Shown: positions 1-64,000 of the stretch, piece by piece
How positions within the stretch are numbered: position 1 is the stretch's first letter
How the letters are laid out: the number at the start of each line of letters is the position of its first letter
The notes under the pieces: generated by a model
Database searches by the model: none
What the model saw: only the letters and a program-made list of their open reading frames with translations
Told to the model about the DNA's origin: nothing
Position numbers and translations under genes: made by a program
DNA from: Tubulanus polymorphus
Lineage: Eukaryota; Animalia; Nemertea
Reading direction: 5' to 3'
NCBI RefSeq assembly: GCF_964204645.1
Contig: NC_134030.1
Location: 7,110,778-7,174,777, forward strand
DNA length: 64,000 nucleotides

Positions 1-610
1 TTATTGATGAAGATTTTCTAAGGTTAGTATTCTGAGGAGTTTCCGCAAATTGTATTCTGGAGGAATTCTATGTATTGTGCTTAACTTAACCTCTGACATT
101 TATTTCCAGAAATAATTACGTATACGTTTCAGTCTACTTTCGAACGCTGAGTTTGGAGACGTTGAAAAAGTCTAAAGGATATTTGTGGTTTTCGTTAATT
201 TGTAAGTAAATAGTAGTTGATTATGCAAACAGGTTCTCATAGTGTGACGTAATAATGATATGACTTAAGATGTAAAAAAGCACTTTGATACAAAATTAAA
301 TACTTAAAACTAAAGTTGAATTACGCAATTGATCAATTCATTGATTTTTTACAGATAGATAGGTCTATTGAATATTCAGTTAAAACGAACAGCCATCGTT
401 TGGCTGATTCAGAAGTAGATCTTAATGTGAACAACGAATCCTACTGTTATTACATTCGATTCTCATTCTCATATTTTAGGTGATATAGGTGGTTCTGCCG
501 GGCTTTATTTAGGCGCATCTCTATTAGCTATCGCCGAGGTCCTCTGGTTTTTCGGATCTCAACTCGTGTATCGCTTTATGCGGCTGCGACGAGTGCGCGC
601 TGGTGAATAA
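1..610 (+). CDS. DEG/ENaC channel paralog A, 3' part only (end of exon 7, exons 8-9)
   Basis: Exons <1-22, 110-201 and 480-610 with GT-AG boundaries; translate to ...DEDFLR|NNYVYVSVYFRTLSLETLKKSKGYLWFSLI|CDIGGSAGLYLGASLLAIAEVLWFFGSQLVYRFMRLRRVRAGE*, the TM2/GAS filter region, nearly identical to copy B. Confidence 0.9.
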
Positions 611-1152
611 ATATGAAAACATGGAAATACAACGATGGCTAAGAGACTCGTCTTTGGAGATTATTCATCATTGATTCATGCTAATTGTCGACCTGGAGTA
701 AAACTATTTTGTATACATCTTCGGAGATTGTTCTGTATTCATCATTGATTCATGATACAATTTACTGAGTCAGGTGCATCGCACCTCCCGTTTATTGAGC
801 TACGATTTCTTGTTAGAACACAATCTCTGAAATATCTTTGTTATCGAATTTCAAAATTTTTGCTTTAGCGTTCTACGAAATAAAAGAAAACGTTTCATAT
901 GCTTGCGTTCGTTGTAAATTTTGAATACATCTGGATCGGAAAAGTTGTTTTTCTTCTAACGAACCTATCCAGAGACGTTACCATATCCACGAGACAATTG
1001 ATGGAATTTCGCACTTTATGAAGGGCGTTAAACCAATAATAGGATACCACGGGCGATATGGATTTCACAGAAACATCCCTGGCTGCGGGTACGTCTGGGT
1101 TTCATATACGTAAGCGAACTGGCCGATAGGCCTACATTTTCTATTAAATACA

Positions 1153-1277
1153 GAAATAACGTCCGTTCGCACGGATTAATCGAAATAACGTCCGTGCGCA
1201 CGGGTTGATTGAAATAACATCCGTGCGCACGGATTAATGTAAAAGATTTTTACGTATGTCCCCTCCGGGGTTCCGTT
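1153..1277. repeat. Three ~28-29 bp tandem units plus a single MITE-like end
   Basis: GAAATAACRTCCGTKCGCACGGRTTRAT x3 at ~1153-1238, followed by ATGTCCCCTCCGGGGTTCCGT, which resembles the right terminus of the 26120-26204 MITE. No left end found. Confidence 0.5.
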
Positions 1278-1519
1278 AATATATAAGTATATCTGAATAA
1301 AAAGAAATGTCCTGTTCTTAACTTTATCATCATGGACCTACCCTCTAGTCGATGTCAAAGTGTCAAACTTGCGTTAAAAGTACGCGGTATCGCTGTCTCG
1401 ATCTAGAAACCTTGAAGCCTTGGATTTGTTTTTTGGGTGTTCAAAAGTTTATGAAATTAATTTTCATGGTTTTACATTCGAATTGTTTGGTAACCATGAC
1501 AGTAACCTCGTGAAGTAGA

Positions 1520-1607
1520 GGAAGAGAGGAGAGAGGAGAGAGGGGAGAGGGAGAGAGGGAGAGAGGGAGAGAGGGAGAGAGGGAGAGAGGGAGAGAGAAA
1601 CAGAGAG
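1520..1607 (+). repeat. (GA)/GGGAGAGA purine microsatellite upstream of copy B
   Basis: Visible purine run; the equivalent site in copy C (~9049-9060) has only GGGAGAGGGAG. Confidence 0.85.
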
Positions 1608-1653
1608 TGTGCAGTCAATCACTATTTTACTATAATCATAGGCAGATTCGAAA

Positions 1654-4600
1654 ATGGCATCGGTTAAAATCGAAGACAAACAAACTTTTAAAGAAGCGCT
1701 TTCCGACTTCTCCAATGACACGGCATTTCACGGGGTTAGATACATAGGACACTCTCCAACTATCACCATCAGGTAAGCTTAGCATATCGTCATAAGATCC
1801 GCTAGAAATTATGCTATTAAGATATCACTATTTGTTATCGCAAACTGAACTTTTTATCAATTATTGTGTTTTAAAACTCGATTCCACCTTCAGAAAATGT
1901 ATCAAATTATTATCTCATTCGTATAAGTGGAAATCTACGGAAGCGTCCTGGGGACATAATTGATTTTTTTTTTCTGCTGTCTGAAAAATCATAGAATTAT
2001 ATAAAGATTCGATTTTTTATTAAATGTTATGTTTTTTTGACCGGCGTCGATTTAAATCCGACTTTTTTCACAGAATTAAATCATTTTTTATTTAATTTTA
2101 TCTTTTTCGACTGGTGGCGATTTAATCCCGACTTTTTTCACGAAACTAAATCATTTTTTATTAAATGTTATGTTTTTTCGACCGGTGTTGACTTAATTCC
2201 GATCTTTTTCACGGAGTTAAATCATTTTTTATTTAATTTATCTTTTTTTCGACTGGTGGCGATTTAATTCCGACTTTTTTCACGGAATTAAATCCTTTTT
2301 TTTAATTAAATGCTATGTTTTTTTTCGACCGGCGTCGATTTAATTCCGACTTTTTTCACGGAATTAAAGCATTTTTTTATTGAATGTTATGTTTTTTCGA
2401 CATACTGTGGAATTCCTCACAAGGCCATACGACTTACGAGTTAACGTTTTACGAATTACGAGATCAGCCGTTGGGCGTTTCAGTTCAATTTATCGCGAGA
2501 GGTCAAGGAGAAGCGAATTATGAAACTCAACAGTGGCACGTTAGACTGGTCGCCTGTCCAATTCTGCGCCACCTGCGTTCGCAGTCAGACATCTTATCTA
2601 ATGTAATCAATCTGAAGGTAGAGACCGGCAACCAGTCTATTGCCACGTGAGCTTTCAAACGAGCACTGTATGTGATGGGTGTAATTTTAGCTGAATTTTT
2701 CAACTAATTTTTTGTAACGATGATGGATGGCTCTATGCAGCCCAAACGATGTGTTTCCAAAAAATAAATACATTTCTAAATTGTTGAAAACGTTTAAAAA
2801 ACCTGTTCTAGGAATCGGGATCATGGTCAAAAAGCTCTCCGCCCCGGGGTCCTCGAAAAATGTTTAAAAAATCTTTTCCAGCTAAGATAGTCTATTGAAA
2901 TAAAGATCTTTTAGAATGTATTAGAATCATCGGGCACGTAACCGGGGCAGTGTCAGTGTGTAAATTATTGTCAACATTTTAATAGATTTTGACGGTATCG
3001 CACACCGGCTGGTCACCGCGCAGGTTTCCTGCCCTGTAGTAGCCGTAGCCGGGATTGATCTCACTATGTAAAATGAATACTTTTACAATGAATACTCTTG
3101 ATTACTATTCCGTTCGGAATTACGAAGTCCGTTCTTTGAATCACGTGCCCGTCGGATACTCTGAAGCCAATAGTGAAAAACGTGTAATTCGAAGTCGTAA
3201 TTCGTAAAACGTAACTCGTAAGACGTATGGCCCTTGAGGAATTCCATAGTATGTCGGTCGAAAAAAGTTAAATTTAAAAAAAATGATTTAATTCCGTGAA
3301 AAAAGTCCGAATTAAATCAACGCAAGTCGAAAAAAGATAAAATTAAATAAAAAATGATCTAATCCCGTGAAAAAGTCGGAATTAAATCAACGCCGGTCGA
3401 AAAAAGATAAAATTAGATAAAAAATGATTTAATTCTGTGAAAAAAACGTCGGAATTAAATCGCCGCTGGTCGAAAAAAAACATAAAATTAAATAAAAAAT
3501 GATTTAATTCGGTGAAAAAAGTCGGAATTAAACCAACGCCGATCGAAAAAAAACATGAAATTTAAATAAAAAGTCGAATTTTTATCTAATTTTATGATCT
3601 TTCAATCAGCAAAAAATAGAAAAATTAATTATGTCTGCAGGACGCTTCCGTATAAATCACATCATTTTCAATAAAATTTGAACTTGATTTTAGGCTTCCA
3701 AATACGAACATTATCAAACAATTCAACGAATAGATATAAGATCGACTTTATCACTCAGTTTTATAGATTTAACTGAAAATTATTTTCTTATGAGGGAAGT
3801 CGATTCAAATTTAATTGATTGGTAACCCAGTGCCAATAGCGACCCTGGCAGCTCATCGCTGAATCCTCGCTTGCTACTGTAGCGTTGCCGGTATCCAACT
3901 GCAAAGAACCCCAAAGAACCCATGTAGATAATTTTCAAAAAAGTAGAATTTACTACAATGGTTTGGATCAAGATAACGAAAGCTATAAGTTATGTTCATA
4001 AATTTTGAGTCTGCCTCAAGAGTGAATTTTATACATTGATATATATTTCAAATAGGGTTTGTCGCATAAATCGCTGTTTAAGCATAGACGAAACTATGTA
4101 ATTTGTATGCCAACACTATCCGAATTAATGGTGATTAAAATGTTTAGAAAGGTCCCCCAGAGACGCTGGAAATTGCGATTTGAATTTATTCCAATTGAAA
4201 CGAAATTAGCCCAATTGCAATATTAATGAATTTGTTAGAGTATAAAAACCGACACAGACATCACGTATTTAACCATGGCGATATCAATTAACTATAGGGG
4301 CGTCACAGCAGAAGGATTCGAGGTCCTAAAAGAGAAATATTCGTATATATCACCCTAAACGAGTTGTAATTTCATAATTATAGAAAAATTCGTACCAGTA
4401 TCTCAATATTGAAGATAAATTGTACTTTCTTTTCTCGTACTAAACTTTATGAAGTAGAATGATAAATTGCATGAGCGGAGACGTCTTTTTGTAGATGTAT
4501 CTGGTTGTTGTTGTTTTTGGGTATGACTGGGGCGTTTATCTACCAGGTGCACGACCGAGTCAAATATTACATTTCATGGCCGGTTACAGTGGACAACTGT

Positions 4601-7600
4601 CGAAAACAATCGAGGTCAGATACCATTCCCAGCAGTAACCATTTGTAACACTAACACTTTCAGGTATTTCAGTGAACAAGCCACATTACAAATTTTTTCT
4701 GATCAGCATTTCTTTCCGTTGAAATGGCTTATTCTACTGTTTAGATTATCTGATACTTATGAAGACGGATTGTACGAGTCAATTTCTGAATTTTACCGTC
4801 AGAACGAGAGACGAACAACGCCTAAAACTTCTCAAAATGCTTCAATTACTGGAAATGTTTCGATGGGAGACGCTTTCGAAAATATTGATATGCGGACATT
4901 GATATTGAAATATGGCCATCGTTTGAACAATACCGTGAAATCGTAAGTTAAATCGATGTAGTTTGTAAGATTATCAAGATAAATCCGCTCAATATCGATG
5001 ATAAATTTCGTGTAAATTCCTTCTAATTTCATGAGAGTGAACTTCGAATCCAAGAAATTGACAATTGCTAATCTGACAACTGTTTTGACTGACTACGGAC
5101 AATGTTTGGGGTTTAATCATGATAAAACGAAGCATCTCTACAGCCAAGGGACTGGTAAGTGATGAAAGAAATTGACGCTCATGAACGTAACTTATGTTCA
5201 GTCATTTAATGAAAGCTTTTTCTTTAGGAGCAACATATGGGTTGAACTTGTTGATCAATCTAGAACAGTACCAGAATATGCAAGGAGAACACAAATCTGC
5301 CGGACTTAAAGTTTTAGTTCATGACAAGAATCAAGGAATTCGTATGACAGATTTGTCGTTATCTGTACCACCGTCGATGAGTGCGCTTATCGATGTTCAA
5401 GCTAAAATGGTAAACATGTAGATCAGCTCGATCCTAAATATCAGTAGTTAAGTAAAACATTTCTTTTCGATATATTTGTAACTTCTCATTAACGGACGCT
5501 GAGTCCATTTAAAAGTATACTTTGGTCAGATGAAAAGTGTTTGTAATCAGTTTACCGCAAACGCGTTCGTTGCTATAGTTTTACTTTGTACCAGAATCTA
5601 AATCATTTAATTATACATCGTATGAATGATTTAGATTGAATGTGATCTAAAGCAATTTGGCTATTTGGTATAATTTCAGACGACTGAATTGAAAGATCCT
5701 TACGGAAAATGCATAAAAGACGCCCAAAGACAAAGTATGTGTCAACACCACTGTTATATACGAATGACATCAGCGATTTGTAAATGCCTGCCGTTTTATT
5801 CCGAAGATAGTCCCGCAGGTCTGCCATATTGTACTTTAAAACAGCACAGGGATTGCTACCATCTACAACTCGGTAATGAAAAATTGGAGAAGTGGTGTGC
5901 GGTTGGTCGTATTTTAAAACCCCGCACACTAGAAACAATATGTTATAACTACACGTATCAATTCAGTATAATGCCTTTTTTTCGTAGCTAAAATGCATCA
6001 AAATCAAAAAGTTTGCGGTAATGATGAATGTCCACCATCATGTCAACATCTGACGTACGATTCACGAATCAGTTACGCGGCTCTGTCGAAGAGTATGGCG
6101 AGGAAAATGGCACGAAAAGAGAAACACGACCTGAACATGTTAGCAGATTACAGAAAGGCCAGAGAAGCACTATACAATACTGACCCTCAGCTGGAGGCGA
6201 CGAGCATTGTCGCAGTTCTATCTTTCGTTGAATCACTTAAAGAATCAAAATTCGCCGTAAAAAACGCGTACGAATTTCTGCTTAATCAAACGACGATCAT
6301 TTTTGATACGCTCTCCGTCAGGGACAGTCTTCAAAACATTTCACATTCTGTACGCATGGCAAAAGAAATGTTTTTACGCCATACCAACGTGGAGGAAATC
6401 TCCACGATAGTTATTCCAGGTTTAAAACGATTTAGAACTGCACTGAATGATGCCATTGATTCAGATTTCAAAGTAATCAACAATTTCTTAGCGAACTCGT
6501 CGGTTGTATCACAAATGGATTTTCAAGCAGCGTCTTTAAACGTTGGTGGCATATTTCAAAATATGCTTTATACGGCGTTATTGACTAGGTCAGTTTTTCA
6601 GAATCTAGTTACGAACCTGGTGCAAGATAAAACTGACGCCAGGTATTTGATCGATTTGACTAAAATCACAGTTCACCACAGATTATTTCTCGAATCATGT
6701 GATAAAATTATTACTGCCTGCAATGATTCCAAAACAAAGTTGCGCGACATTAGCAACAGTCAACTAACACGGGATTGGTATGGTTTTTGTAATCTAACCG
6801 GTCAGTTTTACTCCATTATCAGCGAATTCGAAAGATCGGCGATTGATCTGAAATCCGTATTAAAAGACGGTGTTTATAAATTGGACGATTTAGAAAATTC
6901 ATTCAAAACTCACGAATCAGATTTATTCAACGCAGGTTTGAAATATTTTCTAATCATATACGCAAACATGATCAGCAAACCTTCATTCTTCAAAGCAGTT
7001 GGACGTTGGATTTTCCCGTCACCAATTAACGTAATAACTTTGAACAAAGACCTTGTTGAAATGAACAGGAATGTCATTCGACGGCTTCTTCAATCAATGA
7101 TCGTACAAAAGACGATTTCAATATCAGAATTAAATTCTCTGATGCTTGATAATAAAGACCTACTGGATAAGTTCACGCGAGATCTTCAAGTGTTCATGGA
7201 CTATTCGTTGAAAAAGATGGACATACTCAATAAAGATCTAGTTCACCTTTGCCAGGCTGCTATAGACTTCATCTTCTACTACACCACTAAGACCAATTCT
7301 ACTCTTAATATAAAACCATTGATGGAAATCAAGAAACAACTGCAGTTGATCATCCAAGAAGATGTCAAACTAACCAAAGTTATTGATGAATACCACAATG
7401 CGCAAACTAAAATGTCAGTTGTGAACTCAATCTTAAAGGATCATATGACAAAGTACCGGAATAGCATTGTTATTGATGAAGACTTTCTAAGGTTAGTATT
7501 CTGAGGAGTTTCCGCAAATTGTATTCTGGGGGAATTCTAAGAATTGTGCTTAACTTAACCTCTGACGTCTATTTTCAGGAATAATTACGTATACGTTTCG

Positions 7601-8062
7601 GTCTACTTTCGAACGCTGAGTTTAGAGACGTTGAAAAAGTCTAAAGGATATTTGTGGTTTTCGTTAATTTGTAAGTAAATGTTAGTATGCGAAAAGGTCC
7701 TCATAGTTAGTTGTAATACTGATATGACCTAATATGCAAAAAGCCCCTTTGATACAAACCAAAATTTAAAATTAAATCAATTGATCCATTCGTTGTTTTT
7801 TACAGATAGATAGGTCTTGTGAATATTTTGATAAAACGAAAAGTTAACGTTTGGCAGATTCAGAAGGAGATCTTAATAAAATGAATAGCGAATCCTACAC
7901 ATTACATTCGTTTCTCATTCTCATATTTTAGGTGATATAGGTGGCTCTGCCGGGCTTTACTTAGGGGCATCTTTATTGGCTATTGCCGAGGTCTTCTGGT
8001 TTTTCGGATCTCAACTCTTGTACCGCTTGAAGCGGCTGCGACGATTGCGCGCTAGTGAATAA
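1654..8062 (+). pseudogene. DEG/ENaC channel paralog B, frameshifted in exon 2
   Basis: Exons 1654-1772, 4495-4663, 4745-4942, 5036-5154, 5228-5409, 5680-5872, 5988-7491, 7579-7670, 7932-8062. Exon 2 is 169 nt versus 171 nt in all other copies (GACAACTGTCGAA instead of GATATATCTCTCGAA at ~4592), giving a TAA at 4646-4648. The first ATG has been deleted. All other exons are open. Confidence 0.8.
1936..3652. mobile_element. Non-autonomous foldback DNA transposon with TAC..GTA termini (IS3EU-like) in intron 1 of copy B
   Basis: TIR TACGGAAGCGTCCTG / CAGGACGCTTCCGTA; ~450-530 bp inverted arms built from ~60 bp subterminal tandem repeats (~2010-2400 and ~3258-3575) plus inner IR 2401-2461/3195-3253; flanks GAAATC/TAAATC; absent at the matching site in copy C (~10060-10075). 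Confidence 0.85.
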
Positions 8063-9017
8063 AAATAGATACATATTGATGGAAATACAACGATGGCTAA
8101 GCGACTCGTCTGTGGAGATTATTCATCATTGATTCATGCTAATTGTCGACCTGGAGTGAATTTGTTTTTTATAAGTTAGAACCGTATCATTGCATCTCAT
8201 CTCCGTCCTAGGAGATTAGTTTGTATTAATCATTGATTCATGATACAATTTACGGAGTCAGGTGCATCGCACCTCCCGTTTAATGAGCTACGATTTCAAG
8301 TTATCATACATTTTAACTAATCTTTGAAATATCTTTGTTATCGTATTCCACAATTCTACTTTAGCGTACTGCGAAATAAAAGAAAACGTTGCATATGCTT
8401 GTGTTCGTTGTATATTTTGAATAAATCTGGATCGGAAAGGTTGTTTTTCCTCTAACAGACCTATCCAAAAACGTTACCATATTCTACGTATCATTCCCAC
8501 GAGACAATTGATGGAATTTCGCACTTTATGAAGGGCATAAAACCAACAACAGGACTGCACTATTTTCATCAAAAAATGACAACTATTCCTAACGTCATCT
8601 ACGTAACTTCATCGCAATTGACTCATAATACTATGGTGGCTGATTCGGGACATGTGAAATTCTTTTTTCGTTCTCCACGAAAACTCGCAAAACAAATCTG
8701 ACCACGCAAAAACAAACCTTGTAGATAAAAATCAAATTGACTTTTGGCCAAGAGCGACGTATGACTTAGATCTTATGACTTCGTTGTGTGGTTGCGTTAT
8801 AGAAAATGTCTGTGTATCGTTTAAATATCGTTTAAGATAATCAATAAAAAGAAATGTTCGATTTTTTACTTTATCGCCATGTATCTACTCTCTAGTCGAT
8901 GTTACTCTTGCAGTAAGTACGCGGTATCGCTGTCTCGATCTAGAAACCTTTTGTAGCCTTGGGTTTGTTTTTCGGGTGTTCGAAAGCATATAAAACTAAT
9001 TTTTAAGTATTTCATTC

Positions 9018-9080
9018 GGTAACCATGGCAGTAACCTCGTAAAGTATAGGGAGAGGGAGTGTGTGTGCTAGTCAATCACT
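9018..9080 (+). promoter_or_regulatory. Conserved upstream module GGTAACCATRRCAGTAAC ... AGYCAATCA (copy C instance)
   Basis: The motif recurs ~70-165 bp upstream of the start codon in all eight copies with a 5' end (1489, 9018, 28390, 35477, 42092, 49290, 55425, 58587). Regulatory function is inferred. Confidence 0.45.
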
Positions 9081-9147
9081 ATTTTACCATTATCGGTGGC
9101 AGCGCCTCTTTGTCTTGGACTGTTGTCAGAATAAGACCGATTTTACG

Positions 9148-12100
9148 ATGGCAGATTCAAAAATGGCATCTGTTAAAATCGAAGATAAACAAACATTTAA
9201 AGAAGCGCTTTCCGACTTCTCCAATGACACGGCATTTCACGGGGTTAGATACATAGGACACTCTCCGACTATCACCATCAGGTAAGCTTAGCATATCGTC
9301 ATAAGATCGCTAGAAATTATGCCATTAAGATATTCACTATTTGTTAACGCAGGCTGAACTTTTTATCAATTATTGTGTTTTAAAACTTGTTTTAACCTTC
9401 AGAAAAATGTATCCAATTATTTTGTTAAGTGTGAATTGAGGGAAAAATTTGTATAATGAATACAGCCTTAACAAAAGAATAAATTCTACGATGTCGGTTT
9501 TCCGTCAGTTAATCGCCACCCGAGCTATGTTCCCCTTGCTACAGCGGCACCAATCATCCATACTATACTTAAAAACGCATGCCTACGGAGAAGAGCATTG
9601 CGGCCACGTGGGATTTTTTTAACTCGAAATTTCGACTTTATAAACGAGTTTTTAACACATGTGACATGTGCGCACGCTATGTTGTAAAATTCACACTATG
9701 ACACAACAAGATCAATTTTATCCTCTTCTCTTCAAGCTAGGTTTAAATAATGCCGAAATACGATACTGCCTTAGCAAGCACGATAACGTCATTCTAAGTG
9801 ACCGAACAATTACCTCAGTCGAAATTTCGAGATTAAAAGAAGAAATTTCGACTTTAAAGAAAATGTTCATGTGGCCGCAATGCTCTTCCGTAGATACCCG
9901 CACTCACCGGGAGGCACAACAAAACACCGGGAACCTTGTTATGTTTTTAAAACGTTTTTATTCTTCCCTTGATAAAATATGTGTAAATATTTGTAACCAA
10001 AATCATCTTTTCCCTCCACATACCACGGAAATGGTAGGAGATTGATAAATTATCTTATTCGTAGTGAAAATCACTTCATTTTCAAAGAACTTGATTTTCA
10101 GGCTTCCAAATACGAAAGTTGTCAAAGAATTCAACGAATGAATAAATGATCGACTTAATCACTCGGTGATGCAGATTTAACTGAAAATTGATTTACTTAT
10201 AAGGGAAGTCGAATCAAATTTAATTGATATGTAGAAAGAAGCGTGGTAGCCCAGTGCCACCAGCGATCTTGGCAGCTTATCGCTGAAGAATCCTCGCTTG
10301 CTATTGTAATGTTGCTCCACTCCCTGCAAAGAACCCATATACATATAATAATAACTTTATAATAACTTTAAAAAAAGTAGAATTTACTACAAAGATTTGG
10401 ATGCACCATCAATATAACGAAAGTAACAACTTATGTTTATTAATTTGGAGTCTGCTTCGAGAGCGAATTTTATACGTGAATATTTTAAGTATGATCCCAT
10501 TAATCCCTCGTATACGCTGTTGAGTTTATGCCGAACCTTATGTAATTTGTATGTCAACACAATCAGAATTGATGGTGATTAAAATGTTGAGAAAGGCCCC
10601 GGGGACGATGGAAATTTCGATTTGAATCTATTTCGATTGAAACAAAATTTACCCATTTGCAATATTAATGAATTTGTTAGAGTATAAACCAGACATCACG
10701 CGGTAAGCCGTAACGACACCAATTAACCGTTGGCAGGAGGGTAGGAGTCCCAAAGGAGAGATATTCTTATCTATCAATTGTATGAGTTGTCATTTCAAAA
10801 TTTCAAAATTATAGAAAAATGCGCCTTAATATTGAAGATGAATTGTACTTTTTTCTCGTACTAAACTTTGTGAAGTAGAATGATAGAGGAAATGAGCGGA
10901 GATATGTTTTGTAGATGTATTTGGTTGTTGTTGTTTTTGGGTATGACTGGAGCGTTTATCTACCAGGTGCACGACCGAGTCAAATATTACATTTCATGGC
11001 CGGTAACCGTGGATATATCTCTCGAAAACAATCGAGGTCAGATACCATTCCCGGCAGTTACCATTTGCAACACTAACACTTTCAGGTATTTTAAAAAGGC
11101 ACATTATACAATTTTCTGATCAGCTCGTCTATCCGATAAAATGGCTTATTCTATTGTTAGATTATCTGATACATACGAAGATGAGGTGTTCAAGTCTATA
11201 TTTGAGTTTTACCACCGGAATGTGAGACCAACAACGCCGACAACTTCTCAAAACGTTTCGATTATTGGAAATAATTCGATGGGAGACGCTTTCGAAAATA
11301 TTGATTTGCGGACACTGATATTGAAATATGGCCATCGTTTGAACGATACCGTGAAATCGTAAGTTAAATCGATGTAGTTTGTAAGATTATCAAAATAAAT
11401 CCGCTTAGTATCGATGATAAATTTCGTGTAAATTCCATGTCATTTCATGAGAGTGAACTTCGAATCCAAGAAATTGACAATTGCTAATCTGACAACTGTT
11501 TTGACTGACTACGGACAATGTTTGGGGTTTAATTATGATAAAACAAAGCATCTCCACAGCCAAGGGACTGGTAAGTGATGAAAGAAATTGACACTCATGA
11601 ACGTAACTCATGTTCAGTCATTTGATGAAAACTTTTTCTTTAGGAGCAGGATATGGATTGAACTTGTTGATCAATCTAGAACAGTACCAGAATATGCAAG
11701 GAGAACACAAATCTGCCGGACTTAAAATTCTAGTTCATGATAAATATCAAGGAATTCGTATGAAAGATTTGTCGTTATCTGTTCCACCGTCGATGAGTGC
11801 ATTTATCGATGTTCGAGCTAAAATGGTAAACATGTAGATCAGCTTATTGCTCGATCCTAAATATCAGTAGTTAAGTAAAACATATCTTTTTGATAGACTT
11901 GCAACTTCTTAATAACAGACACTGGATCGATTTGAAAGTACTTTTGTCAAAAAGATGTTCGTAATCAGTTAACCGTAAAAATGTCCGTTGCTATATTCTA
12001 TTCGGTCTTTTCGATCAAAAGCTATTTGTCTATTTGGTATAATTTCAGACGACTGAATTGGAAGAACCGTACGGAAAATGCATTAAAAACGCCCAAAGAC

Positions 12101-14536
12101 AAAGTATGTGTCAACACTACTGCTACATACGGGTGACGTCATCAATATGTAAATGCATGCCGTTTTATGCCGAAGAAAGTCTTGCAGGTCTGCCATATTG
12201 TACTTTAAAACAGCACAGGGATTGCTACCAAGTACAACTCGGTAATGAAAATGTAGAAGTGATGTGCGGTAGTGTCGTACTTTTAAAACCCCGCACACTA
12301 GCTACAATATGTTATAACTACATGTATCAATTCAGTATAATGCCTTCTTTTCGTAGCGAAAATGCGTCAAAACCAAAATGTTTGCGGTATTGATGAATGT
12401 CCACCACCATGTCAACAACTGACGTACGATTCACGAATCAGTTACGCGGCTCTGTCGAAGAGTATGGCGAGGAAAATGGCACGAAAAGAGAAACACGACC
12501 TGAACATGTTAGCAGATTACAGAAAGGCCAGAGAAGCACTATATATTATCGACCCGCATCTGGCAGCGATGGGCTTTGCTGCAGTTCTATCTTTCATTAA
12601 ATCGCAAGAGGAATCAAAATCCGCCGTATTAAACACGCACAAAATTATGGTTGATCAAGAAAGAATAATTTCAGATTTGATCTACGTCCAGGGCAGTCTT
12701 CAAAACATTTCGAATTCAGTACGCATTGCGAAAGAAATGTTTTTACGCCATACTAACAGCGAAGCAATCTCCACGACAGTTATTCCAGGTTTGAACACAT
12801 TTAAAACGGCCCTTACTGATACTCTTGATTTAGATTTCGAAGTTATTAACGATTTCCTAGCGAACTCGTCGGTTGCATCACAAATGGATTTTCAAGCATC
12901 GTCTTTAAAAGTTGGTGTGGTATTTCAAAATATGCTTACTACAGCGATATTGACTAGGTCAGTTTTTCAGAATCTAGTCATCAACCTGGTGCAAGATAAA
13001 ACTGTAGCGAGGTATATGATCGATTTGCCCAAAATCACACATCGCCACAGATTATTTCTCGAATCATGTGATACAATGATTACTGCCTGCCATGATTCCG
13101 AAACTAAATTACGCGTCATTCGCAACAGTCAACTAAAACGGGATTGGGACCATTTCTACAATCGAACCGGTCAGTTCTACTCCATTATCAGCGAATTCCA
13201 TAAATCAGCGATTGATCTGAAATCCGTATTAAAAGACGTTGTTTATGGATTAGACCAACTCGAGAATTCCTTTAAAACTCACAAATTAGAGATAACAAAC
13301 GCATATTTGAAGTATTTTCTAATCACATACGCAAACATCATCAGCAAACCTTCATTCTTCAAACCAGTTGGACGCTGGATTTCCCCGACACCAATTAACG
13401 TTATAACTTTGGCCGAAGACATTATCCAAATGAATGAAAATTTCACTGGATGGCTCAAAACAATGATCGCACAGAAACAGATTTCTATAGCAGAATTGAA
13501 TTCTCTGATGCTGAAAAATAAAGACCTACTGGAAAAGTTCGCGGAAGATCTTCGAGTGTTCATGGAATATTCGTTGAAAAAGATGGATGCAGTCGTTAAA
13601 GATCTAGTTCAACTTTGCCAGCCTGCTATAGACTTCTTCTACAACTACATCAGTAAGACCAATTCTACTCTCAATGTACAAGCGTTGGCGGGAATAAAGA
13701 AAAGACTGCAGTTTGCTACCCAAGACGAGGCTAAACTAAGCAAAGTCATGAATGAATTCCACAATGCGCAAAATAGAATGAGAGTTACTAACTCAGTCTT
13801 AGACGATCATATTACGAAGTACAGGAATAGCATTGTCATTAACGAAGACTTTGTAGTGTTAGTATTCATATGAGTTTCTGCAAGTTGTTCCGCGGTTATA
13901 TGTTTTACATTTAACCTCTGACATTTATTACAGGAATAATTACGTATACGTTTCTGTCTACTTTCGAACGCTGAGTTTGGAGACGTTGAAAAAGTCTAAA
14001 GGATATTTGTGGTTTTCGTTAATTTGTAAGTAAATAGTAGTTGATTATGCAAACAGGTTATCATAGTTAGATGTAATACTGATATAACTTAGAATTTATA
14101 TAGGTACCTTGATACACAAATTTTAATTCCAAAAATAAAATTGAATGAATTGATCAATACATTGGTTTTTACAGACCAATAGGCCAAGTGAATTTTGTGT
14201 TAACATGAATTGCCTATGCTAGGTGGCTTAAGCCAGATTCCAAGCAATGACTTAGATAAACTATTATTAGTGGATTGTTGAGTCCCTTGAGTATTGTAAC
14301 CGTGGACGATAAAATGAACATTTTAGTAGATTCAGAAAGAGAGTTTGAAATAAAATATATAATGAATCCGACATGTTACATTCGTTTCTCATTCTCATAT
14401 TTTAGGTGATATAGGTGGCTCTGCCGGGCTTTACTTAGGCGCATCTTTATTGGCTATTGCCGAGGTCTTCTGGTTTTTCGGATCTCAACTCGTGTACCGT
14501 TTGAGGCGGCTGCGACGAGTACACGCTGGTGAATAA
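9148..14536 (+). CDS. DEG/ENaC channel paralog C with giant knuckle insertion (~906 aa)
   Basis: Exons 9148-9281, 10915-11085, 11161-11358, 11452-11570, 11644-11825, 12049-12241, 12357-13857, 13934-14025, 14406-14536 join in frame. Motifs: TAFHGVRYI, TM1 CIWLLLFLGMTGAFIYQV, FPAVTICN, YGQCLGFN, 10-Cys thumb, CDIGGSAGLYLGAS. Confidence 0.92.
9584..9892. mobile_element. ~310 bp MITE with TAC..GTA termini (IS3EU-like) in intron 1 of copy C
   Basis: TACGG(AG)AAGAGCATTGCGGCCAC / GTGGCCGCAATGCTCTTCCGTA; internal CGAAATTTCGA repeats; flanks CATGCC/GATACC. Confidence 0.8.
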
Positions 14537-15261
14537 TCAACAATAAATATTGATGGAAATGTAATTATATGACGTCACCGTGGCAAAGTGTCGACCTGGA
14601 GTGAAACTATTTCGTACAAATCAGAACCATATCAATGCCATCTCATCTCTGTCATCATTTACCACTGATTCATGCTTTTAATGTTCAGATTAAGCACATC
14701 GTCATCTCCCGTTTAATATGTTACGAGTTCAAGTTAGGATAGCTTTTGATTTATCTTTGAAATATCCTTGTTACTGAATTCCGCAGTATCTTGTTTTATT
14801 GTACTACGAAATAAAGAAAACGTCACTTATTCACTGCAAGTTTCAAATAAATCAAGATAAGAAAGATTTTGTTTCCTCTGTGTGTACTGGAATCCATTTT
14901 AGCGGACTAAGAATAATCAAGCAGTTCAATCGCGCTTGGAAAGTATACGTACTGCGATAGCAGTCAAAAAGATCTGTGATTACGGGGACAATAATTCTTT
15001 CGATGAGCGGTTCTTACTTTTCGATTGATCAATGGATTTTCGTTTGACTGGAAAAAACAGATCCTCTATATAAGTTTGTCTGACGATTCGGTAGATTAAA
15101 CTTAAAAGTAGCTGAAGTCTTTACTGCTATTGCCATCTGTACACAATCAAATAGACCCGCATTAATAACATATAGCTGCTCTAAATCGAATAACGATGCA
15201 GTAACGACTAACGATATGTTTAAGTGTAACCATTTAAGGTCTGTATTTGATTTTTCTTACT

Positions 15262-16233
15262 TCATTTTGAGCAATTTCGATACATCGAATCGACGACAGG
15301 ATTTGATTTTAGTCTTATATCGTACACCCATTCGTGCAGTAAACGTTCGCCAACCATCAAACGTTCGTTCATCATTCCCGCATCGCAGCGCCTCTCAACG
15401 AACGGTAAATACGGCCGAAGATTCGCGCAGTCAGTTTTATCCGGGGTTGTTCCCGACTCCCTCCTGTGATTCCAGTAACCGGCTTTACATTCGCGGTCAA
15501 CATCACCGTACATCGTCGTGACCACTTTCTCGGTATGTCTGGGCGCCGGTAGCCACATACCGTTAAACGGTACGTTCACCAATGGGTGAACGTCAGCGGA
15601 AGATATAATAAGCTTATCGTTCCGAGAGTCGTAAACGCTACCGTTAGATTCATACGACGGCCACATATCAACGAACGGCCATCTCCACGGGTACTTGTGA
15701 AACGCGCTCGATTTGCCGATTCGAAATAATTTCCACTGACCTTTGAAGTCCTTTCTCGAATGAATTTTTAAATTAATCGGTGGTTTATTACCCTTGGCGA
15801 ATACATCGTCCCTGAGTTTGGCTAAATCTGACTGCGGTATCAAAACATCGTAATCGTCGTCCCACGGTACGAGGCCATGGTGCCTATAGGCGCCTATCAG
15901 CGAACCTCCGTGCAGCATGTAAGTGAGATTATTTTGTTTCATTAGTACGTCGAAATCCCTGATTAGCTCCAGGAATTCTCGTTTATCCTGCGGATTTTGA
16001 CCGAGTTTGAACCTGGTTAGTTTCATGATCGCCGGAAAGTGGGGATACTCATGAACGTGTTTCTTTAAACCGAGCTTCACCGTTCTTAATCGTTCGTCGA
16101 TGGAATACGCCGAATAGGCAGCGGCAAAAATCTCAAACTGATGTAAAACGTACATCACAATTATCATAAACGATAAAAAACAAAGACAGAAGAACTTGCG
16201 GTGTTGTAAAGCCGTTGACCACATAGCCGCCAT
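15262..16233 (-). CDS. LicD-family (fukutin/FKRP-related) phosphotransferase, type II membrane protein, 323 aa
   Basis: Single coding exon; N-terminal signal anchor FFCLCFLSFMIIVMYVL; nucleotidyltransferase-fold motif HGGSLIGAYRHHGLVPWDDDYDV; WPFVDMW and PAPRHTEKVVTTMYG are typical of LicD proteins; splice acceptor (tttgcag) just 5' of the ATG. Confidence 0.9.
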   Translation of the reverse strand: MAAMWSTALQHRKFFCLCFLSFMIIVMYVLHQFEIFAAAYSAYSIDERLRTVKLGLKKHVHEYPHFPAIMKLTRFKLGQNPQDKREFLELIRDFDVLMKQNNLTYMLHGGSLIGAYRHHGLVPWDDDYDVLIPQSDLAKLRDDVFAKGNKPPINLKIHSRKDFKGQWKLFRIGKSSAFHKYPWRWPFVDMWPSYESNGSVYDSRNDKLIISSADVHPLVNVPFNGMWLPAPRHTEKVVTTMYGDVDRECKAGYWNHRRESGTTPDKTDCANLRPYLPFVERRCDAGMMNERLMVGERLLHEWVYDIRLKSNPVVDSMYRNCSK

Positions 16234-17388
16234 GTTTCTCTCGTGTCCTGCAAAATTCGATCGCTAATTATCTAAACGCCTCCGAAAACGAAAATAGCAC
16301 TTTCTAGATATTTTCAACACAACCTATCGGAACGTGGCTATCAACGTTACTGGATGGATTCTGAATCGATAATTATTGAATTAATGGACATTATCTTGTT
16401 TACCCCATATGTTGTGCGATGGCTGTTTGAGTAGCTGCGAGTTCCAATGAGAATAGATAATCTGCGAATCGGTAAACAAAATGGTGCAAACGTCAATGTA
16501 CCAGGTGTAAGTGAACATTGTTCGAATATTTTCTGACGACACATCTTTGGATCGGGATCGTGCTACGCCGTAGATTTGTGAAAATAAAATGTTAATCTTA
16601 TGTGGCATTTTGTCCAAACATTTCATTTTAATGATAAAGTGAAATAATGCGTAACATATCTATCTATCTATGAAGCAGTGGCTTCGACATAATTTAGATT
16701 TTTTTAACGCCGTAAAAACCGTTGTGCGAGTCGATGTGCACTACGTTATCAATATTGGCGTTTCAAAATAACAAATAACAATTGCAATCGTGTATTTTGG
16801 GGTTTGTTTTATTGAAATTAGAAATATTTCATTACTCTTATTTCATATTTTATGAATTCTAGGATTATTTTCGACAGGATATGCAATACGTCATCGCCGT
16901 ATCGGGGCTAGACTGGTTGCCGGTCAATTCTATTTATCTTTATTTCAATAAATACTTCATCAGTTATTTTGATTATTGCAAAGTCAATAAAAGTCAATTG
17001 CAAAGTCAATTCAATAAAATATTAAACATAACTTAATTGGACCCTTAACATTATACAACTTAACCATGTTCAGCATAGTAGCTTTAAGTTATATTATGTA
17101 CCGTATATATGTTTTATTCGCGATTTGAATTACAATTTGAAGTAGCAAGAATAGATACAAAATAATGTTATATAAGACGCTGGACGACAGGTGAAGTTAA
17201 AATAAACTTATTACCTGAAGTCGCCCAAAGTTAATTAGACAAATCGTTTAGATGAACTAGAAAATTGATCTTTGTGTGTTATTTTTATACGTGTAGTTTG
17301 TGATCATTTTAAAGGCTCCTCACACACCTGGTGGATTCTTGATTTCCACGGGCGGTGTTCCATTGTTATGATGAAATAAAAAGTCATA

Positions 17389-20300
17389 TCAGTGTCTGGT
17401 GAAATAACTTTTGTACAATTTGAATATTCGAGTCCTCAGAATAAAGCAAGCAAAAATCAAAAATCCTTGCGAACCGTTGAAAACGGTATAAATCAATTTG
17501 AATGTGTAATTACCGCGACTCGCGATCAGCCCAAAATACCAATTCAAACCCATAATCAAAGACAACTTTGTTACGAGGATAAAATTACGATCGGGTCGTC
17601 TTGTATTTCTTGTCATTTCCGACTCCTTTCTCGCGCGACAGATCGATTGAATGGTCAGAACGAAGAAAGTTAAATTAGCCGCGCATATGACGGCGATAGG
17701 AACGAGAAATGTGTACAGAAGCTGCGTATAGTTAGAAATCCAACATACGTGAGCGTTAGCGTACATGAAACCGATATGCGGAAGCGTGTACGCGATCGCG
17801 ATGCAGCTACCGACGAGAACAGCTGGCATGAACCACGCATACGCGCAGTAACCCCGTAGACGTGTCATCTGGTCGGCGCGGGTCCCTGTCTCGATCCCGG
17901 CCGGTGTAGCGAACGTGCGGTATGTGTCGTAACCAATTACGTTCGACCAAAAGAACACGACGAGCCACAGATAGTGAACTAACATACCGATTACTGCGCA
18001 GAGCACTGGGCGGGATAGTACCGATGACTGAAATACGACGGTGTTAAATAAAAGCATGACCAAAAATAACGATGCTGACATGTGCATGAGATTTATACCC
18101 GGTAAAGATCGGAGCGATCGAAATACCGTGTAGGTTAAGAGCAGAACTGCAAGTCCGATCAGCGATAACGCACTTGTTACAACAGTGATCATCTCTTCAA
18201 CGTCTGTATCGAGATCCTTCGTCAAATTGATCGTATCGAAACAAACGATGGCGGAGTTTCCTGCTAAATGAAACTGGAAAGGACTCAACAGTACGTCTAA
18301 ACCATCAGCGGTCACCAGTCGGTGTTTCTGCCCGGTAGAAAGAAGGAATTCTCGACTGAAAATAACCTCCGAATCGCATCGATTGTCACAAATAGTCAAG
18401 TATCGTTGCGGAACTTCCCCACGTCGAACGACGTATTCCAGAAATACGCCCGATGTTTTACGTAGGGGTAGCCACTGGGTACGCCGCTTGGTGGCGTTAG
18501 TAGCTGAAACGAATGACACGTATTCGATGCCTTGTTGATCTAAGATCGTGTAACTAGTATCATCAACGAGCTCGATTATTTTCTCTGGTAGACATTCTTT
18601 CAGGTCCGCGTAACGATGATTCCTAACTCGTAGTTCAAACTTTGAATCGTCAAATTTACAGCGAGCGTTCGATGCATTGACGGCACCGGTCATTCTGTCG
18701 AGCAGATTTTTCTCAGTCGTTTCGGTATAAAAGGCCGATGACAGGTCAATCGAAAATGAACAGCAATTATCATCGATCCGAAATGATATCGACAGGTTTT
18801 TTAAATTCGCTTTAAACGACTCGAAAAAGAAATCCTTCATCTTGTCCGTCAAGGAAATGATTGCAGTGACATCAGATGCGCAATTAAACGAAACGGATGA
18901 TTCGACATGAATCAGGCGTCTAGGCTCCACCGAGGGAAATTGCTCTTTATATTCTTCAACGTCCGAACACTGGCCATTCAGTGCATTAAAGAGTGTTCCC
19001 GGCGTTTGGCAATTCGGTAACTTTTGAACGAGACGATTGGTGTTCGAATCAATCAGTTGAGTCTCTATCAACATCGGTCGGGATAAATCGAATAGAACGG
19101 ATAAAACAGGCCTTTCATAATTTTTCATAACATCCGTCGGGAAGGCGCATTCGAAATCACTTCGTTCGTAGCCGTTACAGATAGCGCAGTGTATGTTTCT
19201 AAAGACCAGATTATTTTTGTTTTTAATGTAAATGGGCTCCACGTAGCTTTGACACGTCGTGTACCAAGGGTTCTTCGAATCGAGGCATTCTACGATCTGT
19301 TTCTTATTCTTAGAATCAAAACATTGCATTTCGTGGTTCGGAGAGTATTTCCACTCAATCTGTGGCACGTAGTAACCAGCGCGTAACCTCTCGAAAAGGC
19401 GACCATCGTCGCGAAAAGACACCGACTTAGCTTTAGGGCCCGGAGAATGAAAGCGTATATGGACCGGTGTCAAGGCGCTAGAGTCGATGTCTTCCACGTG
19501 GCAGCGAAGGCAAAAATAATTACGAAAGAGAAGATCGTCGTAGAAAACTGGCGTATACTCGACTAAATCGTTGATCGATGAATTCCAGCCGATATCGATC
19601 GGGTGTTCACACCGTCGTTTGATCGATGAATCAAACCGATTACTTGCGGGTGGACACCGCGAAACTGACCAATAGTTCCCAAGATTATTGTAACTGAAAT
19701 AGGAGACTTGAAATGAGCTGCATAAGACATAATTTACGATGGACGACGGAAATGGTGTTGCCGTGGTCGTGTTAGTGGCACAACTCGTGGCATAACTTTT
19801 GCAACAAATTCCCATCATGACGCACGTTTCTTCACACGAACAAACTGTCGTTTTTCTTCCACATTCACAGTCGGACCTCGCGCACTGCGGACTCGTGATC
19901 GCTGTGCGATTTTCACTCATTCCTGAAAAGCAAATTATGATAGCAATTTATTTTCGAAGGTAAATTACGTATTTATAGAAGCATTCACACGGGAGGCCTT
20001 ATCATCATTTTTAGGCCCAGTGCACGCATATAGCTATCACCATAAGAAGAACATCGCGAGAAAATATCACTCTTGAAGATGAATGAATGCCTTTGGTACA
20101 GTGGGCTTCATGTATTCAACTGAGTCACCAGTATATAGAATTTTACGCATGCATAGCTTGTGAAATCAACGTAAAAAAACTTGTATCACTGAAATTTTAG
20201 TAGTTCTATTGCTAAATCCATAACAAGCAAAAACAACGACAAAACACGTTTTTCGGCAATTGTTAAAATCGTACAACGTTATATACGTAACATATAATGT

Positions 20301-20973
20301 GAGAGAATCGCAGTAGTGATAAGAGCCGAAGAAAGGTGAAAATGTAGGATATAACATCAGACAACACAACGTCAAAAGCTGGCTGATGATCATTTTCACT
20401 CATTCCTGAAAAGCAAAGTTAAATAGCAATTCATTTTTGGATTTAGTTTACGAATTTATAGAAGTCTTCATACGAGAGGTCTCATTATCCTTCTTGGGCC
20501 CAGTGCACACGTAGTGCTATCACCAAAAGAAAAATCTCGCGAGAAAATTGAATAGATGTATAATCCTTGTACAGCGGTCTTAATGTATCAAATCGAATCA
20601 CCAGTATTTTTGCGCATGCATACCTTTGTGATATCAACGTGAAAAAACTTCTGTTACTGAAATTCATTTAGTTCTTTTGCAAAATCCATGACAAGCAACA
20701 ACAACGACAAAACTCGTTTTTCGGAGATTTTTAGTATCGTAGAGCGTTACATTAGATGTGAGAGAATCGCAGTGAATGATAAGATTTTAAAACCGAAGAA
20801 AGCCAAAAATGTAAAGAGATAACATTAGACAACAAGACGTCAAAAGCTGGCTGATGTTCATGTCACGTTCTGTGCAGATCTATGATAGAGTCGGGCGACG
20901 ATTTTCACTCACCTTTAGCCGCAGCTGCGGTTGAGAATAACACGTAAAGACGCATCAAACGAATCGGTAGCAT
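17389..20973 (-). CDS. Secretin/adhesion-class (7tm_2, Mth-like) GPCR with Cys-rich somatomedin-B-like ectodomain, ~864 aa
   Basis: Signal-peptide exon 20973-20913 (MLPIRLMRLYVLFSTAAAAK, phase 1) splices in frame to exon 19922-17389. CSCEETCVMMGICCKSY, two FRNxxCxxC repeats, seven hydrophobic helices with LRSLPGINL, HYLWLVVFFW, YAWFMP, CWI and QGFLIF class B motifs. Confidence 0.88.
19907..20911. repeat. Tandem duplication (~480 bp unit) of the GPCR intron, including its splice acceptor
   Basis: ATTTTCACTCATTCCTGAAAAGCAAA at 19909 and 20392, with the following ~470 bp alignable by eye (e.g. GGCCCAGTGCAC and CGTCAAAAGCTGGCTGATG in both). Confidence 0.85.
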
Positions 20974-21637
20974 GGCGGAGATGATATCTTCCTCGTGCTG
21001 GTATTGTGTGTATCCGAAGAATAACCTTTTATCATCGCTTCCGCACCCATTATCGAACATACATGTATATAAACATTGGACAAATTAAATCAGCATCTTT
21101 CTCTATCTTACGGGCAAGACGTATTATCTATATCAGATAATGGACTTTTTACATTTAGCTAAATTGTATTTACTGCATTACTATATAATTTACAGGTGAG
21201 TTATATTGTTAGTTTAGAAAGATCATGCTCCGTAAGAATTAAATGAACTATACTATGTGTATGAGTATATATTCTACTAAATAAGGCACGAATCTTAACC
21301 TCGTACGTGGCTCCATCCAGTGTATCCTAAAACCCATCTCGTCGAGGCTTTATCCGAAAATTTATCTGAGGCTTTATCTTTTACGTCCGGCTTTTACCGA
21401 AACTGCATCCCTTTCTCCAGAATAAAATGAGTAAAATCACATATTGCATGTATTTAAACGTATATGAATGTGGTTATTACAAATGTAGGTTTATTTACAA
21501 ATGATAGTAATAAAGTGTAAACAGGTTTTTGTTCTGAATTTCGGTATCGTGTCTAGTTTAATGAGAGATAATGAATCAGTAATATGTATGATTATCAAGT
21601 GATCAAAATGAAAGACTGGCGGCGTTTCGTCCCGTTT

Positions 21638-24600
21638 CTAAATCGGAGACGTGATCGCATTGATATGGTTCTCATTTCTACCAAATCGATTCGCTTCACA
21701 TCCGTTCTTCGTCTCGGTGACGCCATCTTGTTCGTCCTGTTTATCAGTGCGCTTTCGTCGCAGCCGCTTCAAGAGGTACACGAGTTGAGATCCGAAAAAC
21801 CAGACGACCTCGGCAATCGCCAGTAGTGATCCGCCTAAATAAAGCCCGGCAGAACCACCTATATCACCTAAAATACGAGAATGAGACACGAATGTAACAC
21901 AGAATTCACGATATAACGATCTCCTTATAGGTATGTAACACATTTTATCAACATCAGGCATAATCTCTTTGGATGGATATTCTTAAACGATGTATGCTCA
22001 TTTTGCCGTAGTAAAAATAAGGACTCTACAGGTAGCAAATAAGGACTCTACAGCCCGATATTATAGAATCGAGAATCAATGCATTGTCTCTGAAGCGTAA
22101 CTTAAGTCACTGTAAAAACCCACAACGCCGTTTGCATTCCGGATCTACCAAGCATATATCATATATACTAATGAATTCTAATCGAGACTTATTCATAAAA
22201 GAAAATATACGACAATCTGATAATTCTTAATTCTCTTAGTTTTTTTTCATTTAGATTGTATAAGTAAAACACCAAGTTTCTATTGAATGATTAAACATTT
22301 TATCAATTTCGTGTACTTACAAACCAACGAAAACCACAAATATCCTTCAGACTTTTTCAACGTCTCCAAACTCAGCGTTTGAAAGTAGACTGAGACGTAT
22401 ACGTAATTATTTCTGGAAATATAAGTCAGAAATCGAACGTAATAACTAAATTACCACCGGAAACAGCTTGTAGAACTTCCTAACAAGAATACTAACACTA
22501 CAAAGTTTTCACCAATGACAATGCTGTTCCGATACTTTGTCACATGATTGTTTAAGAGCGAGTTTGCAAGCGTCAATTCAGTTTGCGCCTCGAGATATTT
22601 TTTCATAGTTTCTGTTAATTCATTATTTTCTTCGACGATGTACTGAAGTTTTTTCTTCATTTTCGCCAATGATGTTCTAGCATCAGCAGGAATCATATAA
22701 CTGAGCATCTTTCCGATGAAGTCTCTTGCAGGTTGGCTACGCCGGTCCATATCTTTAACGACCGAGGATATCACTTTCAACGAATTATCCATGAACGTTT
22801 GTAGATCTAGCGGGAACTTCTCCAGTAGCTCTTTATTATCAAACATCAAAGAATTTAAGTCCACCATGGAAATCTGTTTCTGCGCGATCATTGTTTTAAG
22901 CCGTCGAGTGACATTCGCGTTTATTACTTCAATGTCGTCGCTCAATGTTACTATGTTGATAGGTGTAGGGAAAAGTATCCGTTTAGCTGCGCCATACTTC
23001 ATAGGTGCGCTGATACTGTTTTCATATAAGATTGTAACATATTTCAGATATAAGTCGGACAAATCTATTCTGGAGGTCTTTAATGAATTCACAAGATCAT
23101 CAAATATATAAACAACAGTATTCAATTTGGTTTTCAGATCAATCGCAGATTTTTCGAATTCATCGATAATGCCAGGAAACTGACCGGTTAGATTGTAGAA
23201 ATTGTCCCAATACCGTCTTGATTGATTTTTACCAACATCGTATAACTTTACCTTAGAATCATTACAGGCAGTAATCAATGCGTCACATGATTCTTGAAAG
23301 CTTTTAATACTACCAATAATTGTTGGATAATTGATCAATGACTTCACGAAAGTTGTATATTCTCTGAAGTTGGTATATAGATCCTGAAAAGCTAGCCGAG
23401 TCGATATCGCTGTGTTAAGCATATGTTTGTTTACGAAACCGACATTTGAAAACGCTTCTTGAAAATTTATTTGCGATACAGCCGACGAGTTCGTTAGGAA
23501 ATCATTTATCACTTTGAAATCTGAAACAAGGGTCTCGTTAAGGGCTGTTTTGAAGTTTACCAAGCCCGGAATAACTATCGTGGAGATTTTTTCCAATTCG
23601 GTATAGCGTAAATAATTCACTTTCTCCGCTCGTACAGATATTGACATTTCTCTAAGTTTTTTTGCGACGTAGAGCTTATCGGAATAGATGATTTTATCTT
23701 GATCCTCCAGAAAATCGCTTACGTTTTTTATGACCATTTCAGATTTTTCTAGTGATGAAACAAAATTGAAAACCGTAGAAAAGCTCGCATTCGCCAGACG
23801 AGGGTCAGCGTTATATAGAGCTTCTCTTGCCATTTTGTAATCTGCTAACATGTTCAGATTGTTTTTCTCTTTTTGTGCCATTTTCCGCGCCATGCTTTTC
23901 GACAGAGCCGCGTAACTGATTCGTGAATCGTACGTCAGTTGTTGACAAGGTGGTGGACATTCCCTAGTGCCGCAAACTGTTTGATTTCGACGCATTCTCG
24001 CTTTAAAATTAAAAGAAATGACAATTATATAACGTATACAGAATAAGTGAAGGGACAAGACGGTTGCCGGTATGTGCGAGGCATCGATCTAAGATCTGGT
24101 GAGTGAGTGCTAGTGCACCGATAACCACTTCCCTTTCCCTTACCGAGTTCTAGTTGGTAGCAATATCTGTGCTGTTCTAAAGTACAATACGGCAGACCTG
24201 CGGTACTGTCTTCGGCATAAAACGGCAGGCATTTACATATTGATGACGTCACCCGTATATAACAGTTATGTTCGCACATACTTTGTCTTTGGGCGTATTT
24301 CATGCAGTTTCCGTACGGATCTTGCAATTCGGTCGTCTGAAATGAAACCGAATAGACAGACGTTTTTATTTTTGGGTTGAATGATACAGGAAACTAATAA
24401 CAGCTCATCTTTCTTAAAAAAAGTATCTTGAAAGGGATTCAATGAATGCAAATGATAAATTGCCAGCATATTTTACTGCATTCGCCAATTCACTTATGTA
24501 CACCAACGTTCTAACTCTACAGTTTACCTTTTTAGCTTGAACATCGATAAGCGCACTCATTGAGGGCGGTACAGATAACGACAAATCTTTCATACGAATT

Positions 24601-27600
24601 CCTTGATGTTTATCATGAACTAGAACCTTGAGTCCGGCGGATTTGTGGTCTCCTTCCATATCCTGGTACTGTTCTAAGTTGATCAACAGGTTCAAGCCAT
24701 ATGCCGCTCCTGTATTGAAGTAACGATTTCTTTAGATTACTGAACACGAGTTTCATTTAAGGAATGGATATACAAGAAAATCAACTTCATTTTTACCGGT
24801 CCCTTGGCTGTAGAGATGTTTTTTCTTGTCGTGATTAAACCCGAAGCATTGTCCGTAGTCAGTCAACATAGTTGTCAGGTTAGCCATTGTCAGTGCCTCT
24901 GATTGGAAGTTCGCGCTTTAGCAATTAAATAGAATTTACACGTAATCCATCACATTTGGCTACGAGATAATGATCTCAAACTACATTGATTTAACTTACG
25001 ACTTCACGGTATCGTTCAAACGATGGCCGTATTTCAATATCAGTGACCGCATATCAACATTCTTTAGAGCGTCTTCCGTCGAATAATTTCCAGTAATCGA
25101 AATGTTTTCAGTAGTTGACAAATTTGTGTTTGTCGATATATTTTCAGTTTTTGGTGTTATTGGTCTCACGTTCTGGCGGTAGAACCTATCGATCGACTTG
25201 AACAATCCATCATTATATACATCAGATAATCTAAAGAGAAGAATAATGAGTAGACTCAAAATCATTTGAACGGAAAGACATGCTTAATGTTTAATTTGAC
25301 TTATACTGAATGCTGCTCTGCTGAAATATACCTGAAAGTGTTGGTGTTACAGATGGTAACTGCCGGGAATGGTATCTGACCTCGATTGTTGTCCAGAGAT
25401 ATATCCACGGTAACCGGCCTTGAAATGTAATATTTGACTCGGTCGTGCACCTGGTAGATTAACGCCCCAGTCATACCGAAAAACAACATCAACCAAATAC
25501 ATCTAGAATATAACAGAAGATGCCAACCGTGTCACGTAAAAAAAGACACCATTGCCAAAAATCAAATAGGCTTCATGCCGAAATGTAGATAGCTACAGAC
25601 CATTACTTTATACTAAATAAAAACGGTTAATCGATAGAAAAGAAGCCGTTAGCTAATTAGATTTTATTCAGTTGCTTTATAGACCTGCTTTATAGTTGCT
25701 TTTATTCGACTCTGTTTCCAAAATAAATTACTTGTCTACATCACCGCTATTCAAAACTGATAAAGGGATTCGACACGGAAATATCCTGACATTTAAAAAG
25801 ATGTATTTATTGACCAGTTATTAATTCAATGTAAAAAAGAAATCTATTCCGAGATATTATTTCGGGATAAATTCAGAAAACGTTTTATTCAATGGAAATG
25901 TCCCGTAGACCACGGGTAGATTATCTCAGAGAAAAATAATTTCGATTACATCAAACAATTTTGGGGACTTTATTCCGAGTTGTTATGTCAAAATTAATTC
26001 TGAAAATATTTTCTTTATCTCATGTCCCCAGGTCGCGTCCTTACATTCTTTCTTTTTGACTTTTCCTATATTCTGTATTGCGTGGTGGCTGATTCGTATT
26101 ACCTGTATACACTAAATAGTACGGAGCCCCGGAGGTGACATGGTGAGAAATAAATATATTTTTTTCGTTCGAACGAAATAACCATGTCACCTCCGGGCTC
26201 CGTAATGTAGTAATGTTGTAATTATTTGAAAACAATAAATTTGGACCTAGTCTGAATATTAACGGATGTCAATATATGTCGTCATCATAAATTCAAGCCA
26301 AGTACTTCGGGTAAGTGTGAGCGTACGTCCCTATGATTAATTTCTGTATTGGTTTTACCTCATAACAAATTAATAAGGCCTACTATCGAATTTTCCAGTG
26401 TACGAATAATGCTTATTTTGAGTCGAGTATAAGGTCTGTAAAATGACATAGACCCACATAGTGCTCTCTGCGGAGGGATCCATTTTAAATCATCTTGTTC
26501 TCTTTTGAATTCGATGATGTCATAACGTTCGAATGATCAAGTTCAAATCACGATTCGTGTGACGAATCGTGGGTACCAATGCAGATCCTAGGTACTTACA
26601 CGTCTACATTTGCGTGGCTATACCACGTGGACATACCCAAAATATATTACCACAATTTGAATAAGGTTCCTTTAGCTCGACACATATCTATTGTGTTTCG
26701 TCGGTAGAATTATCATTCATAGAGACGAACAAATAATAAGGCTATCTGGGGTTATTTTGACTTTTTGTGATAGCAACGACGTTTTGGCCAACGAGTCTAA
26801 ACGTCTAGGCATAAAATCTTGGTTGAAATATTGCGCTTAAAGTGAGGTTGAACGCTTAACCAACCTGACGACTGGGAGTGCTTTTTTCTTATGAAGCCTT
26901 GAACCGTGAAATGGTCAATGAATCTGGGTTTCACGTTTGATGAATGGACATTTTCTGTCCAAAGAATCAGTTAGAACCTGGGCCTGGTGGCCTGGGTGTC
27001 CCATATTTTTTATATAAATCAAACCGGCCATGTATTTCAACCACAAGCTTTCAACATTATCTGATAATGTTGATTTTGATTCAAAAGTTTTGCACATTTG
27101 CTTGCTCTTCTTCGTTTCAGAATATAACTCTCAGAGTATGGTTTATTTCAGCATCCATTTTATCTCAGGTGTCAAAAGGTAAAATAACGGGCGAGTAAGT
27201 CATGTCGAAATGTAATTATAATTCATTTATTTATATGAAAACCCATGTACATAGGAAATAATTCAAGTTCTACTCAATCAATTAAATAACAAAATATTGG
27301 GAAAATGAAGGAGCAAAATAGTAGATAACTTATTCATCTAACATTCGCGAGCGGGGAGCTCTCATCACGGTGTCGAGTGTATCCAACAATGGACAAGCGT
27401 GCAATATTAGGCTATGGATATAATTCACTCTGGCAGTCAGAGGAAATACGATATCACGAAAAAGGATATACGTAAGATAAAAAGAAACTCTATCGAATTG
27501 AAAAACAAAATATTCTTTACTATGTTTACGGTTATGATATCAATGTAAAGGGGAAAAATTTCTCTTTCAACCTGCTCTAAAAAAAAAACAGAAAGCAGGG

Positions 27601-28282
27601 AGCAGTGGATTCCCTGTATCCATGCCAACATGCTCGGACACAATGATTATAATCGAACTGGAAATAGTAGGTTTTGGCATAACTAGAAAATATCCGGAAG
27701 GTGGATATTGTAAAAAAAGAGACTGGAAGACCGGCGAAATAAAACGATAACTTATGGCCTATAATATTAGGGGTGTATATAGATCCGCAGTTAGTAATTT
27801 CCTCCGGATGAAATGTGAAATAGGTTCTTAGGGACATTAGAAACTTTCTGATCCAGCAAAGTCATTCTTAAAACAACCTAAAAAGCTTAGAAAGTGTAAT
27901 AAACTTATACAAAAATTAATGGTAAATCTCCAGGATGGGAACTTGTGAGAATGGATTTCGGAAAAATTGTCTTAAAATGGCGTTTTGAAGGTTGTGCGAT
28001 GAAACAACTGAATAAGTTTTCATATCGATGAAAACAAGTTTTTACTGGCAAGAATTATTCAATTTGAAGTGCCGTTGGTTGACAATAGTGAATATCATTG
28101 TTTTTGTAATTCAATCATCTGATGGAAATGAAAAACGCTTACCTGATGGTGATAGTTGGAGAGTGTCCTATGTATCTAACCCCGTGAAATGCCGTGTCAT
28201 TAGAAAAGTCGGAAAGCGCTTCTTTGAAAGTTTGTTTATCTTCGGTTTTAACCGCTGCCATTTTCGAATCTGCCTTCGTCAT
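21638..28282 (-). CDS. DEG/ENaC channel paralog D with giant knuckle insertion (~953 aa)
   Basis: Exons 28282-28143, 25502-25332, 25230-25000, 24915-24797, 24709-24528, 24336-24144, 24000-22497, 22412-22321, 21867-21638, all in frame; filter reads GGS. Confidence 0.92.
26120..26204. mobile_element. 85 bp minimal MITE with TAC..GTA termini
   Basis: TACGGAGCCCCGGAGGTGACATGG / CCATGTCACCTCCGGGCTCCGTA; flanks AAATAG/ATGTAG; absent from the homologous intron-1 site of copy I (~60490-60520). Confidence 0.8.
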
Positions 28283-29241
28283 AATCCGTATTAAAAGAAA
28301 ACTTTTCTGACAGCAGCCCAAGACAAAGAGCGCTGCCACCGATGGTGGTAGAATAATGATTGGCTGGCACATTCTCTCAGCTGCAGGTGGTTACTGCCAT
28401 GGTTGCCAAGCAAGTCCAATACAAAAACCACCAACCCAGGATTCATTTTTACAGTTTTAAGTTCAGAGATTTGAATTATAGATTCAAATCTCAGTTAAAA
28501 ATAAAGTATAATTTTGTAGCATATTGTCTGTGAAATAAGGATTAATGCATTGTTACGTATTCTATGTATTTGATTGATTTATTAGGTATTAGACGTTCGA
28601 TAAAAAGCTACCAAAATGAATACTGGCGCCCGCATTTGAATATCAGGGAATTTTACGTTCTAGCCCGAATCAGCCACATCTATCGATGCATTTGTACTCA
28701 TAACCAAACATATATGAATATAAACGTTGAATAAATTGAATTAGCATCTTGCTTTATCATACAGGCAAGATGCATTTCTATAGGATATAACGGAAATCAT
28801 TTAGATTGTTTTTACCGCATTACCTTTTAATTCCATTTACAGGCGAATTCAATGCGGTGAGTTTAGAAAGATCATGTTCCGTAAGAATTGGATGAGCTAT
28901 TTTATTTGTGTTAGTATATATCCTCTTAGATAAGAACGTCGCGACTCTAGAAATGTGTATTTAGATCCGTTCAGAGAATTCGAAAACCCTTCTCACCGAG
29001 GCCCGCTTGCTGCTGGCTTTATCCGATATTTCACCCTTCCCCAAAACAAGTAGATTAACAATATAATTGCATGGATTCAAAATAAACATTACACATTACA
29101 AATATTTACAATTATAACAAAGTGCAAGAGGTATTTTGTTTTGAATTTGTAAATTCGACAACGTGTCTAGTTGAATGGGAGAGATAATGAATCAGTAAAT
29201 CGTATAATATTTAAGTGATTAATATGATTTATTTTGCGGAA

Positions 29242-32200
29242 TTATGCTTCTATTTCAGCGCGCATCCGTCGCAGCCGCTTCAAGCGGTACAGCAGTTGAG
29301 ATCCGAAAAACCAGACGACCTCGGCGATAGCCAATAAAGATGCGCCTAAATAAAGCCCGGCAGAACCACCTATATCACCTAGAATACGAGGATGAGAAGG
29401 GAATGTGACATACGATTCATGATATCATGTTAAGTATATAATCAACATTCGAAAGGATCCAACCACTCAAGTTGGCGTATGAAAGTAAGGCATTTAAAAT
29501 GTCTGCAAAAACTCGTTTGTATTCCATACATTCCAAGGGAAATATCTACATAGTGATGAATTCTTATCGGGTCTTCATCAAAAAGATAAACGATAAGCAA
29601 ATGATTTTCTTTTAGTTGCCGTACTTAGATTATATCAGCAAAAGACCAAGCTATTTGAGCTTGTATTACATGATTTGATAGTCAATCAGTACAAATAAAT
29701 AACTTACAAACTAGGGAAAACCACAAATATCCTTCAGACTTTTTCAACGTTTCCAGACTCAGCGTTTGAAAGTACACGGACACGTATACGTAATTATTTC
29801 TGAAAATATGTCAAGGGTTAAGCATAATAAGCGTATCGATCGCCACCGGAAAACACATCGCAGCATTTAAGAATACTTACATAATAAAGTCTTCACCAAT
29901 GACAATGCTGTTCCGATACTTTGTCATATGATCGTTTAAGAGTGAGGTTGCAAGCGCCAATTCAGCTTGCGCATCGCGATACTTTTTTATAGTTTCGGTC
30001 AGTTCACCATTTTCGTCGACAATGTACTGCAGTTTTTTCTTAATTCTCGCCAATAATCTCCTAGCCTCAACAGGAATATCATAACTAAGCATCTTTCCGA
30101 TGAAGTCCCTTGTGGGTTGGCTACGCCGGTCTATATCTTTAACGACTGAGGATATCGCTTTCAACGAATTATCCATGAACGTTTGTAGATCTCGCGGGAA
30201 CTTCTCCAGTAGGTCTTTATTTTCCTGCATCAGAGAATCTAATTCCGCCATCGATATCTGTTTCTGCGCGATCATTGTTTTAAGCGGTCGAGTGACATTC
30301 GCGTTTATTTCTTCAATGTCGTCACTCAATGTTACTATGTTGATTGGTGTAGGGAAAAGAATTCGTTTAGCTGCACCATATTTCATAGGTGCGCTGATAC
30401 TGTTTTCATATAAGATCGTATCAAACTTCAAATATAAGAAGAATAGCTCTTTTTTGGATGTCTTTAATGAATGCTCATGATCATCAAATTTATAAACAAC
30501 TTTATTCAATTTGGTTTTCAGATAAATCGCAGATTTTTCGAATTCATAGATGATACCAGGAATCAGACCGGTTAGATTGTAGAAACTAGCCCAATCCCGT
30601 CTTGATTGACTATTGCCAAAATCGCGTAATCTTGCCTTAGAATCATTGCAGGCAGTAATCAATGTGTCACATGATTCTTGAAACTTTATAATGTGACCAA
30701 TCATTATTGGAAAATCGATCAATGACTTCACGAAAGTTGTATATTCCTTGAAGCTGGCATATAGATCCTGAAAAGCTAGCCGAGTTGATATCGCTGTGTT
30801 AAGCACATTTTTGTATACGAAATCAACGTTTGAAAACGCTGCTTGAAAATTCATCTGCGATACAACCGACGAGTTTGTTAGGAAATCATTTATCACTTTG
30901 AAATCTGAAACAAGGGTCTCGTTAAGGGCCGTTTTAAAGTTTATCAAACCCGGAATAACTATCGTGGAGATTTTTTCCATGTCGGTATAGCGTAAATAAT
31001 TTCCTTTCTGCACTCGCACAGAACGAGACATTTCGCTCAGCTTTTTTGCAATGTAGAGCTTATCCGAATGGATGACTTTGTCTTGATTTTTCAGAAATTT
31101 GCTTACGTTTTTTATTGCCATTTCAGATTTTTCTAGTGATGAAACAAAATTGAAAGCCGTAGTAAAGCTCGCATCCGCCAGATGAGGGTCCGCATTATAT
31201 AGAGCTTCTCTGGCCATTTTGTAATCTTCTAACATTTCCAGATTATTTTTCTCTTTTTGTGCCATTTTTCGGGCCATACTCTTCGACAGAGCCGCGTAAC
31301 TGATTCGTGAATTGTACGTCAGTTGTTGACAAGGTGGTGGACATTCATCAATACCGCAAACTGTTCCATTTCGACGCATTTTCGCTAAAAAAACAATTAC
31401 GTATACGGAATGAAAATGTAGTTGCAAGAGTCACTCAGTTCGCGACATTGTGTGCGGGGCTCGAACCTTAGATTTTGTGAGTTCTTGCTAGTGCACCGCT
31501 CACCACGCCTGCCTTTTCCTTACCGAGTTGTAGTTGGTAGCAATCTCTGTGTTGTTTTAAAGTACAATATGGCAGACCTGCGGGACTATCTTCAGCATAA
31601 AACGGCACGCATTTACATATCGAAGATGTCACCCGTATATAGCAATAGTGTTCACACATACTTTGTCTTTGGGCGTTTTTTATGCATTTTCCGTACGGAT
31701 CTTCCAATTCAGTCGTCTGAAATGACGCCACTGAATAGACAGATCTAAACTAATTTTATCGTTGGGCGGGGAGGACACATTTACAGCAAACTCGGAACGA
31801 CACTTTGTCTTAAAAGTAAACGTATTTTGAAAGGCATTCAATCTTTTGCAAGTGAGAATTCGCTAGCATTTCCTTATTTAATCATTCGTTCATTCAAAAT
31901 AAATAATTCTTCAACAAAAATGATTATAATGTACACCAACTTTCTAGATGAACGTTTTACCTTTTTAGCTTGAACATCGATAAGCGCACTCATCGACGGC
32001 GGTACAGATAACGACAAATCTGTCATACGAATTCCTTGATGTTTATCCTGAACTAAAACTTTTAGTCCGGCAGATTTGTGTTCTCCTTCCATGTCCTGGT
32101 ACTGTTCTAAATTGATCAACATGTTCAATCCATATGCCGCTCCTATATTGAATTAGAGATTTCCTTAGAATACTGAACACGAGTTTCATAAAAAAATGGA

Positions 32201-35200
32201 AATTTACGACAATTAACTTGTCATCTCTTACCAGTCCCTTGGCTGTACAGATGCTTTGTTTTGTCGTGATTAAACCCCAGGCATTTTCCGTAGTCAGTCA
32301 AAACAGTTGTCAGGTTAGCCATCATAACATTCTCGGATTGGAAGTTCGCGCTTGAGAAATGATAGTATACTTGCACATAAAATCTATCATATTTTGCTAT
32401 AAGATAATCATTTCAAACTACATCGGTTTAACTTACGATTTCACGGTATCGTTTAAACGATGGCCATATTTCAATATCAGTGTCCGCATATCAATATTCT
32501 TTACAGCGTCTTCCATCGAATAATTTCCAGTAATCGAAATGTTTTGAGAAGTTGACATACTTATGTTTGTCGACATATTTCCAGTTGTCGGCGTTATTGG
32601 TATCTCGTTATGGCCGTAGAAATCATCGATTGACTTGTACAACCTGTCTTTATATACATCAGATAATCTAAAGATTATAGAGAAGAATATCGAGTAGACT
32701 CGAAATCATTTCAACGGAAAGACATGCTGACCAAAATACCTGCTTAATGTTTAATTTGACTTTTACCAAATGTTGCTCTGCTGAAATACCTGAACGTGTT
32801 GGTGTTACAGATGGTAACTGCTGGGAATGGTAATTGTCCTCGATTGTTGTCCAGAGATATATCCACGGTAACCGGCCATGAAATGTAATATGTGACTCGG
32901 TCGTGCACCTGGTAGATAAACGCCCCAGTCATACTCAAAAACAACATCAACCAAATACATCTAGAATATAACAGAAGATGTCACTAACCGCTTCGTGTGA
33001 CGATGATACGTATCCTATTTCTGCCGGACGTCAAATTACTAATTTGGCTTGGAAATAGCAGGACTTCTAACTTATAAGCAGTTAGAACCAATTGATCGCA
33101 GGTAATTAGTAGCGATGATGCACGTTGGCCTCTGGAGAAAGTGTATCCCATATGTGTTTGAATATTTATTGCATTCAGGTGGTGTTTACTTATTCGTGCT
33201 TCATATATTTGATCATTAAACGCGTTTGTACAGGTGTTTATATCAGTAGTCAACCTTCTGCTCTCGCTTCTTGACTTTTTGTATTTTGTATTGTATGCTG
33301 GTTGATTCGTATTAAGCCTACCTTGTATTATTGGGGTGATAAATTAGTAGTTTGCATAGAGGGAGGGAAGCCAGAGTTCAGGGCAGTGGCTGAAGTTAGT
33401 AAATAACCTAGTAGATGCTTACGTCGCACATAAGACACTGAATAGAAGATAGGTGAAAGTGACGTGAGTATCTGCGTAGGGTTGCTGGTTATAGCGGCAG
33501 CCTTGAGCTCTGGTATGGCTAGGAAGTAAACAAGTATAATAAACTCGTGACGTATAACATATGTAGAAGTATACGTCACGAATAACATGAAATAAGATAA
33601 AAAGGGAGGGTCAGCACAGTAAGGGGGAGAGAGATGCTAGAGTGGCGGAGAAGCCTAAAAATACGAGCTGTAGGAAGGAATAAGAATTGTGCGGGAAAAT
33701 AAAGAAAGAACGTAGACCCACGAGAAGAGTTGTTATTATTCCGGAGTCAGAGGGATATCACTTATCGGATTAATCGGAACCAACAACGACAACACGAGGG
33801 GAGAAGGCAACGTGGCCCCCACAACATTGTTGGAGAACTGAAGGCAACTCCACAACAGTATATACTATGTATGTTTTTTTATTATTTGGAAGCAATAAAT
33901 TTGGAATTGGTTTGAATACTGTCGTCATAAATTCGAGCCGAGTGATTCGGGTACGTGCACACCGAGGGCATTCTTCGTAATGATCCCCCGTGACAAATAT
34001 GTAAAAAATATGTGAAATATGTCATATTGCGGGTATTTTTCACTCACACCAGAACCGGAAATCACTACATTTACCCCCACTGTATTAAAACATTGTCAAA
34101 GATATCTATTACAGTCTTCAACATGTTTTGAATATTTTGATTGACACGAGGGACCAAGGCAGACAGGTCTTGGGTGCGTGTCCACACCATATTTGATGTA
34201 TTTTGTCAAAAGTTGTCACTGCTCAACGACCCTGAGATAACATTTCAACTGTGTAACTTAACTCGTGACCCCTAGCACCGGTAAGTTCGAACCCCAATAA
34301 AATGAAAAAAGAACGACAAGAAGACATTCCGACACCAACCCGAACGGTTTTCATTTCATTTTTCATAAACGAAGGTTGTTATTGTTATTTTACCGGGTCT
34401 CTAAGCTTATGATTTCTACACCTGGCCTGAAATGAGAAACAAGGTATCTATTCTTGGCCTTATCTCAGGGTAAAATACGGAGAGGAGTGCTCCTGGCAGA
34501 ATTTGCTAGAATATTCACTTCCTCGTATCAAGCTATTTTAAGATCTTATTCCATGTAAATAGAATAAATTCAAGTTCTACTCAATCAATTAGATGACAAA
34601 ATATTGGGAAATACAGTAGATATGACTTATTCATTTCACAGTAGCGAGCGGGGAGCTCTCGTCACAGTTTTGAGTAGATCCAAACAATGCACGCGCTAAC
34701 GTTTCATGGATATTACTAACCATGGGAGTCAGAGGAACAACGATTTATGAATTACGTATGGGATGAAGAGACACTTTATCAAATTTGAAATGTGTTGATA
34801 ATATGTGTATATCTATAATATTAGCGTAAAGGGGGAGACTTTGACTTTCAACGTGCTACAATAATAAACCAGCCAAAACGGGAGCAGCGGACTCCCATAG
34901 ATATTTCAACCATATCGAGCATGATGATTTGAATCGGACTAAAAAAATTAAGTCTTTGGTATAATTCGAAAAGTATCCAAGAGAATATACATATTTCTAG
35001 TAAATCTTTAGTGTGGGAGTTAATCTTTTTATCCTGGACACTCATTTTTAGAACAAGCTCCAAATGTATATTTCTTATGGATTTCAGAAAAACTGTCTTA
35101 AACGTGTTAGTATGTTGGTCGTAAGAGGAAGAATATATTTTCTTACATAGTCAGCCATTTTGAAGTTTTGAAGAGTGAATATCTGTTTCGTAGTTTGATA

Positions 35201-35366
35201 ATCTCATGGAAATAGACTACGCTTACCTGATGGTGATAGTTGGAGAGTGTCCTATGTATCTAACCCCGTGAAATGCCGTGTCATTGGAGAAGTCGGAAAG
35301 CGCTTGTTTAAATGTTTGTTTATCTTCGTATTTAACCGCTGCCATTTTCGAATCTGCCCTTGTCAT
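29242..35366 (-). CDS. DEG/ENaC channel paralog E with giant knuckle insertion (~922 aa)
   Basis: Exons 35366-35227, 32960-32790, 32667-32437, 32350-32232, 32142-31961, 31716-31524, 31384-29881, 29799-29708, 29378-29242, in frame with canonical splice sites. Confidence 0.92.
33329..33826 (+). mobile_element. Probable solo LTR (~500 bp) in intron 1 of copy E
   Basis: Purine-rich insert absent from the homologous intron of D and I; imperfect terminal IR TATTGGGG..CCCCACAACA; internal AATAAA near 33698. No clean TSD. Confidence 0.4.
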
Positions 35367-36506
35367 TATCAGAATGGCAAGATTCCAATTTTTACGGCAG
35401 TCTAGGAGAAAAAGAGGTGCTGCCTCCGATAATGGTAGAATAATGATTGGCTGATACATACTCTCAGCTGCGGTTGGTTACTGTTATGGTTACCAAGCGA
35501 GCAAGTCCAATACAAAACCACCAACCCCATAATTCATTTCCAAAGTTTTGAATAATATTTCACTCTGATTTAGAAATAAAGGATAACTTATTACAATTCA
35601 TTCAATTTTATTACAAAACAGTGTATGAAATAAAGAATAATGTATAGTCATATATTCTACGTATTGATAATTACATATCATTTCATGGAGACATTTCATA
35701 CAGTTACACATTTTTAGAAATACGGAAGCGATAAATGGCCTCCTGCCGTCGTGTTCCAACTCGAGTCGCCATATCATTGTCGACATATCCCATCACGTCG
35801 ACATGAATATGTCGACATTTCGTGCCGTTTTTACGACATATTTCGTTTTCTCGACCATTTTTCTCGCCGAAATATTTATGACGACTTGAAACTCAGTCGT
35901 CATATTTCTGGCACCCTATTCTTACATTTTGATGCGTCCGATTGTTGCAGTCGAAAAAATCAAACAAACGCCATAAAATGATATGAATTGTCACCTTTCT
36001 AACGATACATTACTTGCCCAACAATGCGGGTCTTGTGGGACCGCCACCAAATGTCGTCTGTTAATTGGAAACTTTCCATGAAACATGAGGGAACCACAAA
36101 AATTCTAGTTGAACTTTTTCGTAAAACTTGACTCTGGTGTTCTGGCTCCCTCATTTGCATATCGGAAATTACGAATCAGCCACCATAACCATTGTCGAGA
36201 ACAGGTGAATGAAATATGCGTTTCGAAACATCGTGCTCCGTAAGAATTGGAAGAACTACATTATTTGTGTAAGTATATATTCCAATGAAAATAAAAGAAT
36301 CCTCACCGCGGTCTGCTTGCGTCCGGCGTTATCCGAAACTTCATCCCCTCACTCGAACAAAATGAATAAAATCACAACACGTATATGAATGTGGATATTA
36401 AATTCCAATGAAGGTTTATTTACAAATAAAAGCAATAACGAAGTGTAAGCAGGTTTTTGTTCTGGATTTTTATAATCGGTATCGTGTCTAGTTTATAGGA
36501 GATAAT

Positions 36507-36908
36507 TATGGTGGCTGATTCGGGCCATACTAAAACAATTTCTGTACGGCTAGAGCAGCGATAAAAATATTTTTACAGTGGCCTTTTTTTGGTTTTCTCG
36601 TGCGAGAATTCAAAAGTTTTGAATTCTCGCGCGAGAAAACAAAAAAAAATGGGCCATTGTAAAAAACTTTTATCCAGCTTCTAGCCCGTCAGAAAGATTT
36701 TTCAAACCAAAATGTTTAGTTTTCTGGCGCGAGAAAACCGAAAGTTTTGAATTCTCGCGCGAGAAAACCAAAATGTTTTGAATTCCCGCGCGAGAAAACC
36801 AAAATGTTTTGAATTCTCGCGCGAGAAAACCAAAAAACGGGCTAATGTGAAAAATTTCTTATTGTGGCTTTAGCCGTACAGAAAAATTTTTTAGAATCAG
36901 CCACCATA
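36507..36908. mobile_element. 402 bp MITE with TAT..ATA termini (IS3EU-like) in the 3' region of copy F
   Basis: Perfect 15 bp TIR TATGGTGGCTGATTC / GAATCAGCCACCATA; internal ~31 bp repeats GCGCGAGAAAACCAAAATGTTTTGAATTCTC; flanks GATAAT/CACAAT; empty site GAGATAATGAATCAGT in copies D (~21564) and E (~29181). Confidence 0.88.
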
Positions 36909-37040
36909 CACAATGAATCAGTAAAGTAAAATGTATGATTATTTAGTGATACATATGAAAGAATGAGAGATTGGCGGCGTTTCGCACTTTTTCTAAGTCG
37001 GAGATGTGACGGCATTGATGTAGTTCTCTTTTTTACCAAA

Positions 37041-40000
37041 TCATCGATTCGCTTCACATCCGTTCCTCGTCTCGGTGACGCCATCTTGTTCTTCAAATTT
37101 ATCAGTGCGCTTTCGTCGCAGCCGCTTCAAGCGGTACACGAGTTGAGATCCAAAAAACCAGAAAACCTCGGCAATAGCCAATAAAGATGCGCCTAGGTAA
37201 AGCCCGGCAGAACCACCTAAATCACCTAAAATAATGAGAAAATAATGAGAATGAGAAACGAAAGTCACACAGGATTTACGATCTGATCGTCTTACAATTT
37301 TACAATCTAGACAGTTATCAACAGTTGTAAATCTGTTTAGATTTGAGTGGAACCTCGCTAATACGAGTACCTTGGGTAATAGAAAATTATTTGTATTAGC
37401 AACGTTTTTTCAACATTTTAACAAATGTTTCGTACCACGTCGTGTCTTTTGATTTCAATTTTTGATGAATAGAATAAAATTGAAATGATAATATAATAAT
37501 GAATAATAAAAAATGAATAAAATTCGCTTTTGATCTTATATTTAACTTTGTATATACTGGGTTTTAACTAAGTGTGAAATTAATGCTTGTAAAATCCCAC
37601 AACGCCGTTTGCATACCGCATATCCACTATGAATTATAATCGAAACTTATTCATCACAAAGATGAACGATTATCGAGTACTTAGTTGTTGTACTTAGATA
37701 AAATCAGTAAAATACCAAGCAATGCGAGCAAGCTACAAAATTATTTGATATTCAATTAATTGCGAAACTTACAAACTAAGGAAAACCACAAATATCCTTT
37801 AGACTTTTTCAACGTCTCCAAACTCAGCGTTCGAAAGTAGACTGAAACGTATACGTAATTATTTCTGGAAATAAACAGTAAAAAGTCAGAGGTTAAACAT
37901 AATAAGCGTATGGGATCGCCACCGGAAAACACATTGTAGCATTTCCTAACAAGAATACTAACATTATAAATTCTTCCCCAATGACAATGCTGTTCCGATA
38001 CTTTGTCATATGATCGTTTAAGAGTGAGGTTGCAAGAGTCAATTCAGCTTGCGCATCGCGATATTTTTTCATAGTTTCGGTCAGTTCATCATTCTCTTCG
38101 ACGACATAATGTAGTTTTTTCTTAATTCTCGCCAATAATCTCCTAGCCTCAACAGGAATATCATAACTAAGCATCTTCCCGATGAAGTCTCTTGCAGGTT
38201 GGCTACGCCGGTCCATGTCTTTTATGACTGAGGATATCACTTTCAACGAGTTTTCCATGAACGTTTGTAGATCTAGCTGGAACTTTTCAAAAAGGTCTTT
38301 ATTTTCCAGCATCAGAGAATTTAATTCCGCCATAGAAATCTGTTTCTGCGCGATCATTGTTTGAAGCCATCGAGTAACATTCGCATTTATTACGTCAATG
38401 TCTTCGATCAATGATACTATGTTAATAGGTGTCGGAAAAATCATGCGTTTAGTTGCATCATATTTCATAGGTGCGCTGATACTGTTTTCATATAAGATCG
38501 TTACATATTTCAAATATAAGTCGGACAACTGTATTCTGAAGGTCTTAAATGAATTTTCAAAATCATAAAATTTGTAAACAACATTATTCAATTTGGTTTT
38601 CAGATTGATCGCAGATCTTTCGAATTCATCGATAATACCAGGAAACAGACCGGTTAGATTGTAGAAACGATGCCAATCCCATCTAGATTGATTATTGCCA
38701 ACATCGTATAACTTTGCCTTAGAATCAATGCAGGCAGTGATCATCATGTCACATGATTCTTGAAACCGTTTAATGTGACTAATTATTGTTGGAAAATCGA
38801 TCAATGACTTGACGAAAGTTGTATATTCCATGAAGTTGGCATATAGATCATTAAAAGCTAACCGAATCGATATGGCTGTGTTGAGTATATTTTTGTATAC
38901 AAAACCAACGTTTGAAAACGCTGCTTGAAAATTCATTCGTGATACAACCGACGAGTTTGTTAGGAAATCATTTATCGCTTTGAAATCTGAAATAAGGGTC
39001 TTGTTAAGGGCCGTTTTAAAATTCATCAAACCTGGAATAACTAGCGTGGAGATTTTTCCCATGTCGGTATAGCGTAGATAATTTTGTTTCTCCACTCGTA
39101 CAGAACGTGACATTTCTCCCAGCTTTTTCGTGACGTAGTGCTTATGCGAATAGATGTTTTCATCTTGATTTTTAAGAAATTTGCTTACGTTTTTTATGGC
39201 CATTTCTGATTTATCCAGTGATAAAACAAAATTGAAAACCGCCGTAAAGCTCGCATCCGCCAGATGAGGGTCAGCGTTATATAGAGCTTCTCTGGCCATT
39301 TTGTAATCTGCTAACATTCCCAGGTTGATTTTTTCTTTTCGTGCCATTATCCTCGCCATACTCTTCGACAGAGCCGCGTAACTGATTCGTGAATCGTACG
39401 TCAGTTGTTTACATGGTGGTGGACATTCACTAGTGCCGCAAACTGTTCGATTTCGACGCATTTTCGCTACGAAAAAAAATATCAAATACGTATATCGAGT
39501 GAATAAGTAGTTTTAAAGCTGATGTCCCCAGGGACACGACGCTAGTGTGCGGAGCTTGAACATAAGATCTGGTGAGTTCTTGTTACTACCCTGCACAGCA
39601 TTCGTTAATTTCCCTTACCGAGTTGTAATTGGTAGCAATCCCTGTGCTGTTTTAAAGTACAATATGGCAGACCTGCAGGACTTTCTTCAGCATAAAACGG
39701 CAGGCATTTACATATTGATGACGTCACGCGTACATAGCAGTCGTGTTGACACATACTTTGTCTTTGGGCGTTTTTTATGCATTTTCCGTACGGTTCTTCC
39801 AATTCGGTCGTCTGAAATTATATCATAATTTAATCTTTGAGTGGAAAGAACACATTTACAGGAAACTGGCAACGACACCTTTGTCTTAAAAATAAACGTA
39901 TTTTGAAAGGGATCCAATGCTTTTAAATGAGAAATCGCTAGCATTTCCTTTTTGAGTTATTCACTCATTCATAAACGACAACTTTTTGAAACATGATTCT

Positions 40001-41977
40001 ATCTATTTCTAACCTTTTTAGCTTGAACATCGATACGCGCACTCATCGACGGAGGAACAGATAATGCCAATTCTTGTATGCATATTCCTTGATATTTATC
40101 ATGTACTAGAACTTTAAGTCCGGCAGATTTGTGTTCTCCTTCCATGTCTTGGTACTCTTCTAAGTTAATCAACAAGTTTAAACCATATGCTGCTCCTTTA
40201 TTGAAGTAAAGATGAATTACTGAATACGAGTTGCATTCAAGGAATCGACATTTGAAAAAAATCAACTTTTCATCTTTTACCAGTCCCTTGGCTGTATAGA
40301 TGTTCCGTCTTGCCGTGGTTAAACCCGAAGCATTGTCCGTAGTCAGTCAACACAGTTGTCAGGTTAGTCAATGTAAGTTCCTTGGATTGGAACTCCGCGC
40401 TTGAGAAATGATATAGAATTTTCAAGTCGAAATCTATCAATATAACTATTTCACACTTCATCGATTTTACTTACGATTTCACGGTGTCGTTCAAACGATG
40501 GCCATATTTCAATATCAGTGTCCGCATATCAATATTTTCGAAAGCGTCTCCTATCGAATTATTTCCAGTAATCGAATTGTTCTGAGTTGAGATACTTGTG
40601 TTTGTTGACATATTTCCAGTTGTCTGTGTTGTTGGTCTCTCGTTCTGGTGGTAGAAATCATCGATGTACTTGAACAATCCATCTCTATATACATCAGATA
40701 ATCTAAAGAGTAAAAGGTTAGACTCAAAATCATTTTAACGGAAAGTTATCCTAAATAGAATACCTGCTTAATATTTAGACTATTTTAGCTTATTTTCAAT
40801 GTTGCTTGACTGAAATACCTGAAAGTGTTTGTGTTGCAGATGGTAACTGCCGGGAATGGTATCTGACCTCGATTGTTTTCGAGAGATATATCCACGGTAA
40901 CCGGCCATGAAATGTAATATTTGACTCGGTCGTGTACCTGGTAGATTAGCGCCCCTGTCATACTCAAAAACAACAACAACCAGATACATCTAGAATATAA
41001 CGGAATAAGTCACTTTTTAACATTGTAAACGTTTCATGTAACGGAGATACGTATATATTTGATATTTGCCCGGACGCAATTTCATGACTTGATGTTGATA
41101 CGTTAGCATTCGTGCCTTACGCAATTGTGATACAACACTGATACGTAGAAATGAGAAGGTATACGCCATGCTTAATTTTAACTAGTCAATTTGAGATTTG
41201 TTTGCAGGATTTTTCAGGGTGGGGGCCAGTTGCACAGTCATGACTTCAGACCAAAAGTGGTCTTAAATCTTAAGACTGGTTATCTTAGATATTGGTCATA
41301 GAACTAAGTTGGTCTTAGTCTGGTCTTAAGTCTAAGCCATGACTATGCAACCGGCCCCAAGTTTATAACTGGTAGTTTTGATAGAATCCAGGAATTTGTA
41401 AACCCATCCAGAGCCGAAATGATATCAGATTTCTAAGTGTTTAGTTCGTTTCTAAGCTACCTTTTATGGCTCGAAAATAGTTGGCTTACTGGTTTTGATG
41501 ACTTTGGGGATGTGGGAAATTGAAAGTCACCTTACTCGTATTTCACTTAATTCGTATGAACACCACCAGTTACCAAAGATACGAGTTAAGCAGAGTTGGC
41601 TCTTGACAAGATAAACCCTCAAAATCTTCGAACGCACGGACAAATGGTCGAAAACTTATTTGCAGGTTGTGCGAGGAAACATTTGGATATATTTTCGTAT
41701 CAGTGAAAACAAAGAGAACATAGAAAACTAAAACGGGTTAAAATAAAAGCTTTAATAAACTAGAATAGAAAGAATTAGTCATTGTGAACTACCGTCGTTT
41801 GACAACAGTGAATATCTTTTTTGTAATTTGATAATCCAAAGGGATAAACTATGCTTACCTGATGGTCATAGTTGGAGAGTGTCCTATGTATCTTACCCCG
41901 TGAAATGCCGTGTCATTGGAGAAGTCGGAAAGCGCTTCTTTAAATGTTTGTTTATCCTCGATTTTCACCGCTGCCAT
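37041..41977 (-). CDS. DEG/ENaC channel paralog F with giant knuckle insertion (~930 aa)
   Basis: Exons 41977-41859, 40989-40819, 40702-40475, 40399-40281, 40195-40014, 39811-39619, 39466-37963, 37864-37773, 37225-37041, in frame. Confidence 0.92.
41222..41358. mobile_element. 137 bp palindromic MITE (PIF/Harbinger-like GGGGCC termini)
   Basis: GGGGCCAGTTGCACAGTCATGACTT / AAGCCATGACTATGCAACCGGCCCC; TSD not evident; superfamily inferred from termini only. Confidence 0.7.
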
Positions 41978-42435
41978 TGTCAAAATCCGTATTGAAAGAT
42001 AACGATTTTTGACTACAGACCCGGACAAAGAGGTGCTGCCACAGATGATGGTAAATAATGATTGGCTGGCAAATTCTCTTAGCTGCAGGTGGTTAATGCC
42101 ATGGTTACTATGCAAGTCTAACACAAAAACCACTACACCAGGATTCAGTTCCGCAGTTTACTCCGAGCTAGGATTAGTTCATACTCAATTATTCATTTAT
42201 TCACTTATTTATTTATTTCAGAAATAAATCGCTACACTGTGTATGTACTATGTGACTATCAATACATAATGTTGTAATATAAAACTTGGGTTTCAGAAGA
42301 AAACATGGCTAGTTAGTTGACTAGAATCAAATCTTATTTCAGAACTATGGAAATGAGTCCACACAAATTTCTAAATCGATTGATGAGTATTGTATTTTCT
42401 GTGAGATTGGGCCATGCCAGGCATTCTACATACCA

Positions 42436-43529
42436 AGTTTCAAGTTTCAAGTTTCAAGTTTGTTTATTCATTATAATCACATGACATGATCGTCAATGAA
42501 CAGCGGATTAGAAGAAAACAATATAATACATATATACAATACTAGGATTACAAAAATATTTACAGGAAAGAGTGCATAGGACATAGCGTACTGTACAATA
42601 TAAGTCAAGCATAAAATTAAATATAATATTCAAATCCCGATTGGATATACTTTCCCAAATTTACCAATTCTGATTGACTACCTATATCATTAAAAATTCT
42701 ATTTATATCATTTACATCACCAATTTCCAAATCAAATTTCGTCCTGAGACAGTCGAATTTGCTACACGATAAGATGAAATGCTGCTCGTCTTCCACACAG
42801 TTACATATATCACAAAGTCTGTTTTCTCTACTCAATCCCAGGTGTCTGCCTTTTTCTATCATCAGTCGATTGGATGAGGTACGTAGTTTGGCAATTGCAC
42901 TCCTAATATTAAAATTCTTTACAACCAATAAGTAGTTTTCTAGTTGGTAGGACTGTTTAATCGTATTATAAAAAGATAATTTGTTATGACTTGCAGATTG
43001 TTCCCTCCAAGAATAGACGAAATTTTCTTGTAGTTTGCATTTGATGCTATTAAAAATAAAGGGCACCTAGATTTTCCAGCAGGTTATTAAAGTTCAAATG
43101 AGTGAGTAGAGTCTTAATGCCCGTTATAAAATTACAGTTATTATTGCTGTCGTCCCTATACATATCAAGGAGACTCTGATAGACTAAACTATTAGGATTA
43201 TTCGTCATAATAGACATCCAGAATTTAATTGCTGACAGAAGTACATCATTGAAGACTGGGAAAACCCCCAGATCACCAAAAACAGGTAATAGAAGTGATT
43301 TATTGTGTAACCCAAGGATTAATCTACAGAATCTTGACTGTACTTTTTGACAAATGAGTTTATTGTAATGAGCACATAGGTAGTTCGGATTAACACCCTT
43401 TTTCGTGCTTTCTAAGAGAGAAAATATACCCCAGACCTCTGAACCATATACAAGTATAGGCTTAATTAACGCATTAAATAGTTCAAGTTGTTGTTGGATA
43501 TGGAGATTATTAAAACCAGGCATTTCCAT
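42436..43529 (-). mobile_element. 5'-truncated non-LTR retrotransposon (LINE) ORF2 C-terminal fragment with frameshift
   Basis: ORFs 43050-43529 (LFNALIKPILVYGSEVWG) and 42617-43066 (KLSFYNTIK..IAKLRTSSNRLMIEKGRH..RLCDICNCVEDEQHFILSC, CCHC-type); AATAAA and (AAACTTG)n tail at 42436-42468. Confidence 0.88.
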
Positions 43530-44186
43530 GATACTGACCGAAGACGCAGTGTAACCCCACGTTCTTCAATGTCGTAATATAACTGCAATAGCGCCGATGT
43601 ATCTAATATACCGGGGAATGTAACCCATTACAGTATCCAAATATTGTCCTTAACGACAATGCGATAGCGATAGGTCGTCAAACACATACATGTCCGTACT
43701 CAGGATTTTGAAAGGCATTTTTCACTTTAAAAATTACTACATTAATTTCTAAACAGCAAAGGTAACAATTGTTTTCCTTTTTTAAAGCATAATGCATAAC
43801 ATTTCATATGAAGTGTTGAGTGCAGTTCATAGCTTTGTCCAGGAAATCCAACCCTTCTCATCGAGGCTTTATCCGAGTTTATCCGAGACTTTATCTCTTA
43901 AGTCCGGCCTTATCCGAAACTTCATCCCTTCTCCAGAATAAAACAAATGAAATTACAATTTGATTACGTGTATTTATAAAATGTATAAAAATGTTCCTCG
44001 GATTTTTACGAAGGTTGACTATCAAGTAGAAGTGCAATAACAAAATACAAAAAGTTCTCTTGATTTGAGTTTAAAAATTCGGTATCGGGTTTAATAATAA
44101 GCGAGACAATGAGTTATTTGAATGAGTAAATTGTTTCATATTTCGGTGATTGATATAAAATAATTGGTGGCGTTTCGCTTTCCTTT

Positions 44187-47100
44187 TCAGACTGGAGATG
44201 TGTTAAAATTGATACCATTTTGGTTAACTTTTGTCTCGGTGACGTCATAATGTTGTTCCTCCTTATCAGCGCGCACTCGTCGCAGCCGCCTCAAGCGGTA
44301 CACGAGTTGAGATCCGAAAAACCAGAAGACCTCGGCAATAGCCAATAAAGATGCGCCTAAATAAAGCCCGGCAGAGCCACCTATATCACCTAGAATATGA
44401 GAATGAGAATAGATGTACAACAATGCTGTGAACAGTTGGGAATAGGTTTCTTTTAGATGGATACTCTAGGAAATAAAGTGTTCAAATCAAATCAAATCAA
44501 ATGAAACCATGGAATCTAAAATAAATGTGTTGATATGCTTACGATGCCGTTTGCATTCCAGATAATCCCGTTCTAATTTATTTACAAACCGTTTTCATTT
44601 ACAATTATATACAAACTACTTATTTTTAATCTGGTCGTATCCATAAAAAAGAAGGGCAACCAAATAATTGTTTTAGACTTTTTTCATTGAAATTGATTTT
44701 TACATTTCAAATTATAGACGCGAGTTTTCATTAATAACATTTACTCACAAATTAACGAAAACCACAAATATCCTTTAGACTTTTTCAACGTCTCTAAACT
44801 CAGCGTTCGAAAGTAGATAGAAACGTATACGTAATTATTTCTGAAATCAAACAACAGTTCAACATAAATACATATGCCTCTACCGGAAATCACCATACAG
44901 AAATTCCTAACGAGAATACTTACGCTAAAAAGTCTTCATCGATGACAATGCTGTTCCGATATTTTGTCATATGTTCGTTTACGAATGCATTTATAACAAT
45001 CAATTCAATTTGCGCATTGCGATATTTCTTGATGGCTTTAGCTAGTTCATTCTTTTCATGGACGATGTACTGCAGTTTTTTCTTTATTTCCGCCAATGCT
45101 TTTCCACCGACGGTAGGTAATGTGATCATGGATGCGAAGAAGTCTATGGCAGGCTGGCAAAGTTGGTCCAAGTCATTAATGAGTGAGTATATCCCCGTTA
45201 ACGAATTATCCACGAACATTTGAAGGTCTCGCGTGAACTTATCCAGTAGGTCTTTATTATCAAGCATCAGTGAATTTAATTCCACCATGGAAATCTTTTT
45301 CTGCGCGATCATTGTTTTAAGCCGACGAGTGACATTCGCGTTAATTTCGTCAATGAATTCACTCAAGGTTATGATGTTAATTGGTGTCGGATAAAGCCAG
45401 CGTCCAACTGGTTTATAGAATGTAGGTGCGCGGATGAGGTTTTCGTATAAGATCAGAAGATATTTCATATACGCGTTGGTCAAATCTAATCTGTTAGTTT
45501 TGATGGAACTCTCGAGCTGGTCCAATTTATAAACAACATTTTTCAATTCCGTTTGCAGATCAATCGCCGATATTTCGAATTCGCCGATGATGGTGTCAAA
45601 CTGACCGGTTCGATTGTAGAAAATATCCCAATCCCGTTTTAGTTGACTGTTGCGAATATCGCGTAACTCTGTTTTGGATTCATTGCAGGCAGTAATCATT
45701 GTATCACATGATTCGAGAAATATTCTATGGTGATCTGCGCTTTTGGGCAAATCGATGAAAGACTTAGCGACTGTTGCATCTTCCCGCAGGTTAACAACTA
45801 GATTTTGAAAAACTGACCGTGTCGATATTGCTGTATTAAGCATATTTTGAAATACGCCACCAACGTTGGAAATCGATGCTTGGAAATCCATTTGCGATAC
45901 AACCGACGAGTTCGCTAGAAAATCATTGATAACTTTGAAATCTGAATCAAGGGTATCGTTAAGTGCAGATTCAAAATTTGTCAAACCCGGAATAACTATC
46001 GTGGAGATTTTTTCCATGTCGGTATAGCGTAAATACATCTGTTTCGCCTGTCGCACAGAACGTTCGACGCTTTGAAGGTTATTGTTGTTGTAGTTCAAAT
46101 CCGATAGAATAACCCTATCATGATTTTTTAGAAATCCTCTAACTTTTTTTATGGCAACTTCGCATTTTTCTAGTGTTGTAACAAAATTCGAAACTGTATT
46201 GAAGCTCGTCGCCGCCAGATGAGGGTCAGTAATATATAGTGTTTCCCTGGCTTTTCTGTAATCTGCTAGCATGTTCAGGTTATTTTTCTCTATTCGTGCC
46301 ATTTTCCTTGCCATACTCTTCGACAGAGCCGCGTAACTGATTCGTGAATCGTACGTCAGATGTTCACACGGTGGTGGACATTCATTAGTGCCGCACACAT
46401 TCGGATTTTGACGCATTTTTGCTAGAAAAAAAACCCACTTATACTGATTTACTGAATCGATAGATTTAGGCATAAACATTGCATGGTAGTTTGAACCGAC
46501 GATGACACCCCATCTGTGCTTTTCCTTACCGAGTTCTAGTTGGTAGCAATCTCTGTGCTGTTTTAAAGTACAATATGGTAGACCTGCGGGACTATCTTCG
46601 GCATAAAACGGCATGCATCTACATATTGATGACGTAACTCTTATATAACAGTAGTGCTGACACATACTTTGTCTTTGGGCGTCTTTCATGCAAAGTCCGT
46701 ACGGATCTTGCAATTCGGTCGTCTGAAATTACACCACATAGACAAAATAGTTTATAAAATCAAATCTAATCTATATTCATGTAAACTCGGGTCGATTTAT
46801 TGTATCGAACACATTCACTGGATACAATTTCAATGAGAAATATAAAGCACCTCCATCTTTTATAAAATCCGTAATCTATATTTACCTTCGATAAAACGCG
46901 TCTTACTTAACTGATATTTTTAATCGAGTAATATGCTGATCATCACTTTTACCTTTTTAGCTTGAACATCGATAAATGCACTCATCGACGGTGGTACAGA
47001 TAACGACAAATCTTTCATACGAATTCCTTGATGTTTATCATGAACTAAAACCTTAAGTCCGGCGGATTTGTGTTCTCCTTCCATATTCTGGTACTGTTCT

Positions 47101-49218
47101 AAGTTGATCAACAGGTTCAAGCCAAATGCCACTCCTATGTTTAGAGAGTTTCCTTAAACCACAGAACACGAGGTTCATTCATTTAGGGATGTAGATTTTT
47201 TACTTTTCTTACCAGTCCCTTGGCTGTACATTTGCTTTTTCTTGTCGTGATTAAACCCCAGGCATTTTCCGTAGTCAGTCAAAATAGTTGTCAGATTAGT
47301 CGTTGCCAGTGTCTCTGATTGGAAGTTCGCACTTAAGAAATGACAACGAATGTAAACGAAATCTATCGATACTCATCTTAAACTGCATCGATTTAACTTA
47401 CGATTTCATGGTATCGTTCAAACGATGGCCATATTTCAATATCAATGCCCGCATATCAATATCATCGAAAGCCGTGGAATTCCCAGTTATCGAAATGTTT
47501 TGAGTAGTTGACATATTTCCAGTTATCTGCGTTGTTGGTTTCTCGTTCTGGCGGTAGAAATCAACAATAAGCTTGTACAACCTGTCTTCATAAGTATCAG
47601 ATAATCTATATGATAGAAATACATGCTGATCAAAATTTGTTTTGACGTGAGTTAGTTTTATTCTCAATGTCGCTTGGCTAAAATACCTGAAAGTGTTGGT
47701 GTTGCAGATGGTAACTGCCGGGAATGGTATCTGATCTCGATTGTCGTCGAGAGATACATCCACCGTAACCGGCCATGAAATGTAATATTTGACTCGGTCG
47801 TGCACCTGGTAGATAAAGGCGCCCGTCATACTCAAAAATAACAACAACCAAATACATCTAGAATTGAACAAGAAATAGATATTATTCATCGTTTCATGCG
47901 GCTGCTTTGAAGCAAAGATGCAAAGATGAGGCAGAGTTTCTACTTATACATGCTATTCATAAAACATGTCTGGAGTATTAGTAGAATGACCATCATCCTC
48001 CCCAAAAGCGGTTTTTAGAGAATTACATATTTATAATCTATTTCATTCTTTGATTATCATGTATTTTGGTATGACTTTCAAATCAAGAGGGTTTATATTC
48101 ATTGAAAGTAAAGTCCACACCCTCAAACTTGATATTATAACTTCTGTAACATATTTATATATCTGTTTAAGTATGTATCTATAAAACCGGTCGTTCAATA
48201 TTCGTTTCCATGATTTTCAAATGACAACTCGTACACGTGATGAATAGAAAATGTATTGTTTTGTCTCTCTTCTGGGACTTCATACCCTCCTGCTGCGTAA
48301 TGGAATATATATGTACATAATCTAACAAATTCATTAACATCGCATATTGCAATTACGGATAAATCAATTGAGTAAATTGTAGAAATTGGAATAAAAACAA
48401 ATAGCACTTTCAATCATCTCTGCGGTACAGATTCATTATGAATCATCATGAATTTAATGATGGAAAAACGTTCATTAAAGCAGCAACTAAAATTCGTCGT
48501 GATAATTTACTGAGATAGATCACGCGTTAAATATTCATGCGCTACATTCAATATCGAACAAAACGCTCTACTAATGATTATTACAATTGAAATGTTGTGA
48601 TAAAATCGAAATAGCTTGAAAATCTTTTGGCGATTGTAAAACACAACCAAAATCAACCGCATAACGGGGCCATGCTTGTGGTGGCAATTTGACATTTCAC
48701 GCATTGACGTTTTATGTAAGCACGTATTGGACCATATGCAATCTGTGTTTTTTTGCAAATTTCGGATTTTAAGATATTTTTGCAATACCCCTTTGCTGAC
48801 TTTATACAAGGGCCGTCCATGCTAGGTTTTTTTGGTGGAAACAAAATCTAGATAGGTTCTAGATCAGTTAAGTTGTTAAATGTTCATTTGGCACAAGATC
48901 AAATAATTGTGAATTCTTTTGAGAGACATGCGCAAAGGCTTAGTTTTCAGCTGAAATGCCTTTTGATTTTCGAGAAAAGCCTTAAACGTGTTCTCAAGGT
49001 TATACACAACCAAAAAATTACAAGGAAACAAGATACATTTTTCATTCGTAAAAACAAATTGTCATAGCAATATATTAAGCTTACCTGATGGTGACAGTTG
49101 GAGAGTGTCCTATGTATCTAACCCCATGAAATGCCGTGTCATTGGAAAAGTCGGAAAGCGCTTCTTTAAATGTTTGTTTATTTTCAACTCTGACCGATTG
49201 CATGTTCGAATCCGCCAT
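44187..49218 (-). CDS. DEG/ENaC channel paralog G with giant knuckle insertion (~931 aa)
   Basis: Exons 49218-49085, 47857-47687, 47605-47402, 47331-47213, 47134-46953, 46722-46530, 46421-44924, 44840-44749, 44389-44187, in frame. Confidence 0.92.
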
Positions 49219-50846
49219 CGTTGAAATCCGTAACAAAAGATGATGCCAAAACAATGATCGACTGACACATCCTCTCCGATGTAGCCGGCTATACTGTCAT
49301 GGTTACCAAACGATCCGAAATGCATGTTATATGAAACCGTTTCAGATCATTTAATAATAACAATAATAATAATGATAATAACATTTATTTCTACACCGCT
49401 CTCCACTGCGTTTTAGAGTGATGTACATATAGACTGGCATCATCTTATTACATCAAGAAGCTGTCGGGTTACTCTCAAAGAAGATCAAACACTACAAAGA
49501 TGATTTCGGTAGGTACGGAGAGTTGTTGGACACCGATGACGTCGGCTGCCACGGTTGATTCAAAATAATAAGCAATGGATGAAGAATTCACAATCGGAAA
49601 GAATGTACTACATAATCCTACGTGATTATCATCATTTTTCTGCAGGGTCCGGCCCGCCACACGAATGTAAGATTTTGACCGCCATGTGCTGCCGCTATAT
49701 ATTTCATAAGCGCCGAAAGCATTAACTAACTGAATTGCGCAAATTCCTACTGTGGCATGCAAGTAATAGGCAAGTTCACACATTCAACGTCAACGATATG
49801 TGTAGAGGCAGCACTTGACGGTTTAGATTTCACACGAATCGTACGCCCACTGTAGTATGCGCGTACATCTTACAAACAACACCAATTTACTTAATTTGTT
49901 TAATTCAATCGACACTCAGATATTTTCACACCACGCAAATCCTAACAAAACTGGAACCTGAGATATATCTATCTTAGACGTAAATAGTTAAATCTCCATT
50001 TTCGACAACCTAAATCCTACAACCAGTATTTTTCAGCATAGCCAAATATATTAAACTCGGTTTGCCATTGTCCTGATATTTCTTGGATTAACATTTTTTT
50101 ATATTTTCAATATTGTTTTTCTTCACCTGTAATTAGTGTTAATTATGCCTCATTTTATTACTTGTTCATCTCCTATTATGTATATACTTGATTTTACCGA
50201 AACTGTATCAGTTGCAAACAATGTTTTTTAAAATGTTTATCGCTGAATAAAGATTGAATTGAATTGTATTATATTTTTCGCAGAGAGCCGTGGTCCTCTA
50301 ATTCGCCTAAACAGAATAAAATATAAATCGTAATACGTAGCCCACTTTTCCCATTAGCGCCTTCAGAAACCCGCTGACCGCTTATTAACCGACAAGAGAT
50401 TATGAATGTTCCCCTAGCCACGGCCCGGCTTTACGCTGTTTGCCTGGTACGTGCATTCCTCAAGCATTTTAATCAATCCTCCAAAAAGCGATGACATCTT
50501 GATCATCATTAGCTTACTAGAATGCGTCCTATTCTAGTATAGATAACGGTAACGAATCTGATAAATGACATAACACCCTTCTTTCATTCGGTTGTACACA
50601 AAAGCGAAGAAGTGCAAAATTTAATCACAAAGATAATTTCAAAGTATATCGAGATATACGTATTGTGATTGGAAATCGTAGCTTATTTAACGGGAGATGA
50701 TGACATGTATCTTAATCAGTACATTTTTACATAAATAAGTGATTCATAATAAACTGACACTAGTATGGTCCTGCTTTGTTCAAAAAGGATTCACTCAAGA
50801 TCCATTCTCTACCTTGGTGGCGTCGTCAAGATTTGTTCCTGCGAAT

Positions 50847-53800
50847 TCATCGGCGCACACTCATCTCGTTGAATTCATTTTGTTGTTCCTGCTTATCAGC
50901 GTGCACTCGTCGCAGCCGCTTCAAGCGGTACATCAGTTGAGATCCGAAAAACCAGATAACCTCGGCAATAGCCAATAAAGATGCGCCTAGATAAAGCCCG
51001 GCAGAGCCACCTATATCACCTAAAATACGAGAATTCAGAAACAAGATTTCGTTCTATAAGCTAACGTATCCTAATTGAAGCTATCCATCGAATAAAAATG
51101 ACGATTAATAGATTCATTCTAATTCTTTTTTTAGATTCTTTTAATGAATCCATTTTAATTCTTAGTATCTAAATCTGTATCGATGTTTTTACATTTTATG
51201 TTATATCGGTATTGTAACAAGATATTTGCACTTGTTAATCAACTTTAATGTACTTACAAATTAACGAAAACCACAAATATCCTTTAGACTTTTTCAACGT
51301 CTCCAAACTCAGCGTTCGAAAGTAAACCGAAACGTATACGTAATTATTTCTGGAAATAAAAGTCAGGGGTGAAGCGTAACGAACGGAAAAAAAATCGGAA
51401 AACGCCTTCGTAGAAAATAATCATCATCGACTTTGATTATCAAGAATACTAACGCTAAGAAGTCTTCATCAATGGCAATCCTATCCCGGTAATTTTTCAT
51501 ATAATCACCTAAGAATGAGTTCACAACTGACAATTTACTTTGTACATCGCTATAACTGTTTATGACTTTGGCAAATTCATCCTTTTCTTGTATAACGAAC
51601 TGCAGTCTCTTATTAATTTCAGTCAGTGCTTTCCCATCGACAGCTGAATTGGAGATAATGATGTAGCCGAAAAGGTCTTTGATAGGCTGGAAAACTTGTC
51701 CCATATCTTTAACAACTGCGTACAACCCTGTCAACGAATAGTCCATGAACACTTGAAGATTTCGCCTGAACCGCTCCAGTAGGTCTTTATTGTTAAGCAT
51801 CAGAGAATTCCATTCCGTCATGGAAATCGTTGGCTTTGCAATCATTGCTTCAAGCCGTCGAGTGACATTCGCGTTTATGTCGTCAACGTTTTTGCTCAAA
51901 GTTACTACATTAATTGGCATAGGGGAAATCCATCGCCCAGCTGCGTCGTAGAATGTCGGTGCATCGATGACGTTTTCGTATATGATTAGAAAATATTTCA
52001 AATATGCGTTACTTATATCTAGTTGGTGAGTTTTGAAAGTATTCTCGAACTCGTCGAATTTATAAACCATATCTTTCAGTACGGATTTCAGACCAATCGC
52101 AGACCTCTCGAATTCGCCGATAATGGTGTAAAACCGAACGGTTCGATTGTAGAAATCATCCCAATCATACTTTGATTGGCTCATGCTAATATCATGTAAC
52201 TTTGTTTTGGAATCATTGCAGGCAGTAATCATTGTATCGCATGATTCGAGAAACGATTTGTGGTTATCTTTGATTTTAGGCAAATCGACCATATACCTCG
52301 CGACAGTTTGATCTTGCACCAGGTTGATGATTAGATTCTGAAAAACTGACCGAGTCAATAACGCTGTGTCAAGCATATTTTGGAGTATCCCAGCAATCTT
52401 TAAAGACGCTACTTGAAAATCCGTTTGTGATACAACCGACGAGTTCGCTAGGAAATCGTTGATAACTTTGAAATCAGAATCGATGGTACGATCCAGTGCC
52501 AATTTGAATCTTTTCAAACCTGGAATAACTATCGTGGAAATTTCTTCCATGTTGGTATGGCGTAAAAACATTTCCTTCACCATTCGTACAGAATGTGAAA
52601 TATTTAGCAAATTTGCATCGACGTATTTCATATCCGAAGTTATTCTAACTTGATTCATCACAAACACTCCTACGTTTTTCACGGCAATTTCTAATTCTTT
52701 TATTGATTTGATGAAAAATGCAACGGCCTCAAAATTCATTTCCACCAGACGAGGGTCAGTATTGTAAAGAGCTTCTCTAGCCATTTTGTAATCTGTTAAC
52801 ATTTCTAGGTTGTTTTTCTCTTTTCGTGCCATTTTTCGTGCCATACTCTCCGAGAGAGCCGCGTAACTGATTCGTGAATCGTACGTCAAATGTTGACATT
52901 GCGGTGGACATTCATAAGTGCCGCAAACGGTCTGATTTTGTCGCATTTTCGCTAGAAAAAATAGCATTAAATTGAATTGATTGATATAGCATTAAATTGA
53001 ATTGACTGACGTATTGCCACATAACGTTGACACAACGCTAGCGTGCTGGGCTTGAGACTACACCCTCACAGCACACCACGTCTCCATTTTCATTACCGAG
53101 TTCTAGTTGGTAGCAATCTCTGTGTTGTTTTAAAGTACAATACGGCAGACCTGCGGGACTATCTTCAGCATAAAACGGCATGCATCTACATATTGATGAC
53201 GTCACCCGTATATAACAGTTATGTTCACACATACTTTGTCTTTGGGCGTATTTCATGCAGTTTCCGTACGGATCTTGCAATTCTGTCGTCTGAAATTAGA
53301 CGAAATAGACAAAATAGCTTTCGATAATAGTCTTAGTTCATTCGTACACTCGGGTGCAAAGTAAAGCTATCGCAATGAAAGTATTGAGATTAAACTGATT
53401 GCAACACATTTTTCTTCTGAAACTCTTTTGAAATGGATTTAGTGTCAGTTGAAGTCCCGAATCAATAATCGATATTTTTCGATTTTGTTTTTCTTTAGCA
53501 CTGATATTCTAAATCTAGCAAAAAACTTTTCAACACTTTTACCTTTTTAGCTTGAACATCGATAAGCGCACTCATCGACGGTGGTACAGATAACGACAAA
53601 TCTTGCATACGAATTCCTTGATATTTATCGTGAACTAAAACTTTTAGTCCGGCAGATTTGTGTTCTCCTTCCATGTTCTGATACTGTTCTAAGTTGATCA
53701 ACAAGTTCAAACCATATGCTACTCCTGTAGATACAGATATAGATATCGATATCGATATCGATAGAGAAGTAAGACTTTCCTTAATTCATCATTGGATACG

Positions 53801-55307
53801 AGGTTCATTCATTCTTACCAGTCCCTTGGCTGTAGAGAAGTTTTGTCTTGTCGTGATTGAACCCCAAGCATTTGCCGTAGTCGGTCAAAACAGTTGTCAG
53901 ATTAGCAGTTGTCAGTTTCTCGGATTGGAAATTCACTCTTTATGAAATTATATGGAATTTCACGAAATCTATCATCAGTATCAATGGATTTGTTGCTCTT
54001 AATAACTCTATCGATTTTAACTTACGATTTCACGGTATCGTTCAAACGATGGCCATATTGCAATATCAATGTCCGCATATCAATGCTTTCGAAAGCGTCT
54101 TCCATCGAAACATTTTCAGTAATCGAAATATTTCGAGTCGTTGACATATTTCCAGTTTTCGGCGTTATTGGTCTCTCGTTCTGACGGTAGAAATCAACAA
54201 TATACTTATACAACCCGTCTTCATATGTATCAGATAATCTAAACGGTAGAAAAATTAATTTTGACTGAGGAAAATTGTTTGTTGTATGTGTCCGGGTATA
54301 AATGGTATATCTAGGTATGGGCGGTGTTTCGCTGAAATACCTGAAAGTGTTGGTGTTACAGATGGTAACTGCCGGGAATGGTATCTGACCTCGATTGTTT
54401 TCGAGAGATATATCCACGGTAACCGGCCATGAAATGTAATATTTGACTCGGTCGTGCACCTGGTAGATAAACGCGCTCGTCATACTCAAAAACAACAACA
54501 ACCAAATGCATCTAAAACGCAAAAAACATATCTCCACTCATTTCCTCTATCATTCTATTTTATTAAGTTTAAGACGACAAAAAAGTAAAATAGATCTTAA
54601 TATCACGATCCGAATACATCTGTATATAATTGGAACCAGAACTCTATACATGTTAGATTAGATAGATCGACAAATAAACGCTCTTCTGGTATATCATATC
54701 ATTTTTGCTGCTATGACGTCCCTGTTATTAATAGTTGTCGCACGGTGTCACAAGGGCCAATGTGGTTTACTGGTAGATTCATTAATATTGCAATTTTGAG
54801 TTGACTTTGTTTATTAAATCGTTATTGGCACCGCCTCTGGGGATTACTTTTGATCATCATCAATTTAGAAAACGTTTATATACAAAATCACCAAGTTTCG
54901 TCGAAATACGAATAAGTGTATAGTGATTTATGAGACGGATCCTTCTCGAAATGTTCATGTGGAATATTCGTTTTCGAGCAAAACTATGAATTTAGAAACA
55001 CAATTTATTGAGTTTATCAAATAAAACAATTCGAGTAATTTCCTTATTTATATAAATACCATTATGATATATTTGAACATAATTTCCAAACAAGTTATAG
55101 AAGAATATGTACGTACATGAAAAATTGAACTAAAAAAGTGGAATTTTCTTCTAAGTGGATATGCTACGCTTACCTGATGGTGATAGTCGGAGAGTGTCCT
55201 ATGTGTCTGACTCCGTGAAATGCCGTATCATTGGAGAAGTCGGAAAGCGCTTCTTTAAATGTTTGCTTATCTTCGGTTTTTACCGATGTCTTTTTCGAAT
55301 CCGCCAT
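50847..55307 (-). CDS. DEG/ENaC channel paralog H with giant knuckle insertion (~924 aa)
   Basis: Exons 55307-55174, 54511-54341, 54238-54026, 53937-53819, 53724-53543, 53289-53097, 52951-51454, 51349-51258, 51019-50847, in frame. Confidence 0.92.
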
Positions 55308-55576
55308 CGTTAAAATCCGTACTTAAATTTAAACAACTTCTCACAACAGTCCGTGACAAAGAGGCGCTGCCATTGATTATGGTAAAATGATGATTGACTG
55401 ACACACTCTTTTCAGCTGCAGGTTTTTACTGTCATGGTTACCAAACAATTCGAAAATAGACCGTTGAAATTACTTTTCGAAGCTTTCGAACATCGAAACT
55501 AGATTCAAGGCTACGAAGGTTTCTAGGTCGATATCGTGTTAGTGGACTATTTGTACCAACACGCGGGTATCTTTTA

Positions 55577-55900
55577 AAGAATTTTTCCAATTCGAAAAGA
55601 TGGGCCCAGGACGGCAGTTTTTCATGCTTTGAGATGTATTTATGATTTTTAATGAAAAAGAATAAGATTTATTTTGTGTTAGAGACATATCTCGTATGTT
55701 AATGGGAAAAAAATTATTCTCATTACTAAACCGGTATTTTTCAAAGAATTTTTCCAATTCGAAAAGATGGGCCCAGGACGGCAGTTTTTCATGCTTTGAG
55801 ATGTATTTATGATTTTTAATGAAAAAGAATTAGATTTATTTTGTGTTAGAGACATATCTCGTCAGTTAATGGGAAAAAATTGTTCTCATTACTAAACCGA
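55577..55900. repeat. Near-perfect direct tandem duplication, ~167 bp unit
   Basis: AAGAATTTTTCCAATTCGAAAAGATGGGCCCAGGACGGCAG... at ~55577 and ~55744; followed at 56003-56022 by GTCCCCAGGATGCTTCCGTA, a TIR end related to the 1936-3652 element. Confidence 0.88.
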
Positions 55901-56989
55901 TTTTCTGGCGAGTTATATACCTTATCAAATTTTGGCAAAAATTGCCTGAAATTTTTTTCTTATAATTCATAAATTTGACAGAAAAAAAACATTTTTGCCT
56001 GCGTCCCCAGGATGCTTCCGTACATCTCCGATTTAGAAAAAAAAACTATTTATTTATTCATTATCTCCTATAAACTAGACACTGATTATGAAAATAAAAA
56101 ACAATAAACGTTTTACATCTTGTTACTGCTTTTATTTGTATATGGGCCTACATTGGAATTTAGTATGCGCATTCATGTGAATCAAACACTTCATCATTTC
56201 ACATTCGCGAGCGAGAAGCTCTCGTCATGAAGTCGAGTATACCCAACCATAGAACTCAAATAAAATGATGATTTCAGTTCTATGACCCAACAATGCATTT
56301 GCGTACAATATTATGGATATTACGCACCCCGGCAGTCGTGGAAACTATAAATCATATGAAACACGTAGATTGAAAAGAAACCTTAACAAATTGAAAAGAA
56401 AAAATGTTCTTCTGTGTGTGTACAGTTATGATATCAATGTAAAGGGGAAGAATTTCACTTTCAACGCGCTCTAAAAGAAACCAGAACCCCAGAAAACAGG
56501 GAGCAGTGGATTCTGCGTCCACATCCGCTCTCGACTTTGTATATAGTATACCACGAGGTTGTCTACTTGCGGATGGCTGTATGGAATAAATTTGATGTAG
56601 CTATATATAGACAATGTACGTGCGGACGTATTTTGTAAGAGTTGAAATGTTTACAAACGATGTACTTCGTCGTATTTGCACTTGTACTCAATACCGACTG
56701 TTGTAAAATGAATATTCTGTGCATAAAATTTTGTTTCTGGAAAAATAAAGACCGGAATAATTTAGAATTAACTAAGAAGAAATCAATGATTAATGTATTA
56801 CTACAAGGCTCATGAGTCCAATGTCCGCTGCAGTGATTTATTGCCCAGTTTCCAATAGTTTTTTGAACGGTCAGGATTTTTACCCATATTTGGCTCTTAG
56901 ACTTTCTAAGCTACATTACGCAAATGTGTAATAATGATAAAAACGATGCGTACTTCAGGATTGGAATAATGTGTAGTTATTTTGTTATT

Positions 56990-58330
56990 TCTTTTATTTC
57001 TATTTTTTTAAATTTACTTTATTTTTCATGTACATGTACATGTACATTATATATGAAAATAAACAGAATATAAAGGTTTGGTACCCAGCCCTAATTTAGA
57101 CTTATAAGTCACTTTATACTAACGCATGACATAATATTACAAATATACACATCTGCACATGTATATGCATATAAACATGCATATATACATACGTACACAT
57201 GCATACATACACATACACATACACACACATGTATAAAGATATTTCTACAAAAAATAAATGGTTACAAAATTGGGTTCAAAAGCAAATTTCTTTTTGACCA
57301 TGCAGCAAGGAGAAAGTTGGAGAGTAAAATTTGATGACTAGACATAATTTGTATGAATTTAAACTGTTTGTCCAGATTTTCAAAACAAGAGTCAATATCT
57401 TTAAATTCATTCAATAAAACAGATCTATGGGATTCAAATTTAGGGCAATCCATGACAAAATGAAATTCGCTTTCTAGCTTGTTTTCACTACAAAAAGGAC
57501 AGATTCTATCCTCGAGCCTCATATAACGGTATCGTCCAATTTCGATCTGTAGACCCAGGGTGCCGCTTCTGATTTGAGCCAGTAGCGATCTCTTATATCT
57601 AGATAGGTTTGATGTAATATAAGGTTTGGGGGAAAGATTCTCCTTAACTGTCCTGTAAGTTCTTAACTTTGGTTTGGTGTTTAGTGATATTTTCCAAGCA
57701 TCCTTATATACGGTAAAAATGTCAGAGTCATCTATTGTTATATGCACCAGATCCGTGAAGTTAATTACACAATTTAGAGGGGTACATATTCTATTGAAAA
57801 ATCGTCTACACAATGTATCAACATTGCTATTTTCATAGGTTAGTAGATATTTGAGAAACATTTGCTTAGTTATTCTTGTATTTGGCATAGATATTATTCG
57901 ATTTGATGTTTGAAACGTTTATATTTACATGGCAACCACCCCATATCCCCATATAGAAAAGGTAACGGCGTTAACGGATTTACTCCTAAACATATCTACA
58001 GGCTCTATACTGCACGCGCTCAACCATATCGGACTCTTACGATCCCCAAATCTCAGCTCCATAACTAATGACTGGATGTTTCAAATAATCTAGTTTTATA
58101 ACCAATGTTTTAGATCTGTTTAAATTTACTTATAATTCTACCAAGAGCCTTTCCACCAGCAGATGCTAGTCGTTCACAGTGCAATTTGAAAATCAAATTG
58201 GAATCTAAATATACTCCTAAATGTTTATAAGATTCGACCTTGTTTATTTCTGGGTTATTTCAGTTAAAAACAAAGTTTGTTATTTTCTTCCGATGTTGCC
58301 TAAAATGTACGATGTTGGTTTTTCCTGTGT
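56990..58330 (-). mobile_element. 5'-truncated, degenerate non-LTR retrotransposon (second LINE family)
   Basis: ORF 57262-57888 (PKLRTY..RSLLAQIRSGTLGLQIEIGRY..RICPFC..ESEFHFVMDC); upstream broken frames read KTNIVHFR and VESYKHLGVYLD (late RT motifs); 3' region with (CA/TA) microsatellite ~57140-57232 and an A-rich tail. Confidence 0.85.
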
Positions 58331-58715
58331 TTTTTTCGAGCGAGCCTAGTTATGATGGACTCAGGACTATATACCTTAAGTCTCGGTGAATAAATGAATA
58401 AATGGAATGATATGGAATAAAATAATATTACTTAGAATAAATTACAATACATTTTTCTTCATTTCATACGCTGTATTGTAATAACATTTGAATAAATTAC
58501 AATTAATTATTCTTTTTTAAACCTAATTCAAAACCGTGGAACTGAACCCTGGGTCCAGGGTTAGTTGTTTTATATTGGCCTTGTTTTGTAACCATAACAG
58601 TAACTAACCGCAGCTGAGAGAATGTACCAGCCAATCATGACTTTACCATTACCGGTGGCAGCGCCTCTTCGTCCTCTGGACTGCTGTCAGAAATCGTTTT
58701 CTTTTAATACGGATT

Positions 58716-61700
58716 ATGACGATGACAGATTCGAAAAAGGTAGCGATTCAAATCGAAGACAAACAAACTTTTAAAGAAGCGCTTTCCGACTTCTCCAATG
58801 ACACGGCATTTCACGGGGTTAGATACATAGGACACTCTCCAACTGTCACCATCAGGTAAGCGTACTCTATTTTTCCATGAGATGATTAAATTACAAAAAG
58901 ATCATATTCACTTTTGTCAAACAACAGTACTTCAAATTGACTAGTTCTTATGAGTAAAATCTTGTTTTCATCGATATGAAAATGTTGTTCCAATTGTTTC
59001 ATCGAACACGTTTTAAACAATTTTCCGTAATATTCCATCAAAACACATTGAAACCCCAAATTTTTCTCACGACGTGTGCCCATCTTGGAGATTTACCAGT
59101 AATGTTAGCATACTTTTATTGCATTTTCCAAGATTTTTAGGTTCTTATAAGAATCATTTTGCTGGATCAGAATATTCTTACCTTTTGATGAGTTAAATGT
59201 TCCTTGGAGCCTAACATTAGATTCTATCAAGGGGCAATTACTTACTGCGGATCTTTATTTTGATATACACCGGTTATTTACACACGGGTCATAACTCAAC
59301 TTTTTATTTCACCAGTTATCCAGCGTCTTATTTCACAGTATCCACCCTCTCGGATATTTTCTTGATTTGCCAAAAACTTACTTTTTCTAGTTCGATTCTA
59401 ATCATTGTGCCTGAATATGTTGACATGGCTACGGGAAATGAAATTCTTCCTCTTTACATTGGTATCGTAACTGTAAACATATTAAAGAACATTTTTCTTT
59501 TTGATTTGATAAAAATTTATTTTGATCTACGTATTTCATAGAATTATAGTCCTCCCCGGCTGCCGGGGTGCGTAATATCCATGATATTGCACGTATATGC
59601 ATTGTTGGGTCATAGAACTCAAAAATCATCACTTGATTTCATTTCTATTGTTGGGTAGACTCGACACGACGAGAGCTTCTCGTTAGCGAATGTGAAATGA
59701 ATAAGTCATATCTACTGTATTTTGCACCTTCATTTTCCCAACATTTTGTCATTTATTTGATTGAGTAGAACTTGATTTTTTCTACGTACATGGATTTTGA
59801 AATAGCTTTATATAAGCTTTATATACGTAGCCGTCGTAGTTACTCGTTGTCGCCTAAGATAATACGGTGGTGTAAATGAACCGTACAAACGTGACACCCA
59901 GATTATTAAGATGCTACAAGGTTCCAGGCTTCATAAGAAATAAGCACACCCGGTCGTCAGGTTGGCCAAGTGTTCAACCTCAAATTGAATGCGGTAACTT
60001 CAACCAAAATGTGGACGTGTAGCAAAATTAAGACGCTTAAACTCATGGGCCAAAACGTCGTGCTCTGGGGTATAGGTAATGTAAAGCAAAAGCAGCAATG
60101 AATTGTGTTAATAGATTTTGTGAACATAAGGATATGTCCTGCTACGTACAATTCGTCATATACATATACGAATTATGTTTGGAAACTTTTAAAGTTTTAA
60201 CAGTATTAAAAAACAACGATTATTCAAAATGGACCCTTCAGCAGAGAGCACTACCTATTCTATGCCAACTTATTGAAGCAACTTTTGAACCAGGAAAGCA
60301 CTATTTGTAAACTGAAATATTCAATAGTCGGTCTTATTAATTTGTTAATTTGGTAAGCCAATACAACAATTAATCAAAGGGGCGTTCGTGGGCACGCACT
60401 GAAATTACTAGCACGTACTTGAACGTATGATGACGACATTGATATCTTTTCAAACGGTCAAACTAATTTCAAATTTGTTGCTTCTAAATAATCATAGCAT
60501 TGCATACAATGTACGAGGTAATGCGAATCAACCATCATACAATACAAAATACAGAAAGCCGTAGAGAATGAAAGGTTGACTGATAATTAAAACCAGTACA
60601 AATGTGTTTAATGATCAAACATATGACGCTCTAAAAGTAAACAGCGGCTTTTAAAAACACATTTGCACACATTAACGACACACCAGAGACCAACGTGCAT
60701 CAAATGAATGCAATTTTTGTTTTAAAATCTGTCAAAATAGACATTTCATTACGCGCGCGCGCATGAAATACTCAGCTCTACAACATAAGTGCCAATTGAG
60801 AAGGCAATCACCTTGTTCTAATTTCTGGCTTAAAGTCACGGTATTCTTGAGCCATTAAAGGTAGTTAAGCAACTATACGCTAGTTAGTCTTTTTTTTAAT
60901 GTGGGTGATATTTCACAAAATCGAAAATTAAATTTGATATTAGTTATTACAAAAGCAAGAGGATTAGGCTCGTCGGTCTCATTTTCACAATAAGTTTACC
61001 CCGGATTATAAACTAAAGTAATCATTTATTGCAATTTAACCTCACTTATATACTCTCTGAAGTTATACTCTCTCTGAAACAACAAATAGATTTGCTGTAC
61101 ATGTTTTGAAGTTGGATAGATATTTCCTCTGTTAAAAATCCTAAGTTTAGAAATTAAGCTTTCATGCCACAAACAGAGTCGAATGCTTTTTTTCAGGTAT
61201 TTGAAGCAAGAATGTAAATTCATATCAGCTTACAGTTATTTATCGTTTATTCGTTTTAGTGTTAATAAATGATAAGTCGTGATCCACGATAAAACGAAAC
61301 GGTTTAGTGACATCTTCTGTTATATTCTAGATGTATTTGGTTGTTATTGTTTTTGGGTATGACGAGCGCGTTTATCTACCAGGTGCACGACCGAGTCAAA
61401 TATTACATTTCATGGCCGGTTACCGTGGATATATCTCTCGAAAACAATCGAGGTCACATACCATTCCCGGCAGTTACCATCTGCAACACAAACACTTTCA
61501 GGTATTTCAGTCAAGCAACATTGAGAATAAGCCAAAATAGTCTAAAGATTAAGCAGGTATTCTATTTAGGATGACTTTCCGTTCAAAAGATTTTAAGTCT
61601 AGTCTAGTCTAGTCTTATGTTTGATCTTTAGATTATCTGATGTATATAAAGACGGCTTATTCAAGTCAATCGATGGTTTCTACCGCGAGAACGTGAGACC

Positions 61701-64000
61701 AATTACACCAAAAACTGGAAATATGTTGACAAACATAAGTATGTCAATTACTCAAAACATTTCGATGACTGGAAATAATTCGATGGAAGACGCCCTAAAG
61801 AATATTGATATGCGGACACTGATATTGAAATATGGCCATCGTTTGAACGATACCGTGAAATCGTAAGTTAAATTGATGTAGTTTGAACTAACTATCTGAT
61901 GATTGTCAAATAATGATGATTACGTGTAAATTCGTTATCATTTTTCAAGCGCGAACTTCCAATCAGAGACACTGACAATGGCTAACCTGACAACTGTGTT
62001 GACTGACTACGGTCAATGCTTCGGGTTTAACCACGATACGACGAAAGACATTTACAGCCAAGGGACTGGTAAGAGTTGACAAGTTAATTATCTTGAATTT
62101 CCCTTCCTTGAATGAAACGTGTATTCAGTATAATCTAAGGAAATCTTTACTTCAATACAGGAGCGGCATATGGCTTGAACCTGTTGATCAACTTAGAACA
62201 GTACCAGGACATGGAAGGAGAACACAAATCTGCCGGACTTAAAGTTCTAGTTCACGATAAATATCAAGGGATTCGTATGAAAGATTTGTCGTTATCTGTA
62301 CCACCGTCGATGAGTGCATTTATCGATGTTCGAGCTAAAAGGGTAAATTGTAGAGCTAGAATATCTGTGTACATTAAACACTTTTATTTTCTTTTCGAAT
62401 TATCACAATTGTGAATAATCGAGGAAGGATATGCTTATAATTTCACATTAGCAATGATAAATCCCTTTCAGAATACTTTTGTTTTTAAGAAAAAAAGTGT
62501 TTAATCAGCTTCCTGTAAAGAAGTTTGTGATCTTTCCACTCAAAAAAAAATTAATTTATGTCTATTCGGTTTCATTTCAGACGACCGAATTGCAAGATCC
62601 GTACGGAATGTGCATAGAAAACGCCCAAAGACAAAGTATGTGTCAACATAACTGCTATATACGGGTGACGTCATCAATATGCAAATGCCTGCCGTTCTAT
62701 GCCGAAGATAATACCGCAGGTCTATCATATTGTACTTTAAAACAACACAGAGATTGCTACCAACTACAACTCGGTAAGGGAAATGGGCGTTCTGCATGAC
62801 AATAGCCGCTGTTCAATTATTCTGATTATTATACATAATCGTCGTTTTATTCCAAAGCGAAAATGCGTCGAAATCAAACAGTTTGCGGCACTAGTGAATG
62901 TCCACCACCTTGTCAACAACTGACGTACGATTCACGAATCAGTTATGCGGCTCTGTCGACGAGCATGGCGCAGGAAATGGCACAGAAGGAAAAAAACAAC
63001 CTGGACATGTTAGAAGATTACAAAATGGCCAGAGTAACTCTATACAATGCTGATTCACACCTCGAGGATGCGAGCTTTAATGCGGTTTTCAATTTTGTTT
63101 CGTCACTACAAAAATCTGAAATGGCTATAAAAAACGTTAGCGAATATCTGGATAATCAAGACAAAATCATCTATTCCGATAAACTCTACGTCGCAAAAAA
63201 GCTCAAAGAAATGTCAATGTCTGTTCGAGCGGAGAAAGGGAATTATTTACGCTATACCGACATGGAAAAAATCTCCACGATAGTTATTCCGGGTTTGTTA
63301 AACTTTAAAACGGCCCTTAACGAGACCCTAATTTCAGATTTCAAAGCCATAAACGATTTCCTAGCAAACTCGTCCGTTGTATCACACATGAATTTTCAAG
63401 AAGCGTTTTCAAACGTTGCTTTCGTATACAAAAATATGCTTCACACGGCCATATCGACTCGGCTAGCCTTTCAGAATTTATACGCCAATTTCAAAGAATA
63501 TACAACTTTCGTGAAGTCATTGATCGATTTTCCAATGATGATTGGTCACATTATAAAGTTTCAAAAATCATGTGACACATTGATTACTGCCTGCAATGAT
63601 TCTAAGGCAACGTTTCGCGATTTTGGCAATAGTCAATCAAGACGGGACTGGGACAATTTCTACAATCTAACCGGTCTGATTCCTGGCATCATCGATGAAT
63701 TCGAAAAGTCTGCGTTTGATCTGAAAACCAAATTGACTAATGTTGTTTATGAATTTGATGATCTTGAGAATTCATTGGAGACCTGCAAAAAAGAGCTATT
63801 CAACTTGTATTTGAAATACATTACGATCTTATATGAAAACATTATCAGCGCACCTATGAAATATGGTGCTACTAAACGGATGATTTTCCCTACACCAATT
63901 AACATAGTAACATTGATCGAAGACATTGGAAAAATAAAGGCGAATGTCACTCGACGGCTTAAAACAATGATCACGCAGAAACAGATTTCTGTGGCAGAAT
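58716..64000 (+). CDS. DEG/ENaC channel paralog I (runs off the window within exon 7)
   Basis: Exons 58716-58855, 61331-61501, 61632-61862, 61950-62068, 62161-62342, 62581-62773, 62858->64000; exon 7 appears open to the window end and is D/E/F-type (MKYGATKRMIFPTPINIV). Confidence 0.9.

What the first reader, a model, noticed from the sequence alone, without database searches (positions are those of the whole stretch)
1..64000. Tandem array of at least nine paralogs with birth-and-death dynamics, resembling a sensory or immune receptor repertoire
Seen: nine copies spaced ~6.5-7.8 kb apart with identical intron positions and phases and invariant exon sizes (171/119/182/193/92 nt, except the frameshifted exon 2 of B), in three orientation blocks (+,-,+), one pseudogene, and the array continues past both window ends. 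Established: lineage-specific DEG/ENaC expansions (Drosophila ppk, C. elegans degenerins, Hydra HyNaCs) serve sensory and peptide signalling and often form heterotrimers. Inference: co-expression could give combinatorial heterotrimer diversity.
Basis: partly seen in the sequence, partly recalled or inferred. Interest (0 to 1): 0.78.

Follow-up and report, generated by a model that had tools for sequence, protein, structure and literature searches.

The report
Sodium-channel gene array with variable towers
A ribbon worm carries nine neighbouring copies of a sodium-channel gene whose pore-forming part stays nearly the same while an unusual, roughly 450-residue outer insert, predicted to form a tall helical tower, diverges much faster, so the copies likely form a set of sensors with one kind of pore and different outer parts, although neither expression nor a stimulus is shown.

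Summary
The array is real: nine DEG/ENaC paralogs, of which six are complete and intact, one has a 2-nt frameshift and two are cut by the window ends. Intron phases are shared and proteins are 66-83% identical. One copy equals a RefSeq model of the nemertean Tubulanus polymorphus. Two unrelated genes interrupt the array; turning one block round would order the copies by descent.

The finding as written does not mention the main oddity. Every copy whose exon 7 is in the window has a ~450-residue insert between the two knuckle helices, where ASICs have about 7 residues. AlphaFold predicts a helical stalk with a four-helix bundle. Long inserts at this site occur in 44 of 138 anchored relatives (molluscs, annelids, nemerteans, a nematode); my literature searches found no description.

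The core is 87% identical (dN/dS 0.24), the insert 60% (0.58). Silent divergence between the two copy lineages is flattened in the core but not in the insert or introns, which points to gene conversion of the core. Positive selection is marginal (p=0.014). Expression, stimulus and heterotrimers are untested; nothing supports an immune role. Verdict: new variant of a known kind.

The parts
1..610 (+). copy c1: end of exon 7, exon 8 (110-201) and exon 9 (480-610); the rest lies before the window
   Evidence: 89% DNA identity to c2 over this stretch
1654..8062 (+). copy c2, 9 exons; 2-nt deletion in exon 2 (4495-4663) shifts the frame near codon 73; otherwise open; insert in exon 7 (5988-7491)
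   Evidence: one low-depth contig of DNA run X3 covers the site without the two extra bases (table 4)
9148..14536 (+). copy c3, intact, 906 aa; exon 7 at 12357-13857
21638..28282 (-). copy c4, intact, 953 aa; exon 7 at 24000-22497; same gene as RefSeq XP_074653009.1
29242..35366 (-). copy c5, intact, 922 aa; exon 7 at 31384-29881
37041..41977 (-). copy c6, intact, 930 aa; exon 7 at 39466-37963
44187..49218 (-). copy c7, intact, 931 aa; exon 7 at 46421-44924; groups with c8 by its core but lies between the two lineages by its insert
50847..55307 (-). copy c8, intact, 924 aa; exon 7 at 52951-51454
58722..64000 (+). copy c9, open to the window end, cut within exon 7 (62858 onward); closest to c4-c6
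45004..46305 (-). knuckle insert of c7 as folded: rising helix 28-95, four-helix bundle about 86-262, return helices 311-433; same position in every copy
9019..9032 (+). conserved upstream element GYAACCATRRCA, one per copy, 88-164 nt before the ATG (also at 1490, 28406, 35493, 42108, 49306, 55441, 58588); X-box-like on the other strand, a lead only
15265..19947 (-). not part of the family but interrupts the array: LicD-family ORF (15265-16263) and secretin-family 7TM ORF (17392-19947)

Best explanation
These are nine tandem DEG/ENaC channel genes of a ribbon worm with a nearly constant channel core and a fast-diverging insert of about 450 residues in the outer knuckle domain, which is predicted to form a helical tower and likely serves as the part that sets what opens each channel. 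Shown: gene structure, insert position and length, and the rate contrast between core and insert. Predicted: an ASIC-fold subunit whose insert forms a long stalk (a 68-residue helix is about 10 nm) carrying a four-helix bundle. Inferred: the array grew by tandem duplication, one inversion turned c4-c8 round, and short gene-conversion tracts keep the core exons alike while inserts and introns drift apart. Inferred, weakest step: each tower binds or is moved by a different outside cue (peptide, protein or other chemical) and passes the movement through the knuckle/finger corner to an unchanged Na+ pore, likely in ciliated sensory cells. Gating is likely not ASIC-type proton gating.
For: Insert site: P0002 aligns to ASIC1/2 up to the first knuckle helix (residue 364) and again from about 826. 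The AlphaFold model puts helices only between H354-366 and H833-839 and matches ASIC structures at E about 1e-19. Rates: core 87% identical, dN/dS 0.24; insert 60%, dN/dS 0.58 (28 pairs); M0 omega 0.26 (core before the insert) versus 0.65. Fixed amino-acid differences between lineages {c4,c5,c6} and {c2,c3,c8}: 5 in 397 core codons, 40 in 440 insert codons. Insert length is held at 440-442 aa in 7 of 7 complete copies. Polar columns vary more than hydrophobic ones (2.5 versus 1.9 residues per column, p=0.013). Conversion: the ratio of between-lineage to within-lineage fourfold divergence is 1.10 (0.93-1.33) in the core and 1.59 (1.28-2.01) in the insert, larger in the insert in 99.5% of 2000 bootstraps; short introns keep the lineages apart (75-80% within, 62-71% between). 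Core and insert trees reject each other (AU p=0.009 and 0.0004). Precedent: knuckle helix a6 lines the peptide pocket of FaNaC1 (PMC11026163, passages). HG motif present in 8 of 8 copies with exon 1; filter GAS in 7 of 8 copies with exon 9, GGS in c4.
Against: No expression or functional data at all. Positive selection is marginal: M2a versus M1a p=0.014, two sites above 0.8 posterior, my own implementation, and recombination inflates such tests. The bundle is more conserved (63%) than the stalk (49%; permutation p=0.0002), which is not what a variable binding head predicts. Fold matches are generic: no Foldseek hit at E<=0.001; VIA top hits are designed bundles, with chemoreceptor ligand-binding domains (Z 10-12) and talin/vinculin bundles (Z 10-12) tied in the range the tool calls uninformative. 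A run test for conversion tracts was not significant after correction (best 0.10). Model pTM is only 0.60. C. elegans DEL-10, whose name RefSeq lends these proteins, has no known stimulus (PMC9822975, passage).
Confidence: 0.45

Rival explanations
1. The tower is a mechanical tether or lever that links the channel to extracellular matrix or mucus, so the channels sense force and the insert varies because only its length and helicity matter.
For: Length is far better kept than sequence: 440-442 aa in the array, about 450-500 aa across molluscs, annelids and nemerteans. Talin, vinculin and catenin bundles are among the fold matches. The inserts carry 5-8 N-glycosylation sequons. A review reports that ENaC shear sensing uses glycosylated asparagines and cites a paper whose title places them in palm and knuckle (PMC10148893, passages).
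Against: The known mechanosensory degenerins (MEC-4, MEC-10) are in clade B (PMC10507113, passages), while these copies match ASICs best. One tether would not obviously need nine diverging copies. The fold matches are generic.
Confidence: 0.2
2. The towers of three subunits pack above the pore, and their variable stalks decide which paralogs co-assemble, so the diversity is an assembly code for heterotrimers.
For: Variation peaks in the stalk helices next to the channel (43-56% identity versus 63% in the bundle), and both candidate selected sites lie in the rising stalk. The knuckle a6/finger interface helps to fix ENaC subunit order (PMC7413742, passages). Near-identical cores would otherwise mix freely (inference).
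Against: No co-expression data. No structure of a trimer. Stalk variability also fits surface-exposed, unconstrained helices.
Confidence: 0.15
3. The array is largely redundant copies kept for dosage or not yet lost; the insert is an ancient spacer under relaxed constraint and the copies do the same job.
For: dN/dS below 1 in every insert pair (0.35-0.76). One of seven complete copies is already frameshifted, with a core dN/dS like the rest. A shared upstream element suggests shared regulation.
Against: Six of seven complete copies stay intact at dS 0.15-0.65. The two insert lineages differ at 40 fixed residues while their cores are homogenised. A class of sites with omega 2.4 is weakly favoured.
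Confidence: 0.2

Closest known systems
ASIC/BASIC channels (DEG/ENaC clade A; PDB 6l6p, 6ave, 9mky)
   Same: Best sequence and fold matches (E 1e-38 to 1e-29; Foldseek about 1e-19). Two membrane segments, HG motif, GAS filter, ten thumb cysteines.
   Different: About 450 extra residues in the knuckle; no His at the H73-equivalent, no Lys at K211, Arg/Gln in place of the first palm Glu; beta-ball cysteine pair lost (mapping to rat numbering partly recalled).
C. elegans DEL-10 and nematode relatives
   Same: RefSeq names c4 and four other Tubulanus proteins 'degenerin-like protein del-10'. An Auanema protein and three unnamed close relatives have a 357-367 aa gap at the same site and fall in the same broad clade.
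   Different: DEL-10 itself was not in hand, so orthology is inferred. The nematode insert shows no detectable sequence homology to the spiralian ones (hhalign probability 0.3 and 1.4%). DEL-10 has no known stimulus (PMC9822975); it gave no current different from controls in a pH screen, though a figure legend lists amiloride block (PMC10424705, passages).
Peptide-gated FaNaC/WaNaC (MGIC) and HyNaC
   Same: DEG/ENaCs gated by an outside ligand; in FaNaC1 the knuckle helix lines the pocket (PMC11026163).
   Different: FaNaC is a much weaker match (E 1e-15 to 1e-16) and is in clade B; its specificity lies in the finger. HyNaC sequences were not identified in my tree.
Drosophila pickpocket expansion
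   Same: Lineage-specific DEG/ENaC repertoire with chemosensory roles and heteromers (PMC10148893, passages).
   Different: Only weak similarity (PPK26 E 4e-7); here the diversity is concentrated in one long exon.
Constant-plus-variable gene families under mixed concerted and birth-and-death evolution (recalled: MHC, protocadherins)
   Same: Conserved part homogenised, variable part diverging.
   Different: Each copy is a whole gene with its own constant part; no shared constant exons and no immune domain found.

Membership tests
DEG/ENaC superfamily (Pfam ASC, PF00858) | ASC domain above the curated cut-off | tested here: met
   5 of 6 channel ORF pieces scanned reach the 23.6-bit cut-off (up to 68 bits); the sixth scores 22.7
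DEG/ENaC superfamily (Pfam ASC, PF00858) | Two membrane segments around a large Cys-rich ectodomain, pre-TM1 HG motif, TM2 G-x-S filter | tested here: met
   Two hydropathy peaks in 4 of 4 copies checked; motifs; ASIC fold in the P0002 model
DEG/ENaC superfamily (Pfam ASC, PF00858) | Trimeric, amiloride-sensitive, Na+-selective channel | not testable with these tools
   Needs expression and recording
ASIC (proton-gated, groups A and B) | H73, K211 and palm acidic residues (listed in PMC9949801 and PMC10507113, passages) | tested here: not met
   Val at the H73 position, no Lys at K211, Arg/Gln at the first palm Glu; second Glu kept
ASIC (proton-gated, groups A and B) | Groups with ASICs in a tree; ectodomain about 300-370 residues | tested here: not met
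   Copies fall in a nemertean clade (SH-aLRT 99.8) away from the ASIC-like rows; ectodomain about 800 residues
DEL-10-like long-knuckle clade | Insert over 300 aa between the knuckle helices | tested here: met
   Gap 453-455 in 7 of 7 complete copies versus 7 in typical ASICs
DEL-10-like long-knuckle clade | Common descent with nematode DEL-10 | tested here: inconclusive
   All rows with inserts over 300 aa form one clade at support 83 in the 49-row tree, but the nematode-nemertean node has 20 and DEL-10 itself was absent
FaNaC/WaNaC peptide-gated channels | Clade B placement with the FaNaC finger pocket | tested here: not met
   ASIC and BASIC score 106-133 bits, FaNaC 59-63 bits; pocket residues not compared
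HyNaC | Grouping with Hydra channels and their RFamide pocket | not tested
   No row of my tree was identified as a HyNaC
Sensory receptor repertoire | Expression in sensory cells with distinct stimuli per paralog | not testable with these tools
   Needs in situ or single-cell data and recordings
Immune receptor repertoire | Recognition domains (Ig, LRR, lectin) or immune-cell expression | tested here: inconclusive
   No such Pfam domain in the six channel ORF pieces; expression untested

The most novel reading that the evidence does not exclude
A widespread but undescribed branch of DEG/ENaC channels carries a modular helical sensor tower about 10 nm or more tall on the knuckle, working like a bacterial chemoreceptor's ligand-binding bundle wired to an animal sodium pore; in this worm, gene conversion holds the pore constant while the towers diversify into a receptor repertoire of ciliated sensory cells.
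Probability: 0.3. Interest if true: 0.8.

Novelty: new variant of a known kind. Interest (0 to 1): 0.52.

Why it matters
Tandem DEG/ENaC expansions are common, so the array alone is ordinary. The long knuckle insert is not: it doubles the ectodomain at a corner that other family members use for ligand binding and subunit choice, it recurs in molluscs, annelids, nemerteans and nematodes, and none of these channels has a stimulus that I could find. The array is a natural experiment, with six intact genes about 87% alike in the core and 60% alike in the insert, so insert swaps can test directly what the tower does. That could also explain the orphan C. elegans DEL-10. The mis-spliced RefSeq model shows that automated annotation can cut this exon.

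Tried and rejected
Whole genome: none held, so flanks and total copy number are unknown. Expression: no RNA holder listed. Runs X1-X3 cover introns and are DNA; X4 (RNA by guess) gave one short contig match on the LicD ORF and none on c2 at 80% likeness; this says nothing about expression. Summed contig depth cannot give copy number. Database searches returned only P0001 and P0002 and nothing among longer proteins; word-index limits apply. The ESM Atlas gave no usable hit for the insert. Foldseek found no insert match at E<=0.001. A three-copy complex job on P0002 345-660 gave no verdict. The run test for conversion was not significant. A simulation on the insert tree never gave a core ratio as low as 1.10 (0 of 150 at each of three scales), but that tree's branch lengths include amino-acid changes and overstate the contrast, so I do not rely on it. 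X-box: the upstream element is one mismatch from RYYNYY-N1-3-RRNRAC in 6 of 8 copies and two in 2 of 8; a recalled 14-mer consensus with two mismatches occurs at chance level (180 versus 177); the 8-hit pattern was drawn from the alignment itself and the copies share ancestry; an intron-3 block is as conserved (0.85 versus 0.86); PMC2375033 says an X-box alone is not predictive. Haplotype duplication rejected on divergence. Earlier scan notes: nothing near, by words or by sequence; the 8 genome notes shown of 23 concern other loci. Literature: searches (channel; species) showed no description of the insert or this array in their listings; only open-access papers are held, and the supplementary alignments of PMC9949801 and PMC9822975, which may hold such sequences, were not read.

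Full report
Observation. Six-frame ORFs and a self-comparison showed repeated DEG/ENaC-like blocks. I built exon models for nine copies, c1-c9. All introns are GT-AG with phases 2,2,2,1,0,1,2,1. Exons 2, 4, 5, 6 and 8 are 171, 119, 182, 193 and 92 nt wherever present, except exon 2 of c2 (169 nt). c3-c8 are complete and open; c2 is frameshifted near codon 73; c1 and c9 are cut by the window. Proteins are 66-83% identical. RefSeq XP_074653009.1 of Tubulanus polymorphus equals c4 at all its 779 residues but lacks 174 aa of exon 7. This names the organism and agrees with most exon boundaries. Two unrelated ORFs (LicD, 7tm_2) lie between c3 and c4.

The insert. Exon 7 (about 1.5 kb) encodes the end of the thumb, the first knuckle helix and then about 450 residues that ASICs lack. 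Paralog P0002 aligns to ASIC1/2 up to residue 364 and again from about 826. With two anchor profiles the gap is 453-455 in 7 of 7 complete copies and about 7 in ASIC-like proteins. Of 151 database proteins in hand, 138 had both anchors: 44 have gaps over 300, 14 have 100-300, 3 have 30-100 and 77 have 30 or less; 13 were dropped. I looked up 20 of them: six Tubulanus, two Lineus, two Haliotis, Ruditapes, Patella, Pecten, Owenia, Dimorphilus, the nematode Auanema (358), the hemichordate Ptychodera (201) and three unnamed. Three of the Tubulanus ones lie on a contig of the same length as c4's. Homology among inserts is weak: Tubulanus clade versus mollusc-type, hhalign 88%, E 3e-6, over the first 115 columns only; none detectable to nematodes. 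A single origin is therefore likely for spiralians and open for nematodes. In a 49-of-141-row core tree the copies, four Tubulanus paralogs and one Lineus protein form a clade (99.8); all rows with inserts over 300 aa group at 83 (same pattern in the full FastTree).

Structure. AlphaFold on P0002 gave an ASIC fold with a confident core and an all-helical insert (mean pLDDT 75, pTM 0.60). The c7 insert alone (pLDDT 79 for the best model, 62-66 for the other four) has a 68-residue rising helix, a four-helix bundle at about 86-262 and return helices. Fold matches are generic: designed bundles first (Z 13-17), then chemoreceptor ligand-binding domains and talin/vinculin bundles tied at Z 10-12. 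The shape fits a sensor head or a force-bearing rod equally well. The copies keep HG, the G-x-S filter and ten thumb cysteines, but lack the ASIC proton residues H73 and K211. They have also lost the beta-ball cysteine pair, which is missing in 11 of 50 long-insert rows (the 7 copies and P0002-P0005) and present in 39.

Evolution. Core identity is 87% with dN/dS 0.24; insert 60% with 0.58. A site model favours a 7% class at omega 2.4 in the insert only (p=0.014), which is marginal. Two lineages exist, {c4,c5,c6,c9} and {c2,c3,c8}, with c7 between. At fourfold sites the lineages differ by 0.20 in the core (0.18 within the first lineage) but 0.34 in the insert (0.22 within); short introns behave like the insert. 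Core and insert trees reject each other. The simplest reading is short-tract gene conversion in the similar core exons. A run test did not find individual tracts, and selection on silent sites is not excluded. If c4-c8 is turned round, the order becomes c1 c2 c3 c8 c7 c6 c5 c4 c9, head to tail and sorted by lineage (intron matrix), which suggests one inversion; breakpoints were not found. Within the insert the stalk varies more than the bundle (49% versus 63%).

Regulation. All 8 copies with a 5' end share a 12-nt element 88-164 nt before the ATG and a CCAAT-like block nearer to it. The first resembles an RFX X-box, which would point to ciliated cells, but no copy matches the consensus fully and the controls are not decisive. 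It is a lead only.

Mechanism. I put 0.45 on a sensor repertoire (constant pore, variable tower), 0.2 on a mechanical tether, 0.15 on an assembly code and 0.2 on redundant copies with a relaxed spacer. The first three are not exclusive. The knuckle lines the FaNaC1 peptide pocket (PMC11026163) and helps to set ENaC subunit order (PMC7413742), so a domain grafted there can plausibly affect gating or assembly. No call shows transcription, trimer formation or a stimulus.

Comparison with what is known. The genes are DEG/ENaC members closest to clade A, but not ASICs or FaNaCs. Published phylogenies note several uncharacterised lophotrochozoan groups (PMC10507113) and the unknown stimulus of DEL-10 (PMC9822975). 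In the passages I read, and in the listings of searches, the long knuckle insert is not described. I read passages only, found by search terms, of PMC10507113, PMC10424705, PMC9822975, PMC9949801, PMC10148893, PMC11026163, PMC7413742 and PMC2375033, and no supplements; subscription papers are not held. The sequences are already in public databases, so the novelty is in recognising the architecture and its pattern of change.

Verdict. Observation confirmed; interpretation partly supported. The array is an ordinary kind of expansion, but its members belong to an apparently undescribed long-knuckle variant with a constant core and a variable tower. New variant of a known kind; interest 0.52.

Noticed in passing
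window 15265-16263 (-): Single long ORF of the LicD family (E 6e-22), with a predicted N-terminal membrane anchor, inside the array.
   Followed up: partly
window 17392-19947 (-): 852-codon uninterrupted ORF for a secretin/adhesion-type 7TM receptor with a Cys-rich N-terminus (7tm_2, E 2e-26); DNA contigs with other letters at higher depth hint at an allele or paralog.
   Followed up: partly
exon 4 acceptors, e.g. 5033-5035 and 11449-11451: All 8 copies use a purine before AG (GAG in c2 and c3, AAG in c4-c9) instead of the usual YAG.
   Followed up: no
window 46529-46422 (-): Intron 6 of c7 is 108 nt, in frame and stop-free, so retention would add 36 residues to the thumb.
   Followed up: no
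window 42620-43565 (-) and 57265-57918 (-): Broken ORFs that look like the ends of LINE retroelements (recalled resemblance; no Pfam hit), in the c6-c7 and c8-c9 gaps.
   Followed up: partly
window 1936-3652 and 16723-16934: High-copy repeats: an inverted-repeat element in c2 intron 1 and a short element with very high read depth beside the LicD gene.
   Followed up: no
window 19909-20861 and 55566-55904: Local tandem duplications of about 480 nt (77%) and 170 nt (95%), near the likely ends of the inverted block.
   Followed up: no
P0075 cluster: Ptychodera flava has six clustered database members on one contig; the representative has a knuckle insert of about 200 aa and sits in a separate branch of the tree, possibly a parallel expansion.
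   Followed up: no
exon 3 of all copies: A Thr/Ser/Asn-rich finger loop varies in length (198-231 nt exon) and sequence (64% identity), a second variable patch.
   Followed up: partly

Follow-up and report, generated by a model that had tools for sequence, protein, structure and literature searches.

A large predicted helical domain in the knuckle of tandemly arrayed DEG/ENaC channel genes of the nemertean Tubulanus polymorphus

DEG/ENaC channels are trimers with the knuckle on top, and the knuckle packs against the finger and the upper palm, both of which move on gating. These channels have been studied intensively as sensors of acid, peptides, salt and force, and the route from stimulus to gate, above all for force, is debated. 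The C. elegans degenerins MEC-4 and DEG-1 have additional extracellular regulatory and cysteine-rich domains and so provide a precedent for lineage-specific extracellular modules in DEG/ENaC proteins; these additions lie before and within the thumb/finger and are cysteine-rich, unlike a helical knuckle bundle. In ENaC alpha, N-glycans on the knuckle and palm have been proposed as force-sensing tethers to the extracellular matrix (Knoepp et al. 2020, PMC6955349). The channels described here would likewise have a glycosylated extracellular knuckle, with 5 to 8 sequons in the insert, three of them conserved; the ENaC alpha knuckle, however, is short and has a glycan as the tether, whereas the present family adds a whole protein domain. 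The C. elegans channel DEL-10 is reported to carry an amiloride-blockable current, with an unidentified stimulus (PMC10424705, PMC9822975). DEL-10 (Q10025) is the namesake of the automatic "del-10" annotations found in other species. These include canonical spiralian examples of a long knuckle, annotated as degenerin-like protein del-10 in Mytilus edulis, Mizuhopecten and Octopus; further canonical examples are named acid-sensing ion channel 4-B-like (Mya arenaria, Liolophura) or are uncharacterized (LOC135497392 of Lineus longissimus).

We analyzed a 64-kb stretch of Tubulanus polymorphus DNA (the window), which contains eight genes (A to H) with a large insert in the knuckle. Gene B, on the forward strand, has nine exons. 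Exon 1 (9148 to 9281) begins with the ATG and encodes the cytoplasmic N terminus and the H-G gating motif (91% identity to model P0005 by tblastn; donor site read), and exon 2 (10915 to 11085; splice sites read) encodes TM1 and the start of the ectodomain. Exon 3 (11161 to 11358), which covers the variable finger region and has the highest dN/dS of the core (0.47), and exon 4 (11452 to 11570) were both placed by tblastn and splice sites. Splice sites also delimit exon 5 (11644 to 11825; palm/beta-ball) and exon 6 (12049 to 12241; cysteine-rich thumb). Exon 8 (13934 to 14025; 90% identity by tblastn) encodes beta11/beta12, and exon 9 (14406 to 14536) encodes TM2 with the G-A-S selectivity filter, a short C terminus and the stop. 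When the exons were compared to Pfam ASC (PF00858), positions 21 to 85 (exon 2, E = 9.6e-18), 196 to 264 (exon 5), 275 to 344 (exon 6), 354 to 393 (exon 7) and 433 to 455 (exon 9) were matched; the first two pieces each scored above the 23.6-bit cut-off, and the other three, which are short, scored 16.4 to 21.5 bits. Models of Tubulanus paralogues matched the same profile with E values of 1e-49 to 1e-80. The pore and gating features of gene B (H-G in exon 1, TM1 in exon 2, and TM2 with G-A-S in exon 9) are intact, and the Deg position in these channels is occupied by a small residue. The exon lengths sum to 2721 nt, or 907 codons, for a protein-coding gene of 906 codons.

The seventh exon of gene B is a giant one of 1501 nt (12357 to 13857, +), bounded by an acceptor (ttttcgtag/CG) at 12356/12357 and a donor (GT/gttagt) at 13857/13858. 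An uninterrupted open reading frame of 503 aa (12362 to 13873, +) runs through it; because the length of the exon is not divisible by 3, its skipping would disrupt the frame. In order, exon 7 encodes the final thumb cysteines and beta10, alpha6, an insert of about 440 residues, and alpha7 up to the boundary with beta11. The 45 N-terminal residues of its reading frame account for ASC positions 354 to 393, and the profile is broken off at about position 394 of 455 by the insert, which by its flanking anchors and an AlphaFold2 (AF2) model is a helical stretch of 440 residues (12494 to 13813, +). Structures of ASIC1 and ASIC2 (6l6p, 6vtk, 2qts) share the subunit fold, as judged by sequence (E = 1e-38 to 1e-31), and are alignable over TM1, palm, thumb cysteines, beta10, alpha6, alpha7, beta11-12 and the G-A-S of TM2. 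They differ in having zero residues between alpha6 and alpha7, compared to 440 to 460 in the window family. In the alignment of the public Tubulanus paralogue P0001 with human ASIC2 (6l6p_A), residues 12 to 363 fall on chain positions 19 to 391 and residues 826 to 891 on positions 390 to 455. The two stretches abut in the ASIC2 chain, and thus the 462 extra residues of P0001 are a pure addition at the junction of alpha6 and alpha7. Correspondingly, 467 to 488 residues separate the end of beta10 from the start of beta11 in the window family, versus 28 in a short Nematostella channel. Gene B is therefore a DEG/ENaC (Pfam ASC) gene whose giant exon encodes a genuine domain, about 440 residues long, between the knuckle helices alpha6 and alpha7. 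This bears out the anatomy proposed in the sequence-only reading, in which DEG/ENaC channels carry about 440 to 450 extra helical residues in the knuckle, encoded by exon 7: the reading frame, the splice signals and the ASC and ASIC2 alignments all agree with it.

The giant exon is present in the window as seven intact copies, with partial copies at both edges. Besides that of gene B, the copies lie at 5993 to 7504 (+) in gene A, 22451 to 24058 (-) in gene C, 29877 to 31427 (-) in gene D, 37893 to 39485 (-) in gene E and 51363 to 52967 (-) in gene G, all given as ORF limits. In gene F the ORF (44920 to 46713, -) extends upstream across a short intron into exon 6, and in gene H the exon (62858 to 64000, +) is cut by the window end. 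The seven intact copies have 52 to 71% mutual identity and zero stops. There are nine tandem paralogues on the chromosome, and ORFs of at least 440 codons are intact in these nine and in further dispersed copies; the genome as a whole has at least 17 loci of the window insert type, plus loci of the canonical type. In some Tubulanus paralogues, an intron interrupts the insert itself.

The window inserts are poor in proline (1.4 to 2.5%) and glycine (1.8 to 2.5%), and their hydrophobicity has a period of 3.4 to 3.6 residues. Each has 5 to 8 N-x-S/T sequons, of which three are conserved in position, and no TM-like segment was found in them (Kyte-Doolittle 19-residue maximum, 1.54). The motif ESCDxxITAC is invariant across the seven window copies; both of its cysteines are present in P0001 and absent from the more distant paralogues P0002 to P0004. 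The low proline and glycine content, the sequons and the invariant motif had all been pointed out from the sequence, and the composition counts and the seven aligned copies agree. AF2 modeled the window insert as entirely helical with a pLDDT of 73 and the Lineus insert (31 sequences) as helical except for one short hairpin, with a pLDDT of 91.4 and a pTM of 0.79. A four-helix bundle occupies corresponding positions in the two models. Long helices, the longest of about 79 residues, are predicted to run antiparallel in the insert and to make up an elongated bundle. The domain is further predicted to be glycosylated, to be free of membrane segments, and to enter and leave the ectodomain at a single site on its upper face.

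We found no described domain that accounts for this insert. A Pfam search with the window and canonical inserts gave chance-level matches only, and the insert profile matched no PDB sequence even at an E value of 10. Foldseek comparison of the window and canonical insert models to the PDB returned nothing at E <= 0.001. A search of the ESM Atlas yielded shape matches with a TM of at most 0.40 and no usable match by features, and a VIA wide structure search with both models recovered only generic helical bundles, whose Z scores of 10 to 15 are the background for helical models. The sequence-only reading had suggested profile searches with the insert alone and the use of Foldseek; the searches here gave neither a recognized domain nor a significant fold match. 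The best shape matches of the insert models were bacterial chemoreceptor/histidine-kinase four-helix bundles (4HB), talin/vinculin-type bundles and de novo helical bundles; 8gl3_A (Z = 14 to 15 over 172 to 175 residues) and 4k0d_B (Z = 11.2) resemble the models in shape at the level of the helical background only. Membership in the 4HB sensor or talin-like bundles was rejected, as Foldseek found none at E <= 0.001, the Z scores of 10 to 15 are at background, and no sequence matched.

Relatives of the domain occur in other spiralians. The profile of the window-type insert, compared to 1.84 billion proteins, had four matches, all of them Tubulanus DEG/ENaC proteins, and a homologue search with the insert of P0003 returned P0003 itself as the only match. 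With P0007, a bivalve-like long channel, as the query, we found proteins of 850 to 960 aa in which an insert of about 480 residues occupies the corresponding place in the knuckle. Proteins from Mya, Ruditapes, Mercenaria, Mytilus, Pecten, Mizuhopecten, Haliotis, Gigantopelta, Nucella, Liolophura, Argonauta and Lineus covered 96 to 100% of P0007, and those from Octopus covered 89%. Long-knuckle proteins are thus present in bivalves, gastropods, a chiton, cephalopods, Capitella, Lineus and Tubulanus, and carry automatic names only ("del-10-like," "ASIC-like," uncharacterized). Bivalve-like metagenome copies of the long channel are intronless. The suspicion, voiced from the sequence alone, that uncharacterized homologs might exist in other invertebrates was correct, since mollusc, Capitella and Lineus proteins have the insert at the same place. 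The companion suggestion of a candidate new architecture has to be amended: proteins with the long insert were already public for many molluscs, Capitella, Lineus and Tubulanus. There is no curated domain for the insert, and a literature search found no paper describing it. These proteins form a conserved, undescribed DEG/ENaC subfamily, and the window family is not a one-off.

The two groups of long-knuckle channels share the ASC core, a predicted helical insert at alpha6/alpha7, the beta10-beta11 spacing and probably a motif where the insert begins. The spacing is 477 to 489 residues in molluscs, Lineus and Tubulanus P0050, 517 in Tubulanus P0048 and 550 in Capitella, so that a range of 467 to 489 covers the window family and most canonical members. 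The canonical Tubulanus gene P0050 (C1:959451-964765) also has one giant exon, of 1545 nt. Comparison of gene B with P0050, within Tubulanus, showed that the flanking introns have equal phases (codons split 1+2 and 2+1), with the downstream intron at the identical residue (before beta11 N-F/Y) and the upstream one within about 2 residues. When the window-type and canonical insert profiles were compared by hhalign, they aligned start to start with a probability of 88% (E = 3e-6), confidently over only the first 70 or so columns; with smaller alignments, the probability was 61%. A search of the Tubulanus genome with canonical insert profile A4 found nothing. The window family differs in its very long branch, in retaining no recognizable similarity along most of the insert and in its tandem expansion, which has given one genome at least 17 loci of this type; the canonical insert shows stronger conservation and was modeled at a pLDDT of 91 versus 73. 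Collectively, these comparisons suggest that the window insert probably descends, with rapid divergence, from an ancient insertion, some 480 residues long, that marks out a spiralian clade of long DEG/ENaC proteins in molluscs, an annelid and nemerteans, and that the window family is probably a fast-evolving, tandemly expanded branch of this group.

Alternatively, the window family and the canonical clade may have acquired their inserts in separate events, through convergent insertions into a permissive loop. Such an origin would suit the weakness of the profile match past about 70 residues, the absence of any hhalign match between Tubulanus inserts and a profile of three bivalve inserts, and the fact that canonical motifs are unrecognizable in the window inserts. 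In a core tree that included few short outgroups, the window family formed a 100/100 clade with a stem of 2.14 and was left in a polytomy. A second origin would nevertheless have to reproduce the insertion point, the spacing, the single giant exon, the intron phases, the near-identical intron sites and the start-to-start alignment of the profiles, and outside Tubulanus, the nearest relatives that a length-limited search found for the window-family core are themselves long-insert proteins. We therefore consider independent gain unlikely.

A different concern is that the giant exon might in part be an in-frame internal intron (an "exitron"), so that the mature insert would be much smaller than the ORF implies. 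Transcripts with the middle of exon 7 spliced out had been named in advance as an outcome that would count against the domain, and one public gene model goes some way toward this: in the NCBI model of gene C (XP_074653009; P0005, 779 aa), ..IVIPGL is fused to TSRIDL.., which drops 483 nt (161 codons; 23078 to 23560, -) between G/GTAAAC and TTAAAG/A, and an alternative 3' donor finishes the giant exon 39 nt early. The GT of this internal donor, however, is part of a Val codon unique to gene C, the six remaining copies coding for N, K, I, M or T at this position, and the internal acceptor has no pyrimidine tract. Moreover, the stretch removed includes the best-conserved portion of the insert (dN/dS of 0.25 to 0.5, with the invariant sequon and Cys pair), and the entire insert is retained in the four other RefSeq models (P0001 to P0004) and likewise in the models of over 15 further species. 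It is thus improbable that the reading frame overstates the size of the domain to any great extent.

The insert is under purifying selection, which is weaker than that on the core. Its dN/dS is 0.56 (0.35 to 0.70 for pairs of copies) versus 0.20 to 0.25 for the core; in 30-codon windows along the insert, values were 0.25 to 0.79 throughout, and no such window had a dN/dS above 1, which would have indicated positive selection. Within the Tubulanus array, the insert has evolved 2 to 3 times faster than the core, a pattern that fits diversification of whatever the domain recognizes. That the array is instead a graveyard of non-functional duplicates whose long ORFs are young and undecayed is very unlikely, despite a frameshift in exon 2 of gene A, caused by a 2-nt deletion, and the fairly high dN/dS of the insert, because synonymous divergence among the copies is already 0.25 to 0.69 and yet no stop occurs across nine 440-codon inserts, because dN/dS is below 1 in every insert window and 0.11 to 0.32 in the core exons, and because the pore and gating motifs of gene B are intact.

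The reading that we favor, with a probability of roughly three in four, is that gene B and its relatives encode a selected knuckle domain of about 440 residues, derived from an ancient spiralian insertion, that would form a helical bundle at the apex of the channel and may act as a sensor or regulator. Given a trimer with an apical knuckle, three insert bundles would extend outward from the top of the channel and make the ectodomain about twice as tall. Since the knuckle contacts the moving finger and upper palm, an extracellular sensor or regulator would be the most likely role. Attachment to a partner (matrix, mucus, a ligand or another protein) or the passing on of force could let the insert bias gating. 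The pore machinery, with its H-G motif, small Deg residue and G-A-S filter, is ordinary. As the sequence-only reading proposed, the three inserts may form a crown and serve as ligand binders or as tethers. More tentatively, and with considerable doubt, the bundle of about 480 residues might represent an undescribed DEG/ENaC gating module, tether or ligand sensor, with its diversification in Tubulanus amounting to a receptor repertoire. Such a module would link the knuckle and finger to a partner outside the cell (matrix, mucus, cuticle or a soluble ligand) and thereby open or tune the pore, and tandem diversification could then have produced receptors of differing specificities.

For the DEG/ENaC family, these data add a clade, spread across several spiralian phyla, with a confidently foldable knuckle domain of about 480 residues that has no Pfam entry or solved relative. 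The clade is a natural experiment in which a sensor module would have been added to the DEG/ENaC scaffold. Channels with and without the insert lend themselves to direct comparison in oocytes, and the bundle, as predicted, is well suited to cryo-EM. In Tubulanus, the array combines a conserved pore core with a faster-evolving apical domain, as do receptor families that diversify their recognition surface.

Gene B, one of the tandem DEG/ENaC genes in the window, has nine exons on the forward strand (9148-9281, 10915-11085, 11161-11358, 11452-11570, 11644-11825, 12049-12241, 12357-13857, 13934-14025, and 14406-14536), and splice sites were read for all nine; their lengths sum to 2721 nt, or 907 codons with the stop counted. 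Exon 7, the giant exon, is a single exon of 1501 nt with an acceptor (ttttcgtag/CG) at 12356/12357 and a donor (GT/gttagt) at 13857/13858, and a continuous 503-aa ORF (12362-13873, forward strand) spans it; thus, the exon limits proposed in an earlier, sequence-only reading were borne out. Because of its length, skipping this exon would cause a frameshift. Its first ~45 residues match positions 354 to 393 of Pfam ASC (PF00858), which comprise the last thumb cysteines, β10, and α6. The exons 5′ of it match ASC positions 21 to 85, 196 to 264, and 275 to 344, and the two exons 3′ of it encode β11/β12 and TM2 with the G-A-S filter (ASC 433 to 455). Nothing unusual was seen in the motifs of the pore and gate, and the added domain is shown to be extracellular in character.

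For comparisons at the level of the whole protein, paralogue models from RefSeq stood in for gene B itself. Against human ASIC2 (6l6p_A), the paralogue P0001 (937 aa) gave two aligned stretches: its residues 12 to 363 pair with chain residues 19 to 391, and its residues 826 to 891 pair with chain residues 390 to 455. Since these stretches abut in the solved ASIC2 chain, which has no residues at this junction, 462 residues have been added exactly between α6 and α7, and no part of the ASIC fold is replaced. Correspondingly, the Pfam ASC profile is broken at ~position 394 of 455 in the paralogue models, and the end of β10 is separated from the start of β11 by 467 to 488 residues in the window family versus 28 in a short Nematostella channel. 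All three comparisons agree with the original placement of the extra residues in the knuckle.

The window contains seven intact copies of the giant exon, plus partial ones at both edges; the copies share 52 to 71% identity across the exon and have no stops. The insert is poor in Pro (1.4 to 2.5%) and Gly (1.8 to 2.5%), has a dominant hydrophobic period of 3.4 to 3.6 residues, and carries five to eight N-x-S/T sequons, of which three are at conserved positions; the scarcity of Pro and Gly and the presence of sequons had been noted in the first description. No transmembrane-like stretch was found in it. The motif ESCDxxITAC, which had been called invariant, is so in the window copies; its two cysteines are present in P0001 and absent from more distant paralogues. 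Selection was estimated exon by exon for genes A to G by the Nei-Gojobori method. For the insert, dN was 0.28 and dS 0.50 (dN/dS = 0.56; pairs, 0.35 to 0.70); for core exons, dN was 0.06 to 0.07 and dS 0.30 (dN/dS = 0.20 to 0.25). Sliding 30-codon windows over the insert gave dN/dS values of 0.25 to 0.79, none of them above 1. Thus, the insert codes for protein and is under constraint, although two to three times more weakly than the channel core. In the same genes, insert dS between subtypes (0.5 to 0.7) comes close to double the value for core exons (0.26 to 0.36), and the two are equal within the C/D/E subtype; gene conversion that homogenizes the core exons and leaves out the insert is a possible cause.

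Exon 2 of gene A (4570-4630) has a frameshift between ..WPVTVD and ENNRGQIPFP, with 2 nt fewer than in gene B. Either an assembly error in gene A or its being a pseudogene may account for this; the ORF of its giant exon is still intact. Two intronless ORFs lie on the reverse strand: one of 323 aa between genes B and C (15262-16233) that matches the LicD family (PF04991; E = 6e-22), and one of 843 aa (17389-19920), rich in cysteine in its N-terminal region and carrying a 7TM domain of the secretin type (PF00002; E = 2e-26). The 843-aa ORF coincides with the window's only GC-rich stretch (GC 0.44).

An insert profile searched against 1.84 billion representative proteins returned only four matches, all RefSeq DEG/ENaC models of Tubulanus polymorphus (861 to 937 aa), and each keeps the full insert. 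A broader profile run on the 268-Mb Tubulanus assembly located nine copies in tandem (C6:7.11-7.18 Mb) and further copies on C2, C10, C8, C4 (three loci), and elsewhere on C6 (three loci); some dispersed copies have an intron within the insert, and a few have stops.

The RefSeq model of gene C (P0005; XP_074653009, 779 aa) removes 161 codons from within the giant exon (23078-23560, reverse strand; bounded by G/GTAAAC and TTAAAG/A), which would make a form shortened by internal splicing the normal one. However, the internal donor arises from a Val codon peculiar to gene C among the copies, the acceptor lacks a pyrimidine tract, the excised part is the best conserved of the insert, and the insert is retained in four other Tubulanus models and in all models from other species, all of which argues against this form. 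At the level of gene models, removal of the exon's middle, which the sequence-only reading had named as contrary evidence if found in transcripts, is proposed in P0005 and in none of the four other Tubulanus models. An uninterrupted 895-aa ORF of the canonical type, i.e., the long-knuckle type of molluscs and Lineus, is present on a 3656-nt Logan contig from a scallop-like organism, which may be of DNA or RNA origin. P0005 also ends the exon 39 nt early, at an alternative donor. The GT of this donor is formed by K-Y codons (AAG TAy) right before α7 (22480-22560, reverse strand, and equivalents in other copies), and its use drops the 13 residues of α7; gene B has the same GT, making alternative 3′ ends of the exon conceivable.

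With the P0001 core as the query, we recovered long channels from a metagenome assembly (P0006 and P0007) in which ~455 residues are added at this position of the knuckle; P0007 is intronless on a 357-kb contig. P0007 in turn matched 55 proteins at an E value of ≤1e-20, among them proteins of 850 to 960 aa with 29 to 37% identity over 96 to 100% of the query (89% in Octopus). Long-knuckle proteins were found in bivalves (Mya, Ruditapes, Mercenaria, Mytilus, Pecten, and Mizuhopecten), gastropods (Haliotis, Gigantopelta, and Nucella), a chiton (Liolophura), cephalopods (Argonauta and Octopus), and the nemertean Lineus longissimus; Tubulanus P0048 and P0050 and Capitella were covered only partially. 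Therefore, the candidate new architecture was right in its anatomy and overstated in its uniqueness, the same design being present in deposited mollusc, Capitella, and Lineus proteins, and the caveat that uncharacterized homologs might exist in other invertebrates proved apt. No Pfam domains besides ASC were found in the long-knuckle proteins. They bear machine-assigned names, such as "degenerin-like protein del-10" and "acid-sensing ion channel 4-B-like," or are listed as uncharacterized. Full-text searches and targeted reading of recent papers and reviews on DEG/ENaC phylogeny turned up no account of an insertion in the knuckle; those papers mention several "uncharacterised clades," and Caenorhabditis elegans DEL-10 is described as carrying an amiloride-blockable current of unknown stimulus (PMC10424705, PMC9822975). 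A tree of the channel core places Mya plus Ruditapes as the sister group of the metagenome organism, which is thus probably a bivalve. Its genome, within a metagenome assembly (ENA ERZ25069866, L013; P0006 to P0024), holds at least 15 long-knuckle paralogues, 54 to 80% identical; the single one inspected consists of one 2625-nt ORF without introns, pointing to an expansion of retrogene origin.

Window-type and canonical inserts are alike in position and spacing. The gene for P0050, a canonical Tubulanus protein (C1:959451-964765), has one 1545-nt exon, which starts ~20 residues before the β10 cysteines and ends at the codon preceding N-F of β11, followed by two small exons. The introns flanking the giant exon interrupt codons in identical phase in this gene and gene B; the downstream intron falls at one and the same residue in the two genes, and the upstream introns differ in position by no more than about two residues. 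Profile-profile comparison of 13 window-type with 22 canonical inserts aligned start to start (probability, 88%; E = 3e-6), with confidence confined to the first ~70 columns, which include a common motif right after α6; smaller alignments gave a probability of 61% or no match. In the core tree, the window family is a 100/100 clade whose very long stem joins a polytomy, which speaks neither for nor against a single origin. Based on position, gene structure, and the profile match, we consider it likely (probability of roughly 0.8) that both types derive from one insertion. Four divergent canonical-type giant exons (C6:4094320-4095600, C6:543240-544787, C1:28684600-28685811, and C1:26795885-26797111), with open frames of 455 to 619 aa and 18 to 25% identity to the P0050 insert, indicate that Tubulanus holds more long-knuckle lineages besides the window type.

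AlphaFold2 predicted an all-helical fold for the window insert with seven copies (pLDDT, 73; pTM, 0.55) and a more confident model for the Lineus insert with 31 canonical sequences (pLDDT, 91.4; pTM, 0.79), with helices at 35-113, 142-179, 218-250, 256-285, 287-347, and 363-405 and one short β-hairpin close to a nearly invariant proline. Foldseek found no match to either model at an E value of ≤0.001. An exhaustive structure aligner returned de novo four-helix bundles, bacterial four-helix sensor domains, and talin-type bundles at Z scores of 10 to 15, the background for helical models, so that the likeness to these bundles is one of shape only; both models have the same bundle as their top match, over equivalent stretches (78-254 and 94-293). 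The predicted domain is a long up-and-down helical bundle with no specific known relative. The window genes are a divergent, expanded member of a conserved spiralian DEG/ENaC subfamily, publicly deposited and uncharacterized, that is defined by the helical knuckle insert and a β10-β11 spacing of ~480 residues.

DEG/ENaC subunits form trimers in which the knuckle sits on top, beside the finger, and three bundles would stick out from the channel apex. Since the palm is coupled to both knuckle and finger, gating could be biased by a partner that binds the bundle or by force applied to it. ENaC requires its knuckle and palm glycans to sense shear (PMC6955349), and the insert could thus plausibly act as a tether. 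Faster evolution of the insert within a tandem array suggests that recognition is diversifying.
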